Shown piece after piece: positions 1 to 64,000 of a stretch of 64,000 bases of DNA (its first letter is position 1; every line of letters starts with the position of its first letter). Under the pieces are notes generated by a model that saw only the letters and a list, made by a program, of their open reading frames with translations, did not search any database and had not been told where the DNA came from. The DNA lies in sequence record NZ_LC586267.2, one strand, 5' to 3'. Source of the DNA: a plasmid. Made by a program: the position numbers and the translations under genes.

Positions 1-804
1 ATGCGTGATTTGATGGCGGAACTCAAGGAGCTGCGCCTGCACAGCATGGCCACGGCCTGGGCGGAGTTGACTGCGCAGGGTGAGTCGAACACAGCCTCGT
101 CCAAGTGGCTGCTCGAACACCTGCTGGAACAAGAGCACACAGATCGCGCCATGCGCTCGGTGAGCCACCAGATGAACATGGCCAAGCTGCCGATGCACCG
201 CGACCTGGCCGGCTTCGACTTCAGCGCCTCCAGCGCAGACGCTCGTTTGATCAGCGAACTGGCCAGTCTGGCCTTTACCGACACCGCGCAGAACGTGGTG
301 CTGATCGGTGGGCCTGGCACCGGTAAAACCCACCTGGCCACTGCGCTGGCCGTGTCCGGCATCACCCGGCACGGCAAGCGCGTGCGCTTCTACTCCACGG
401 TCGATCTGGTCAATCTGCTGGAGCGCGAAAAGCACGACGGCAAAGCCGGGCGGATCGCCCAAGCTCTGCTGCGCATGGATCTGGTCATCCTCGACGAACT
501 GGGTTATCTGCCCTTCAGCCAGGCCGGCGGTGCGTTGCTGTTTCACCTGCTATCCAAGCTGTACGAACACACCAGCGTGGTGATCACCACCAACCTGAGC
601 TTCGCCGAATGGTCGAGCGTGTTCGGCGACGCCAAGATGACCACCGCCCTGCTGGATCGGCTGACCCACCACTGCCACATCGTCGAAACCGGTAACGAGT
701 CCTATCGCCTGCAACACAGTAGCTTGGCGGCCCAGGCCAAGATCAAATCACGGGAGCGAAAGCGTAAGGGCGGCCAGGAACCGGAGGACGATGAGCCGTT
801 CTGA
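1..804 (+). CDS. istB: IstB helper ATPase of IS21-family insertion sequence (IS1326-like)
   Basis: 267-aa ORF with Walker [11 protein letters not shown] and DELGY Walker B; IstB architecture; sits where IS1326 lies downstream of orf5 in In2-type integrons. Confidence 0.9.
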
Positions 805-1000
805 TTTCATGGCGACGACGGCCTGCTACATGGCTGCGTGTGGCAGGTCTTAAACAACTGAACTGGGCTAGCGAAGGAGTGGGGGCAACAGCAGCTGCGC
901 TGGTAGACTTATCCACAGTTGCTGGTAACAAAATCAGCAATCCGCCCTGGGTCAAATTTCAATCGGCAGGGTGGGTCAATTTTCCATCAGCGCCAACACA
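1..1000 (+). mobile_element. Right portion of IS21-family IS (istB plus right terminal repeats, end TGTGTTGGCGCTGATGGAAAATTGACCC at 973-1000)
   Basis: Terminal sequence is inverted match of the IS left end at 63075 (TGTTGCCGCTGACCGAAAACTGACCC); multiple TGACCC sub-repeats typical of IS21 family. Confidence 0.6.
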
Positions 1001-1263
1001 CTATGGAACCCCACCGCACCAACGTCATTATTTTTCCGAAGGTGCGCGAAGTCGCAGAGGCGGCCGAGCGAGCCTGACAGGCCCGAAAAGCCCGGCACGG
1101 GCGTCGGCGGCGATGACGGCGGCGGCATTATCCAGGGTTGATGATGGAAGTGGAGGATATCGACAACCTCTCGCGCAACCAAGACATCGCGGTCGGACTG
1201 CAAGTGATCTTGAAGCCACGGGCCCGTCCCACCCCGACATGGACCTCGATGCCCGAACGGACG

Positions 1264-1764
1264 TTAGATTTCGAGTTCTAGGCGTTCTGCGATGAAGGTT
1301 GGATCCCAGCCGGGATTGAAAGTGTCGACGTGGGTGAATCCGAGCCGCTCGTATAGGCCACGCAGGTTCGGGTGGCAGTCGAGCCGCAGCTTGGCGCACC
1401 CCTGCGTTCGCGCGGCATGGCGGCAAGCCTCGATCAGCGCGGAGCTGACACCCCGGCCCGCATGTGTCCGTCGCACCGCGAGCTTGTGCAGATATGCGGC
1501 CTCCCCCTTGAGGGCGTCGGGCCAGAACTCGGGATCCTCGGCCGACAAGGTGCAACAGCCGACGATGCCGTCGCTGCAACTCGCGACTAGGAGCTCGGAT
1601 CTCAGGACGAAGGTCTCCGCGAATGTCCGGTCGATCCGCGCGACGTCCCAGGCGGGCGTTCCCTTGGCGGACATCCACGCCGCACCGTCGTGCATCAGCC
1701 GCACAACCTCGTCGATGTCACCCGAGCAGGCGACCCGAACGTTCGGAGGCTCCTCGCTGTCCAT
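1264..1764 (-). CDS. GNAT N-acetyltransferase orf5 of class 1 integron 3'-CS
   Basis: 166-aa ORF matching the conserved orf5 product (MDSEEPPNVRVACSGDIDEVV...) directly downstream of sul1. Confidence 0.9.
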   Translation of the reverse strand: MDSEEPPNVRVACSGDIDEVVRLMHDGAAWMSAKGTPAWDVARIDRTFAETFVLRSELLVASCSDGIVGCCTLSAEDPEFWPDALKGEAAYLHKLAVRRTHAGRGVSSALIEACRHAARTQGCAKLRLDCHPNLRGLYERLGFTHVDTFNPGWDPTFIAERLELEI

Positions 1765-1891
1765 TCGCTCCCCTGGCGCGGTATGAACCGCCGCCTCATA
1801 GTGCAGTTTGATCCTGACGAGCCCAGCATGTCTGCGCCCACCTTCGCGGAACCTGACCAGGGTCCGCTAGCGGGCGGCCGGAAGGTGAATG

Positions 1892-2731
1892 CTAGGCATG
1901 ATCTAACCCTCGGTCTCTGGCGTCGCGACTGCGAAATTTCGCGAGGGTTTCCGAGAAGGTGATTGCGCTTCGCAGATCTCCAGGCGCGTGGGTGCGGACG
2001 TAGTCAGCGCCATTGCCGATCGCGTGAAGTTCCGCCGCAAGGCTCGCTGGACCCAGATCCTTTACAGGAAGGCCAACGGTGGCGCCCAAGAAGGATTTCC
2101 GCGACACCGAGACCAATAGCGGAAGCCCCAACGCCGACTTCAGCTTTTGAAGGTTCGACAGCACGTGCAGCGATGTTTCCGGTGCGGGGCTCAAGAAAAA
2201 TCCCATCCCCGGATCGAGGATGAGCCGGTCGGCAGCGACCCCGCTCCGTCGCAAGGCGGAAACCCGCGCCTCGAAGAACCGCACAATCTCGTCGAGCGCG
2301 TCTTCGGGTCGAAGGTGACCGGTGCGGGTGGCGATGCCATCCCGCTGCGCTGAGTGCATAACCACCAGCCTGCAGTCCGCCTCAGCAATATCGGGATAGA
2401 GCGCAGGGTCAGGAAATCCTTGGATATCGTTCAGGTAGCCCACGCCGCGCTTGAGCGCATAGCGCTGGGTTTCCGGTTGGAAGCTGTCGATTGAAACACG
2501 GTGCATCTGATCGGACAGGGCGTCTAAGAGCGGCGCAATACGTCTGATCTCATCGGCCGGCGATACAGGCCTCGCGTCCGGATGGCTGGCGGCCGGTCCG
2601 ACATCCACGACGTCTGATCCGACTCGCAGCATTTCGATCGCCGCGGTGACAGCGCCGGCGGGGTCTAGCCGCCGGCTCTCATCGAAGAAGGAGTCCTCGG
2701 TGAGATTCAGAATGCCGAACACCGTCACCAT
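1892..2731 (-). CDS. sul1: Dihydropteroate synthase Sul1 (sulfonamide resistance)
   Basis: 279 aa from [18 protein letters not shown] to RGLDHA; ORF track extends to 2818 but canonical start ATG is at 2731; overlaps qacEdelta1 as in 3'-CS. Confidence 0.95.
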
Positions 2732-3072
2732 GGCGTCGGCCTCCGCAGCGACTTCCACGATGGGGATCGGGCGAGCAAAAAGGCAGCAATTATGAGCCCC
2801 ATACCTACAAAGCCCCACGCATCAAGCTTTTGCCCATGAAGCAACCAGGCAATGGCTGTAATTATGACGACGCCGAGTCCCGACCAGACTGCATAAGCAA
2901 CACCGACAGGGATGGATTTCAGAACCAGAGAAAGAAAATAAAATGCGATGCCATAACCGATTATGACAACGGCGGAAGGGGCAAGCTTAGTAAAGCCCTC
3001 GCTAGATTTTAATGCGGATGTTGCGATTACTTCGCCAACTATTGCGATAACAAGAAAAAGCCAGCCTTTCAT
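2725..3072 (-). CDS. qacEdelta1: QacEdelta1 SMR efflux protein
   Basis: 115-aa [30 protein letters not shown]..., preceded by canonical 3'-CS start sequence. Confidence 0.95.
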
Positions 3073-3170
3073 GATATATCTCCCAATTTGTGTAGGGCTT
3101 ATTATGCACGCTTAAAAATAATAAAAGCAGACTTGACCTGATAGTTTGGCTGTGAGCAATTATGTGCTTA

Positions 3171-3243
3171 GTGCATCTAACGTTTGACATGAGGGGCGGC
3201 CAAGGACGATAGCCCTTGGACGTCCCCCTCGATGGAAGGGTTA
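3171..3243 (-). other. attC of aac(6') cassette / cassette-3'-CS boundary
   Basis: CTAACCCTTCCATCGAGGGGGACGTCCAAGGGC...GCCGCCCCTCATGTCAAACGTTAGATGC imperfect inverted repeat, as found downstream of aacA4 cassettes. Confidence 0.55.
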
Positions 3244-3795
3244 GACAGCACTGCGCGCTTGCTCGAACGCCTGACGTGTTTGAACCATGTATACGGCCGG
3301 TCCACCTGGGGTGTTTATGGTTCTTTGCGCCACAAAACCCGCCTTCTCGTAGCACCGGATTGCGCGTAAGTTGTTCGGCGACGGGTCCGTTTGGATCTTG
3401 GTTACCTCAGCGTCTTTGAACAGCATCTCAACGAGCGCGCGAACGAGCTTGGTTCCCAAGCCCTTGCCCAGCTGCGATGGATTCGCCAGAGACTGGTCTA
3501 TTCCGCGTACTCCTGGATCGGTTTCGTCTTCCCACCATCCGCCACCGCTTCCGAGTGCAATGTACGACTGAGCGTACCCAATCGGTTCTTCATCCAGCAT
3601 TGCGATGTAGGGAGTGACGGACTCTTTCGCCAGGGCGCTTGGTCGATATTGCTCCAGCACTTCAGCAAGTGTTGGACGTGTTTCTTCTCCGCCCCACCAC
3701 TCAACGATGTGAGGCCGATTTAGCCAGTCATGGAGCATCGGAAGGTCGTGCTCGGTCATGAGGCGCAGCGTGACGAAGCTAATGGTAGTGGTCAT
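3241..3795 (-). CDS. aac(6')-Ib-like: Aminoglycoside 6'-N-acetyltransferase, AAC(6')-Ib family variant (gene cassette)
   Basis: 184-aa ORF with [39 protein letters not shown] motifs of AAC(6')-Ib/II; roughly 75-80 percent identical to aacA4 by eye; exact allele not identifiable. Confidence 0.85.
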
Positions 3796-3813
3796 GAGGA
3801 CGGTCTTTGTGCT

Positions 3814-3873
3814 GCCTAACGCTTGAGTTAAGCCGCGCCGCGAAGCGGCGTCGGCTTGAACGAATTGTTAGAC
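3814..3873 (-). other. attC (59-be) of aadA1 cassette
   Basis: Reverse complement reads GTCTAACAATTCGTTCAAGCCGACGCCGCTTCGCGGCGCGGCTTAACTCAAGCGTTAGGC, the classic 60-bp aadA attC. Confidence 0.8.
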
Positions 3874-3874
3874 A

Positions 3875-4666
3875 TTATTTGCCGACTACCTTGGTGATCT
3901 CGCCTTTCACGTAGTGAACAAATTCTTCCAACTGATCTGCGCGGGAGGCCAAGCGATCTTCTTCTTGTCCAAGATAAGCCTGTCTAGCTTCAAGTATGAC
4001 GGGCTGATACTGGGCCGGCAGGCGCTCCATTGCCCAGTCGGCAGCGACATCCTTCGGCGCGATTTTGCCGGTTACTGCGCTGTACCAAATGCGGGACAAC
4101 GTAAGCACTACATTTCGCTCATCGCCAGCCCAGTCGGGCGGCGAGTTCCATAGCGTTAAGGTTTCATTTAGCGCCTCAAATAGATCCTGTTCAGGAACCG
4201 GATCAAAGAGTTCCTCCGCCGCTGGACCTACCAAGGCAACGCTATGTTCTCTTGCTTTTGTCAGCAAGATAGCCAGATCAATGTCGATCGTGGCTGGCTC
4301 GAAGATACCTGCAAGAATGTCATTGCGCTGCCATTCTCCAAATTGCAGTTCGCGCTTAGCTGGATAACGCCACGGAATGATGTCGTCGTGCACAACAATG
4401 GTGACTTCTACAGCGCGGAGAATCTCGCTCTCTCCAGGGGAAGCCGAAGTTTCCAAAAGGTCGTTGATCAAAGCTCGCCGCGTTGTTTCATCAAGCCTTA
4501 CGGTCACCGTAACCAGCAAATCAATATCACTGTGTGGCTTCAGGCCGCCATCCACTGCGGAGCCGTACAAATGTACGGCCAGCAACGTCGGTTCGAGATG
4601 GCGCTCGATGACGCCAACTACCTCTGATAGTTGAGTCGATACTTCGGCGATCACCGCTTCCCTCAT
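3875..4666 (-). CDS. aadA1: Aminoglycoside 3''-adenylyltransferase AadA1 (streptomycin/spectinomycin resistance cassette)
   Basis: 263-aa ORF MREAVIAEVSTQLSEVVGVIERHLEPTLLAVHLYGSAVDGGLKPHSDIDLLV...GEITKVVGK. Confidence 0.95.
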   Translation of the reverse strand: MREAVIAEVSTQLSEVVGVIERHLEPTLLAVHLYGSAVDGGLKPHSDIDLLVTVTVRLDETTRRALINDLLETSASPGESEILRAVEVTIVVHDDIIPWRYPAKRELQFGEWQRNDILAGIFEPATIDIDLAILLTKAREHSVALVGPAAEELFDPVPEQDLFEALNETLTLWNSPPDWAGDERNVVLTLSRIWYSAVTGKIAPKDVAADWAMERLPAQYQPVILEARQAYLGQEEDRLASRADQLEEFVHYVKGEITKVVGK

Positions 4667-4753
4667 GATGTTTAACGCCGAAGTTCAGCCGCCAGAACGG
4701 AGCGCAGCGGAGTGATGGTCGGCTGCAACTTCATGTTATGCCGCATCTGCCTG
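4667..4753 (-). other. attC of blaVIM cassette (approximate)
   Basis: 87-bp spacer between blaVIM stop and aadA1 start containing GTTAAAC-like core and internal imperfect inverted repeats. Confidence 0.45.
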
Positions 4754-6734
<1,981 letters not shown>

Positions 6735-6912
6735 GGCAGCGCAAGTCAATCCTGGCGGATTCACTACCCCTGCGCGAAGGCCATCGGTGCCGCATCGAAC
6801 GGCCGGTTGCGGAAAGTCCTCCCTGCGTCCGCTGATGGCCGGCAGCAGCCCGTCGTTGCCTGATGGATCCAACCCCTCCGCTGCTATAGTGCAGTCGGCT
6901 TCTGACGTTCAG

Positions 6913-6937
6913 TGCAGCCGTCTTCTGAAAACGACAT
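6913..6937. repeat. IRi, 25-bp terminal inverted repeat of class 1 integron / Tn402 family
   Basis: GTGCAGCCGTCTTCTGAAAACGACA, reverse complement of TGTCGTTTTCAGAAGACGGCTGCAC. Confidence 0.9.
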
Positions 6938-6940
6938 CTG

Positions 6941-7171
6941 GTGTTCCTCATTCTCTGGTGGCTGCGCGGCCCGGTGCGCTTTCTTCTCGGCTTGGCTTCG
7001 TTCGCCAGTCTCATCACCCTACCGATCATGTGGCTTGGGCTGGACTCGGCCAATAAGACCCACATCATGCTATCGGTCGCAGGCGTCGGCCTTGGTGCGT
7101 CGGCCCTCATGTGGTTTTATGACGCGCTTCTCATGAGGCTGGCACCAGAACCAATCCTATTCAGCACCTAA
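6941..7171 (+). CDS. Small hydrophobic hypothetical protein (possibly remnant of the gene disrupted by integron insertion)
   Basis: 76-aa ORF starting 4 bp after IRi, two predicted TM helices, followed by hairpin terminator. Confidence 0.3.
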   Translation: MFLILWWLRGPVRFLLGLASFASLITLPIMWLGLDSANKTHIMLSVAGVGLGASALMWFYDALLMRLAPEPILFST

Positions 7172-7178
7172 ACGAAGG

Positions 7179-7206
7179 CCGGGCCACTCACCCGGCCTTT
7201 TTTGTA
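7179..7206 (+). terminator. Rho-independent terminator
   Basis: GGCCGGGCCACTCACCCGGCCTTTTTTG stem-loop plus T-run. Confidence 0.55.
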
Positions 7207-7322
7207 CGCTCATAGGGCAGAACAAACCAACGTTTTATCTATACCGCAACAGGGTATTTAATTCCTATTTAATCTGCGCTAGAATGAGGCATGTTTAACC
7301 GAATCTGACGTTTTCCCTGCAA

Positions 7323-7979
7323 ATGCCAAAATACTATGCCTATCTCCGGGTTTCGCGTGACGGCCAAGACCCGGAAAACCAAAAATACGGTTTGCTCGAA
7401 TACGCGAACGCCAAAGGCTTCGCGCCGCTACAGATCGAGGAAGAAATTGCCAGCAGAGCAAAGGACTGGCGCAAGCGCAAGCTCGGAGCAATCATCGAAA
7501 AGGCCGAGCGTGGCGACGTGCTACTGACGCCGGAGATTACGCGCATTGCCGGTTCCGCCCTCGCCGCCTTGGAAATTCTCAAAGCGGCGAGCGAGCGCGG
7601 CCTAATCGTCCATGTGACCAAACAGAAGATCATCATGGACGGCAGCCTACAAAGCGACATCATGGCAACCGTGCTTGGCTTGGCTGCACAGATCGAGCGG
7701 CATTTCATTCAGGCACGTACCACCGAGGCGCTACAAGTCGCCAGAGAGCGCGGCAAGACGCTCGGGCGACCCAAGGGCAGCAAATCGAGCGCCTTGAAGC
7801 TGGACAGCCGTATTGATGAAGTACAGGCATACGTGAACCTTGGCTTGCCGCAAAGTCGCGCAGCCGAGTTGTTAGGCGTCAGCCCTCACACCTTGCGCCT
7901 GTTCATCAAACGCCGGAACATCAAACCCACAAACACTAGACCAACCATCACCATGCCGGGGAGGGAACAACATGCCTAA
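7323..7979 (+). CDS. Serine recombinase (resolvase/invertase family) with C-terminal HTH
   Basis: 218 aa, N-terminal YLRVSRDGQD catalytic serine motif, C-terminal HTH; AT-rich putative res upstream; integron IRi lies about 385 bp upstream (res-hunter target). Confidence 0.8.
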   Translation: MPKYYAYLRVSRDGQDPENQKYGLLEYANAKGFAPLQIEEEIASRAKDWRKRKLGAIIEKAERGDVLLTPEITRIAGSALAALEILKAASERGLIVHVTKQKIIMDGSLQSDIMATVLGLAAQIERHFIQARTTEALQVARERGKTLGRPKGSKSSALKLDSRIDEVQAYVNLGLPQSRAAELLGVSPHTLRLFIKRRNIKPTNTRPTITMPGREQHA

Positions 7980-7982
7980 GAA

Positions 7983-8020
7983 GGAGTCGCCTCAGAAAAC
8001 GGAAAATAAAGCACGCTAAG
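7983..8020 (+). repeat. 38-bp terminal inverted repeat, Tn21-type (IRmer-like), outer end at 7983
   Basis: GGAGTCGCCTCAGAAAACGGAAAATAAAGCACGCTAAG; identical except one base to the IR at 61450-61487. Confidence 0.8.
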
Positions 8021-8036
8021 GCGTAGTTCCCTCGGG

Positions 8037-8471
8037 CTACACCGCGTCCGCACTGCGCGGTTCTTTCTTCCCTTGCAGTGACGCAATCAGCGGGCAGGAA
8101 ACGTTCCCCTTCCGCGCATGGCAGGCGCACACCAAATCAGACAGCACGGCCTCCATGCGCGCCAGGTCAGCCATCCTCTCGCGCACGTCCTTGAGCTTGT
8201 GCTCGGCCAGGCTGCTGGCTTCCTCGCAATGGGTGCCATCCTCCAGCCGCAGCAGCTCGGCGATCTCATCCAGGCTGAAGCCCAACCGCTGGGCTGATTT
8301 CACGAAGCGCACCCGCGTTACATCCGTCTCGCCATAGCGGCGAATGCTGCCGTAAGGCTTGTCCGGTTCCGGGAGCAAGCCCTTGCGCTGATAGAACCGG
8401 ATGGTCTCCACATTGACCCCGGCCGTCCTGGCGAAAACGCCAATGGTCAGGTTCTCCAAATTGTTTTCCAT
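8037..8471 (-). CDS. merR: MerR mercuric resistance operon regulator
   Basis: 144-aa [36 protein letters not shown]...; Cys82/Cys117/Cys126 context conserved. Confidence 0.95.
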
Positions 8472-8476
8472 ATCGC

Positions 8477-8507
8477 TTGACTCCGTACATAACTACGGAA
8501 GTAAGCT
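8477..8507. promoter_or_regulatory. mer operator/promoter (divergent PmerT/PmerR) with MerR dyad
   Basis: TTGACT - 19-bp spacer containing dyad CCGTACATAACTACGG - TAAGCT. Confidence 0.85.
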
Positions 8508-8542
8508 TAAGCTATCCAATTCAGATTCGAAAGGACAAACGT

Positions 8543-8893
8543 ATGTCTGAACCTCAAAACGGGCGCGGCGCGCTCTTCACTGGCGGGCTGGCCGCCATCC
8601 TCGCCTCGGCTTGCTGCCTCGGGCCGCTGGTTCTGATCGCCTTGGGGTTCAGCGGCGCTTGGATCGGCAACTTGACGGTGTTGGAACCCTATCGCCCCAT
8701 CTTTATCGGCGTGGCGCTGGTGGCGTTGTTCTTCGCCTGGCGGCGCATCTACCGGCCGTCAGCCGCCTGCAAACCGGGTGAGGTTTGCGCGATTCCCCAA
8801 GTGCGAGCTACTTACAAGCTCATTTTCTGGGGCGTGGCCGTGCTGGTTTTGGTCGCGCTCGGATTTCCCTACGTCGTGCCATTTTTCTATTGA
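8543..8893 (+). CDS. merT: MerT mercuric ion transport protein
   Basis: 116 aa from MSEPQNGRGALFTGGLAAILASACCLGPLVL; CC pair in first TM. Confidence 0.95.
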   Translation: MSEPQNGRGALFTGGLAAILASACCLGPLVLIALGFSGAWIGNLTVLEPYRPIFIGVALVALFFAWRRIYRPSAACKPGEVCAIPQVRATYKLIFWGVAVLVLVALGFPYVVPFFY

Positions 8894-8908
8894 TCACAGG
8901 AGTTCACC

Positions 8909-11309
<2,401 letters not shown>

Positions 11310-11496
11310 GTGGCCACGCCTTGCGCGGCAATCGGTGGAGTGTCTGATGTCATGCCCAAACCTCGCTTTGGTGCACACGAGTATTGAGCATAGTCGAGAT
11401 TGGTGCAGACGACTCCTGATATTGGGCTGTCAGGAGCCGTATGCACACCAGGCGTTACATCCAGTCAGATGGTGCGGTCGTCTTCTGAAAACGACA
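11310..11496. mobile_element. Fragment of Tn402/Tn5053-family transposon terminus (IRt-type end with subterminal repeats)
   Basis: GGTGCACACGAGTATTGAGCATAGTCGAGATTGGTGCAGA...GTGCGGTCGTCTTCTGAAAACGACA matches my recollection of the IRt-end region of Tn402-like elements; 25-bp IR at 11472-11496. Confidence 0.6.
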
Positions 11497-11670
11497 CGAA
11501 GCCTTGAATTTGTCAGGCTGAAATCTATGACCTTGGCAAGCATGTGTCAAAGAATGTGAAAGCGGACTCTATTCTGACGGCGCGGTGCGGCCTTGCCTGA
11601 CATCCAGTTAGGGTATACCCCATTCGGACACCGACTACACAACCTAAGGGCTTGCAGGCTGTCAGCAGGG

Positions 11671-11708
11671 CTTATCGTACGATTTTTTCCGTTTTCTCTA
11701 TGCCCCCC
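11671..11708 (-). repeat. 38-bp terminal IR, Tn501/Tn1721-type, right end of composite transposon (outer end 11708)
   Basis: Minus strand GGGGGGCATAGAGAAAACGGAAAAAATCGTACGATAAG; identical to 57704-57741; identity continues about 100 bp; followed by GATTT (11709-11713). Confidence 0.8.
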
Positions 11709-11880
11709 GATTTAATGTCGTTCTCGTACAGCTGCAGCAAGTCGTCGCGTGACGGTATGTACATGGGAGGTGATCTCCAGCTGGTTCTTAGCCCTAACGC
11801 ATATATACGTTAGGGCCTCACCGGCAGCAAGTCGCCTCGCCGGCAGCGGCCAGGCGGGGGCAACTGACGCCCTCCGGTTA

Positions 11881-12678
11881 TCAGTCGTCCCCGCCCGGCT
11901 GGGCATCAGCGTCGGGCGGCACTTCCACCAGCTCGCCGGCCTCAAGGAAACGTACGTCGCAGTCCACACAGAGCAGCCGCCCGCTAAGGCCTGGCTTGCC
12001 CCACACGTTCAACTTGCAGCTGGGACAGGTGTACTTGCGCTTGTTCTTCGGATCCTCAGCCGGCGTTGCCGGCTGGATCAGACCCGCAACAGTCAGTGCC
12101 GGTATGTCGATGGTCGGATCCTCGGGCTGGGGTAAAGGCTCCCCACCTGGCCCGTACAGCTGCGTTGCGGACATTGGCACCCGCTGGGTGACGATATCGA
12201 TCCAGGAAATCATGGCGCCGGTTGCGAGTAATTCGTCGCATGCCACATCGAAGGGACCGCCCTCGATGATGTAGTGCGTCATCTGCTGCCCGCACCGGCG
12301 CCCGCCAGGCTCACCCGTGTGCGAAGGCATCAGCCCGATGGCCTCCATTTTGTCGGCCCACTCGCGGTTGTGGTACCCGCCGCGAGACTTCTTCCCGAAG
12401 CAGTCCTGCCACTGGTGCGCCTGTTCATGCACCAGCGTGGACAGCGTTTGCTTGATGCTGCGATGCGCGAAGTAGGCGCAGTTCAGCGCGATTTCATCGC
12501 TCTTACCCGAGCCATTCCGGCGCAGGAAGCGCGATGGCGAGTAATAGCCGAAAGTGTTGGCCTTGCGCTGCAGGGTGAAGATGCAGCCGGGCAGCTGGCC
12601 ACCGTATAACCGATCATTGAACCAGTCGTACGCCCCCTCGATTTCGTCATAGAGCAACTGGCTTGGGGTTGCGGACAT
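11881..12678 (-). CDS. SprT-like zinc metalloprotease domain protein with C-terminal zinc ribbon
   Basis: HEQAHQWQ HExxH motif; CPSC...CVDC ribbon; ATG at 12678 with GGAGG RBS; ORF track extends to 12789. Confidence 0.6.
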   Translation of the reverse strand: MSATPSQLLYDEIEGAYDWFNDRLYGGQLPGCIFTLQRKANTFGYYSPSRFLRRNGSGKSDEIALNCAYFAHRSIKQTLSTLVHEQAHQWQDCFGKKSRGGYHNREWADKMEAIGLMPSHTGEPGGRRCGQQMTHYIIEGGPFDVACDELLATGAMISWIDIVTQRVPMSATQLYGPGGEPLPQPEDPTIDIPALTVAGLIQPATPAEDPKNKRKYTCPSCKLNVWGKPGLSGRLLCVDCDVRFLEAGELVEVPPDADAQPGGDD

Positions 12679-12808
12679 GCGGCCTCCATTTCTCGCACGC
12701 GAGAATCCCCCCTGCTGATCACTCGGCGTCAGGGGGGTGAACGTTACAGACATTGTAACCTGTATCGTACGATACAGGTTACACATCAAAAAAAGGGGGC
12801 AAGCCCCC

Positions 12809-13189
12809 TCACCGTCCTACTAAGTAGGCGACATACACGATGGCGGCGCCAAGCGCCGCACCAATCGATAGCAGAGCTACCGAGTACCCAACCGCCCGGC
12901 GCTCAGCCTGTGCTGTCACCAGGCTGGCCGCACTGCGGTTGATCTCATTCCCAATCCGCGCTGCCGCTTCGCGTCCTGCCTGCACCAGTGCGTTGCGCTG
13001 TTCTTCCATCATCGACTCGAAGTTCAGCTGCGTCTGCAGCAGGACTTTGCCTGCTGCATCGCGTACGGCTTCGGAAGTCTTCGCCGCCAGGTCGGCGTCG
13101 ACCTGTTCCAGGCGCCGCACGATGGCATCAAAGTCCTCCATCATTTGCGCGACCATCGCTTCGCGGGCCGTGGTTGGGTCCTTGGCCAT
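12809..13189 (-). CDS. Hypothetical protein with C-terminal TM segment (stbC position)
   Basis: 126-aa ORF downstream of ParA-like gene in same orientation. Confidence 0.35.
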   Translation of the reverse strand: MAKDPTTAREAMVAQMMEDFDAIVRRLEQVDADLAAKTSEAVRDAAGKVLLQTQLNFESMMEEQRNALVQAGREAAARIGNEINRSAASLVTAQAERRAVGYSVALLSIGAALGAAIVYVAYLVGR

Positions 13190-13192
13190 CGA

Positions 13193-13912
13193 TCACTTCC
13201 CCTTGCCGAACAGCGAGGCATATACCTGGTCAAGGTTGCGCGATGCGGACTTGGCCAGGCGCTGCGCGGAGATCATGCGCAGGGCGTGATCCTTTTCGGT
13301 TTCGTCCTTGGCATCGCGCAACTGGGCGCGATAGTCCGTGGAGTCCTCCAGTACCTGCGTGACGTTCATTTTCAGCGGGCGCAGGCGCTCGAAAATTTCG
13401 TTCGCGTACACCACAGCATCGCGCTTGAGGGTGAATTTCTTCTCGACTTCGTGGAAGCCGAACAGCGCCGCGAACGTCTGCGGGATATCGTCGGCATCAT
13501 CGATCTGGACTTTGTTGAAGACGACCAAGATCTTTTTCGCCGGCACGCCGAGCGCGGCCAGGGTCTTGATGGTGTTGATGGTATCGACCTGCTGCTTTTT
13601 CTCCGGCACTGCCGGCACCAGGAAGTAATCGATATCTTCGTGGGAGCCGTCGTACTGGCCCATGAACTTGAAGAAGTCTTCAACGTTGGATGCGCCAACG
13701 TCGACCACAACCTTGTCCTCGGTCAGCAGTACCTCGGACAGTTCGCCAAACTGTTTGCCCTTGAGGCGTTCAATTTCGGCTGCGGTGTCCGACGCACCGG
13801 CGTTGATGGTTTCAATTGCAAACCGCAGACCGCCGATACGGGGCCAAAGCAGGTTATCGGAGAGTGTGGTTTTTCCGGAGTTGCCGGTGAAATTCACGGT
13901 GACGGTTCTCAT
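13193..13912 (-). CDS. Putative P-loop NTPase (StbB/ParA-like plasmid stability ATPase, deviant Walker A)
   Basis: 239 aa, N-terminal VNFTGNSGKTT P-loop-like motif; operon position between StbA-like and small protein as in IncW stbABC. Confidence 0.45.
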   Translation of the reverse strand: MRTVTVNFTGNSGKTTLSDNLLWPRIGGLRFAIETINAGASDTAAEIERLKGKQFGELSEVLLTEDKVVVDVGASNVEDFFKFMGQYDGSHEDIDYFLVPAVPEKKQQVDTINTIKTLAALGVPAKKILVVFNKVQIDDADDIPQTFAALFGFHEVEKKFTLKRDAVVYANEIFERLRPLKMNVTQVLEDSTDYRAQLRDAKDETEKDHALRMISAQRLAKSASRNLDQVYASLFGKGK

Positions 13913-14382
13913 GTGCGTTTCCTTCTGCTGCGCGCTGCGCTTTCATATCGATCCAAGTCCGAGGCGTTTTGATCGTCCCCGGGATTCATGAGCCTGCTCA
14001 ACTCAGCCGGCCCCAAATGGGGCCGTTCGTCCGCGTCATGGCTCGGTTCTGTATCGTACGATACACCTCCTTCCTGTTCCGGCTCGACCTGCCGCGCTGG
14101 TTCCTCAAAATGTTGCGGCACTGGTGCTGGGCTTGCAGTCTTTGCCTGGTTTCCACGTTGGGCCTTGCGGTATCGGTACAGGTAGCTCTTGAGCGTATCC
14201 ATACTGACCTCGATACCTTGCTCCTTGAGCACATCCAGAATCGCCTGGCGTCGTACACCTGCCCTCAGCTGCTTCTCGATCACTGGCATGACCTTGCGTA
14301 TTTTCGCTGCCTTTGTCACTGGCTCAACCGCCATCAGTGCCTTCTCGATATCCTTGCCTGCCATTTTGCACCCTACCTGCAC
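13909..14382 (-). CDS. Putative DNA-binding protein (StbA-like) adjacent to oriT region
   Basis: 157 aa, basic N-terminal region with HTH-like segment; first gene of operon reading away from oriT-like repeats; C-terminal third low complexity and contains a palindrome, may not be coding. Confidence 0.4.
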   Translation of the reverse strand: MQVGCKMAGKDIEKALMAVEPVTKAAKIRKVMPVIEKQLRAGVRRQAILDVLKEQGIEVSMDTLKSYLYRYRKAQRGNQAKTASPAPVPQHFEEPARQVEPEQEGGVSYDTEPSHDADERPHLGPAELSRLMNPGDDQNASDLDRYESAARSRRKRT

Positions 14383-14518
14383 CCATATTGCATTTACCCT
14401 GTATCCTACTCACCCCCTACCTGTAGTCAAGCTATACCCCTTCTGCACTCAATCTACAGCCATACAGCACCCTTTCTGCCTACCCTTGTCCTCCGCTCGC
14501 TACGGCCTTCGGCCTAGG

Positions 14519-14642
14519 CACTAAAAACGCCCTTAACAAGAGCATCAATTTCGACCCTTAACAGGGTCAAAATCTCAATGCACTAAAAACGCCCTTAACA
14601 AGAGCATCAATTTCGACCCTTAACAGGGTCAAAATCTCAATA
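14519..14642. repeat. Two tandem 62-bp direct repeats each containing inverted repeat GACCCTTAACAGGGTC (putative StbA/centromere-like or oriT accessory sites)
   Basis: CACTAAAAACGCCCTTAACAAGAGCATCAATTTCGACCCTTAACAGGGTCAAAATCTCAAT repeated twice. Confidence 0.6.
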
Positions 14643-14858
14643 CACAACACGCACCTCCCTGGCGGGAGGTGGAAGCCGCGTCAGCCTTGAGCCTGAGCCG
14701 CTTTTCCAGAATTTACTACGTGATACGTTTGTATTACAAAGTATGCTTGCAGTGCAGATAAATCAAGGTTTTTGTGTGATACATTTGCATTACAGCGAAT
14801 GTGCGTTACCTTTGGGCATGTCAAACCCCAATTTTCAAGGTGCATTTGAGGGAGCAAC
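14643..14858. promoter_or_regulatory. Putative oriT / trwA promoter region
   Basis: 8-bp stem IR CACCTCCC-TGGC-GGGAGGTG at about 14650-14675; two related AT-rich repeats GTGATACRTTTGYATTACA; lies between stbA-like gene and trwA-trwB-trwC as in R388. Confidence 0.4.
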
Positions 14859-15242
14859 GTGGGCAAAACAGTACCCATTCGATTCAACGACGAGCAGCTG
14901 TCCAGGGTTGAAGAAGCGGCGGCACTCGCTGGCTATAAGCACCTATCGAGCTACATCCGCGACCGGGTGCTGGCCACAGACAAAGGTGGCCGGCAGGTGG
15001 ATATGGACAGCTGGGCCGAGCAGCAACAGATCCTTGGCTTGCTCGAAACCATCACCCAGGAACAGGCACGGAGCAGAACCATTCAGGCCATCGTGGTCTA
15101 TCTGCTGCGTCAAGGAACGGCACAGGGCAAGGTCAATGAGCTGCGCGCTCATCTCAAGCACCTGGTCAGCAGCGAGGATGCACTCGCAGCACTTTTGCCC
15201 GACCTGGCCGAGGACATTGAACGTCTATCAGGAGAGGACTGA
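14859..15242 (+). CDS. Relaxosome accessory protein (TrwA-like ribbon-helix-helix)
   Basis: 127 aa; N-terminal KTVPIRFNDEQLSRVEEAA RHH-like; immediately upstream of T4CP and relaxase. Confidence 0.55.
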   Translation: MGKTVPIRFNDEQLSRVEEAAALAGYKHLSSYIRDRVLATDKGGRQVDMDSWAEQQQILGLLETITQEQARSRTIQAIVVYLLRQGTAQGKVNELRAHLKHLVSSEDALAALLPDLAEDIERLSGED

Positions 15243-16792
15243 TGCACAAACAAGAGGTTGATTCCGCCGCTATGACAGCGGGCTTTGGTTTGCCGATCGC
15301 TGGCTGGTTGGCCGGCACCCAGCTGGCTCAGCTGCCACTGGCGCCGTTCCCTGCAGCGTTCAAAGAAACACTGCACAACGGCTGGCACGAACCTCCAGTG
15401 CTGGGTGCCACCATTGCCACCTCGGTTGTTGCTGCAGGCTTGTGTTACTACCTGTACGAATACTGCGACGACGGGTTCAGAGGCGAACGGTTCCAGCAAT
15501 GGCTGCGTGGTTCTCGGATTCGTAACTGGCATTTCGTGGAGCGCAAGGTCAACGCTCGCAATGCCAAGACCAACCGTGAGCGCCGCAAAAAGGGGTTGGA
15601 GAATGCCAAGCCAATCATGGTCGGCAAGCTGCCGATGCCGCTGCACCTAGAAGACCGCAACACCATGATCTGCGCGTCCATCGGTGCCGGTAAGTCCGTG
15701 ACCATGGAAGGCATGATCGCATCGGCATTACGGCGCAACGACCGCATGGCCGTGGTCGATCCCAACGGGACCTTTTACTCCAAGTTCAGTTTCAAGGGCG
15801 ACTACATTCTCAATCCCTTTGATGCGCGCTCTGCAGGCTGGACCATCTTCAACGAGATCCGTGGCGTTCACGATTTCAACCGCATGGCTAAATCGATCAT
15901 TCCGCCGCAGGTAGACCCCAGCGACGAGCAGTGGTGTGCCTACGCTCGGGACGTACTGTCCGACACCATGCGCAAGCTGATGGAAACGAACAACGCCAAC
16001 CAAGATACGCTGGTCAACCTTCTGGTTCGCGAAGATGGCGACACCATCCGGGCGTTCTTGGCGAACACCGACTCCGAAGGCTATTTCCGTGACAACGCGG
16101 AGAAAGCCATCGCAAGCATCCAGTTCATGATGAACAAGTACATCCGCCCTCTTCGCTACATGGGTAAAGGTGACTTTTCGATTTATCGCTGGGTGAATGA
16201 TCCCGACGCCGGCAACCTGTTCATTACCTGGCGGGAGGATATGCGCGACACCATGCGCCCGCTGGTGGCCACCTGGATCGATACCATCTGCGCAACCATC
16301 CTCAGCTCCGAGCCAATGACCGGTAAACGTCTGTGGCTGTTTCTCGATGAGCTGCAATCGCTCGGTAAATTGGAGAGTTTCGTTCCCGCTGCGACCAAGG
16401 GCCGGAAACATGGCCTGCGCATGGTCGGCAGTCTGCAAGACTGGTCCCAGCTCAACGCAAGTTATGGCCGGGACGACGCGGACACGCTGCTGTCGTGCTT
16501 TCGTAACTACGTCATTCTGGCGGCGGCAAACGCCAAGAACGCCGAAATGGCCAAGGAAATCTTGGGCAATCAGGAGGTCAAGCGCTTCCGCAAGTCTTGG
16601 ACTGCAGGGCGCATGACGAGGGCCGAGGAAATCAAGCTGGAACCGGTCGTGATGGATTCGGAGATCTCGAACCTCAATGACTTGGAAGCCTACGTCAAGT
16701 TTGCCGAGGACTTCCCCATTACCAAGATCAAGACGCCTTACGTCGATTACAAAGAGCGGGCGCCGGCAATCGTCATTGGCCAAGCAGCTTGA
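15242..16792 (+). CDS. Type IV coupling protein (TrwB/VirD4 family)
   Basis: 516 aa; N-terminal TM, Walker A ICASIGAGKS, Walker B LWLFLDELQSLG. Confidence 0.9.
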   Translation: MHKQEVDSAAMTAGFGLPIAGWLAGTQLAQLPLAPFPAAFKETLHNGWHEPPVLGATIATSVVAAGLCYYLYEYCDDGFRGERFQQWLRGSRIRNWHFVERKVNARNAKTNRERRKKGLENAKPIMVGKLPMPLHLEDRNTMICASIGAGKSVTMEGMIASALRRNDRMAVVDPNGTFYSKFSFKGDYILNPFDARSAGWTIFNEIRGVHDFNRMAKSIIPPQVDPSDEQWCAYARDVLSDTMRKLMETNNANQDTLVNLLVREDGDTIRAFLANTDSEGYFRDNAEKAIASIQFMMNKYIRPLRYMGKGDFSIYRWVNDPDAGNLFITWREDMRDTMRPLVATWIDTICATILSSEPMTGKRLWLFLDELQSLGKLESFVPAATKGRKHGLRMVGSLQDWSQLNASYGRDDADTLLSCFRNYVILAAANAKNAEMAKEILGNQEVKRFRKSWTAGRMTRAEEIKLEPVVMDSEISNLNDLEAYVKFAEDFPITKIKTPYVDYKERAPAIVIGQAA

Positions 16793-16803
16793 CGAGGTAA
16801 GCG

Positions 16804-19739
16804 ATGTTCAACGTGACGCTGATCAAGGGTGACAACCAGTACGCGGCGGCAGGCTACTTTTCCAACGCCGATGACTACTACGCCAAGGAAGCCCCCGGCG
16901 AGTGGCAAGGTATCGGTGCCGAGTTGCTGGGTTTGAGGGGCCTATCGACCAGAAGGAGCTGGCCCGTCTGTTCGATGGAAAGCTCCCGAATGGCGAACGA
17001 ATGGCTAAGACCTTCGACAAGGAAACAGGCTCCCGTCGCATGGGCTTAGACCTAACGTTCTCGGCTCCTAAGTCCGTCTCAATGCAGGCGCTGATCGCCG
17101 GCGACAAGGATGTGATGGCAGCACACGACCGCGCAGTGACCAAGAGCATGGAGGAAGTCGAGCGCCTGGCCCAAACACGATTGAAGGTGAACGGCAAAAC
17201 CATGCTCGAGCGCTCGGGCAACTTGGTGATAGGCAAGTTTCGTCATGAAATGAGCCGGGCCAAGGATCCGCAGATGCACACGCATGCCGTGGTCATGAAC
17301 ATGACCAGGCGGTCGGATGGCAAATGGCGCGCTTTGCGCAACGACGATATCTACAAGATCCAGCCGCAAGTCGATGCCATGTACAAGGGCATCCTTGCCC
17401 AGGAACTGCGTGCGCTGGGATATGAGATCCGGGTTCTGGATAACCAGGGCAACTTCGAGCTGGCCCACATATCGCGTGACCAGATCGAGGCGTTTTCCAG
17501 TCGTTCCAAAGTGATCGAGGACGCGCTGGCCAAGGACGGAAAAACCCGCGCCGATGCCACCCCGCTCGAAAAGCAGATCATTGCGATGGCCACACGGCCA
17601 CGCAAGGACGAGCGCGACCGCCACCTGGTCAAAGAATATTGGGTAACCAAAGCTCGCGAGCTGGGCATTGATTTTGGCGCTCGCAGCCACCTGGACAATC
17701 GCGAATACGCGCCTCGCAAGGGCAGCCCTGCAGAATACAGCCTGCCCGAGGGCATCACGCCAGGGCAGGCCGTTGTCCAGTACGCCATCAATCACCTGAC
17801 CGAACGTGAGCAAGTGGTAGGGGAAAATGACCTGCGCACCGTCGCCTTGCGACGTGCGGTCGGCCTTGCTACCCCTGATCAGGTAAACGAGGAAATCAAG
17901 CGCCTGGTCAAGCAAGGGACGCTTATCGAATCTCCGCCGACCTACCGCATGCCCAACGGCGACTTAGATTCGCCGGTACTGTCGCCTGCTGGCTGGCGGG
18001 CACACCTGCAGGAGCTGAAAGGCTGGAGTGAGAAACAGGCCCGTCAGTATGTAGACAAGGCTATCAAGCGCGGTTCGCTAGAGCCTGCAGAAAAGCGCTA
18101 TACGACGCAGAAGGCCTTGAAGCGCGAGAAAGCCATTCTGGCTATCGAGCGGACAGGCCGTGGCCAGGTCACCCCGTTGATGACCAAGGAACAGGTGGCC
18201 AAGGCGCTGGAAGGGTCCACCTTGTCGGCTGGCCAATACCAAGCCGTTGAGGTGATCGTCAGCACCAACAATCGATTTGTAGGCATCCAGGGTGATGCCG
18301 GTACCGGCAAAACCTACTCGGTAGACCGTGCCGTCAAACTGATCGATTCCGTGAACGCCGCGATGGCCAGCCGGGATTCCCAACCGGGATCAGGGTACAG
18401 AGTTGTTGCCCTGGCACCGTACGGCAACCAGGTCACCGCCTTGAAGAACGAAGGGTTGGATGCGCACACGCTGGCCAGCTTCTTCCACACCAAGAACAAG
18501 GGATTGGATGCCAAGACCATCGTTATTCTCGATGAGGCCGGCGTGGTGGGCGCCCGCCAGATGGAACGGCTGATGCGGGAGATCGAGCAATCCGGCGCCC
18601 GCTTGATCCAGCTGGGTGACACCAAGCAAACCGAGGCCATCGAGGCAGGCAAGCCATTTGCTCAGCTGCAGCAAAACGGCATGCAGACCGCACGTATCAA
18701 GGAGATCCAGCGGCAGAAGGATCCCGAGTTGAAACTGGCAGTGCAGCATGCGGCCGAGGGGAAGCCCACCAAGTCCCTGGATCACCTGAAACACGTTGAA
18801 GAATTGCGAACGGCCACTGAGCGGCACCAGGCCATTGTCCGCGACTACATGGCACTGACGCCCGACCAACGCAAAGAGGTATTGATCGTTGCCGGCACCA
18901 ACAAGGACCGGAAGGAAATCAACCAGATGGCCCGCCAGGCACTCGGGCTGCTGGGGAAGGGTAAACAGTTCGAAACGTTGAACCGTGTCGATTCCACCGA
19001 CGCAGAACGTCGGTACGCCCCCAGCTACAAGCAGGGCATGATCATTCAGCCGGAAAAGGACTATAAACGGGCTGGCCTGGTACGAGGTGAGCTGTATGTG
19101 GTCGACCAGGCGCTGCCGGGTAATGTGCTTGTGGTCAAGGACCGTAGCGGCAACCGATACGAGTTCAACCCGAGACAGGCCACCAAGCTCAGTGTCTACA
19201 AGCTGGAGAAACCTGAGCTGTCTGTGGGTGACCTCATTCGCATCAACCGCCAGGATCCCAAGCTGGACCTCACCAACGGCGACCGCATGCGCGTAGTCAG
19301 CATCGAGGGCGGCGTGGTGCAGCTGGCTTCGCTCAAGGAGATCAACGGCCAGCCCGAACGCACCGTGAGCTTGCCGACCAACAAGCCGTTGCACCTGGAA
19401 CATGCCTATTCCGCGACCGTCCACAGCGCTCAGGGTCTGACCAATGATCGCGTCATGATCTCGCTCAACACCAAGAGCCGCACCACCTCGCAGAACCTTT
19501 GGTATGTGGCCATCAGCCGGGCACGGCATGAAGCCCGCGTCTATGCAGACTCAATCAAAGGTCTGCCGGCAGCAATCGCCAAGCGCTACGACAAAACCAC
19601 GGCGTTGTCGCTGCAGCAGGAACGCGAGCGGCAGCGTAGGGAGTCGATTCAACCGCGGAATGTTGCGGACGGCCAGGCGCTGGAGCGCAAGCAACGTACT
19701 CGCTTGGAAGGCCCGAGCAGCGGGCATCCCAGGATGTGA
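16804..19739 (+). CDS. Relaxase-helicase TrwC/TraI (MOBF); apparent -1 frameshift near 16945
   Basis: N-terminal ADDYYAKEAPGEWQG and LDLTFSAPKSVS relaxase motifs, HTHAVVMN histidine triad, C-terminal RecD-like helicase GDAGTGKT; ORFs 16804..17049 and 16902..19739 are consecutive parts in different frames. Confidence 0.85.
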
Positions 19740-19740
19740 G

Positions 19741-20226
19741 TCAAACGCTTTTGGTGGTGCTGGCCAGCTTCCCACTATGCCCCGCCTTGTGCGGGGTTTT
19801 CAGTGGCGGGGTATCGGAACGTGGACGGTACGTGGTGATTCCAAGTTTACGCCGGCGCTTGAGGACTGCACTTGGACTTCTGCCGGCGAGTTGAGCAATC
19901 GCTGCATCGCTCAACACCCCTAGCAGGGGATCGAACACTTCGAGCGGATTGGTCTGCTGGTCACGGTGCGACGGAATGCCCAGGGATGACCGCCTGACCG
20001 TTATCGTTTGCTTGGCCACCCCTGCCAGCTGGGCCACATGCTCATCCGTGAACAGACCCAAGATGGAGTCATAGGCCTGCAGATGGCTCCCAATGCCAAG
20101 GCGTCGGCGCCGTCCTGCCACCGCGTGGATGCTAACACCCGCTGCAGTGGCGATCTGTGCGTCCGACCAGCGACCGAATAGCGGCTCGAATGGCCACAGC
20201 AGCTGATCGATTTCGTCATGAGTCAT
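19741..20226 (-). CDS. Protein of three tandem sigma-70-region-4-like HTH repeats (paralog of 39830..40579)
   Basis: 161 aa; repeat LLGxxSDxxIAxLAGVSxxxVxxRRRxLGI three times. Confidence 0.45.
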   Translation of the reverse strand: MTHDEIDQLLWPFEPLFGRWSDAQIATAAGVSIHAVAGRRRRLGIGSHLQAYDSILGLFTDEHVAQLAGVAKQTITVRRSSLGIPSHRDQQTNPLEVFDPLLGVLSDAAIAQLAGRSPSAVLKRRRKLGITTYRPRSDTPPLKTPHKAGHSGKLASTTKSV

Positions 20227-20287
20227 ATCGAATATCGGGCAAAAAGAAAGGAGCCTACCGGCTCCTTTCTCCTTTTTCAGCTACTAC

Positions 20288-20920
20288 TCAAAAACCTTTG
20301 CCGCCGTAGCCTTTCGGTTGGTGTGAGGGGGTTTTTAGTTCGTGCTGCAGCTGGCGTTCTTGCACGATGCCAACGCCCGAGAACGGGTAACGGATCGACA
20401 GATCCTTGCCCTGGTGCAACAACCCAGCCTTGGCACTGCTCAAGGCCGCTCGCTCATGGGCAATATGGATAGTCTTCTGTCCGTCACTGACGGCCTGAAT
20501 CACCTGGTTATTGTGGAAGGCGACTATCTTGCCGTCGTAGGTCTTGCCCTGCTCAGCTGCCTTGATGGCCGGCATATCCATTGGCTTGGCCATTGCCATC
20601 GCTTCACCGGGTTTACCAGAGGCCGCGCCGGATTGCTCAGCCTTGCGCAGCTCCAGCGCATCCTTGAACGAGGCTTTGAAGTCTGCAGCGCCTGGCATAT
20701 TGTCGAACGGCAGATCCTTGTAATACTGCGTGCCCTCCTTGCCAACCTGCGCAAAGACACGAGCGGCTTGCCCGCCCTGTTGAACAGTCATCACGGATTT
20801 GTCGGAAAGCTCGGCCTTGAACCAGGCTGCGCCCGCCAGCTTTGCGTCGGTGAACGTTTCCGGTTCCCTGCCCTTTTGGAACAGCTGGTAAGTGGTGGTC
20901 TGATCAGTTTGCTTGTCCAT
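20288..20920 (-). CDS. Hypothetical conserved plasmid protein
   Basis: 210-aa ORF, good coding statistics, no recognisable motif. Confidence 0.4.
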   Translation of the reverse strand: MDKQTDQTTTYQLFQKGREPETFTDAKLAGAAWFKAELSDKSVMTVQQGGQAARVFAQVGKEGTQYYKDLPFDNMPGAADFKASFKDALELRKAEQSGAASGKPGEAMAMAKPMDMPAIKAAEQGKTYDGKIVAFHNNQVIQAVSDGQKTIHIAHERAALSSAKAGLLHQGKDLSIRYPFSGVGIVQERQLQHELKTPSHQPKGYGGKGF

Positions 20921-20932
20921 GTGCGTGCCCTC

Positions 20933-21562
20933 TCAGTAGCTTGGTTTGAATGCTTGGCCCTTCTCCCACCGGCTCTGCCAGTGGTTCAGGTACTGCTCAG
21001 CGAGATCGGCGTCGTTCCAGACGACCAGTGCGTTCTCACTATTGTTTCTGGCAGCTGCAGCGGTGTAGTTGTAGCTGCCGGTTTCAACTGCCTTGCCGTC
21101 AATCACCATGAACTTGTCATGGTGGATCGCGTAGGCCTTCACCGTACGGGTTGGGATGCCGGCACGGGCCAGCAATGTCAGCGCATGTTGGCCAGCGCGG
21201 GCAGCGCCACCTTGCAGATTGCCTTGATGGTCAGCCACCACCGCCACATCGACACCGCGCTGTTTGGCCGAGATCAAGGCCTTGGTCACATCGGGGCTGG
21301 TCAGCATGTACGCCGAAAGGCGAATCGAGCTTTTGGCCGCGCCAATGGTGCGCAGTACTAGATCCTGTGCCGAGCCTTCTGGCGAGAAGCCGACTTCAAT
21401 GCGGCGCGCGCCATCGACCAATAGCGGTGCGGCTGCAGGCTCCGACGAAGCAGGCGCCTGGTCAGCCCAAACCAGGGAGCTGGCCACCATCGCTACGGCC
21501 AAGGAAAGGGACCTTACTGCAGTGAACTTAGAAGCCACGTTGTACGGTCCCCCATTTGTCAT
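20933..21562 (-). CDS. nuc: Phospholipase D-family endonuclease (Nuc-like), secreted
   Basis: HHDKFMVIDG HKD motif; signal peptide from MTNGGPYNVASKFTAVRSLSLAVAMVASSLVWA; ORF track extends to 21703. Confidence 0.7.
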   Translation of the reverse strand: MTNGGPYNVASKFTAVRSLSLAVAMVASSLVWADQAPASSEPAAAPLLVDGARRIEVGFSPEGSAQDLVLRTIGAAKSSIRLSAYMLTSPDVTKALISAKQRGVDVAVVADHQGNLQGGAARAGQHALTLLARAGIPTRTVKAYAIHHDKFMVIDGKAVETGSYNYTAAAARNNSENALVVWNDADLAEQYLNHWQSRWEKGQAFKPSY

Positions 21563-21863
21563 TGGCCGCTTTAGCACGGTCCTGGTCCTCAGCGCACTGG
21601 GCAACAAAGTCACCCCGAGCTTCGGCAGTTCTGGACGGGCTGAATTTTCCTTTTTTCGTTCGAATGATGCTGAAGTACTTGGTGACGTACTTGTCACAAT
21701 CACCGTCGCGGATCATGCCCAGCAGACACAGGGTGGCCCCACAAGCTTCTGAATCGCTTTTAGAGCCGTAGTCGTAATTAGTTGGTGGCTGCGGCAATTC
21801 ATTCGCCTGCACGGTACCGGCAAATGCCAGCGCAGCGAGGAAAGTCATGATTGGGGTGCGCAT
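21528..21863 (-). CDS. Small secreted protein (KikA-like position)
   Basis: 111 aa from MRTPIMTFLAALAFAGTVQA signal peptide; operator TTCTCGCGTGCGAGAA just upstream. Confidence 0.35.
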   Translation of the reverse strand: MRTPIMTFLAALAFAGTVQANELPQPPTNYDYGSKSDSEACGATLCLLGMIRDGDCDKYVTKYFSIIRTKKGKFSPSRTAEARGDFVAQCAEDQDRAKAANDKWGTVQRGF

Positions 21864-21891
21864 ACGAACTCCTTTTCTCGCGTGCGAGAAA

Positions 21892-22809
21892 TCAATTGAT
21901 GATCTGGACAAATGACGGGGTGGCTTGCTGCTGTTCGGCAACAGGCTGCGCCTCGGCTTGTTCAAAGTGTTGTGGCGCAGGCTGATCGAAGCGCTTGAAT
22001 TCCCGCTTCGGAATATCAGCCTCGGCATCGGTGTTGAGGTGGACTTGGATCTGCGGCTTGCTGGCAGTCTCAGTCTTCGCGGCAGCAACGGCTTGGCCAT
22101 TGTCGTCAGTGAAGGTCAGCCATGGACCTTCCTGCTGTTCAGAGGCCCTACGAGCGCGCTGCGGCGCTTTTCGGGCAGGGGAGCTAGCTGCAACCACGGA
22201 AATCGGCTCAGCGCCTTCTGCACCCTCTACAGCCGGCACAATCGGATCCTCAGCAGTGGGGTTCAGGGCGCGGTGAACCACTTTCTCGACGTAAGACATT
22301 TCGCCAGGTCGATCCGGGCGGAAGCCACGCAGCTCGTTGCCGCTGTAGTACATCGAAAAGGCCTTCAACAGCGCCTCTTGCTTGTCACTACTGGTCGTAA
22401 GCGCCTGCTTGTAATACTCCACCAGCAAGTTGCTGATGGCCTGCAGGTTGCGGCATGGCTCGAACACATCCTGATAGCTCAGCCCGCGTGCACGCATGTT
22501 GGTGACTAGCAACTGGCCAAGGCCCATGGCATAACGCTTGCCGTCCCGTTCCAACTGCTCGGCAGTGGCGATGGCTTCGCTCAAGGACTGAGGTTGCCGC
22601 TGCAGGTGAGTGCCAACCACGCCGATTGCGTAAGGGTTGAAGGTAGACTCGTTGCCGATCAACGCCTTGAGCGTGGACGGGTGAACGGTCGGCGCGCACT
22701 TGGCGGCAAGTTCGGAAAACCGGGTCGGCTGTGCATCTTCGGCATGAACCATGGCAGACGCGCAGACACTGGCCAGCAGCGCCAGGGTGAACTTAGGCAG
22801 CTTTCGCAT
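21892..22809 (-). CDS. virB1: Lytic transglycosylase (VirB1/TrwN-like)
   Basis: Signal peptide then SLT motifs NESTFNPYAIG and AMGLGQL. Confidence 0.75.
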   Translation of the reverse strand: MRKLPKFTLALLASVCASAMVHAEDAQPTRFSELAAKCAPTVHPSTLKALIGNESTFNPYAIGVVGTHLQRQPQSLSEAIATAEQLERDGKRYAMGLGQLLVTNMRARGLSYQDVFEPCRNLQAISNLLVEYYKQALTTSSDKQEALLKAFSMYYSGNELRGFRPDRPGEMSYVEKVVHRALNPTAEDPIVPAVEGAEGAEPISVVAASSPARKAPQRARRASEQQEGPWLTFTDDNGQAVAAAKTETASKPQIQVHLNTDAEADIPKREFKRFDQPAPQHFEQAEAQPVAEQQQATPSFVQIIN

Positions 22810-23827
22810 AGTGAACCTCCGTGATGATGCGTCGGCCATCGAAGCCGTATTCCCACTGGATAACGACATCGATCAGATGCCGGGAGAACTCGATCAGCTG
22901 GTTTTTGCTCATGTCAGCACCGCCACGCGATGCCATTGATGCCAGGCGGTCGAACATGAGATCCGGCGAGTCGGCGTGGATAGAACTCATCGTGCCGCTG
23001 TGACCGGTGTTCATCAGTTCAAGGAAGGGGAACGCCTCGCCGCCACGCAGCTCGCCCATAATTGCCCGGTCAGGGGTCAGACGAAGAATCGATTCCAGGT
23101 GATCGAATGGCGTGACACGGGCCTTGCCCTGGCCACCTCGCGAATAGATCAGGTTCACCACGTTCCCGCCCGCTGGGCGCAGTTCGCGGGTGTCCTCAAT
23201 GGTGATTACTCGCTCGCCATTGTTGCCGTCCACATGCTGCAGCAACTCGTTGAGGAAAGTGGTTTTGCCGGCATTGGTACCGGCAGAAACCATGATGTTC
23301 TTGCGCGCCTTGACGATGCCCTTGAAGAACTCTTTCCAGCGCTTGGCCCGATACAGTTCAACCAGGTGATCATCGCTGTACTGGCCATGATCACGTGGCT
23401 GGTTGATGAAGTCGAAAGCACCGGAAGCCTCGTATTGATCGAGGGTAATTTGCTTCCGCCCTGGTTTACGGATACAGACGATACCGCCGATGTGCTGCTC
23501 AACAGCCGGGGCCAGGACGATCTGGACGCGGTAGTCGCCCCGCTCGTTGTCCGGGACGTTGTCGTCCAGATTGATTGGGATACGCCCCGACAGGATTGGC
23601 GTGTAGGCGCTCACTTCCTGGTCAGTGTGGGCGGCAATCAGGCTGGCCAGCGATTTGATCAGGGGGAGCGTTACACCTTGAACCGGAACCGGACGCATGA
23701 ACCGGCTACTGCGGTAGCCGGCCCATACGTTGTCTGGACCGTTGATAGCGATCTCTGTCACTTCCGGGTCATCCAACATGCCAGCAAGCGGACCCAGTTT
23801 TGTGCGAAAGGATGCAATCTCAGACAT
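22793..23827 (-). CDS. virB11: VirB11/TrwD traffic ATPase
   Basis: 344 aa; Walker A SAGTNAGKTT, RAIMGELRGGEA, His box. Confidence 0.9.
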   Translation of the reverse strand: MSEIASFRTKLGPLAGMLDDPEVTEIAINGPDNVWAGYRSSRFMRPVPVQGVTLPLIKSLASLIAAHTDQEVSAYTPILSGRIPINLDDNVPDNERGDYRVQIVLAPAVEQHIGGIVCIRKPGRKQITLDQYEASGAFDFINQPRDHGQYSDDHLVELYRAKRWKEFFKGIVKARKNIMVSAGTNAGKTTFLNELLQHVDGNNGERVITIEDTRELRPAGGNVVNLIYSRGGQGKARVTPFDHLESILRLTPDRAIMGELRGGEAFPFLELMNTGHSGTMSSIHADSPDLMFDRLASMASRGGADMSKNQLIEFSRHLIDVVIQWEYGFDGRRIITEVHYAKAA

Positions 23828-23836
23828 ATCCGGTCC

Positions 23837-25128
23837 TCAGTTGATGAAGGTAACGCCGCCGCTTTCGGCGCGTTCGGCCTGCTTGGCGAATGCCTTGGTA
23901 AAGTCCAGGTCGCGCTGCAGATAAATCACGACACGCGAGCCATGCGGGACAGTCACGGTCGGCTGAATGTTGGCGTAGCGGCCCAAAATGGTCTGTGCCG
24001 AATCGGCGGCGGCTTCCTGTACTTCGCTGCGGTAGCGGGACGAGGAATTCTCCTGATCGCTCGACGAAACACCGCTGTTCGAGGCCCCGGCGCCGATGAT
24101 CGATACCGCAGCCGCGACACCGAAAATCTGCGCCCAGTGGTTGTCGACCACGCCACCCTGGCCAGCGGTACCCAACTGGTCGGTACCGGCACTGTTGAGC
24201 GGGATTTCCATCGGAGGGCGCCCGTCCAGGCGCGGGATTCGCACAAAGTTCCAGATGGTAAACAAGCGCTCTTGGCCCGGCTTCAAGCTGGCGTTGTAGC
24301 TCCCACACACCAAGGAACCCCACGGGAGCATTACCCGGCGCCCTTCGGCGGCGTATACATCCTGTGCAATCGACGCGCAGATTTGACCAGGCAGTTGGCT
24401 TTGAGCGCGGGGCTGCAGGGTTGCCTCGATGACAGCCCCTGCAGCACTTTGTATCCCAGGTTCTCCATCACACGGGCTTCGGTGAACGGCACGCTATCGC
24501 TGTAGGTAGACGCGGCGAAAGCATCGTTTGCATTCATCGGGCCTTGTGAAGAACGACCACCGCCACCCAGTAGAGAGCCACCGTTGGCCTGCTGGCCATC
24601 GGCGCCCTGCCCTGCCCCTTGGTCAAAACCTTCGTCTTTGGCCGTCGCGAAAATGGCCGAGCGCTGCCGTGCCGCGAGCATTTTCTCCCGCTCCAGTTGG
24701 GCCTGCATTTCCAGCTGCTGCCGGCGTCGTTCTTCATCGCTCACGGCGCGTTGCTGCTGCCGGTCAACGACCGAACGTGGCGTATCTGCCGGCGCGCCCG
24801 GCTCATTGCTCACCGGCGCGACCTTCGCAGCCTCCCGACGAGGTGGCGGATCCATCACTTTGCGCGGGCTGGCCGCGACCAGTTCTTCTTTTTTCAGCGT
24901 GTCTTTATTTTCGGTTTCGTCATCGCCATGGGTAACCATGTACGCGAAGCCACAGGCGACCACTGCGGCTACCGCAATGGCAATACCACTGCGCTTGCTG
25001 TTGCCTGCCTTGCCCTTGAGCATCGAGTTGGACTCGTTCCACTCGCGGATCTCTTCGTCACGGGTCTTTTCTTGAGGTTGAGTAGGTTCGGTGGCCATCT
25101 TTATGCCCCCCGCCGTCACGGGCACCAC
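23837..25128 (-). CDS. virB10: VirB10/TrwE; frameshift near 24440-24470
   Basis: N-terminal TM and Pro-rich region (24331..25128); C-terminal conserved ...DVY...MLPWGSLV...DNHW... in ORF 23837..24331. Confidence 0.85.
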
Positions 25129-25885
25129 GGGTTACGGTGCGCTTGTAGGGATTGGCCAGGTTTTCAACGCAGACGTAGGCATTACCACTGCGCAAGACGA
25201 ACATGCTGGCCAGGCGCTTGACGACCATGTACTCACCTTCACGGCGAGCATCGACCATCGCCTCGGTACCATCCGGCAGTACGCGGTAGAACTGCGGCAG
25301 ATCGGCGCCTTTCTTGATCAGGAACTTGGTGAACTGACCGTCGTCCATCACGCCCTGCACGCCGATGGCTTCCTTGTCCCCCGAGTAGCCGTAATTGATG
25401 TTCGGCGATGCCGGAGTGCCCGAGCTGGTGACCGGGGTACTGCCAGCAGGGGTTTCCCCCTCGGGGTTGTACGAGGTGATGCGAGCGTTCGGGTAAACGA
25501 ATCGCACCAGGTACGACTGGCCCGACTTGACCTTGGTGCTGTTCAGCTGGAAGTAGTAGGTACGCTTGGAGGTGATCACCGTCATGTTGGTGTCGGCGTT
25601 GTCTTCTACCGGCTTGAGAAACACACGGTTGCGAAATGGCATGCTCTGCCAGGCGATGGTGTCGCCCAGGGCCACGACCTTCACCATTTCATCAGCTTCA
25701 AACTCGATGGAAGTCTGGTAGCCATAAGTGCCCACCAACTCATAAACCTGGTTGGGATCGTACGGCACTTGTTTTACGCGATTATCACTGGAAAGCGGCT
25801 TCGGCAACTTTGCGGCATGGGTGCTAAATGCGCAAAGAGACAAACTCAAAGCAATAGCAGTCGGCAAAACAAACTGTTTTTTCAT
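25058..25885 (-). CDS. virB9: VirB9/TrwF
   Basis: 275 aa with signal peptide; conserved VirB9 N- and C-domains. Confidence 0.85.
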   Translation of the reverse strand: MKKQFVLPTAIALSLSLCAFSTHAAKLPKPLSSDNRVKQVPYDPNQVYELVGTYGYQTSIEFEADEMVKVVALGDTIAWQSMPFRNRVFLKPVEDNADTNMTVITSKRTYYFQLNSTKVKSGQSYLVRFVYPNARITSYNPEGETPAGSTPVTSSGTPASPNINYGYSGDKEAIGVQGVMDDGQFTKFLIKKGADLPQFYRVLPDGTEAMVDARREGEYMVVKRLASMFVLRSGNAYVCVENLANPYKRTVTRGARDGGGHKDGHRTYSTSRKDP

Positions 25886-25912
25886 GATTAGTTTCCTTGT
25901 CAGTTCAGCGAA

Positions 25913-26587
25913 TTACCGGCGGCTCAGTTCTTCGCTCTTGCGATACACAGTGGCCAGCGTGCCAAAAGGGTTTTCCCAGCGATCCCCAAGGGCACGGGGT
26001 ACCAAAGTATGCGCAATCTTGATGGTTGCAAGGTAACGACGTTCAACCGGTTCCTTGTCACCCCATTTATGGGTAATTGACTTGAAGGAAACTTGGTATT
26101 CATCGCCAACTTTATTCATCAAGTACGGCTGCCCTTCGATCCAATCGTTTTCACCCAGCAGAACATAGGGGTTCTGCGGGTTTTCCGGGTTGGTGACTTC
26201 CTCATACTCCCGGGCAACTTGCTGCGTCTGGTAGGTATGGCAGGTATCGGACAACTGCTGCTTACGTTTGGGGTCAAAGGTTTCACATGCGCGGATCATG
26301 TCGAATAGGGTTTTCTCGATGATCGCTTGTTCCTGATCAACTTTGTCCTGGTCGATGACGCGCTGTTTCAGGACCTCGCCGTCAGCTCCTAGTACCGTGA
26401 CGACCGGAATGTAGGTCTTGGAATTCGCCAAGCTTGCCACGGCGAATCCAAGGCCCAAGATCACAGCTGCCTGCACCCCCTGGAAAAACAGCGAACGGTT
26501 ACGCTCTTGGCGAGTCTTGTTGCCCTCGACTTCACGCTTACGACGGGCTTTTTCAGCCTTATCAAATTGCTTGTCTTGTTTGTCCAT
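25913..26587 (-). CDS. virB8: VirB8/TrwG
   Basis: 224 aa bitopic protein, single N-proximal TM, NTF2-like C domain. Confidence 0.8.
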   Translation of the reverse strand: MDKQDKQFDKAEKARRKREVEGNKTRQERNRSLFFQGVQAAVILGLGFAVASLANSKTYIPVVTVLGADGEVLKQRVIDQDKVDQEQAIIEKTLFDMIRACETFDPKRKQQLSDTCHTYQTQQVAREYEEVTNPENPQNPYVLLGENDWIEGQPYLMNKVGDEYQVSFKSITHKWGDKEPVERRYLATIKIAHTLVPRALGDRWENPFGTLATVYRKSEELSRR

Positions 26588-27450
26588 TATTTACGAACCC
26601 CTAAAGTACGCAGTGCCATCAGCACCAGCGATGAACCACCAACAGCCGCGCCCGATGACAATGCTGCTGCCCAACCGCGCACCTGCAGCATGCAAATGAT
26701 CATGACACCCTCAACAATCACCAACTGGCCCCATTGCTGCGCAGTGATCAGGGCGGCATCTGTAACAGTTGCCGTTGCGGCCACTTCTTTGATTGCATCC
26801 CCGAACACGGAATAACCAAAACGGACAACAGCAATCGACAGGATGTAGATCAATGAGAAGTTCAGCATCTTGCTAAACCAGTTCATTGCCCACTGGCGCA
26901 CCGCATCAAAGAAGATAAAGCCAATCATGATCGGTAGTATCGCCATGACGATTGCTGCACCAAACTTGGCAATCAGCATGTTCAGCACAGCCGCGATAAA
27001 CAGGATGCAGTTCAGCACAAACAGGCCGGTCCCCATCAAGATCATCGCTGCCTGCCGCCAGCTGACATTCATCAGCGTACTGGCGACCTTGCCAATATCG
27101 ACGTAAAGCGCATCGAGCATGGAGTTCGTGCTTACGCCGCCGCTCATGATCTTTGACGCGATACTTTCGGTCCAAGCGCCCCAGGCCTGATAAAGAACCG
27201 TCCCGCCTGCGGACCAGTTCAGGCAGGTAAACACCAGGGCGGTCAACATGGCCCGCTTGACGATATCCCAGCCTTTGACTGAAACATGGCCGTTGTACAT
27301 CTGCAGACCCAAAGCGACCCAGTAGCCCACCGCCAGAGTCCATACCAGCGGCTCTACCATGCTGGCCAGGTTGGGGAAGACCTCACTGACAAAGGAAGTG
27401 GTTACTTCATCAGTGGCCCCAACCAGGCCTTGTAACGTCAGCTGCGCCAT
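26587..27450 (-). CDS. virB6: VirB6/TrwI polytopic membrane protein
   Basis: 287 aa with 5-6 TM helices. Confidence 0.8.
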   Translation of the reverse strand: MAQLTLQGLVGATDEVTTSFVSEVFPNLASMVEPLVWTLAVGYWVALGLQMYNGHVSVKGWDIVKRAMLTALVFTCLNWSAGGTVLYQAWGAWTESIASKIMSGGVSTNSMLDALYVDIGKVASTLMNVSWRQAAMILMGTGLFVLNCILFIAAVLNMLIAKFGAAIVMAILPIMIGFIFFDAVRQWAMNWFSKMLNFSLIYILSIAVVRFGYSVFGDAIKEVAATATVTDAALITAQQWGQLVIVEGVMIICMLQVRGWAAALSSGAAVGGSSLVLMALRTLGVRK

Positions 27451-27830
27451 GGATTCCCGGCCCCGTATACGGTCTTGAAGTGGGAGATCACTTCGGGCGA
27501 CCGGAAGTCCTCAGCACTCAAGGCAGCTCCGGTTTGGGCCTTGATCTCCTGCGCGGTTTTGTCGATGCAGCCTTTCACCAGACCGCCGTTGTACGACGGG
27601 TTTTGCATGTAGATCTCGGCAAAGCAGGTGCCAGGGAACCAGCCTGCTACATCGTCTTTGGTTGCTTTCAGCAAAGGATTGCCGGTTTGCACCTCGACTA
27701 CCGGCGCCGCTTCGTCCTCCGGCGTAGAGCTGAAATTGATGTTGGTGACATTGACGTAGATGATCGACGCCGCCGCAAAGCCGACCACGCCCACGCAGAT
27801 GATGTTGGTCAGGGTGAAGAACTTACGCAT
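27438..27830 (-). CDS. Exported/membrane-anchored protein between virB5 and virB6 (entry-exclusion-like?)
   Basis: About 130 aa from MRKFFTLTNIICVGVVGFAAASIIYV; ORF track extends to 27962. Confidence 0.35.
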   Translation of the reverse strand: MRKFFTLTNIICVGVVGFAAASIIYVNVTNINFSSTPEDEAAPVVEVQTGNPLLKATKDDVAGWFPGTCFAEIYMQNPSYNGGLVKGCIDKTAQEIKAQTGAALSAEDFRSPEVISHFKTVYGAGNPWRS

Positions 27831-28035
27831 TGCGGGACTCCTTGTGCTGGATGACAAATGGGGTGAATTCACAGGCGCATGGCGACTTGTCGATGGTGCC
27901 GCTGTTGGTAACGCAACCCGAGGCGGCAGACACCAGCACCAGGACCAGCAGGAACTTGCCAAGCTTCCAGGTCAGCCAGAGCGGCCCCCAAGCCGGGAAG
28001 GTGATTACCTTGAGGATCAGCCAGAGCGCATTCAT
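27823..28035 (-). CDS. Small lipoprotein (VirB7-like?)
   Basis: 70 aa; lipobox LVSAASGC; operator TTCTCGCATGCGAGAA immediately upstream. Confidence 0.4.
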   Translation of the reverse strand: MNALWLILKVITFPAWGPLWLTWKLGKFLLVLVLVSAASGCVTNSGTIDKSPCACEFTPFVIQHKESRNA

Positions 28036-28061
28036 AGGGTTCTCCTTCTCGCATGCGAGAA

Positions 28062-28754
28062 TCAGTTTTCGTCTTTCCAGCGGAAGAACTGTTCGTTCTG
28101 TGCCGTAGCCTGGTTTTCCTGGTTGGCCAGGTTCGCTTGCAGGTTCATGTTCAGGGCCTGCAGCTTCGATTGGGCCGAGGTCAACATGCCGTTTTCAGTG
28201 GCGATGCGGTTCTGCAGGTCGGCAGCATCCTTGGCGTTGGTCGTCAGGTCCACTTGCTGGGACAGGGTGGCCAAGTTGTTCAGATGGACCTGCACTTCGC
28301 TGTAAAGCGCATCACCTGCGGACAGCGCAGCCACAACCGAGTTAGAACTGAGCTGGTAGTCCTTGGCACGATTGCTTTCCGGTGCGGTGAACAGCTCCTG
28401 CGGCAACGTGTTGATCAACTGCTCGTAGTAGCTCTGCTTGCTTCCGTAAGCGCCGCTGTTCTGCCGAGACACCACCTCTTGCCAAGAGCCAGGTACGACC
28501 GAGGCCGAGTTAATCGACTCGTTCAGGCCAATCGCGCCACGACCGTAAGCACCCTGCAGGTTGTTCAGGATGTTGCCCTGCGTCTCGTACTGGTCTTTCA
28601 GCGTCTGGTACTGCTGCTGCAGCACAGCCAGGTTCTGCGCCAGAGCCGCCCAGGTGCCGGCGTCACCAGTCGGCACACCGACTGCGTGCGCTTGGCCACT
28701 AATGGCCATGGATACGGCGACTGCCAAGCCGAGTTTCTTGATAGTTGTCATCAT
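28062..28754 (-). CDS. virB5: VirB5/TrwJ minor pilus subunit
   Basis: 230 aa; signal peptide, coiled-coil-rich. Confidence 0.75.
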   Translation of the reverse strand: MMTTIKKLGLAVAVSMAISGQAHAVGVPTGDAGTWAALAQNLAVLQQQYQTLKDQYETQGNILNNLQGAYGRGAIGLNESINSASVVPGSWQEVVSRQNSGAYGSKQSYYEQLINTLPQELFTAPESNRAKDYQLSSNSVVAALSAGDALYSEVQVHLNNLATLSQQVDLTTNAKDAADLQNRIATENGMLTSAQSKLQALNMNLQANLANQENQATAQNEQFFRWKDEN

Positions 28755-31430
28755 CGAACCGCCTTCAAGTTGTGGGTGTTTTTGGCCTTGGCTTCCTGCA
28801 TGAACACAGGTACCCAGACCGCTGGATCGTCGGTGCCAAGGCGCTCGATGATCTGATCCATCAGGGCGACACCAACGTCATTCGAGGACAGGACCGGGAT
28901 AAAGTCGGACAGGTCCTCATCAGGGTTATCCGACGAGAGATCGAAACAAGCCCGCACCGATTCCCGACCACGACGGATCAAGAATTTGTGTTCCTTCGGG
29001 TTGAGCTTGCGTAGCCATTCCCGCTCGGCCACCGTCAGGTTTTCATGGTCTTCATCTTTCACCTGGTCGCTGGCCAGGTAGATCTTGGTGACGGTCTGCT
29101 TATCGATGGAGTCCGTTTCGCTGCGGAAATACTTGGCATCCGGCGTCACGAAGATAATCAGCCCGTTCTTACGGCGGATCTGCATGATGAAGTTGTCGAT
29201 TTTCTTGCGCCAAAACTCGTTCTTGACCAGGTTCTGGCCTTCTTCCAGCACCAGGATGAACGGGCGGCCATTCATGGCCTGCTCGATCCGATGCAGCGGG
29301 TAGCTCATCACGACAGGCAGCTCGGGACGGGCTTCCCTTGAGCAGCTCCATCATTTCAAAGCAGTAGTGCCGCGCTTGCGAGAAGTCGATGGAGTCCTCG
29401 GCATTGTCGAACACACCCGCATTAGCGCCGGTAACACCTTTGGCGCCATGCCAGATGGCCATAATGTCGGCCAGCTCGCCCTGGCCGTAGGTCCAGACCA
29501 CATTACGCAGGCGGCGATCAGCAAGCGGCAGACCGTAGTTCTCCTCCACTGCTGCCTTGAACCGGGTAATGTCTTCGGCACTGGTCGGCGTCGAGGCGTA
29601 GCACTCGCGCATCTGTACTTGCCAATCAACCAGGTACGCACGGTTCTCCGGCGTATCGGGCAGCTTGAGCGGGTTCCAGCGCATGTTGCTGTGCGGGGAA
29701 AGTGTGGTGTGAACGCCGCCCATAGCCTTCATGAACACCTTTGCCCCAAAGCGGTTGTCGAACCAGAACACCAGCGGCTCAGCCTTGTCTGCCTCGGAAA
29801 CCAGCAGGGTCAGCAGCGTGGTTTTACCCATGCCGGTATCAGCCGCCATGCCTAAGTGGCCCGCTACCATGCCTTCCATTTCACGGTGGAAATTGAAGTT
29901 GTATTGCGTGTAGCTCTCCGTCTCAAAGGCGGTGATCGCAGGCCCCCACAGGTTGCCATCGCGACGGCCCCGGGCGTAGTTGTGCAAGGATGCAAACCCG
30001 GCGAAGTTGCTGGACTTGATCTTGCCGCGTCGACCGATCAGCGCTTCTTTCTGGCCCGGTAGTTGCGACCAGAAGAAGGTTTCCAGAGCGAACCATTCAC
30101 GCACTGGCTTGACCAGCATTTCAACGAAGCAACCTTCCACCAGGCCAACCGCATGATCCAGGCGCTTGCGGTTGATCTCCCGGTTTGCCTCGGTAGTCAT
30201 CGGCAGCGATGGCACATGCACGAAAATGGTCAGGTGATGCGCACCATTGACCGCATTGCCACGGCGGAGGTCGCTGATACCTTGTTTCAGTTCCTTCTGG
30301 TCGTCCTCAGAAATGTTGTGCTTGTCGTCCACGGTCATGCGACGGGTTTCATCCAGCATCCCCTGCTCAGCCTCAATCCGGTTCTGGAAGGTGAACGACT
30401 GGGTGATGATGAACTCCACCGGCTGCTGCAGGAACTTGTCGAGCATGCGCGACGGTGTACGGCGCGGCCATTCGCCCATGCTTAGCATCGCGCCGATTTT
30501 CGACTCGGTGCTGCCACGGATCTCGCACATGTTGGCCAGGACCCGGAAATTCAGCCGGGCGTATGGCAGCGACTCTCTGATCAGCAGGTCCGATACGGGC
30601 ACCTTGCGGTTGTCGAGGTTGATCAGGTAGTTGAAGAAACTGCTCAGCTCGCAGAATTCCTCACCCAGGAAGTCATGCACGGCTTCCGCTTCGTAGACTT
30701 CGTGATCACCAACCGTTGCCTTGAAGTCATGCCACTGCAGCTGGAAACGCTGCACGGCGTTGAACGCAGTTTCACGATCAATACGGCCCATACGCGGCTC
30801 AGGATGACGCTGCACCCGTAGCCGGCGAGTACCGTAGTCAGCCAGGCTACGCAGCACCAGGTTGGAGGCCTTGTAGAGCGAGTCGGCCATCGCATCCAGC
30901 GATTCCGCTTCATTCTTAGTGGCCTCGGTACCGGTCATCAGCGCGATAGCCCGATCCATCAGACCTGGCATACCCGCACGAAAACGCCTTCTTACCAACG
31001 AAATGTAGATGTCGTTGATGTAGAAACCACGGCTCTCGTAGCGCTGGCGAAGACGCTTGTTGAACTGCTGGGAGAACCAGGTACCGCCTACGCCATCAGG
31101 AAAGTCGGTCACCTTGCGGCGCACGAACGTGACGTAGACAGTCAGGTCACTGCTTGCGATGGTGCGGAACACAGTGTTGCGCTGCTGCTCGAAGCGCTTG
31201 ATCTGCTCGGCGGAAAGCGAGTCGAACAAGAGGCCGTCCACTTTGATGACTTGAACCAGCGCTTCCTCGCTGGTGATAACGGTTTCGTCATCGTAGTGAA
31301 CGTCATACGGCACCATTGCGCTCACCAGCATTTCATCATCATCCAATGCCGCAGCTTCTGGATGCTGAACGCCAAGCGAAAGATCCATATTTCGCGTCAG
31401 CTTTTTGAATGCTTTATCAACGAGGCGCAT
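28751..31430 (-). CDS. virB4: VirB4/TrwK ATPase; frameshift near 29335
   Basis: ORF 29169..31430 carries Walker A GMAADTGMGKTT; ORF 28751..29311 carries Walker B RPFILVLEEGQNL. Confidence 0.9.
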
Positions 31431-31713
31431 AACTGCGATACCCCCAAAGTTTGCGTAACCGCGATGCCTTCAAGTTACTTGCTGCCTGTAGAACTCCGAA
31501 TAGATATACGTCTTTACTGCATATCCAATACGAAATGACAAACAAGACTGGGATAAGACCCAACGGGTACAGTGATCGAATCAACAGTGCTAACAGCACG
31601 GGTGCTATCAGACTTATAAGAATGCTCGACAATGTGAATGGTCCGACCATTGAAGGCCGGGCCATTGCCAATACGAGCACTTCACCTTCTTCAAGGTCGT
31701 CGTACTCGGCCAT
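31417..31713 (-). CDS. virB3: VirB3/TrwM
   Basis: 98 aa; overlaps virB4 start. Confidence 0.8.
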   Translation of the reverse strand: MAEYDDLEEGEVLVLAMARPSMVGPFTLSSILISLIAPVLLALLIRSLYPLGLIPVLFVISYWICSKDVYLFGVLQAASNLKASRLRKLWGYRSYAPR

Positions 31714-31721
31714 CGCTTACC

Positions 31722-32045
31722 TCACTTCAGTGCGGTTTGCGCACCGGTTTTGATGGTATCGACCAGGTTTGGCGAGAAGAACACCAGGAACACGCCGGCA
31801 ACAGCCCAGCCGAACTGGCCCCACGACATGCGCCCCGACTTGGCCTGGAAGCCGCAGAACGCAATGGCTGCGATGCCCAGGTAGTAGCCGATATCAAAGA
31901 TGAGGAAGGACACTACGTCCTTGGCCAGGTTTTTCAGGCCGCTGAAATCCATTGCCGCGTTGGCGATTTCAGGGAGGATTGCGAAGGAGAACAGCGACCC
32001 CAACACTGCGATCTTGGTGGCCTTGGCCATCCAGTCATCGCGCAT
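31722..32045 (-). CDS. virB2: VirB2/TrwL pilin
   Basis: About 107 aa from MRDDWMAKATKIAVLGSLFSFAILPEIANA signal, two hydrophobic helices; ORF track extends to 32183. Confidence 0.7.
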   Translation of the reverse strand: MRDDWMAKATKIAVLGSLFSFAILPEIANAAMDFSGLKNLAKDVVSFLIFDIGYYLGIAAIAFCGFQAKSGRMSWGQFGWAVAGVFLVFFSPNLVDTIKTGAQTALK

Positions 32046-32199
32046 CAATGCCTTGTGCGATGGAGTCTTTTGCGAGAGAACTTGTTTCAGAGTTGCAGTG
32101 GCTTTGTCCTTGAGCCAGGTCCGCCAGGTTTGTTTGTCGTTGATACCTACGTTGCGTTGAGTTTTGCGAGCAGAGAGTTGCATACCATTGCCTCTTTGA

Positions 32200-32547
32200 T
32201 CATGACGGGGAACCCCCGTACGTTACGGTTATTGCCTTATTAGGATTGTTAGGGCAGGTATCCTTTATGAAGTCGATAGCAGTATCGGCATTCTTAAATA
32301 ACCGTGTTTTCCCTAACGAGGTTACTACGTTGAAGCGTTGTCCCGTTGAAGGGCTCTCAATGATTAATTCCCATTTCCGACCGTCGCTATCCTGCCTTTC
32401 ATTAAGGATCACTCGGTAATCCGGCTGGGCGACGGCGAAAACCGCCAGATCTTTCTTCTCTAGGCTCTGCATCTCTTCCCCTGGGCAGCTCTTGGCCAAA
32501 TACAGGGGCGATACTGGAGTCCTCTTCGATTTTGTTCTAGATCCCAC
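32200..32547 (-). CDS. Hypothetical small protein upstream of virB2
   Basis: 115-aa ORF; first gene downstream of the intergenic region with two palindromic operators. Confidence 0.3.
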   Translation of the reverse strand: MGSRTKSKRTPVSPLYLAKSCPGEEMQSLEKKDLAVFAVAQPDYRVILNERQDSDGRKWELIIESPSTGQRFNVVTSLGKTRLFKNADTAIDFIKDTCPNNPNKAITVTYGGSPS

Positions 32548-33186
32548 CTCGCATTTCTTCCCTCTTTCGAGTTTTGATCCATGAAATCCGTGTTTCGTGG
32601 TTTAAGATATGCCTTTCATTTCACGAAATCAATGTTTCACTGTGAGAAATATCGGATCCATCACATTCGGCGACGAACGGCCAAGCCCCTGGCTAACGCC
32701 TGGTAAGGGTGTGATTTGAATAGGTCTTTGATTTGAAAAGGAAATATCCATATTTCTGGCATCTGCAATGCACGGACGCCGGCTTCGTGCCGGGTAACAA
32801 GGTGTTTCGGGGATGAGACACCTCGCGCAGAAGACAACGAGAAATAGGTTTTGCTCAGATTGCCCGACGAACGGTCTAGGACGAGCTTTGGAGGGTGGTC
32901 AGGTGGCAGCTGGGAGCCGCCCCGAACTGCCACCCTGGCCAACAGGATCTGTACGCAAGGAAACCATCCCGTACGACACATGTTGACGTGCGCGCAGTGT
33001 AGCAACTCCCTTCCCTACCTTTCTCGCATGCGAGAAAGCCACAGCGCTGATCCGTGACCCTTATCAATTTCCCGCATGCGAGAAAATCTAGTAAACCCTT
33101 TTTAGGGGTTGACTATGGGGTTTACTGATGCAAGCATGATCCCACGTTCAATCCACTGCTCCACCGGAGATCATAGGAAGGTCACC

Positions 33187-33870
33187 ATGAAACGCACTGC
33201 CGTTGCGAACCAAAAGGGTGGCGTTGGCAAAACCACCCTTGAAGCCCACCTGGCCTGCTATGCAGCAGAACAAGGTAAACGTGTGCTTGTACTCGACCTG
33301 GACGAAAGCGACCTGTCGCAGTTCTTCCCCCCTATCGAGGATGGCGACGATACGCCCTACCTCATGGCCAGTCAGCTTTTCACTGACGAGCACGCCGGCT
33401 TCGTCCCCCGCCAGGTTGCGCCCAACATCTGGCTTATCGAGGCCGACGTAGCGCTGCTGGATGTGGATGATATGGAGCTGGACGTTGTAACCAATCTCGC
33501 CAAGGCTCTGGACCGCTTCAATGACGAGTTCGACCTTTGCTTGATCGATACTCCGCCGAACCTGCAGCGCCGCATGATTGCCGCCCTAGCGGCTTCTGAT
33601 TCAGTTGTCACTCCGTTCAACATCAGCGCATTCACCCTGGCTCGCATGCCGAAGCTGATGGCCACAATTGAAACTGTGCAGGATCAATACAACCCGGGCC
33701 TGCGTTTCCTAGGTTTCTTGCCGAACCTCATCAATAGCCGCTCAAGCGAAGAACTGGAGATCTTGCCGAGCCTTCGCGAGGAACACGGCGAGGCCATGTT
33801 CAACGAACAAATCACCCACCGCCCCTGCATCAACAAATCTCTGGCAGCCGGCAACCCTGTGTGGCGTTAA
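33187..33870 (+). CDS. parA: ParA partition ATPase
   Basis: KGGVGKTT deviant Walker A at MKRTAVANQKGGVGKTTL; ORF track starts at 33109. Confidence 0.85.
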   Translation: MKRTAVANQKGGVGKTTLEAHLACYAAEQGKRVLVLDLDESDLSQFFPPIEDGDDTPYLMASQLFTDEHAGFVPRQVAPNIWLIEADVALLDVDDMELDVVTNLAKALDRFNDEFDLCLIDTPPNLQRRMIAALAASDSVVTPFNISAFTLARMPKLMATIETVQDQYNPGLRFLGFLPNLINSRSSEELEILPSLREEHGEAMFNEQITHRPCINKSLAAGNPVWR

Positions 33871-33964
33871 GCTCGCAGCGGGAGTCAGCGGGATGCGGGT
33901 AGAGAAATGAAACGGGCCTGCGCAGCGGTGCTTAGCAAGGTCTTTGCGGAGTGAGGATTGAATC

Positions 33965-34902
33965 ATGACGGAGAAGAAAAACTCCTTTGGTCGTGCAGTT
34001 GCGGCGACGGCCAAAAAGCTTTCTGACTTTCAAAAGCGCCCGGCCAATGAAGGTGCGCTGATTGAAAAGGTCAACCCTGGCGAAATCGAGTGTGTGAAGC
34101 AGATCCGTAGCCAAGACAACCCAGGATTCTCTGACGAATCGCTACGGGAACTGGCGGACGACATTCTGGTAAACGGCCAGATCGAACCCTGCGTAATACG
34201 ACCGCACCCAAACCCTGAGTCAGGCTTCAAGTACCTGATGGTTGCCGGTGAACGCCGTTATAGGGCGTGCATCATTGCGGGTGTGCTGGTCGAAGTGACG
34301 GTGAAAGACCTTACCGATGCTCAAGCGAAGCGCATTCAGCGGTCCGAAAACGTTCACAGCGAAAACCTCACTCAGCTGGAACTGGCACTTGCCCTGCAGG
34401 AAGACAAGGACAGGCTCGGCACCCTGGAGAAGGTCGCTGCTGAATGGTCCAAAGGGATCAACTGGGTGGCTGAACGCCTTTCCTATCTGGTGAACGTCAC
34501 CAAGGAAGGCGCAGGCCGCGAGGCGGTCGCTCGTGGCATCACTGCGGATATCTCGACGGTCAACGATATCAGCCGCCTCGATAAACTGGACCCGCAAGCT
34601 GCTGCGGATCTATTGGAGCGCGCAGAGGGCAATGAAGACCTGAATCTGAGGTCCGCACCACATTGCGCAACACCAAAGCCCTCCGCGTACATAACGGCGG
34701 ATCCAAGAAAGGATCCGAAAAAGGCGCACCGGGGAACTCGACCCAGCAAACCCTGCTCGATGACCAGTTGGGCAAACTGCGCGAGGCAAACGCTGTGCTT
34801 TCAGCACAGGTGGAAACGCTCACCTCGGAAAACACCTACCTCAAGGCCGAGTTGGAGAAAGCCCGTGCGCAGCTGGCCGAGCGATGGAAAGGCTCTGAAT
34901 GA
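33965..34902 (+). CDS. parB: ParB partition protein; frameshift near 34650
   Basis: ParB N-domain with GERRYRA motif (33965..); C-terminal coiled coil in ORF 34663..34902. Confidence 0.8.
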
Positions 34903-35249
34903 CCGCCCGGCATCCTGACCAGGACCTGCGGATCCCCCGAGAGGAATTCGAGCGGATCCGCACCAAGTCGAAAATGCACTCACGCAGCCTCGACGTAGCC
35001 TTCGAGATCCTGGTCGAAGGCAAGGGCCTTGTCGCGGTCGCCAATGCGCACGGACTTACCAAGCAGCGCGCCTTGGCCATCCGCGACAAGATCTATTCCA
35101 GTTACCTGACACAGACCCCGGAGGGCTGGCGGTGCGCGCAGATCTGCGCACCTGCCGAAATGATTGATCGCTTCGTGCTGGAGGCCGACGCCGAACGGCT
35201 TCGGTACTGGCAGACACATTCCATGACCACCAAGGACGTTGAACCATGA
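34899..35249 (+). CDS. Putative HTH DNA-binding protein
   Basis: 116 aa; HTH-like VAVANAHGLTKQRALAIRDKI; overlaps parB stop. Confidence 0.4.
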   Translation: MTARHPDQDLRIPREEFERIRTKSKMHSRSLDVAFEILVEGKGLVAVANAHGLTKQRALAIRDKIYSSYLTQTPEGWRCAQICAPAEMIDRFVLEADAERLRYWQTHSMTTKDVEP

Positions 35250-35653
35250 CCACCCCAACCGATAAGGATCTCGCCCAGCTGCTGCAGCCATTGCAGGAAA
35301 GCTTGGCGGGTATCAACCGTTCACTGCGTACGTTGGCCGATACCCGGCTGCTCGAAATCTTCGGCCCTGAGCTGTCAGACCGAAAGAAATGGACTGAGCA
35401 GTTGAAGCACGCGCACCAAGAGGATGACCAGGCGCTGTTTGATCTGCGTCAGGCCGGAGAACAGGGCCGATACCCAGGCGGATATGACCAATGGGTCAAA
35501 GACTTCGGCGAGGAAGAAGCCAAGAAGCTGGCAGCACCCGTGGTAAGCGCTTTGGAACATCGAAAAGTTACCTCGGCAGAACTGGCCGAGTTGGAAGCCG
35601 CTCAACCTCTCTTGGCGCGGTTGTATCGCGAATTCAGCAAACTGCAAGGCTGA
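35246..35653 (+). CDS. Hypothetical protein
   Basis: 135 aa, translationally coupled downstream. Confidence 0.35.
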   Translation: MTTPTDKDLAQLLQPLQESLAGINRSLRTLADTRLLEIFGPELSDRKKWTEQLKHAHQEDDQALFDLRQAGEQGRYPGGYDQWVKDFGEEEAKKLAAPVVSALEHRKVTSAELAELEAAQPLLARLYREFSKLQG

Positions 35654-35654
35654 T

Positions 35655-35910
35655 CCAGGTCCCTGGAGTGACGAATGGACCGGTCCCTAAAGTGACGAAT
35701 TGACTGACATTGCGCCCACGGGCTAGGCGGCTGGCCAGGCGCCCAACCCTCGCATTCGTCACTTCGGGGACCGGGAAACTATATCGTCACAAATGGGTAT
35801 ACCCCATATGGCACAGATATGCCCTGCCCTACCCCTTCGGCGCAGAAACAAAAAAAACACCCATTCTGATACACTGATTTGAGTACACCCATACTGATAC
35901 GGTATCCCCA
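35655..35910. promoter_or_regulatory. Putative res site / resolvase promoter
   Basis: Repeats of GTGACGAAT(G/T)GAC and inverted CATTCGTCACT immediately upstream of serine recombinase gene. Confidence 0.45.
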
Positions 35911-36546
35911 ATGTTCATCCGCGCTTACCTACGAGCTTCGACCGATGATCAAGACGCTAGCCGCGCCCGTGATCAGCTGGAAGCATTCGTCGCCGGCTTC
36001 GGCCTCGCCATTGCAGCCAGTTACATGGAGAACGCCAGCGGCTCGCATGCCAACCGACCCGAGCTGATCCGGCTATTGAAAGATTCAAGGCGGGGCGATG
36101 TGTTGCTGGTGGAGAGTATCGATCGACTATCGCGCATGGGTGATCAGGATTGGCGGGAACTCAAGGGCGCGATAGACCAGCGAGGTTTGCGTATCGTCGC
36201 CATCGATCTGCCGACCAGCCATCAGGGCATGACATTGCCCACCAACGATGAATTCACAGATCGCATGCTGTCGGCCATCAACTACATGATGATCGACATG
36301 ATGGCGGCAATTGCCCGTAAGGACTATCAGCAGCGCCGGGAGCGACAGCACCAGGGCATCGTCAAAGCAAAGGCGGCAGGTGTGTACAAGGGCCGGCCCG
36401 TGGACGAGGATCTGCGTAAGCGTGTGCGCGAGCTGCTGGGTGCCAACCTCGGGATCCGCGCCACGGCCCGCCATGCCAACTGTTCAACCACAACTGTCAT
36501 GCGTATTCGTGACGAGCTTTCAGTCGAGCCGGTCGGGAATGGTTGA
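35911..36546 (+). CDS. Serine recombinase (plasmid multimer resolvase)
   Basis: 211 aa; MFIRAYLRASTDDQD catalytic motif; C-terminal HTH. Confidence 0.8.
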   Translation: MFIRAYLRASTDDQDASRARDQLEAFVAGFGLAIAASYMENASGSHANRPELIRLLKDSRRGDVLLVESIDRLSRMGDQDWRELKGAIDQRGLRIVAIDLPTSHQGMTLPTNDEFTDRMLSAINYMMIDMMAAIARKDYQQRRERQHQGIVKAKAAGVYKGRPVDEDLRKRVRELLGANLGIRATARHANCSTTTVMRIRDELSVEPVGNG

Positions 36547-36699
36547 CTAGCGCAGGCGAAGCCGGAGTCTGTCAGCCATTCACGACTGGCCGCCGCCGGC
36601 CAGGCGACTTTGAGGCCCTAACAGCCAATGCAAATGGAGCAAGCGTTAGGAGATCATAAGAACCACGACTACAAGCCCTTGTAATACGCGGCCTGCAGG

Positions 36700-36960
36700 G
36701 CAGCACCTCGCTCATAGTATGCACGAACCTCCGATCATGATCCGTGAGCGACCATCGCTCACTATCTATGACCTACCCCTAGCTCATTATCCGTGAGCTA
36801 GGTTAGCTCACCGTATGAGCTACCCCCCCTCCATGAGCTACCCCTAGCTCATTGGTGAGAGATATCGCACAAGATTTGAGAGATAACGTGCAAGTATGAG
36901 CTACCCATCGCTCACCATATGAGCTAGGGTATGCGTGACTCATGAACGATATCTGACAAA
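36700..36960. repeat. Iteron array (putative oriV)
   Basis: Six or seven copies of inverted-repeat unit RTGAGCKA-N4-TAGCTCAY just upstream of rep. Confidence 0.6.
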
Positions 36961-37002
36961 TTTGCTCGATATCGATCAAGCAACAGCACTGTAGGAGGCC
37001 CA

Positions 37003-37560
37003 ATGGCCAGTGACAATAACGAGATCCGCGCCTATGCGCAGCCTGCCCAGCGCGGCACTTGGGTGCAGACTGAACGCGCTGGCCACGAAGCATGGGCCGC
37101 GTTGACAGCGCAGGCGCCCCGCGCCGCCCAGTTGATGCACATCCTGGTGCAGCACATGGACAAGCAAGGCGCGCTCATTATCAGCCAGGCCACGCTGGCC
37201 AAACTGATGGAAACATCGGTGGCCACCACAAAACGCGCTATCGCCATTCTGACCAAGCACAACTGGATCCAGACCATCAGCGTAGGTGGCCAACGGGGTG
37301 GCACGCTCGCTTATGTGGTGAACAGCCGCATCGCTTGGGCCGACAAGCGGGACAATCTGCAGTACGCCCTATTCAACGCACGGGTGCTGGTTTCGACAGA
37401 GGACCAGGCCGATTTGGGCGATGCCAAGCTCAAGCAGCTGCCAACGATGGAAGACGGCGACATTCAATTGCCTGCAGGCCCTGGCATGGACCCACCCGCC
37501 CAGGAATCGCTGGACGGCATGTTGCCTGATATGCCGTCGATTCCACACAGCAACAGCTAA
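37003..37560 (+). CDS. rep: Putative replication initiator (small winged-helix Rep)
   Basis: 185-aa ORF immediately downstream of iterons; SD GGAGG. Confidence 0.5.
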   Translation: MASDNNEIRAYAQPAQRGTWVQTERAGHEAWAALTAQAPRAAQLMHILVQHMDKQGALIISQATLAKLMETSVATTKRAIAILTKHNWIQTISVGGQRGGTLAYVVNSRIAWADKRDNLQYALFNARVLVSTEDQADLGDAKLKQLPTMEDGDIQLPAGPGMDPPAQESLDGMLPDMPSIPHSNS

Positions 37561-37588
37561 CCGCGATCATCATTCAGGGAGATTCACG

Positions 37589-37879
37589 ATGCCACAGCCA
37601 AGCAACAGGACTTTCGAAGAACAGGAGCTGCACGCCAAGGCCCAATGCTTCGACTGGAACAGCGATTACCCACATGGCGCCTTGGTCAGCTACGAAGAAC
37701 TGTATGGCCAGGGTGAAACGCACCGCGACGAAACGCGAGGCAAAGCGTGGGTGATGTGTGGCCAAGCCGTGATTTTTGTTGCCGGTTTGTCCGGTGCGGT
37801 ATCGCTCGACCACTGCACCGTCGTTGCGGCCCTGGAGGCCAAGCAAGAACCGGCAGCTGGGGAAGTCGATCATGTCTGA
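37589..37879 (+). CDS. Hypothetical protein
   Basis: 96 aa from ATG 37589 with SD AGGGAG. Confidence 0.35.
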   Translation: MPQPSNRTFEEQELHAKAQCFDWNSDYPHGALVSYEELYGQGETHRDETRGKAWVMCGQAVIFVAGLSGAVSLDHCTVVAALEAKQEPAAGEVDHV

Positions 37880-38417
37880 CGAGCGCTATGCACAGCTGCA
37901 GCGGACGCTGATCGAATCCGCCAAGCAGCACCTGGTCGAGCTGACCGGTGCCTTGGCGCTGCCCAACGGCGTGGACCGCAATGAGGGTGTTTCTTCGGCC
38001 TGGTGGCAACTGACCGCCCTCACCCAGCTGACCAACTTCGACAGCGGACTGGACGAGGCGACCAAGCATGAACTGCGTGCCATCGATCAGTTAGCCATCC
38101 AGGCGACAACTCAGCCGGTAGACAAGGCACTGGTGGCCAGCGAGGCAGACAGTGAAATTGCAGCTGCGTTGGCTGATCCCACCAGCTCGCACTGGTTTAG
38201 GCACAGCTTGCAGCAAGCGTTACCGCGTGATCCGGTGGATGCGGTCAATGATGCCGAGTGGCTTTTCGAGTTGTTGAACAAGCGCTGCGTGGCCCAGCTG
38301 CAGGACGATCCTGCACCGCCAATGAACATGGCGTTTCGTACGGCTGATGGTCGCACCACGCAGATCGACATTGCACAGGCTACGCCAGTCATCGAGCTTG
38401 GCGACTTCAAGGCCTGA
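37872..38417 (+). CDS. Hypothetical protein
   Basis: 181 aa; overlaps previous stop; followed by terminator. Confidence 0.4.
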   Translation: MSDERYAQLQRTLIESAKQHLVELTGALALPNGVDRNEGVSSAWWQLTALTQLTNFDSGLDEATKHELRAIDQLAIQATTQPVDKALVASEADSEIAAALADPTSSHWFRHSLQQALPRDPVDAVNDAEWLFELLNKRCVAQLQDDPAPPMNMAFRTADGRTTQIDIAQATPVIELGDFKA

Positions 38418-38431
38418 TTTAGCCAGGCCCC

Positions 38432-38480
38432 AAAAAGACGAAACCCGCAGCACGGCAATGCTTGCGGGTTTCTAGGTTTT
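38432..38480 (+). terminator. Rho-independent terminator
   Basis: AAACCCGCAGCACGGCAATGCTTGCGGGTTTCTAGGTTTTT. Confidence 0.6.
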
Positions 38481-38556
38481 TGCGAAGGAGCAAAAATCCA
38501 CCTGCTCATTGTACATCGAGCACGGGAGATTTCACAGCGACACGGAGGAAGCAGCT

Positions 38557-39828
38557 ATGGCAGATCAACGGTATGCGGTAAGCATCGGGCTTGGCGAAAA
38601 GGCCGAGCAGTATTCGGAGGCTTACCAGACCCAGCCAAGCTATGCGGTGCAGTGGAAAGGCGTGCTGCAGAAGGCACACGGCCATGCCCTGGTCCGCTGC
38701 CTGTGCCCAGGCAAAGGCACGCGGAGGTTGGCCGTACGGCACAGGTCAGATAAGGATTCTTTCCACCTATCCCGCTATCCCCACACCGGCGCCGAGCATG
38801 CGCTTGATTGCCTGTACTACTCGCCCGACCCCGACAAGTCGGGCTTAGGCGCCTACAGCAAAGGCGTGGTCGAGGAAACCAAGGACGGTGACCTCAAGGT
38901 CAAACTCACCCTATCGCTGCGCAAGAAGGATCCGGCAGAAGTTCAGCCGATGGAGGGCACCGCCCCTGCCCCATCAAGCGGAAAGCCCACGAAGCCGGCG
39001 ATGACCTTGGGTGGCCTGCTGCATCTGCTATGGAGCGAAGCGGGCCTCAATCAGTGGGTGCCAGGCATGGCCGGCAAGCGCGGCCTCGGGCTGATTCACA
39101 GTCGGCTGCAGCAAGCTGCCGACCGCATGCTGGCTTCGCGCATGAGGATTGGCGATGCCCTGGTCATTGCGACGAACTCAGCTGGCCAGCAGGCCGACGC
39201 CAACAGCCTCAAGGTGGCCAGCGCAATGAGGAACAGCCGCCGCTTGGTCGTCATTGCCCCGCTGGCCGGCTACTCCGAGGAACGCGAGCAGACCATGGAC
39301 CGGTACATCACCATCACCGGCTTCAACGGCATTCCGCGTCTGTTCACTGACGGCGATCTTTGGCAGAGAACCGCCCGGAGCTACGAGGCTGCGTTGCGCG
39401 GTTGGCGTGAAGGGCGGCGCGTCATCGCTATTGTTCAGACCGATCAGCCCACCTCAGCCAGCAAAGCCCAAGCGCTCAACGTCGCCCTGATGGTCGTCAG
39501 TGATGAATGGATCCCCATTGAATCTGGCTACGAGGGTGTGATCGAGGCGCTGTTGCGCGAGCAAGGGCGCCGGTTCATCAAGCCCATGCGTTTCGATGCT
39601 GGGCAGGAGCAGGTCTTTCCCGATTTCTGGCTGATGGACGTCGGCGCCGGCAGAGAGGTGCCGATGGAAGTGTATGGCCGTCAGGATCCGAAGTACCTGG
39701 CCCGCAAGCAGGTCAAGTGCGCCTACTACGCCCAGCACTACGGGCCGACCGGGTGGTGGTCTTGGGATGCCAGTTCAGACCCGCGTGGCCTGAACATTCC
39801 AGCCTTCCCACCAGCTCGGCATCCGTAG
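38557..39828 (+). CDS. Conserved hypothetical protein (possibly DUF1173-like)
   Basis: 423 aa from ATG 38557 with GGAGGA SD; Cys-rich N-terminus; domain assignment from memory only. Confidence 0.4.
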   Translation: MADQRYAVSIGLGEKAEQYSEAYQTQPSYAVQWKGVLQKAHGHALVRCLCPGKGTRRLAVRHRSDKDSFHLSRYPHTGAEHALDCLYYSPDPDKSGLGAYSKGVVEETKDGDLKVKLTLSLRKKDPAEVQPMEGTAPAPSSGKPTKPAMTLGGLLHLLWSEAGLNQWVPGMAGKRGLGLIHSRLQQAADRMLASRMRIGDALVIATNSAGQQADANSLKVASAMRNSRRLVVIAPLAGYSEEREQTMDRYITITGFNGIPRLFTDGDLWQRTARSYEAALRGWREGRRVIAIVQTDQPTSASKAQALNVALMVVSDEWIPIESGYEGVIEALLREQGRRFIKPMRFDAGQEQVFPDFWLMDVGAGREVPMEVYGRQDPKYLARKQVKCAYYAQHYGPTGWWSWDASSDPRGLNIPAFPPARHP

Positions 39829-39829
39829 C

Positions 39830-40579
39830 ATGGCGACCGTCGACTGGGAGCTTGTGGGGCAAGCCCGGTGGTACGACTGCAAACTGGGCAAGCTCAAGGA
39901 TGTTGAGCTTGCCCGTTTGATCGGGTCCACCCCGCACAGGATCCGGCGCCGCCGTGAGCAACTTGGGATTGCGCCCTGGTCGGTCGGCCAGATGATAGAA
40001 CCCTACAAGAATCTGCTGGGATTTGCCCCCGACAGTGCAATCGCTGCGCGTTGTGGCGTCACCAACAAAAGTGTCAAAGCCTACCGCGAGTCGCTGGGCA
40101 TTCTGCCGGTGTTCCGGCCCGCACCCCGCAAACAGGTGTTGCCGCTCAGTCATGACCTGCGGCCCTACAAATCGCTCTTTGGCTATGTCAGTGACCAGGA
40201 GATTGCCCGGTTGGCCAGCGTCGATCTGGCCATGGTTCAGGAAGTCCGCGAAGGACTGGGCTTTGAACCTGTGCAACCAATACCTGGTGACAGCCCCCCT
40301 ACTCCCATTCCCGACTACCACGGCCCCTGGTTGGGTTATGAGTCACTGTTGGCGACCATGACCCCGACTGAAATTTGCCGGCAGGTTGGCGTGCCGTACC
40401 CAGTGATTGTGCAGCGCTGCGCTTTCTTGGGTATTCAACCCTATAAGCGTGTGTCTGTAGCGTCCCGCTACGACCACCTGTTAGGGAAGGTGCCAGATGC
40501 GTTGGTGGCCAAGCTTGCCGGAGTATCCCGTGCGAGCATTGGCGTACGCCGCAAGCGGCTGGCCAGCCGCAAAAGCTGA
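39830..40579 (+). CDS. Protein of five tandem sigma-70-region-4-like HTH repeats (paralog of 19741..20226)
   Basis: 249 aa; repeat LGxxxDxxIAxxxGVxxxxVxxxRxxLGI five times. Confidence 0.45.
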   Translation: MATVDWELVGQARWYDCKLGKLKDVELARLIGSTPHRIRRRREQLGIAPWSVGQMIEPYKNLLGFAPDSAIAARCGVTNKSVKAYRESLGILPVFRPAPRKQVLPLSHDLRPYKSLFGYVSDQEIARLASVDLAMVQEVREGLGFEPVQPIPGDSPPTPIPDYHGPWLGYESLLATMTPTEICRQVGVPYPVIVQRCAFLGIQPYKRVSVASRYDHLLGKVPDALVAKLAGVSRASIGVRRKRLASRKS

Positions 40580-40595
40580 TTCTCGCACGCGAGAA

Positions 40596-41879
40596 TTACC
40601 GGCATTGTACCTTCCACAGCTGGTCCCAGCTGGTCATGTAACTGGGGCTTAGCAATGCTCGCCGCATGCCCCAATCCGGCGTCAGCGGGACAGCGGCAGT
40701 CCGCAAACAGTCGTGGCCCCATCGGCGGTTGATCTTGTCCATGGTAGCCATCAGAGCGTCCGAGCGCTCGGGTTGGCTCGGGCTGAACAGGTCCTGCGTG
40801 TACTCCCCCCGCTTGCGCAGATCCATCAGCAGCACCTCGGCCTTGCTGTAAGCAAAGCCGGGCCGATAGATCTCCCCTACCGCCTGCAGCGCGTATTTGG
40901 TCAGCTGCCGAACGTCATCCGTTGGGTATGCGGGTATGCAGGAGGCCGCGTTGGCGTACTTCGGCCCGTCGCCATGGAATGAAGTCTGGATGCCGATGCG
41001 CAGGGCACCGCACAGCGAGCGCTGCCGGCGCAGCTTCTCCGCGGCGCGGTGAATGTAGGTCGCCAGCGCCTCCTGCAGGCCCTGGAGCGTATGCACACGC
41101 TGGCCAAACATCCTGCTTGAGCAGATCGATTGCTTGGCAGGCGTGGACTGTTCAAGGTCCATGCAGGATTCGCCCTGCAGCTCCCTGATGGTCCGTTCAA
41201 GCACAACGCTGTACTTGCGGCCCATCGCTCGCGCTTCGGCCTGCGACAGCTCCCAGGCCGTGCTTATTCCGTCGCGGGCCAGGTTGTCACGCATACGGCG
41301 ACCGATCCCCCACACTTCATCAACCGGCATTCGCCGGAGCAGCCATTCGACCGCCTCGGGCTTGCGCAGGTCGACCACGCCGCCTGTTTTCTCTCGCCAC
41401 ACTTTCGAGGCGTGCTGCGCCGCCTTTGCCAGGGTCTTCGTGTGGCCGATGCCTACTCCTACCGGTAGGGCAGTCCACTGCAGCACTCGGGCTTGAATCG
41501 CCCGGCCTACATCAATGATCGGCTCAGGTAGCCCGTCGAGTCGCACGAACAGTTCGTCAATCGAATACCGTTCCCAGTCCGGTACCAGGGATTCGATGGC
41601 CACACCCACGCGATGACTCAGCTCGCCATACAAGGTGTAATTGCTGCTGAAAACGGCGACGCCGTTCTGCTCCAAGAAGCCGCGCACCTTGAAGTAGGGG
41701 TCCCCCATCTTCAACCCAAGGGCTTTCGCCTCGTTCGTACGAGCCACGATGCAACCGTCCGAGTTGCTCAAAACAACGACTGGGCGTTGCCGCAGCTCCG
41801 GTCTGAAAATGCGCTCACAGCTGCAGTAGAACGAGTTCACATCCACCAGGCCGAAGACGGGCCGAGGTTCACTGTGCAT
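40596..41879 (-). CDS. umuC: Y-family error-prone DNA polymerase subunit UmuC/RulB
   Basis: 427 aa; N-terminal VDVNSFYCSCE... motif. Confidence 0.9.
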   Translation of the reverse strand: MHSEPRPVFGLVDVNSFYCSCERIFRPELRQRPVVVLSNSDGCIVARTNEAKALGLKMGDPYFKVRGFLEQNGVAVFSSNYTLYGELSHRVGVAIESLVPDWERYSIDELFVRLDGLPEPIIDVGRAIQARVLQWTALPVGVGIGHTKTLAKAAQHASKVWREKTGGVVDLRKPEAVEWLLRRMPVDEVWGIGRRMRDNLARDGISTAWELSQAEARAMGRKYSVVLERTIRELQGESCMDLEQSTPAKQSICSSRMFGQRVHTLQGLQEALATYIHRAAEKLRRQRSLCGALRIGIQTSFHGDGPKYANAASCIPAYPTDDVRQLTKYALQAVGEIYRPGFAYSKAEVLLMDLRKRGEYTQDLFSPSQPERSDALMATMDKINRRWGHDCLRTAAVPLTPDWGMRRALLSPSYMTSWDQLWKVQCR

Positions 41880-42297
41880 GCTGCGTGAGATCCCAAGTCA
41901 CGACCCCGAACACCTCGATGGTGCCGTACTCGCTGGGCGCGATGCTCTTGTACGCGGGGTTAGCCGATTCAAGAATCCAGCCTGCCGGCGACCTGGCCAG
42001 CCGCTTCACCAGCGGCTGGTTGTCGACGTAGGCCAGCACGATATGCCCAGCGCTGGGCGTGATCGAGCGGTCGACCACCAGGCGGCTCCCGTCGAAGATG
42101 CCGGCATCGCGCATGCTGTCGCCTTCTACCTGGACGATCCAGACATGCGGGGCGCGGATGTTCATCAGTTCATCCAGGGAAAGTGGTGGCTCGTAATAGT
42201 CAGCTGCTGGACTCGGAAAGCCGCCTGCAGCACAGCCGGCAAGCACCTGCAGCAGCTGATCGGAAGCCGCGAGGGGGAGGGGAGTAAGCGCGTTCAT
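41869..42297 (-). CDS. umuD: UmuD/RulA LexA-like self-cleaving protein
   Basis: 142 aa; S24 peptidase Ser (GDSM) and Lys (KRL). Confidence 0.9.
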   Translation of the reverse strand: MNALTPLPLAASDQLLQVLAGCAAGGFPSPAADYYEPPLSLDELMNIRAPHVWIVQVEGDSMRDAGIFDGSRLVVDRSITPSAGHIVLAYVDNQPLVKRLARSPAGWILESANPAYKSIAPSEYGTIEVFGVVTWDLTQHAQ

Positions 42298-42310
42298 AAG
42301 GCACCGTGAA

Positions 42311-42328
42311 TTACTGTATCCATATACA
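42311..42328. promoter_or_regulatory. LexA (SOS) box upstream of umuDC
   Basis: TACTGTATCCATATACAGTA, CTGT-N8-ACAG. Confidence 0.65.
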
Positions 42329-43844
42329 GTAATTCAGGTCGAGCGATGCGGCTAGAGCCGCTGGTATAAAAGGCTCAGCCCGCACCAGCGAAGGTATAGT
42401 CGTTCTCGGTCATGGTGTTCGTGCAAACCTGGTAACGAACTGCCTATGATAGGCGCTGCTACGCACCGAACGCCGAATTCACCGGCGAAGTCGGCGGCGA
42501 ATTTCGGGCACAAAAAAACCGCCTGGACGGGCGGTTCGTTTGTGCGAATCGAATGGACGTTCGTTTCGCGGTTCGCTGATAGCGTCAACAAGGCCGATAG
42601 TAAATACAGTGGTACTGGTTGCGCAATAGCCGAACAGCGACCGGCGCAATGATCAAAATTGATCATCGGAAGATTCACCGAAGCGCCGAGTAAAGCGATC
42701 ATCATTTTGGCTAACGCAATTTTTTTGGGAGTTTGAGCGAATATGCCCAGTTTATCAGCCTGTTGCCGCCACCTAGCGGCATTGCTGGGCATCGTCAAGC
42801 CCCCGTCGTCATTCGGAAAAATAAACTTCACAAACGCGTAAAAAGGCTTTTTTCGGTCATGGTTTTTGCGGTATGAAGTAGAGCACCGGGCGGCTTGCTG
42901 CCTTGGGGGGCCTTTCCACCGCGTCTGGACAACGCGCCGGGAATGGAGAGGGCCGATGAACACTCTGGTTCGCTGATAGCGTCAACACCCTTACGGGGCT
43001 GATCAGTGAAACCGTTGCACTGTCCGGTAAGTGCGGCGGGCCAGGGACCTACCTTTTTGGGGGTTCTATGAAAACGCTAAAGCGTCTCATAGAGGTGGTC
43101 AACGTGGCTGATTTCCTGGCCAAGCTGACAAACGTGTACAGGGCCTGGCTCTGGATTCGTGACCACCTTGATTGATTAGTAACACAGCTGTAGGCCCCGC
43201 TACTCGATGGCGGGGCTTTTTTTTGCCCGCTGGGGGGCCGATGCCGGCGAGCGAGCCGGATCACAGGCAAAAGAAAACCCGCGTTGGCCAGGCCGCAGCG
43301 GGTTCCTCCGTCAGTCAGGTGTTAGCCGTTCCAACTATCGCGGATCCACTCAACCAGGAGCTTTGCAACAACCTGGATGGTGAGATCTTTAAGGAATTTA
43401 TGCATTCCAAGGACCCTCACGGTGCGGGCCTCTGTCTCTATCGCAGCTTTTCCGGAACACAGGCCGACGACGAGATAGCAAGTCAGATGATCTCTGCGAG
43501 ACGCGGGCGGGGCTGATGTTAACCAGGGATCAAATCCGCGCGGATTCCTAGGCCCGCGTCCCCAGCAGTGTTTTGAATCTTTAGAACGGGGCACCCCACC
43601 CGGTACAAACATGCCACAAACGACTGCCCGCGATATTACCGGCTCCGCTGTCGCTGTGCCATCACAAAAGGGGGCTGACCAGGCTTTTTTTGGGCGAAAA
43701 AAAACCGCCGTAGGAGGGCGGTTTTCTTCGGCATCGCGGTTAGGAGCCGCTTTGCCAGGTCTCGCAAAGATCATCTGACTGGGTTAATAGTCGCAAGAGT
43801 TGACAGGTATGGCAACTATTTTTTGAGCAATCCACCAGTAAACG

Positions 43845-44330
43845 CTGGGGGAAACGAGCCAGCGCGCCACGGGCGTGCCCCCATCCGGGGGGCGGCTGTC
43901 GTGAACCAAGCCCCGGCCAGAAGCACGCCGGGTCTTGGCCCTTCGGGCTTCCATCCTCACGCCTCCGGCCTTCGGCCTGCGCGCTCCGCTTGCCGGTCGT
44001 TCCATGGCAACCACTGCGGCTAGCTCAGCAACCATCGGTAGGAAGCGGACGCCCCAATGGCCTATCCGCCACCAGGCCTTGCCTGCAAGGGGCTTTCGCG
44101 GCATATCCTCACTCGCTGCGCTCCCTGCGGTATTCCACGGTCCCCTTGCACGCGGCCTGGCTCTGGATAGTCCTGGCTTACCGCGTCCTACCGAAGGCTG
44201 CCGAGCAGATCCACCCAGCGGTGGCGCGCTTCCATTCCCAAAGAGCAGGGCGGCATCCGCTTCGCGGCTGCTGCTTTGAAAAGCGTTTGTTTCCCGCGCC
44301 CAAACGCTCGGCATTAAAGCAGATCTGCAA
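43845..44330 (+). repeat. Copy 1 of about 480-bp noncoding GC-rich repeat element
   Basis: Near-identical to 52262..52715; begins GCGTGCCCCC...GGCGGCTGTCGTGAACCAAGCC; contains GCCC-TTCG-GGC and GGCC-TTCG-GCC tetraloop hairpins; ends ...GGCATTAAAGCAG. Confidence 0.7.
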
Positions 44331-44364
44331 GAGCGCCTGCGGTCAAGCGCTCTGGACAGTTGAT

Positions 44365-44688
44365 TCAGCCGATGAATACACGCACCAGGGGGCTGTCGAG
44401 AATGGAGACGTGCCGTGACAGCAAGCAGGCAAAAAGCCCCAGCGTGATCAGCGTATAGACGTAGCGGCGTTTTCTCTCCGGCGTCAGATCATCAGGGCTA
44501 TCCGTCAACGCGGGGAACTCGCCATTTATGCCCTTGGGCACCATGACCAGGAACGCGAATAACACATAGTCCCAGCCAGTGAATCCAGGGTAGGGGGAAT
44601 GTAGCGATGCCCACGCGGCGACGCCCACCCATACCGCCCAAGCGAGGGCGTAACGCGGCCTTTTGGTCATGCAAGCGATGTTTTCCAT
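44365..44688 (-). CDS. Hypothetical membrane protein
   Basis: 107 aa, 3 predicted TM segments. Confidence 0.3.
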   Translation of the reverse strand: MENIACMTKRPRYALAWAVWVGVAAWASLHSPYPGFTGWDYVLFAFLVMVPKGINGEFPALTDSPDDLTPERKRRYVYTLITLGLFACLLSRHVSILDSPLVRVFIG

Positions 44689-44717
44689 GTGCGTATTACT
44701 CCTTGTGTGGATGGTGC

Positions 44718-45011
44718 CTATTTCACGTAATAGCAGGGGTCTTGGGCACGGGCAGCTTTGGTTTTACCAGGTAGCTTGGCCATTGCCTCAGCCAGATCTC
44801 GCCAAGGAAACTGATGGTTTGGGGTTTGAAGGCTGCACCCGTATCCATGCACAAATATTCTGTCCGGCTCACTGGCTCGGGTTGCCATTCCGCATTCCTG
44901 GCAGGAAATGTCATCGCCAGAAAGTACCCATAGACGCGACCAGTCACGCAGTCTGTTGCTAAGGCTAATTCTCGGCATGGGCCTAACCTTTCCGCGTGGC
45001 CGAGCGACCAT
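44718..45011 (-). CDS. Hypothetical small protein with CxxC pairs
   Basis: 97 aa; CQEC...GYGC. Confidence 0.25.
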   Translation of the reverse strand: MVARPRGKVRPMPRISLSNRLRDWSRLWVLSGDDISCQECGMATRASEPDRIFVHGYGCSLQTPNHQFPWRDLAEAMAKLPGKTKAARAQDPCYYVK

Positions 45012-45240
45012 CTTTCCAGGTCATCCAGTAAAAAATGGCGATGCCCACAATGGCGCCGATAGGCCCAGCGCGCTCTATCCATGGGACTGAAACGGTAGGT
45101 AAGGCCAGGTTAAGGCCGATCACAATCATGGTGGCAACGAGCCACCCAAAGCCAGCTGCCACGGGTGTGAGCAAAATCCTTTTGACGATCAGATCCGTGT
45201 TCATAGCGACTCCTTTTGGGTTGTTAGTGTGCCGGTTCAA
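44983..45240 (-). CDS. Hypothetical membrane protein
   Basis: 85 aa, 2 TM. Confidence 0.3.
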   Translation of the reverse strand: MNRHTNNPKGVAMNTDLIVKRILLTPVAAGFGWLVATMIVIGLNLALPTVSVPWIERAGPIGAIVGIAIFYWMTWKDGRSATRKG

Positions 45241-45523
45241 CGTGCTTGCGTGTTGTCAGGTCCAGGCCAACGGCACGCATCACGGCCAGCAGGGTTTTCA
45301 AGGTCGGATTGCCCTTGTCCGAGAACGACCGGTAAAGGTGTTCGCGGGAAAGGCCAGATTCATTGGCAAGGGCGGTCATCCCTTTGGCGCGGGCCACGAC
45401 ACCCAGGCATTTTGCGATATAGGCCGCATCGCCTGTTTCGAATGCGTCCTCCATGAATACTGCGATGGACTCAGCATCGGTCAGCGCATCAGCGGGATCG
45501 TAGTCGTAAAATTGTTCTTTCAT
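45224..45523 (-). CDS. Addiction-module antidote (HigA-like HTH antitoxin)
   Basis: 99 aa; overlaps toxin gene stop by 4 bp. Confidence 0.7.
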   Translation of the reverse strand: MKEQFYDYDPADALTDAESIAVFMEDAFETGDAAYIAKCLGVVARAKGMTALANESGLSREHLYRSFSDKGNPTLKTLLAVMRAVGLDLTTRKHVEPAH

Positions 45524-45822
45524 TCATCGTCACTCCACTGGCTGGCCAAGGACTTGGCGGTTTCGATATCCCGCGCTTGGCTGCTCTTGTCCCCACCACA
45601 CAGCAACAGGACCAGCTGGTTACCGCGCTGCTGGAAATACACGCGGTAGCCGGGGCCGTGGTGGATACGCAGTTCGCTGATCCCTTGGCCCACTGGTTGA
45701 ACGTCTCCAAGCAGACCATGCGCAACGCGGAAGACTCGCGCAGCGATGATGGCTTTGGCCTGCTTGTCTCGCAGCTTGCGTTCCCAGTTCCTGTACGTGG
45801 CGGTTTGTTTAATTGTCTTCAT
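45520..45822 (-). CDS. Addiction-module killer (RelE/HigB-family toxin)
   Basis: 100 aa; toxin-upstream arrangement typical of HigBA. Confidence 0.7.
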   Translation of the reverse strand: MKTIKQTATYRNWERKLRDKQAKAIIAARVFRVAHGLLGDVQPVGQGISELRIHHGPGYRVYFQQRGNQLVLLLCGGDKSSQARDIETAKSLASQWSDDE

Positions 45823-45876
45823 GGGATTGATTGTAGCTTATAAATCACGATTGAACAAGGTTCTCGCATGCGAGAA

Positions 45877-46024
45877 AGTCAATTTATGGTAAATATAGAT
45901 TTGACCTAGAGTTGACGCAAGCAGTTTCTTTTGGGATACTGAATCCGTCGAAGCAATCCCGCTTAGACAAGCCTGGAACCAGCGGCGGCAACCGCTCCGG
46001 GCACGTTGCGAAGGAGTCAGAACA
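45877..46024 (+). promoter_or_regulatory. CUP-like repeated promoter cassette 1
   Basis: TTGACG-N17-GATACT promoter, GTCGAAGC-N6-GCTTAGAC hairpin, AGCGGCGGCAACCGCTCCGGGCA, AAGGAG SD; preceded by operator TTCTCGCATGCGAGAA at 45861-45876. Confidence 0.65.
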
Positions 46025-46804
46025 ATGTCTATTTTCAAAGAGTTGGCGCTACCTACTACGCTGGACGATCTGCTAACTGCCCGCGAGGAAGCGCTGCGCC
46101 TGATGGCAGATGCACGCCGCACACTTGAGATGGCCGAGGAAGTCCTAGCGCCTCATGGTCGCTATCTGATGCCTCACGCCGGGAAAATCAGGGAAGACCA
46201 GGACAGGGTGCGCCGCGAACTGGACACCTCCCTATGGCGCCGGGCGTTCGATATGACCGGCTTTAAACAGCTCATGGACGCGGAGGCCGTCGCGGAGTTT
46301 GAGAAAAGCCTTTGCCCATCCCCGCCTGAATTCACCGCATCGACAATTAGCGCGACGTTCATTGACCTGCGCATAAACGCCGAATCGATGTTCCAGCGTG
46401 GGGTTTTCAATGTGTTCCGGTATCTATCTGACGACTACCGCACAAACGCTAAAGAGCCGTTCCGCATCGGCCCGAAAGTCATCATGGAAGGCATGGTCGA
46501 ATCTTCGTTCACAAGTGGTCTTTGCATCCGGTACGGTTCGTGGGCAAAAGACAAGCTGAATGACCTTGATAGGGTATTTCAAACGCTCGATGGCAAGCCC
46601 TTCCAGCCTCACGCATTGACCTCAGCTATGGATGCTGCCTTTCAGGCTGGGGAAGTGTTCGAGAACGAGATCTACCGGGCTAAAGCCTTCAAGAAAGGCA
46701 CGCTCCATCTGGAGTTCCTGCGCCTGGATCTGCTGGATAAGGTGAACGAGCAGATAGCTGAATACTATGCCGGCAACGTCCTTCCAGACGCTCGGGCTGC
46801 GTAG
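46025..46804 (+). CDS. Hypothetical leading-region protein
   Basis: 259-aa ORF driven by CUP-like unit 1. Confidence 0.45.
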   Translation: MSIFKELALPTTLDDLLTAREEALRLMADARRTLEMAEEVLAPHGRYLMPHAGKIREDQDRVRRELDTSLWRRAFDMTGFKQLMDAEAVAEFEKSLCPSPPEFTASTISATFIDLRINAESMFQRGVFNVFRYLSDDYRTNAKEPFRIGPKVIMEGMVESSFTSGLCIRYGSWAKDKLNDLDRVFQTLDGKPFQPHALTSAMDAAFQAGEVFENEIYRAKAFKKGTLHLEFLRLDLLDKVNEQIAEYYAGNVLPDARAA

Positions 46805-46823
46805 CAAGTGGAATATACTATCA

Positions 46824-46956
46824 GTCAAATTAGATTTGACTGATAGTTGACTTATGCAAGCCCCTTTGCGATACTAACCAGGTCGAAGCAATACCGCTTC
46901 AACAGCCCGGAACCAGCGGCGGCAACCGCTCCGGGCACGTTGCGAAGGAGATTTCC
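46824..46956 (+). promoter_or_regulatory. CUP-like repeated promoter cassette 2
   Basis: TCAAATTAGATTTGA palindrome, TTGACT-N17-GATACT, hairpin, SD. Confidence 0.65.
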
Positions 46957-47323
46957 ATGAGCGCCTATATCGTCGACCGTTTCCATATTTCCGCCATCCT
47001 CATGTTCGGCTGCACCGGCAAGCCCGATGCGACGACCTACCAAATCCTGGCCGACCAGGGCCAGCAACTGCTGGACGAAAACCTGCGCTCGGTTCGTGCG
47101 CGCTATCCGGGCGAAACCTTCAGGGCCGAACTGTTCGGGCTGGATGAAACCGTGCGCAAACCCACCCCTTGAAGCCCTCAAGCTCATTCAATGCCTGGAG
47201 TACCAGTCGAACCAAAATCGCGACTACTACGCGACCGAGGCATTCCGCACCCTGCACAGCATCCGCCAAGCGGCCCAGCGCAAGCTGCCGGGTTGGGATC
47301 AGGCACAGTGGGACTTTGCGTGA
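46957..47323 (+). CDS. Hypothetical protein; frameshift near 47160
   Basis: ORF 46957..47172 continues in frame of 47027..47323 after a CCCC run. Confidence 0.4.
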
Positions 47324-47667
47324 TGGCCACCCAGCAGGTAGCGCCGCCCATGTGGCGCTACTCCCTACGCTGGTGTATGCCTCACCTGCCTTGCCCTGGC
47401 GCCTTTGAGTTGCTGGTGATCGAGGCGCCGGCAGGGCAGAAGCTCCCCGAGGAAATGCGCAAGGCGTGGGAGGCCCGCCCAGCAGGCTATGGCGTCTGCC
47501 TGGACTTCCCAGCCTCGCAAGCGGTGAGGCGCTGGAGCGACGAGGCCAAGGGCAAGGTACGGCGCAAGAACCTTGAGCGGCGGATAGAGAAACAAGCGCC
47601 ATTGTTCGCGGATGAATTGATTGCCCGCGAGCTGGCCCAGCGACCCACCTATTTCGAAGGCAAGTAA
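47323..47667 (+). CDS. Hypothetical protein
   Basis: 114 aa from ATG 47323 overlapping previous stop (TGATG). Confidence 0.35.
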   Translation: MATQQVAPPMWRYSLRWCMPHLPCPGAFELLVIEAPAGQKLPEEMRKAWEARPAGYGVCLDFPASQAVRRWSDEAKGKVRRKNLERRIEKQAPLFADELIARELAQRPTYFEGK

Positions 47668-47722
47668 CCCTAGCCGGTACACGCGGCGGCAACCGCTCCG
47701 GCACTGCGAAGGAGAAACCCCA

Positions 47723-47941
47723 ATGCCTAGCTATCGAGTTGTATGGACTGTTGATGTTGACGTTGAAGGCGACCACCGGGCGGCAGCACAGGCGTGTGCC
47801 CGCCACTACTTCCAATCGCGTATTGCAGATGGTGATCCCGACAGCGCCTGCGTGTTTGAGGTGACAGGACCGAACAACAGGGCGGCCATAGTCGATCTGG
47901 CCCCCAGCTTGTGCGACCTGATAGGCGACGACACCGAGTAA
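47723..47941 (+). CDS. Hypothetical small protein
   Basis: 72 aa; preceded by short CUP-like SD unit 47670-47722. Confidence 0.4.
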   Translation: MPSYRVVWTVDVDVEGDHRAAAQACARHYFQSRIADGDPDSACVFEVTGPNNRAAIVDLAPSLCDLIGDDTE

Positions 47942-48004
47942 TCACCCCCACAGTGCCCGGATCCAGCGGCGGCAACCGCTCCGGGCACTTGCGAAGGAGC
48001 ACGC

Positions 48005-49096
48005 ATGAACGCGATCAGCCGCGGCTGTCCACTGGACAGCGCTCAGCCCATTTTATCCCTGGCCCAGGTCGAGGCCCTGCGCACTGCGTTGGCAGGGCGG
48101 CTGCTGGCCGTCTGTTTCGGATCTGGCGTGGACTCCACGGCCATGCTGGTAGCTCTGCACGCGGCAGGGTTGCGCCCGGATATCATCACCTTTGCCGACA
48201 CTGGCGCAGAGAAGCCCGAGACGCTGGCCCACATCGAGGCGATGGATTCCGTACTACGGGCGTGGGGCTGGCCGACTGTCAGCGTGTGCCGGAAAAAGCC
48301 CAAGCCGACCACTGAATACCAGGATCTGTACGGCAACTGCATGGCCAACGAAACGTTGCCTAGCCTGGCCTTTGGCATGAAGTCCTGTTCGGTGAAGTGG
48401 AAGCAGGTGCCCCAGGATCAGTTTCTCAAGGGCGCTCGCTCCGGCCCCAACGCCAGGTCCCCCCACCCACTTTGGAAGCATGCCCAGGCAACCGGGCAGC
48501 GCATCGTCAAGCTGATCGGGTATGACTGCGGCAAAGCCGACCTGCGCCGGTCTAAGGCGATCAAACCAGCCGACGCCGACTTCGATTATGTCTATCCCTT
48601 GCAACTGGTCCGCTGGACCCGGCGCGATTGCGTACGGTCGATCACCCAGGCCCTCGGTGCGGACCTGGTGCCGATCAAATCGGCCTGCTTTTTCTGCCCA
48701 GCTTCCAAGCACTGGGAGCTGTATTGGCTTGCCGCGAATCACCCGGATCTGCTGGAGCGTGCCCTGTTGCTGGAACGCAACGCGCTCACCGGCAAGCACA
48801 GTCGTTTCGACGCGGTGCAGTTCGGTGCCTCATGGGAAGACCTGGTGCGCAATGCCGATGGATTCCCCAGCACGACGACCACGGTAGGGCTGGGCCGTAG
48901 CTTCGCCTGGAATCAGTGGGCACGGGTCAACGACGTTGTGGACGAGGGTTTCAACGTCAAGCGCACCGCTACTGATCGAGCACGGTTCGCCAAGCTATCC
49001 GACACCCTGCGAGATCCTGACAACGCCTTGGACTCACGCACACCAGGAATACCCGTGGTCGACATCACCGCCGAGCAGATGGAGCTATGGCAGTAA
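48005..49096 (+). CDS. PAPS-reductase-like PP-loop ATP-pyrophosphatase domain protein
   Basis: 363 aa; CFGSGVDS PP-loop (SGGxDS-like); preceded by short CUP-like unit 47945-48004. Confidence 0.7.
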   Translation: MNAISRGCPLDSAQPILSLAQVEALRTALAGRLLAVCFGSGVDSTAMLVALHAAGLRPDIITFADTGAEKPETLAHIEAMDSVLRAWGWPTVSVCRKKPKPTTEYQDLYGNCMANETLPSLAFGMKSCSVKWKQVPQDQFLKGARSGPNARSPHPLWKHAQATGQRIVKLIGYDCGKADLRRSKAIKPADADFDYVYPLQLVRWTRRDCVRSITQALGADLVPIKSACFFCPASKHWELYWLAANHPDLLERALLLERNALTGKHSRFDAVQFGASWEDLVRNADGFPSTTTTVGLGRSFAWNQWARVNDVVDEGFNVKRTATDRARFAKLSDTLRDPDNALDSRTPGIPVVDITAEQMELWQ

Positions 49097-49241
49097 TCAA
49101 CTTACGGTCACATTAGATTTGACCAATAGTTGACAGTAGGTTTTGCTTTTGCGATACTGGGTACGTCGAAGCAATCCTGCTTCGACAGCCTGGAACCAGC
49201 GGCGGCAACCGCTCCGGGCACACAGCGAAGGAGATTCACCA
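49097..49241 (+). promoter_or_regulatory. CUP-like repeated promoter cassette 3
   Basis: TTGACA-N17-GATACT, GTCGAAGCAATCCTGCTTCGAC hairpin, SD. Confidence 0.65.
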
Positions 49242-49484
49242 ATGGCTATCGAAACCCACCTGTTCTATTTCAGCTCAGCCGCGCAGCTGCGCGAGTTCGC
49301 CGGCTTCACCGTCGAGCCATCCCACCAGGCCCGCCCAGGGCAAGACCCCGCCACCGTCACCATGTACACCGTCGTCGCTCAGCGTTCCGGCATCGGCCAG
49401 CGCGAAGTCATCGCGGAGTTCCCGCTGGAACTGCACGCCGAGATCTTCCGCGATATGGCCGAGGCAACTGCCCGCGCCCTCTGA
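49242..49484 (+). CDS. Hypothetical small protein
   Basis: 80 aa MAIETHLFYFSSAAQLREF... Confidence 0.4.
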   Translation: MAIETHLFYFSSAAQLREFAGFTVEPSHQARPGQDPATVTMYTVVAQRSGIGQREVIAEFPLELHAEIFRDMAEATARAL

Positions 49485-49526
49485 CCACAGCCCCGCCCGG
49501 ACCTGGTGTCCGGGCATTCGTGACGG

Positions 49527-51218
49527 ATGACGAACATGCTTACAAGGTATGTGCTCAAGCACTTTCATTTCTGCTGCGGGCTTGGCGGCGGCGCCAAGGG
49601 TTTCAACCAGAACAAAGAGGTAGTTGGCCACCTGCAGGCAGAATGGCGCTGCATTGGCGGCGTCGATGTGGACGCCGGCGCGCTGCGCGACTTCGACCGC
49701 TTGGCCGGCGTACCAGGTACACAAATGGACCTGTTCACCCGCGAGCAGTACACCGCCTTTCATGGCAAGGAGCCGCCCGCCGAATGGCGAGAGGCTACGC
49801 CGGCAGACATACGCCGCGCTGCGGGCTTCCAGGATCCCGATGTGGTGTTCATCAGCAGCCCCTGCAAGGGGGCTTCTGGCTTGTTGTCCGAGGCTTTGAG
49901 CCTCACCCCCAAATATCAGGCCCTCAATGAACTGACGTTGCGCTGCGTGTGGCTCATGTGCGAAGCCTGGCAGCACAACCCGGTGAGCCTGATCGTGTTC
50001 GAGAATGTGCCACGCCTGGCCACCCGTGGTCGCCACCTGCTCGATCAGATCGTCCAGGTGCTGAACTTCTTCGGCTATGCCGTGAATGAGACAACCCACG
50101 ACTGCGGGGAGCTGGGCGGGTTGGCCCAAAGCCGCAAGCGCTTCCTGTTGGTGGCCCGGCACGTCGAGAAGGTGCCGCCGTTCCTCTATGAGCCGGAGAA
50201 AAAGTCCCTGCAATCGGTCGGTGCTGTTCTTGGCCGCATGCCGCTGCCGGGCGATATCGAGCGCGCCGGCCCGATGCACCGCGTTCCTGCACTGCAATGG
50301 AAAACGTGGGTACGCCTTGCCCTGGTCGAGGCCGGTAAGGACTGGCGCAGCCTCGATCAGTTGGCCATCGAAGATGGCTACCTGCGCGACTTTGTGATTG
50401 TGCCGGAAGCATTCTCCGGTTATCTCGGCGTGCGCGGCTGGGGTGATTCAGTGGGCACGGTCGCCGGTCAAACTGGCCCCACCAATGGCGCATTTTCCGT
50501 CGCAGATCCGCGCAGCCCAGCCAGTGCCGCGCAGTACCAACAATATGGCGTACGGCGCTGGGAGGACCCGAGCGGCGCAATCATCGGCATCAAGTCGCCA
50601 GGGCAGGGCACGTTTAGCGTGGCAGATCCGCGTGGTGCAGCTGGTGGCCATGGCAAATACAACGTGACCCGCTGGGATGGTGCCGCACGTACGGTCATTG
50701 CAGGCAGCACGACAGGGCAGGGCGCCTTTGCAGTACAAGACCCACGCCCAGGATTACGGCGAGTGAAAGGCGATGCCTACCTCACCGGGGGGCATTATGG
50801 CGTGGTGCCGTGGGAGGGCCTGGCCGGCGCTGTTTCCGCCAGTGCGCGCTTGGACAATGGCCGGTGGAGCGTGGCAGATCCGCGTATGCCAGCCGCGAAT
50901 GATCGGTTGACCTGCGTGATTCAGAGCCTCGACGGAACCTGGCACCGGCCATTCACCACCCTGGAAATGGCCGCGCTGCAAAGCCTGGTCGACCCGGAGG
51001 AAATGCTTGAGCTGGACGGCTTGAGCGATCAGGCGTGGCGCGAGCGGATCGGTAATGCCGTGCCGCCAAAAGCCGCCGAGGCTATTGCAGGCGTCATGGC
51101 CCAAACCCTCCTGCTGGCAAAGCAGGGCGAAACCTTCTTGCTCAGCCACATGCCGGTGTGGGTACGACCTGTTGCGGTCGGCCTATCGCTGGCCAGCAAC
51201 CTCGACAAGGCAGCATAA
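49527..51218 (+). CDS. Orphan DNA (cytosine-5)-methyltransferase with repeat-containing target-recognition region
   Basis: 563 aa; motif I HFCCGLGGGAKGF, IV SSPCKGASG, VI FENVPRL, VIII QSRKRFLLVA, X IGNAVPP; four repeats of GxFSVADPR between. Confidence 0.85.
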   Translation: MTNMLTRYVLKHFHFCCGLGGGAKGFNQNKEVVGHLQAEWRCIGGVDVDAGALRDFDRLAGVPGTQMDLFTREQYTAFHGKEPPAEWREATPADIRRAAGFQDPDVVFISSPCKGASGLLSEALSLTPKYQALNELTLRCVWLMCEAWQHNPVSLIVFENVPRLATRGRHLLDQIVQVLNFFGYAVNETTHDCGELGGLAQSRKRFLLVARHVEKVPPFLYEPEKKSLQSVGAVLGRMPLPGDIERAGPMHRVPALQWKTWVRLALVEAGKDWRSLDQLAIEDGYLRDFVIVPEAFSGYLGVRGWGDSVGTVAGQTGPTNGAFSVADPRSPASAAQYQQYGVRRWEDPSGAIIGIKSPGQGTFSVADPRGAAGGHGKYNVTRWDGAARTVIAGSTTGQGAFAVQDPRPGLRRVKGDAYLTGGHYGVVPWEGLAGAVSASARLDNGRWSVADPRMPAANDRLTCVIQSLDGTWHRPFTTLEMAALQSLVDPEEMLELDGLSDQAWRERIGNAVPPKAAEAIAGVMAQTLLLAKQGETFLLSHMPVWVRPVAVGLSLASNLDKAA

Positions 51219-51303
51219 CGACTGGCGCCCCGCCCGGGCGCCTCACCTTCCCGGTCAAGACGGCGGCAACCGTCCCCGGGAAACCACGCGAAGGAGATAC
51301 ACC

Positions 51304-51525
51304 ATGTTCCGCGATCTCACCATGAGCAAAGCCCAACGTTCCAGCCAGGCCCTGCATACCGCTGCGCGCTTGGCAGAGCATCGGAAGAAGTGGTATTCAG
51401 CCGCCGAGCTGTACGAAGCCGCCGCGTCACTCTGGCCAGGTAAGGGCATCAGTTTGATGCGTCGTGCCGAACAGTGCCGCTCCCTGGTTGTCGATGCCAG
51501 CGATGAAATGGATTTTGAGGATTGA
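51304..51525 (+). CDS. Hypothetical small protein
   Basis: 73 aa; preceded by short CUP-like SD unit 51245-51303. Confidence 0.35.
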   Translation: MFRDLTMSKAQRSSQALHTAARLAEHRKKWYSAAELYEAAASLWPGKGISLMRRAEQCRSLVVDASDEMDFED

Positions 51526-51528
51526 GCC

Positions 51529-51969
51529 ATGGACGAACGAACGGAACAGGAATTGACCGCGTACCTCGATGTGCTGCTGTGGCTGGAGACGGCTTCGGTT
51601 GCCGAGATCGAGGGGGCTTTGTCGGTGGCCACCGCTCCCGCCCGCGAGGATCTGGAGCTGGGTATTCAGTGCCTGATGGACTCGGATCGGCCCGGCCTGG
51701 CCAACTACTTCCCGAACCTGGTAAACCGGCCCACCTCCCTCAATGAGATCCGCCAAAAGTTCTCAGCGATGGCCCAGTCCATGGATCAGTTGGAGGATTC
51801 GTTGCGTCGGCGGCGAACCGATCCGACCTATCCCCTCATGGGTTACGGCGCTGTACTCGGTACATTGGCCAAGCTGCAGTACCTCAACAAAATCACACCG
51901 TCGCAGCGCGAGCTGCTGCTCAGCGAGCTGGCCAGCCTCAAAGGCGGCGGGCTGCGCCTGGACAACTGA
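51529..51969 (+). CDS. Hypothetical protein
   Basis: 146 aa. Confidence 0.4.
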   Translation: MDERTEQELTAYLDVLLWLETASVAEIEGALSVATAPAREDLELGIQCLMDSDRPGLANYFPNLVNRPTSLNEIRQKFSAMAQSMDQLEDSLRRRRTDPTYPLMGYGAVLGTLAKLQYLNKITPSQRELLLSELASLKGGGLRLDN

Positions 51970-51980
51970 CGAGGCTCGCC

Positions 51981-52244
51981 ATGAAACGCAAGACCAAACG
52001 GCGCAACTGGCTACCCGTGGTTCTCTGTGCGATTGCCGGTGTAGGTCTTTTGACGGTTGAAATGCTCGCTTCGCGGCATATGCTTCAACGCCGGCTTGAT
52101 CAGAAGTACCAGGAAAAAGTGCGTTATCTGCAGGAGCATCCACCGACCACCACTCGCATCGAAATATTGGTGCCGGATGCTGCATCCTCCATGACGCCGA
52201 AACGCATTGATGAAGCGCTGCATCCGGCTGGACGGACCCAGTAA
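51981..52244 (+). CDS. Hypothetical small membrane-anchored protein
   Basis: 87 aa, basic N-terminus then TM. Confidence 0.3.
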   Translation: MKRKTKRRNWLPVVLCAIAGVGLLTVEMLASRHMLQRRLDQKYQEKVRYLQEHPPTTTRIEILVPDAASSMTPKRIDEALHPAGRTQ

Positions 52245-52261
52245 GGTGCAGTCCTGTGCGT

Positions 52262-52715
52262 GCCCCCTCCGGGGGGCGGCTGTCGTGAACCAAGCCCCGG
52301 CCAGAAGCACGCCGGGTCTTGGCCCTTCGGGCTTCCATCCTCACGCCTCCGGCCTTCGGCCTGCGCGCTCCGCTTGCCGGTCGTTCCATGGCAACCACTG
52401 CGGCTAGCTCAGCAACCATCGGTAGGAAGCGGACGCCCCAATGGCCTATCCGCCACCAGGCCTTGCCTGCAAGGGGCTTTCGCGGCATATCCTCACTCGC
52501 TGCGCTCCCTGCGGTATTCCACGGTCCCCTTGCACGCGGCCTGGCTCTGGATAGTCCTGGCTTACCGCGTCCTACCGAAGGCTGCCGAGCAGATCCACCC
52601 AGCGGTGGCGCGCTTCCATTCCCAAAGAGCAGGGCGGCATCCGCTTCGCGGCTGCTGCTTTGAAAAGCGTTTGTTTCCCGCGCCCAAACGCCCGGCATTA
52701 AAGCAGCTCGGTAGA
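52262..52715 (+). repeat. Copy 2 of about 480-bp noncoding repeat element
   Basis: Near-identical to 43845..44330, same orientation; third partial copy (about 105 bp) at 56795-56900. Confidence 0.7.
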
Positions 52716-52765
52716 GCCGCCAAGCGTACGGCGCAGAAAAAAGCATGATTTCTCGCACGCGAGAA

Positions 52766-52914
52766 TGTGCGACAAGCGGTCAATTTAGATTTGACCAATA
52801 GTTGACTTTGGTTAGGCCCTTTGCGATACTAAACCTGTCGAAGCAATCCCGCTTCGATAGCCTGGAATCCAGCGGCGGCAACCGCTCCAGGGTAGTCGCG
52901 AAGGAGTTTCACAC
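52766..52914 (+). promoter_or_regulatory. CUP-like repeated promoter cassette 4 (with operator TTCTCGCACGCGAGAA at 52750-52765)
   Basis: GGTCAATTTAGATTTGACCAATAGTTGACT...GATACT, hairpin GTCGAAGCAATCCCGCTTCGA, SD. Confidence 0.65.
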
Positions 52915-53310
52915 ATGAATATCACCGCTCAGGCCCCCGCAGTCAGCGCCCACAATTGGCTCACTACCGGCGACTTTCTGAACTTCGCCAAAAAGATTTG
53001 GGCGCCGGTCGCGTCGAATAGCGAGGCGATGGAGCGCAAGGTTGATGACCTGTACGGCGCAGCATGCGAACGCTTCCCTACCTATGACACGATGGTGCAT
53101 AACGCCTTCTGTGCGAGCATGGACGCAGAGTTCGGCGCCGATGACCAGGCCGAGGGAGTGGCAGAAATCTTTGCGTATGCCCGCGAGGCTTACGGCTATA
53201 TGTCTGCCAGTGAAAACGAAGCACAACGCCAGGAAGACGCCGACAACGGCCTTTGCTGGCACGGCCTGGACAGCATGACCTGCCCTTGCGGTTGCTTCGA
53301 AAACGACTAA
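52915..53310 (+). CDS. Hypothetical protein with C-terminal CxC cluster
   Basis: 131 aa; ends MTCPCGCFEND. Confidence 0.4.
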   Translation: MNITAQAPAVSAHNWLTTGDFLNFAKKIWAPVASNSEAMERKVDDLYGAACERFPTYDTMVHNAFCASMDAEFGADDQAEGVAEIFAYAREAYGYMSASENEAQRQEDADNGLCWHGLDSMTCPCGCFEND

Positions 53311-53334
53311 TCCAGACGGAAAAGGAGATTCATC

Positions 53335-53892
53335 ATGGCCCGTGGCGTAAATAAAGTGATCCTGGTTGGGACTTGCGGACAGGACCCCGAAGTCCGTTAC
53401 CTGCCAAACGGCAACGCGGTAACTAACCTCAGCTTGGCCACCAGCGAGCAGTGGACCGACAAGCAAACCGGGCAGAAGGTCGAGCGTACCGAGTGGCACC
53501 GCGTCTCGCTGTTCGGCAAGGTGGCCGAGATCGCCGGCGAGTACCTGCGCAAAGGTTCCCAATGCTACATCGAAGGCAAGTTGCAAACCCGCGAGTGGGA
53601 GAAGGACGGCATCAAGCGTTACACCACCGAAATCATTGTCGACATTAACGGCACCATGCAGTTACTAGGCGGTCGCCCGCAGAACCAGCAGCAGGGCGGC
53701 GATCCGTACAACCAGGGCGGCGGCGACCAAGCACCCCGCCAGCAGGCGCCACGGCAGCAGCGCCCACAGCAGCGCCCGCCAGCTCAGCAGCAAGCGCCGC
53801 AACCTGCACCACAGCCAGCAGCCGACTTTGACAGCTTTGACGACGACATTCCGTTCATGGACCCGTACCGTTTCAGCTGGCAGCTTCAGTAA
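53335..53892 (+). CDS. ssb: Single-stranded DNA-binding protein
   Basis: 185 aa; OB-fold N-domain, Gly/Gln/Pro-rich linker, acidic tail DDDIPF. Confidence 0.95.
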
Positions 53893-53939
53893 ACACCCGC
53901 AAGACCAGGCCCGGCGCAATGTCGGGCTTTTTTCTGCGC

Positions 53940-54082
53940 GACAAACGGTCAAATTAGATTTGACCAATAGTTGACTTAGGTTCGAGCCTTTGCGATACTA
54001 ACCCTGTCGAAGCAATTCCGCCTCGACAGCCTGGAACCAGCGGCGGCAACCGCTCCAGGCAAATCGCGAAGGAGATTCAAAA
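53940..54082 (+). promoter_or_regulatory. CUP-like repeated promoter cassette 5
   Basis: GGTCAAATTAGATTTGACCAATAGTTGACT-N17-GATACT, hairpin, SD. Confidence 0.65.
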
Positions 54083-54910
54083 ATGCGTCTATCCAGCAAT
54101 TTCCGTAACCCTTGCATGGTCCGCAGCGACAGCCCACTGACCAATGACGATATCGCCCGCGTAGCGCCCTCGATCTTTGCCGAGGAAGCTCACGAAAGCC
54201 GCTCCGATCGTTACCGCTACATTCCCACCGTCGACGTACTGGAAGCACTGCGCAGCGAAGGGTTCATGCCGTTCATGGCCTGCCAAACCCGCGTGCGCAA
54301 CACCGACAAACGCGACCACACCAAGCACATGATCCGCCTGCGCCACGCCGATACCATCGTGGCCAAGGAAGCCAACGAAATCATCCTGCTGAACAGCCAC
54401 GACGGCACCAGCAGCTACCAGATGATGGGCGGTTGCTTCCGTTTCGTGTGCGCCAATGGCCTGGTGCTGGGCGATGCCGCGCTTGATCAAAAAGTGCGTC
54501 ACAGTGGGCGTCAGGATGTCATCGGGGAGGTGATCGAGGGCGCCTATGAAGTCCTGAATCACTTCCAGCTGATCGAAGAACAGCGCGAAACCATGAAAAG
54601 CATCCAAGTGGGCGGCGACCTGCAGCACGCCTTTGCCGAGGCTGCACTTGCCTACCGTTACGACCCGGCAGACGGCCCGGCTCCGGTGACCGCTAGCCAG
54701 CTTCTGGCACCACGCCGCCGCGAAGACGCCACCAATGACCTCTGGTCGACCTTCAACCGCGTACAGGAAAACACCATCAAGGGAGGGCTGCGAGGCCGCA
54801 ACAAACAAGGGCGCCGCACCAGCACCCGTGCCGTTTCCGGCATTGACCAGGACGTGAAATTGAATCGCGCCCTGTGGGTACTGGCCCAGCACCTGCGCCA
54901 AGCCGCCTAA
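54083..54910 (+). CDS. Conserved leading-region protein (DUF932-like?)
   Basis: 275-aa ORF; family assignment from memory only. Confidence 0.45.
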   Translation: MRLSSNFRNPCMVRSDSPLTNDDIARVAPSIFAEEAHESRSDRYRYIPTVDVLEALRSEGFMPFMACQTRVRNTDKRDHTKHMIRLRHADTIVAKEANEIILLNSHDGTSSYQMMGGCFRFVCANGLVLGDAALDQKVRHSGRQDVIGEVIEGAYEVLNHFQLIEEQRETMKSIQVGGDLQHAFAEAALAYRYDPADGPAPVTASQLLAPRRREDATNDLWSTFNRVQENTIKGGLRGRNKQGRRTSTRAVSGIDQDVKLNRALWVLAQHLRQAA

Positions 54911-54968
54911 CAGCCCCAGGCCGGGCGCCCAGCGCGCCCGGTCTGCACCATGCAGGGAGATCGCAGCC

Positions 54969-55391
54969 ATGCAAAAAGTTTTCTATGTACCCGGCCAAAC
55001 CGCAATCATCGACTATGCCCGCCAGATCGGCCCCAATGCTTGGGCCGCTCGCGCAACCTGGCTGATGCTGCCAGAGATCCAGGTAAGGCACCCCGGCGCT
55101 GTGCTTGGCGATGAAGTAGGCTTTCTGCAAGCGCAGGAAGCCGCCCACGGCACCCAGCCGGCGCGCATCACCGAAACCCGGTATGACTTCGCGCTTAGCC
55201 GCGCTCAGGTGCTCGACTACAACGCCGGCGAGGCCGGCGATTCGTTCATACTGCAAGCCCCCGAGGTTGGCGACCTGGTGCGCGTGTACGCCCGTTCAAG
55301 CGGTCGTTACTGGACGTTCCTAGCGCTGCCGACCATCACGCATTGCGAGATCTGGCAGCGGATTCACCAGCAGGGGGCCGCGGCTGATTGA
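54969..55391 (+). CDS. Hypothetical protein
   Basis: 140 aa. Confidence 0.35.
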   Translation: MQKVFYVPGQTAIIDYARQIGPNAWAARATWLMLPEIQVRHPGAVLGDEVGFLQAQEAAHGTQPARITETRYDFALSRAQVLDYNAGEAGDSFILQAPEVGDLVRVYARSSGRYWTFLALPTITHCEIWQRIHQQGAAAD

Positions 55392-55414
55392 CTACCGACA
55401 CTAGGAGCTGATGA

Positions 55415-55728
55415 ATGCAGCCGATGTACACCAAAGAAGAATGGAAGAAGGTTGCGCCCCTGTTTGCTTCCAAGCGCCTGGCCATCTCGACCGTCGAGGT
55501 GGCCAAGGCCGTTCTGGTCGATGGCCAGCGCATCACCGACGTAGCCGAGGCCAGGGGGATGACCAAGCAGACCGCGCACGCAGCGGTAAAGCGTGTGCGG
55601 AAAATCCTGGAAGAGCAGGGCGCCGGCGAGCTGGTCCCCGTCCTGGTGTGGCTGCCCCCGAGTTGGCCGAACAGGTGCGGGAAATGGCCAAGCCATTCCC
55701 CCAGCCTGCCGCCCAAAAATCGAAGTGA
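55415..55728 (+). CDS. KorA-like transcriptional repressor; frameshift in C5 run near 55655
   Basis: VEVAKAVLVDGQRITDVAEARGMTKQTAHAAVKRVRKILEE resembles IncP KorA HTH; restoring one C yields about 105-aa protein ending PFPQPAAQKSK. Confidence 0.5.
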
Positions 55729-55749
55729 AGAATCACAAGGAGAGACGAA

Positions 55750-56769
55750 ATGTCGTCTGATGAACTCATTTTCCAGGCTGACCGGATTCACTCAGTTTCC
55801 ATTCATAACGTCACCCTGGTTGCTAACCAGATCAATGAGGACGGGAAAACGGCTGACCTGGTTATCGAGTACCAGGGAAAGCAGCACACGTTGCGCGCCG
55901 CTCATTACGTGAATGAGAGTGACGTAGGCAAAGTGGGCTATGTACTGCCAGCGCATTTTGCGTCGTCGGCAGCAGGGAATGGCACCATGATTTTCCGGGC
56001 CTACCAGGATCAAAGCCTGCGCCGCGTGTACGAGCTGGACACCACGAACGATGAATTTCAGATGGTGCCGCTTAACCATGGGAAGTGGCCGCACCACCGC
56101 GCTCATTTGACATGCGGTTGGCGGTGCGACAGTCGACCTACCGGCTTTCTCGCACCGGCAGGGCTTGTGCCTGGTGCCAAAGGCGAGTTCGTGCCGGATG
56201 AAACAGAAGTTGTTTCCGTACGCATTCCGCCTGAATTCGAATGGGAAGGACGCCGGCATCAGATGAAACCTGCGGAACTGCTCGAAAGCTTTATTGGCGA
56301 CCTGGCCGGCATCCAGAACTTTGGCAACAGGCCCCGGGCTGACCGCTTCGGCAGCAACGGCAGCGACGAACGCATGCTGGCTGATCACTGGCTGGAGCGG
56401 GCGCATGGTATGAAAGCTATAGACCCGGACCAGATGAATCAGCAGGCCGAGGAAGCAGAGGAATGGGATGCACAGCAGGACGAATGGTCGGAGCTGCTGG
56501 GCGAATACGCTGATCGAGGCGGTGATCCTCGCCAGTTGCTGGAAGCCGTTGACGGTGTGCTGACCAAGCTGGACGAGTTGGGGCCTGATTTTGTGCTGGA
56601 TCTGCAGGCCGAGGTTGAAGCGACTCAAACCCTGCCCAAACTCACCGAGTTGAATCCCTCGCAGCTGGCGTACCTTGAGAAATGGTTGGCCAGCAACGGC
56701 CCGAACAACCTCCTAAAGTGGCCAGGTTGGCATGACGCCCGAGTTGGCCAGGCTCCGAAAGACGTTTGA
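55750..56769 (+). CDS. Hypothetical protein
   Basis: 339 aa, acidic C-terminal half. Confidence 0.4.
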   Translation: MSSDELIFQADRIHSVSIHNVTLVANQINEDGKTADLVIEYQGKQHTLRAAHYVNESDVGKVGYVLPAHFASSAAGNGTMIFRAYQDQSLRRVYELDTTNDEFQMVPLNHGKWPHHRAHLTCGWRCDSRPTGFLAPAGLVPGAKGEFVPDETEVVSVRIPPEFEWEGRRHQMKPAELLESFIGDLAGIQNFGNRPRADRFGSNGSDERMLADHWLERAHGMKAIDPDQMNQQAEEAEEWDAQQDEWSELLGEYADRGGDPRQLLEAVDGVLTKLDELGPDFVLDLQAEVEATQTLPKLTELNPSQLAYLEKWLASNGPNNLLKWPGWHDARVGQAPKDV

Positions 56770-57271
56770 TTCTCCCTCTTGTGCGTGCCCCTTCGGGGGC
56801 GGCTGTCGTGAACCAAGCCCCGGCCAAAAGCACGCCGGGTCTTGGCCCTTCGAGCTTCCATCCTCACGCCTCCGGCCTTCGGCCTGCGCGCTCCGCTTGC
56901 CGTTTGTATCGTACGGCCGAGGGGGCAACTCCTTACCCGGCCTCACGGCCGGGATGGCCCATCCCACCTGGTAATCAAGATCGAGGGCGAGCCGGCCAGC
57001 AGGCCGGGCGCTGCAGCAGCTCGCGTGGGAGCAAGTGCATGGCTCGGAAATCGCCCTGCAGTTGCCCACCGCCCAGGCGATGATGCGCACCTGGTCCGTG
57101 GACAACTGCACCGTTCGCTCTGGCCCTTGTTGGGGCCCCGCTCACTGGACGATTTTTGTGTGTGGGCTGGGCGACTGCGCAAGAGCGGCCTTCGGCGACC
57201 AAGGGCTGCGCCCTTGGATCCGCAAGCCCAACGCGCCGGCCTCCGAATGGATGCCCTAACGCATATATGCG

Positions 57272-57631
57272 TTAGGGCTTGAACCGGCGATGTGCTACGC
57301 AGTCATCGAAGTCATCCCGGTAGCGGACCCGGATCTCTGTCATGGCCATGACCAGGGCTTGCACCATCGGCTCCAGAGTCGCCTCCAGCTGATCCAGGAT
57401 CTCAGGACCGACCTTTGATTTGTTGGCGGCTGTGCGCCCTTCCGTTGCGAATTTCTCCAGCGCAATCCGTACGTCCACCCCTCTCCCGAGCAGCTTGGTG
57501 CAGAGGTTTTCTGCCAGGGTCGGAGTTATGTCCAGCCCGTTCAGCCGTTCCACCTGCAGGAATGAAAACACCAGGTCGCGCTTGCAGCGCTTGTGCGCTG
57601 CACCGAGTTCCGCGCCGCAGTGGCTGGCCAT
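57272..57631 (-). CDS. Hypothetical protein adjacent to transposon insertion point
   Basis: About 120 aa from MASHCGAELG; ORF track extends into IR to 57760; palindrome CCCTAACGCATATATGCGTTAGGG at 57254-57277 overlaps its 3' end. Confidence 0.3.
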   Translation of the reverse strand: MASHCGAELGAAHKRCKRDLVFSFLQVERLNGLDITPTLAENLCTKLLGRGVDVRIALEKFATEGRTAANKSKVGPEILDQLEATLEPMVQALVMAMTEIRVRYRDDFDDCVAHRRFKP

Positions 57632-57703
57632 CTGGCGCAAGCTGCCTTCCCGATTTTCCAGGTATCGGCGGTAACCATCGAGCCGGTCGGCGTACGCCGA
57701 TTT

Positions 57704-57741
57704 GGGGGGCATAGAGAAAACGGAAAAAATCGTACGATAAG
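57704..57741 (+). repeat. 38-bp terminal IR, Tn501/Tn1721-type, left end of composite transposon (outer end 57704)
   Basis: GGGGGGCATAGAGAAAACGGAAAAAATCGTACGATAAG preceded by GATTT (57699-57703). Confidence 0.8.
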
Positions 57742-57744
57742 CCC

Positions 57745-57920
57745 TGCTGACAGCCTGCAAGCCCTTAGGTTGTGTAGTCGGTGTCCGAATGGGGTATACC
57801 CTAACTTGGCGTCAGACCATCCGGCGCTAAATCGTCAGAATAGAGTTGCCTTCCGAATTGATTGACATACGCCGTCAAGGGTCATAGATTTCTTCCTGAC
57901 ACATTTCCCTCAGGAGGATA
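57745..57920. promoter_or_regulatory. Putative res site of Tn21-subgroup transposon
   Basis: AT-richer region between IR and tnpR with GTCAG/CTGAC-type repeats; standard position. Confidence 0.4.
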
Positions 57921-57922
57921 CC

Positions 57923-58483
57923 TTGCACGGTCAGCGCATCGGTTACGTCCGCGTCAGCAGCTTCGACCAGAACCCAGAACGGCAGCTCGAACAGATCCAG
58001 GTGGATAAAGTGTTCACCGACAAGGCGTCGGGCAAGGACACACGGCGGCCCGAACTGGAACGGCTGCTCGCCTTCGTGCGCGAAGGCGACACGGTCGTGG
58101 TGCACAGCATGGATCGTCTGGCGCGCAACCTCGACGACCTGCGCCGCCTGGTGCAGGGCCTCACCCAGCGCGGCGTACGCATCGAGTTCCTTAAGGAGCA
58201 TTTGACCTTCACCGGCGAGGACTCGCCGATGGCGAACCTGATGCTGTCGGTAATGGGCGCGTTCGCCGAGTTCGAACGCGCCTTGATCCGCGAGCGGCAG
58301 CGCGAGGGCATCGCGCTCGCCAAGCAGCGCGGGGCCTACCGTGGCAGGAAGAAATCCCTGTCGTCTGAGCGTATTGCCGAACTGCGCCAACGTGTCGAGG
58401 CTGGCGAGCAAAAGACCAAGCTGGCTCGTGAATTCGGAATCAGTCGCGAAACCCTGTATCAATGCTCGAGAACGGATCAGTAA
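57923..58483 (+). CDS. tnpR: TnpR resolvase (Tn21/Tn1721 subgroup)
   Basis: 186 aa MHGQRIGYVRVSSFDQNPERQLEQ..., about 85 percent identical by eye to Tn1721 TnpR. Confidence 0.95.
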   Translation: MHGQRIGYVRVSSFDQNPERQLEQIQVDKVFTDKASGKDTRRPELERLLAFVREGDTVVVHSMDRLARNLDDLRRLVQGLTQRGVRIEFLKEHLTFTGEDSPMANLMLSVMGAFAEFERALIRERQREGIALAKQRGAYRGRKKSLSSERIAELRQRVEAGEQKTKLAREFGISRETLYQCSRTDQ

Positions 58484-58485
58484 AT

Positions 58486-61453
58486 ATGCCACGTCGTTCA
58501 ATCCTGTCCGCCGCCGAGCGCGAAAGCCTGCTGGCGTTGCCGGACACCAAGGATGAGTTGATCCGTCACTACACGTTCAGCGAAACCGACCTCTCCATCA
58601 TCCGGCAGCGGCGCGGCCCGGCCAACCGGCTGGGCTTCGCCGTGCAGCTCTGTTACCTGCGCTTTCCTGGTGTCATCCTGGGCGTCGATGAGCCGCCGTT
58701 TCCGCCCTTGTTGAAACTGGTCGCCGACCAGCTCAAGGTCAGCGTCGAAAGCTGGGACGAATACGGGCAGCGGGAGCAGACCCGGCGCGAGCACCTGGTC
58801 GAACTGCAAACGGTGTTCGGCTTCCAGCCCTTTACCATGGGCCACTACCGGCAGGCCGTCCAGTTGCTGACCGAGATGGCCTTGCAGACCGACAAGGGCA
58901 TCGTGCTGGCCAGCACCTTGATCGAGCACCTGCGGCAGCAGATCGGTCATTCTGCCTGCCCTCAACGCCGTCGAGCGGGCGAGCGCCGAAGCAATCACCC
59001 GCGCCAACCGGCGCATCTACGATGCCTTGGCCGAACCGCTGTCGGACGCGCATCGCCGCCGCCTCGACGATCTGCTCAAGCGTCGGGACAACGGCAAAAC
59101 GACCTGGCTGGCCTGGCTGCGCCAATCGCCCGTCAAACCGAATTCGCGGCACATGCTGGAACACATCGAACGCCTCAAAGCGTGGCAGGCGCTCGACCTG
59201 CCTTCTGGCATCGAGCGGTCGGTGCACCAGAACCGCCTGCTCAAGATCGCCCGTGAGGGTGGCCAGATGACGCCCGCCGACCTGGCCAAGTTCGAGGCGC
59301 AGCCACGCTATGCCACCCGGGTGGCGCTTGCCATCGAGGGCATGGCCACCGTCACCGACGAAATCATCGACCTGCACGACCGCATCCTGGGCAAGCTGTT
59401 CAACGCCGCCAAGAACAAGCATCAGCAGCAATTCCAGGCGTCCGGCAAGGCGATCAACGCCAAGGTGCGGTTGTTCGGCCGCATCGGCCAGGCGCTGATC
59501 GAGGCCAAGCAGGCGGGCCGCGATCCGTTCGCCGCCATCGAGGCCGTCATGTCCTGGGATGCCTTCGCCGAGAGCGTCACCGAAGCGCAGAAGCTTGCGC
59601 AGCCCGAGGACTTCGATTTCCTGCACCGCATCGGCGAAAGCTACGCCACGCTGCGCCGCTACGCGCCGGAATTCCTTGCCGTGCTCAAGCTGCGGGCCGC
59701 TCCCGCCGCGAAGGACGTGCTCGACGCCATCGAGGTGCTGCGCGGCATGAACAGCGACAACGCCCGCAAGGTGCCCGCCGACGCGCCGACCGAGTTCATC
59801 AAGCCGCGCTGGCAGAAGCTGGTCATGACCGACACCGGCATCGACCGGCGCTACTACGAACTATGCGCGCTGTCGGAGATGAAGAACGCGTTGCGTTCCG
59901 GCGACATCTGGGTGCAGGGGTCGCGCCAGTTCAAGGACTTCGAGGACTACCTGGTGCCGCCCGCGAAATTCGCCAGCCTCAAGCAGGCCAGCGAATTGCC
60001 GCTGGCCGTGGCCACCGACTGCAACCGGTACCTGAACGACCGGCTGACGCTGCTGGAAACACAGCTTGCCACCGTCAACCGTATGGCGACGGCCAACGAG
60101 CTGCCGGACGCCATCATCACCGAGTCAGGCTTGAAGATCACGCCGCTCGACGCGGCGGTACCCGACACCGCCCAAGCGCTGATCGACCAGACGGCAATGA
60201 TCCTGCCGCACGTCAAGATCACCGAACTGCTGCTGGAGGTGGACGAATGGACGGGCTTCACTCGGCATTTCGCGCATCTGAAATCGGGCGACCCGGCCAA
60301 AGACAAGAACCTGTTGCTGACCACGATCCTCGCCGACGCGATCAACCTGGGCCTGACCAAGATGGCGGAGTCTTGCCCCGGCACGACCTACGCCAAGCTG
60401 GCTTGGCTGCAAGCCTGGCACATCCGCGACGAAACCTACGGGGCGGCGCTGGCCGATCTGGTCAACGCACAGTTCCGCCATCCCTTCGCCGAGCACTGGG
60501 GCGACGGCACCACCTCATCGTCGGACGGCCAGAACTTCCGCACCGGCAGCAAGGCCGAGAGCACCGGCCACATCAACCCGAAATACGGGAGCAGCCCAGG
60601 GCGGACGTTCTACACCCACATTTCTGACCAGTACGCGCCATTTCACACCAAGGTCGTGAACGTCGGCGTGCGCGATTCGACCTACGTGCTCGACGGCCTG
60701 CTGTACCACGAGTCCGACTTGCGGATCGAGGAGCATTACACCGACACGGCGGGCTTCACCGATCACGTCTTCGCCCTGATGCACCTCCTGGGCTTCCGCT
60801 TCGCGCCGCGCATCCGCGACCTGGGCGACACCAAGCTCTACATCCCGAAGGGCGACGCCGCCTATGACGCGCTGAAACCCATGATCGGCGGCACGCTCAA
60901 CATCAAGCACGTCCGCGCCCATTGGGACGAAATCCTGCGGCTGGCCACCTCGATCAAGCAGGGCACGGTGACGGCCTCCCTGATGCTCCGAAAGCTCGGC
61001 AGCTACCCACGCCAGAACGGCCTGGCCGTGGCGCTCCGCGAGCTGGGCCGCATCGAGCGCACGCTGTTCATCCTGGACTGGCTGCAAAGCGTGGAACTGC
61101 GCCGCCGCGTGCATGCCGGCCTGAACAAGGGCGAGGCGCGCAATGCGCTGGCCAGGGCAGTGTTTTTCAACCGCCTGGGTGAAATCCGCGACCGCAGTTT
61201 CGAGCAGCAGCGCTACCGGGCTAGCGGCCTCAATCTGGTAACGGCTGCCGTCGTGTTGTGGAACACGGTCTATCTGGAACGGGCTGCGCACGCGCTGCGT
61301 GGCAACGGCCATGCCGTTGATGACGCGCTGTTGCAGTACCTGTCGCCGCTCGGTTGGGAGCACATCAACCTCACCGGCGATTACCTCTGGCGCAGCAGCG
61401 CCAAGATCGGCGCGGGCAAGTTCAGGCCGCTACGACCGCTGCAACCGGCTTAG
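58486..61453 (+). CDS. tnpA: TnpA Tn3-family transposase; +1 frameshift near 58945
   Basis: N-terminus [31 protein letters not shown] in ORF 58462..; remainder in ORF 59027..61453 ending RPLRPLQPA overlapping IR. Confidence 0.9.
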
Positions 61454-61487
61454 CGTGCTTTATTTTCCGTTTTCTGAGGCGACCCCC
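61450..61487 (-). repeat. 38-bp terminal IR Tn21-type (IRtnp), outer end 61487
   Basis: Minus strand GGGGTCGCCTCAGAAAACGGAAAATAAAGCACGCTAAG overlapping tnpA stop. Confidence 0.85.
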
Positions 61488-61640
61488 TTCATCGCGAATT
61501 GCACCGCCCAAGACGATCTGCACTGAAATCAATACTTTCTGATGCCTCTTGATTAGAGATGCCAGCCATAATCATCTCATCGCCAACGCATACGGCGTTC
61601 GGCAGCCAACACACTCTCACTCACTACTGGAAGCTCAGAC

Positions 61641-62159
61641 ATGAAAACCATAGGCATTGAAAACTCGAAGTCCAGCGTACAGGCCCACTTAACGCTTGGA
61701 ACCAAAACTATGGGGCTAGGTATCTATGGCGCGTACTTGGCTCTCGCTATTATTTACTTCTGGTTCGGCGGCATGAAATTTACCCACTACGAGGCCGAGG
61801 GCCTGGTTCCACTGGTGAGCAACAGCCCGCTTTTGGGATGGGTGTATAGCATTTTTTCGGTCGACATGTTCTCCAGCCTGCTCGGCATACTAGAGATTTC
61901 GATCGGCACTCTGATCGCAGGCCGCATGCTGTCGCCCAAACTATCCGTGGTAGGAGGCGCTCTGTCTGCAGGCCTGTTCTTCACAACCCTTAGCTTTATG
62001 TTTTCCACTCCGGGCGTCATTGAGCCTAGTTTAGGGTTTCCGGCGATTTCCGTTGCGCCAGGTCAGTTTCTGCTTAAAGACTTAGGGTTGCTTGCTGTTT
62101 CGATATTTGTGGCAGGCCATTCGCTGGTTGAACTGGAAAAACGTAAAATTAATGCATAA
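61641..62159 (+). CDS. DUF417-family (YkgB-like) inner-membrane protein
   Basis: 172 aa, 4 TM; divergent from AraC regulator. Confidence 0.55.
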   Translation: MKTIGIENSKSSVQAHLTLGTKTMGLGIYGAYLALAIIYFWFGGMKFTHYEAEGLVPLVSNSPLLGWVYSIFSVDMFSSLLGILEISIGTLIAGRMLSPKLSVVGGALSAGLFFTTLSFMFSTPGVIEPSLGFPAISVAPGQFLLKDLGLLAVSIFVAGHSLVELEKRKINA

Positions 62160-62187
62160 TTTTTCAATGGCTTAAGGCAGTAATGCC

Positions 62188-63033
62188 TTAGGCCTTTTTG
62201 CCATCATTTTCCCCCGCCAGATCTTTCAACCAGTCACGAGGGCTCAACCCCGTCTTGCGTCTAAATGCGCGAGACAGCGCCGAAGGACTTTCGTAGCCGA
62301 CTTGAGCTGCAATCAGCGTAATCGAGCGCCCTTCTCGCATCAGCTTCTGAGCCAGGCTAACTCGCCAACTCAACAAATAATCAGCAGGCGTCTGTCCGAT
62401 GACACTCTTGAAATGCACGGCATACGCAGCGCGTGACATATTTGACTCACTGGCCAGCTCTGCTATTGACCAGGCATGTTCCGGGGAGTTGTGCATCTGT
62501 AAAAGCGATCGGGCAAGCCGCATGTCGGCCAGTCCAGCCATCATTCCGGTGCGCAACTGGTGATGATCGAGCAGGTAACGGAGCAACAGAATGATTAGGA
62601 GCTCAAATAAGCGCTCAAGCGCGGCTTCCCTTCCACAATGCACATTTGCCGCCTCGGCAAACATCCACTCCAACGTGTCTGCCAGCATGGGCAGATCATC
62701 GAGTGCGAGCACCAAACAGTCCGGTAATGAAGCCGACAAAGGATTATCAATTCCGCCCTCAAACTCCATGGAAGCACACAACAACTTTGCGCCATCGGAC
62801 TCACCCGCAAACAATTGATGCTTGGCGGGGCGTGGCATAAAAATCAAGCTAGGGCGAGTGAGCTGCAAATCCTTGCGATCGGGACCAAGCAACGTCACGC
62901 TGCCGGCCTGAAGCAGATGGATATAACCTCGCCGCTCGGCGCCATCGTAAGATGCAGAGCCGCATAGGTCGCCGTCATAGAACAGATTGGCCCGCACGCC
63001 GAACCGCGAGAGCAAATTAGACAAACGATCCAT
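62188..63033 (-). CDS. AraC/XylS-family transcriptional regulator
   Basis: 281 aa; C-terminal double HTH with ...SPSALSRAFRRKTGLSPRDW. Confidence 0.85.
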   Translation of the reverse strand: MDRLSNLLSRFGVRANLFYDGDLCGSASYDGAERRGYIHLLQAGSVTLLGPDRKDLQLTRPSLIFMPRPAKHQLFAGESDGAKLLCASMEFEGGIDNPLSASLPDCLVLALDDLPMLADTLEWMFAEAANVHCGREAALERLFELLIILLLRYLLDHHQLRTGMMAGLADMRLARSLLQMHNSPEHAWSIAELASESNMSRAAYAVHFKSVIGQTPADYLLSWRVSLAQKLMREGRSITLIAAQVGYESPSALSRAFRRKTGLSPRDWLKDLAGENDGKKA

Positions 63034-63074
63034 TGGCCGATCCTTGACGAGTCAGAACGCACAGACCATACCAT

Positions 63075-64000
63075 TGTTGCCGCTGACCGAAAACTGACCC
63101 AGTAGAGGCTGTTCTGCCGACTGAAAACTGACCCAGGTGTTCAACTGCTTCTGCTCAATTTTTGAGCAGGAGAACACAGGGTGATCAGTATGGAAATGAT
63201 GGGCAAAATTCGCCGGATGTATTTCCGCGACAAGCTGTCGCTGCATGAGATAGCCAAGCGCACCGGGTTGGCGCGCAACACGATTCGCAAGTGGGTCAGA
63301 GCACCTGAGGCCAAGCCGCCGGTCTACCAACGCCGCGCGATCTTCAACAAACTCAGCCCTTTTCACGCAACGCTGGAGCAGGCGCTAAAAGCCGATTCGC
63401 TGCGGCCCAAGCAACAGCGGCGCAGTGCCAAGGCGCTGTTGGCGCAAATCAAAGCCGAAGGTTATGACGGTGGCTACAGCCAGCTCACCGCGTTTATCCG
63501 TGCCTGGCGAGGGGGACAGGGCAAGGCGTCGCAGGCCTTTGTGCCGCTGACCTTTGCTCTTGGCGAGGCGTTTCAGTTTGACTGGAGCGAGGAAGGCTTG
63601 CTGGTCGGCGGCATTTACCGGCGTATGCAGGTGGCACATCTGAAGCTGTGTGCCAGCCGTGCGTTCTGGCTTGTGGCGTATCCGAGCCAGGGCCATGAGA
63701 TGTTATTTGACGCCCATACACGCTCGTTCGGCTCCTTGGGCGGCGTGCCGCGCCGGGGCATCTACGACAACATGAAGACCGCCGTCGACAAGGTCAATAA
63801 GGGCAAAGGCCGGGCGGTGAATGCGCGCTTTGCGGTGATGTGCGCGCATTACCTGTTCGATCCGGACTTCTGCAACGTCGCCGCTGGTTGGGAAAAGGGC
63901 ATCGTTGAAAAGAACGTGCAAGACAGCCGCAGGCGTATCTGGCTAGACGCCCAGGACTGCCAGTTTCACTCCTTCGAGGAACTCAATGCCTGGCTGGGCC
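63075..64000 (+). mobile_element. Left end of IS21-family IS (IS1326-like): left IR plus 5' part of istA
   Basis: Left IR TGTTGCCGCTGACCGAAAACTGACCC with subterminal GAAAACTGACCCAG repeats; matches inverted right end at 973-1000. Confidence 0.75.
63190..64000 (+). CDS. istA: IstA transposase (IS21 family), 3'-truncated by window end
   Basis: N-terminal HTH (LSLHEIAKRTGLARNTIRKW) then DDE region ...FQFDWSE...; runs off window end. Confidence 0.85.
   Translation, partial: MEMMGKIRRMYFRDKLSLHEIAKRTGLARNTIRKWVRAPEAKPPVYQRRAIFNKLSPFHATLEQALKADSLRPKQQRRSAKALLAQIKAEGYDGGYSQLTAFIRAWRGGQGKASQAFVPLTFALGEAFQFDWSEEGLLVGGIYRRMQVAHLKLCASRAFWLVAYPSQGHEMLFDAHTRSFGSLGGVPRRGIYDNMKTAVDKVNKGKGRAVNARFAVMCAHYLFDPDFCNVAAGWEKGIVEKNVQDSRRRIWLDAQDCQFHSFEELNAWLG

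Follow-up and report, generated by a model that had tools for sequence, protein, structure and literature searches.

The window analysed here, a 64,000-nt stretch of plasmid record NZ_LC586267.2, holds the 46-kb backbone (11709-57703) of an IncP-9-like conjugative Pseudomonas plasmid and an accessory island that runs from 57704 to the window end, through about 681 bp outside the window and on from position 1 to 11708, ~18.7 kb in all (Table 1). Circular closure is suggested by two relatives, pJUPA4295 and CP080283, both of which have 681 bp between the points corresponding to the window end and the window start; the segment carrying the DUF417 and AraC genes, ISPst3 and the integron crosses the window end and continues from position 1. 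The stop codon of the 218-aa recombinase gene lies 3 bp from a Tn21-like inverted repeat (IR), and the integron IRi lies 386 bp upstream.

Table 1. Features of the accessory island and its insertion site (window coordinates).
Feature	Coordinates	Strand	Remarks
ISPst3 istB (1-804) and right IS end	1-912	+	
Class 1 integron	1264-6936	-	orf5, sul1, qacEdelta1, then cassettes
aac(6')-31	3241-3795	-	in integron
aadA1	3875-4666	-	in integron
blaVIM	4754-5554	-	in integron
intI1	5721-6734	+	in integron
IRi	6912-6936		Tn402/Tn5053-type 25-bp IR
218-aa serine recombinase	7323-7979	+	
Tn21-like 38-bp IR beside merR	7983-8020	+	GGAGTCGCC...CTAAG; outer end 7983, merR inside; part of Tn5053-type mer module
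merR	8037-8471	-	
merT	8543-8893		mer block 8037-11047
merP	8909-9184		mer block
merF	9187-9429		mer block
merA	from 9429		mer block; 3' end replaced
262-bp miniature Tn3-type element (kappa-gamma/TIME-like)	11048-11309		at merA/tniA deletion joint
Tn5053 tniA-end remnant	11310-11496	-	includes 25-bp IR (11472-11496, outer end 11496); 100% identical to pSTY Tn5053
Second res	11497-11670	-	inverted relative to first; site I centre 11615-11616
Right arm	11606-11708	-	38-bp IR 11671-11708, 57-bp spacer, res site I
GATTT, right copy	11709-11713		target-site duplication
160-aa backbone ORF, 5' part	11709-11755	-	interrupted
160-aa backbone ORF, 3' part	57272-57703	-	interrupted
GATTT, left copy	57699-57703		target-site duplication
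Left arm	57704-57806	+	38-bp IR 57704-57741, 57-bp spacer, res site I; 100% identical to right arm
Hybrid res	57742-57922	+	site I left half from arm; site I right half and sites II-III Tn5051/TnAO22 type
tnpR	57923-58483	+	186-aa serine resolvase, TTG start, apparently intact
tnpA	58486-61453	+	Tn3-family transposase, Tn5051/TnAO22 type; disrupted by 1-bp insertion (A at 58942)
Tn21-like 38-bp IR at tnpA end	61449-61486	-	outer end 61486, tnpA 3' end inside; genuine end of Tn5051-type module
DUF417/RclC-like gene	61641-62159	+	
AraC/RclR-like regulator	62188-63033	-	
ISPst3 istA, 5' part	63190-64000	+	runs off window end; about 681 bp missing before position 1

Four Tn3-family IRs of two types had been predicted in this DNA, and both pairs were located. 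The two Tn21-like copies match at 37 of 38 positions, where chance would yield no such match; the predicted position of the merR-side copy (7983-8020, +) was exact, and that of the tnpA-side copy (61450-61487, -) was one base off, this end being ambiguous by a base because of a run of five C. Copies of the second type, GGGGGGCATAGAGAAAACGGAAAAAATCGTACGATAAG, are identical at 38/38 positions and have their outer ends at 11708 and 57704. The orientation was also as predicted, with the outer ends of the Tn21-like IRs facing the DUF417/AraC-ISPst3-integron segment and those of the second pair facing the 46-kb backbone. The label 'Tn501-type' given to the second pair holds only approximately. A search of the window for the Tn501 IR, allowing 3 mismatches, gave no match; identity was 29/38 to what we take to be the Tn501 IR, 26/38 to the Tn21-like IR and, by hand comparison, 35/38 to the closest sequence, the IR at the tnpA end of a Tn6603-like transposon of pSTY. 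Transposon ends in the window number more than four, since the 262-bp mini-element has its own IRs (about 38 bp; 11048-11086 and 11271-11309) and two 25-bp IRs of the Tn402/Tn5053 type are present.

The repeat at the second pair extends beyond 38 bp: the leading 103 nt are identical in both arms, followed by 70% identity through res. Each arm reaches into res site I, whose centre in the left arm is the AT at 57796-57797. The arms are flanked by GATTT, and removal of the island and one GATTT copy in silico restored a 160-aa ORF found intact in related plasmids; the empty site so reconstructed was colinear with two relatives that lack the interruption (93.5% over about 691 nt). As judged from sequence, an element bounded by two such arms can be shown to have transposed once into this ORF, duplicating GATTT. 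Because its identical 103-bp arms are flanked by this 5-bp duplication, the island is one IR-bounded Tn3-family transposon, of ~18.7 kb if circular closure is as in the relatives. Ends of the same arm type are evidently active elsewhere. They bound a 759-bp non-autonomous mini-element with a res site, which in pHNGDW697-2 lies between copies of the target duplication TGAAA and recurs with 100% identity in P. lundensis; both its end sequences occur at the same 759-bp spacing in pVIM_Pse-KSS14, and on a P. mucoides contig two arms in inverted orientation are each bordered by the 5-bp sequence AGATT (an element known from its two ends). Within the window there is no transposase from the clade that would be expected to act on the arm IRs. 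The island in its present form is probably not self-mobile, because its sole tnpA is frameshifted and, by clade, goes with the Tn21-like IRs and not with those of the arms.

On the left side, the boundary between the arm and the Tn5051/TnAO22-type module falls precisely on the res I centre. Inward from this point (...AT/ACCCTAAC) the window matches the mer transposon of pLM16A1, with 99.7% identity through to the end of the IR, and the same Tn21-like IR ends the pLM16A1 transposon, where the target duplication is AATTT. The module fits the published description of TnAO22/Tn5051, in which tnpR starts with TTG and the two IRs differ at 1 bp (PMC2663772). The frameshifted tnpA is 99.9% identical to an intact 988-aa gene in CP081967, and the frameshift could be a sequencing error.

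On the right side, the 3066 nt from 7983 to 11048, IR included, are 99.97% identical to Tn5053 of pSTY, in which the order is 25-bp IR, 39 bp, Tn21-like IR and merR. The deletion joint holds the 262-bp element, around which no target duplication was found. Elements of this kind have been described (PMC7765201, PMC4133298), and similar sequence was found in 509 plasmid records, with about 262 nt at 99% among the matches listed. Beyond the tniA-end remnant, sites III-II of the second res (11497-11594) share 98% identity with their counterparts in the pSTY Tn6603-like transposon, and the orientation of the mer unit beside res fits the targeting of the Tn6603 res by the Tn5053 family, which has been established experimentally (PMC7765201). 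The mer unit is a truncated Tn5053 beside the second res, a res-hunter insertion.

The island was compared with six sister plasmids that have near-identical backbones (CP081967, CP087162, CP086065, LC685593, MN961673 and CP046873). All six have the island at this backbone site and match the right arm of the window only as far as the res I centre, and four carry the arm copy at the identical record coordinate, 20707-20711. GATTT flanks each arm in CP087162 and CP086065, which were read through both arms, and also the left arm read in CP081967; LR822050 has the junction on the tnp side, including 7 bp of this flank. The cargo varies among the sister plasmids (tetA with an integron, KPC-2, or merTPCA with tni), so that the transposition is probably older than the cargo now present. 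These data bear on the possibility that the whole ~18.7-kb island moved with its present cargo as a unit through its two outer IRs, by composite transposition. The GATTT duplication, the restored ORF and the activity of arm-type ends elsewhere agree with such a move, the principle of which TIME-COMP elements demonstrate experimentally (PMC4133298), but we consider it unlikely: sister plasmids with both arms (CP087162 and CP086065) carry, at the same place and with the same duplication, unrelated cargo with its joints at the res I centre; a single ancestral insertion with later changes of cargo is a more parsimonious history than repeated insertion at one 5-bp site; and the same cargo is found, without any arms, in pJUPA4295.

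In pJUPA4295 the cargo is 99.9% identical, the backbone is unrelated and both joints lie at res I centres. A single left half of site I is seen with at least five different right halves, the junction lying at the centre of the site; against this pattern, the sequence that adjoins the right-hand joint of CP087162 is unlike a res half-site. Modules could in principle have been swapped by RecA-dependent homologous recombination within similar res/IR sequences, not by resolvase, given the 103 bp of perfect homology between the arms and the about 70% identity of the res regions; in CP080283 the arm on the tnp side borders AAATC, the backbone flank of the other side, which is compatible with a flip across the inverted arms by any recombination system. 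Homologous exchange would, however, scatter breakpoints, whereas all joints examined lie no more than 1-2 nt from the site I centre and hold this position despite little or no cargo-side similarity (the at least five right halves and the pJUPA4295 backbone halves), and we regard this explanation as quite improbable.

That inversely oriented, related mer transposons of Tn21 type and Tn501 type swapped halves by recombination, one of two origins offered by the original prediction, can be discounted almost entirely: the reciprocal arrangement of the two IR types and the inversion of two related res regions agree with it, but inversion of two complete mer transposons predicts mer and tnp in each hybrid, whereas here there is one of each, the single mer operon is of the Tn5053 type (merRTPFA), a res-hunter insertion beside res with a Tn402-type 25-bp IR end and a TIME inside, and the outer arms are 100% identical over 103 nt, as fits two copies of one arm. 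Of the other origin, the movement of a multi-element structure by its outer ends is supported by GATTT and the restored 160-aa ORF. The two units read as hybrids are not recombinant mer transposons but a Tn5051/TnAO22-type tnp module on a foreign arm and a truncated Tn5053 mer module. The two Tn21-like IRs thus come from modules that are unrelated; they face each other by happenstance and are not a pair, and no target duplication was found at their outer joints with the 218-aa recombinase gene and the DUF417 gene (AAGAA versus CTTCA). Modular reassortment at res, and not recombination between two mer transposons, left the 'mismatched pairing' as a by-product.

The whole is, with fair confidence, best explained by a two-armed element that inserted once and whose interior was rebuilt by other processes, including reassortment at res. 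In the founding step, a two-armed Tn3-family element entered the 160-aa backbone ORF; its transposase probably acted in trans, because the IRs are like those of the Tn6603/Tn4653/Tn501/Tn1721 clade, of which the window holds no transposase. An exchange exactly at the res site I centre, presumably catalysed by resolvase, joined the left arm to the res-tnpR-tnpA module. A Tn5053-type mer transposon inserted beside the right-hand res and, probably later, lost the region from merA 3' through tniA, next to the 262-bp TIME, as well as its merR-side 25-bp end. The class 1 integron adjoins another serine-recombinase gene, and a further joint is marked by ISPst3. This history has against it the strong preference of wild-type Tn3-family resolvases for res sites that are direct repeats on a single molecule; the exchanges that it implies, between molecules or between inverted sites, are rare or non-canonical.

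The island is a mosaic of pieces of several known mobile elements, and known processes explain the patchwork. TIMEs, described in 2014, are non-autonomous elements with 38-bp Tn3-family IRs that are mobilised in trans and generate 5-bp duplications; foreign DNA between two copies can be moved by them in the fashion of IS composites, and one derivative is a portable res system (PMC4133298). Similarly, the window holds a 262-bp TIME-like element, and the arms belong to a res-bearing mini-element. However, the arm IRs are nearer to those of Tn6603/Tn1721/Tn501, whereas TIME IRs are reported to be of the Tn5563/Tn5044 type (PMC4133298). Each island arm also ends in a res site, so that the island carries two inverted res sites, and the island is known here from its sequence. 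Among the Tn501-related carriers of Pseudomonas, Tn6603 is found on pSTY, which is the basis for equating the compared copy with it, and Tn4653 on the IncP-9 plasmid pWW0 (PMC7765201). The likeness lies in the arm IR (35/38), in sites II-III of the right-hand res (98%, pSTY copy) and in a res that is a proven target of Tn5053-family res hunters (PMC7765201); unlike Tn6603, the window has no Tn6603-type tnpA, tnpR or cargo genes, and its arm IR lies only 57 bp from res. The compared pSTY copy lacks the 465-bp orf between tnpR and res.

Tn5053, of the Tn402/Tn5053 res-site hunters, is matched in merRTPFA with the 38-bp IR (99.97%) and in the 187 bp of the tniA end (100%), and the relic adjoins a res site in the expected orientation; in contrast to Tn5053, it lacks merD, merE, tniRQB, most of tniA and the merR-side 25-bp IR with its 39-bp spacer, and has a TIME at its internal deletion. 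The Tn21-subgroup mer transposon Tn5051/TnAO22 is likewise matched from the res I right half to the Tn21-like IR (99.7%, pLM16A1 transposon), but its merRTPADE-urf2 half and mer-end IR are absent from the window and replaced by a foreign arm, and the window tnpA is frameshifted. Tn1721 reportedly has three IRs and Tn501 an internal Tn21-like end. Both are precedents for IRs of more than one type in the Tn21 subgroup, left as scars where elements were nested or fused; unlike the island, they enclose the extra IR between outer ends that match and encode a cognate transposase of their own.

The outer IRs of the island, the accessory DNA that this Pseudomonas IncP-9-like plasmid carries across the ends of the window, are real transposon ends that have been used. 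An inverted-repeat scan of the window returned a 202-nt inverted pair whose outermost 38 nt (GGGGGGCATAGAGAAAACGGAAAAAATCGTACGATAAG) are identical at 38/38 positions and have the length (~38 bp) and the GGGG start of Tn3-family ends. Both outer IRs face the 46-kb backbone, and GATTT lies directly outside each of them, as expected for the 5-bp target duplication of this family. When the empty site was rebuilt in silico (57200-57703 joined to 11714-11900, with the island and one GATTT removed), it was colinear with two uninterrupted related plasmids (93.5% over ~691 nt) and restored a 160-aa ORF, which both of them carry intact. In the window, this ORF lies on one strand with its 5' part at low coordinates and its 3' part at high ones, an arrangement that requires a circular molecule and a transposon running across the window ends. 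In both CP080283 and pJUPA4295, a plasmid with the same cargo on another backbone, 681 bp of ISPst3 istA lie between the matches to window positions 64000 and 1, which would give an island of ~18.7 kb and a replicon of ~64.7 kb.

The original prediction described two hybrid units, each bounded by one Tn21-type and one Tn501-type IR. The orientations that it assigned hold, with the Tn21-like ends pointing into the integron segment and the other pair into the backbone; the Tn501 identity is loose at best. An IR search of the window found no match to the Tn501 IR within 3 mismatches, and the label was dropped. The outer IR is identical to the Tn501 and Tn1721 IRs at 29-30/38 positions and to the Tn21-like IR at 26/38, whereas the closest comparison, made by hand, was with the tnpA-end IR of the Tn6603-like transposon on pSTY (35/38). 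In many Pseudomonas genomes, a related IR (GGGGCGAATAGAG...) is found with the inner sequence that also adjoins the pSTY tnpA-end IR.

Coordinates of the island, its modules and related elements (window positions unless another record is named)
Feature	Position	Details
Outer IRs	11671-11708; 57704-57741	outer ends at 11708 and 57704
Inverted pair, 202 nt	11507-11708; 57704-57905
GATTT	11709-11713; 57699-57703
Arms, 103 bp	11606-11708 (right); 57704-57806 (left)
Backbone between outer IRs	11709-57703
res regions	11497-11670; 57742-57922	inverted
res site I centres	11615-11616; 57796-57797	GGGGT-AT-ACCC
tnp unit	57704-61486
tnpR	57923-58483	intact; serine resolvase
Insertion in tnpA	58942	A, 1 bp, outside homopolymer
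Tn21-like IR at tnpA end	61449-61486 (-)	outer end 61486
Tn21-like IR beside merR	7983-8020 (+)	outer end 7983
Segment between Tn21-like outer ends		DUF417 gene, AraC gene, ISPst3, class 1 integron, 218-aa serine recombinase
Class 1 integron	IRi 6912-6936	blaVIM-aadA1-aac(6')-31-qacEdelta1-sul1-orf5; 3'-CS genes qacEdelta1, sul1 and orf5 placed by annotation of near-identical pJUPA4295 region
Cassette array	3241-5554	blaVIM-aadA1-aac(6')-31
Cassette array of pJUPA4295	L001 3236-6410	VIM-60-aadA1-aac(6')-31-aadA1
IRi to 218-aa recombinase region	6937-7979	IRi 386 bp upstream of the gene; AT-rich stretch between
mer unit	7983-11708
Tn5053, mer part	7983-11048	99.97% identical to pSTY Tn5053
Miniature Tn3-type element, 262 bp	11048-11309	own ~38-bp IRs
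Tn5053, tniA end	11310-11496	187 bp, 100% identical
Tn402-type IR, 25 bp	11472-11496
Hairpins CCCTAACGCATATATGCGTTAGGG	11790-11819; 57250-57279	palindromic, near-identical
Threefold backbone sequence, ~100 bp	43893-43993; 52277-52377; 56800-56900
Non-autonomous element, 759 bp	L047 (pHNGDW697-2) 15113-15871; L024 (P. lundensis) 3779-4537; L008 (pVIM_Pse-KSS14) 22286-23044	IR, 57 bp, full res region, small (79-aa) ORF, 36/38 partner IR; one end = arm sequence
P. mucoides P154a contig NZ_JACOPW010000010.1	L027 575-4380; L018 1-489	two inverted arm copies, matching 5-bp flanks AGATT
Arm loci of pCCBH28525_KPC	L005 708-2114; 13661-15065	same res right half after each arm

The island ends in two arms that are 100% identical for 103 nt and 70% identical (75/107) beyond; the identical stretch runs from the IR through 57 bp into res site I and ends shortly beyond the centre of this site. 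The island has two res regions in inverted orientation together with a resolvase gene, and its twin IR-bearing arms, flanking unrelated cargo with a duplication at their outer ends, give it the form of a TIME-COMP-like composite. The same arm sequence forms one end of a 759-bp element that is 100% identical between P. lundensis and pHNGDW697-2 and is flanked on both sides in the latter by the 5-bp duplication TGAAA, indicating that the arm IR is an active Tn3-family end; in pVIM_Pse-KSS14, where the ends and their spacing were compared, both end sequences occur at the same 759-bp spacing. This element looks like a portable res site that travels without a resolvase gene. In P. mucoides, one arm continues into a further unit with unlike ends, 3.8 kb of res-tnpR-tnpA closed by a Tn1721-like IR; the second arm matches the window's left arm and the start of tnpR at 99.8% identity. 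These inverted arms with matching flanks, the two ends by which the P. mucoides element is known, point to at least two insertions of a twin-arm structure. Neither tnpA nor tnpR was found beside the arm-like match in the plasmids of P. veronii and Pseudomonas sp. TMW 2.1634. In the genome collection searched, the exact arm IR always lay at a res-proximal end, and a search for intact transposons bounded on both sides by the arm IR gave no simple unit whose duplication could be demonstrated except for the 759-bp element and the P. mucoides end pair.

Between the res I centre and the final base of the Tn21-like IR, the tnp unit matches, at 99.7% identity, the 8.2-kb mer transposon of pLM16A1 (order IR-merRTPADE-urf2-res-tnpR-tnpA-IR; duplication AATTT), which agrees with the published TnAO22/Tn5051 in its TTG-start tnpR and in having Tn21-like IRs that differ from each other by 1 bp (PMC2663772). 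To the left of this centre, the window changes from pLM16A1-type to arm sequence, indicating that the unit is a res I recombinant of an arm and a Tn5051-type transposition module. No functional DDE transposase of the island's own that fits its terminal IRs was found: compared with the intact 988-aa gene in CP081967, its sole tnpA has a 1-bp insertion, which reflects either a pseudogene or a sequencing error, and the product shares only 72.5% identity with its counterparts from the pSTY Tn6603-like transposon and P. mucoides, transposases of elements with arm-like IRs.

A search of the window with the Tn21 tnpA-end IR gave two matches only, where none would be expected by chance. These two IRs agree at 37/38 positions, their flanks are AAGAA and CTTCA, and their outer ends face the segment of the DUF417 and AraC genes, ISPst3 and the integron, which extends beyond 64000 and continues at position 1. 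A single Tn21/Tn5051 unit transposon covering 7983..61486 was rejected: the flanks are unlike, the pair spans the whole backbone and the mer module is of the Tn5053 type. On pSTY, Tn5053 has the order 25-bp IR, 39 bp, 38-bp Tn21-like IR and merR, indicating that the IR at 7983 arrived with the mer module, and homology of the window to Tn5053 begins exactly at the outer base of this IR. The two Tn21-like IRs are therefore not partners, one coming from the Tn5051-type module and the other from the Tn5053-type mer module.

The outer base of the merR-side IR appears to be joined to three different sequences in different replicons. Two of these neighbours were read directly, namely the Tn5053 25-bp IR with its 39 bp (L007 7100-7200) and the 218-aa recombinase gene; the third, suggested by overlapping match coordinates in some other plasmids, would be the DUF417 gene, at a joint that seems to be 1 base off the window's own joint between the tnpA-end IR and DUF417. 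If that joint holds, the merR-side IR has probably been used as an end before. The class 1 integron in this segment was recognized by intI1 (799 bits), an IRi matching at 25/25 positions and the cassettes blaVIM, aadA1 and aac(6')-31; the pJUPA4295 array has one more aadA1 copy. The position of IRi beside the 218-aa recombinase gene resembles another case of a res hunter inserted close to a resolvase gene.

Members of the Tn5053 family are res-site hunters. The Tn6603 res is an experimentally confirmed target of theirs, and in such insertions the merR-side end points toward tnpR (PMC7765201); the mer unit lies beside its res in this same orientation. At 11497, the 25-bp IR in the tniA-end piece meets the second res at its site III; sites III-II of this res and of the pSTY Tn6603-like transposon share 98% identity. 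The other 25-bp IR and the tni genes are gone, and the window's Tn5053 is a relic, not a functional member of the family. A 262-bp miniature Tn3-type element, whose IR pair was absent from the original prediction, sits exactly at the deletion joint, where the 3' part of merA through tniA is lost; it has no target duplication, agrees with the description of 262-bp kappa-gamma/TIME elements (PMC7765201, PMC4133298), and has similar sequences in 509 plasmid records.

In six sister plasmids with near-identical backbones (CP081967, CP087162, CP086065, LC685593, MN961673 and CP046873), the match to the window's right arm stops at the res I centre, and similarity to the window ends there in every one. 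An arm copy occurs at the same record coordinate in four of the six; both arms, each with a GATTT flank, were read in CP087162 and CP086065, and the left arm, also with GATTT, in CP081967. The sister cargo is unrelated (tetA with an integron, KPC-2, or merTPCA with tni), and one and the same left half-site of res I has at least five different right-half partners, a clear case from nature of res site I serving as a seam for reassorting Tn3-family modules. On its unrelated backbone, pJUPA4295 carries the same cargo at 99.9% identity apart from the cassette array; it is without arms, and both cargo joints fall at res I centres. In CP080283, it is the opposite backbone flank (AAATC) that borders the tnp-side arm, an arrangement compatible with inversion across the arms but not a clean case: full comparison showed one arm only, the other having been deleted with 1.5 kb of backbone (56213-57703), and a clean inversion isomer was rejected.

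Several further features were observed in these replicons. The same res right half adjoins both arms of the sister plasmid pCCBH28525_KPC, as a direct comparison of the first 115 nt inward of each arm showed. According to the annotation, blaKPC-2 lies inward of one arm and KPC fragments lie inward of the other on the opposite strand, which suggests a long inverted duplication within this twin-arm frame. The hairpins on both sides of the interrupted 160-aa ORF may act as terminators or may belong to a motif repeated in the backbone. One P. lundensis segment matches all three copies of the ~100-bp backbone sequence at 89%.

In the simplest account of the island, a single ancestral insertion of a twin-arm element would have been followed by replacement or rearrangement of its interior via recombination at res site I, and then by res-hunter insertions, a TIME-associated deletion and IS activity. 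The position of the res I joints suggests catalysis by resolvase; some of the reactions that this account implies, intermolecular or between inverted sites, are not those that wild-type resolvases prefer. Composite transposition through the outer ends, as originally proposed, is right in kind, with a used end pair flanked by GATTT and an experimental precedent in TIME-COMP elements.

A more ambitious reading, which we consider possible but rather unlikely, is that the inverted arms, each with its IR and res site I and fixed at one IncP-9-like site, act as an exchange platform through which whole islands are swapped between replicons. The swap would begin with a rare res x res fusion and be completed when the second res pair undergoes ordinary resolution, the islands being bounded by inward-facing res sites. 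If true, this would be a natural recombinase-mediated cassette exchange of multi-kilobase islands and would account for the same cargo at res I centres in the unrelated pJUPA4295. Integration of a circle (mer transposon and integron segment) into a resident element by a single res x res event fails as a one-step model because it predicts res sites in direct repeat and a res pointing away from mer, whereas the second res is inverted. Intramolecular replicative transposition with inversion predicts inverted copies of the duplication and two full, identical transposon copies, but the duplication is direct and the ends flanking the integron segment are unlike (a tnpA end and a merR end), and this model was rejected. 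Recombination between two inverted mer transposons, the other origin first proposed, is at odds with the anatomy of the island.

The island places a VIM metallo-beta-lactamase integron in a conjugative plasmid of Pseudomonas, where separating true transposon ends from scars bears on how a carbapenemase region can and cannot move; here, the ends are supplied by a family of small res-carrying elements. A limited literature search found no published name for the island or the arm family; the pMOS94 papers treat a different plasmid lineage, and the ISPst3/Tn3 papers treat other elements. The res-bearing arm family and its fixed position on this IncP-9-like resistance-plasmid lineage may be undescribed. 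The components and processes are all known, comprising Tn21-subgroup mosaics formed at res, res hunters, TIMEs and their composites, and class 1 integrons. Current views stand, and the known behaviour of TIMEs, res hunters and Tn21-subgroup mosaics is extended to a clinically relevant plasmid lineage.
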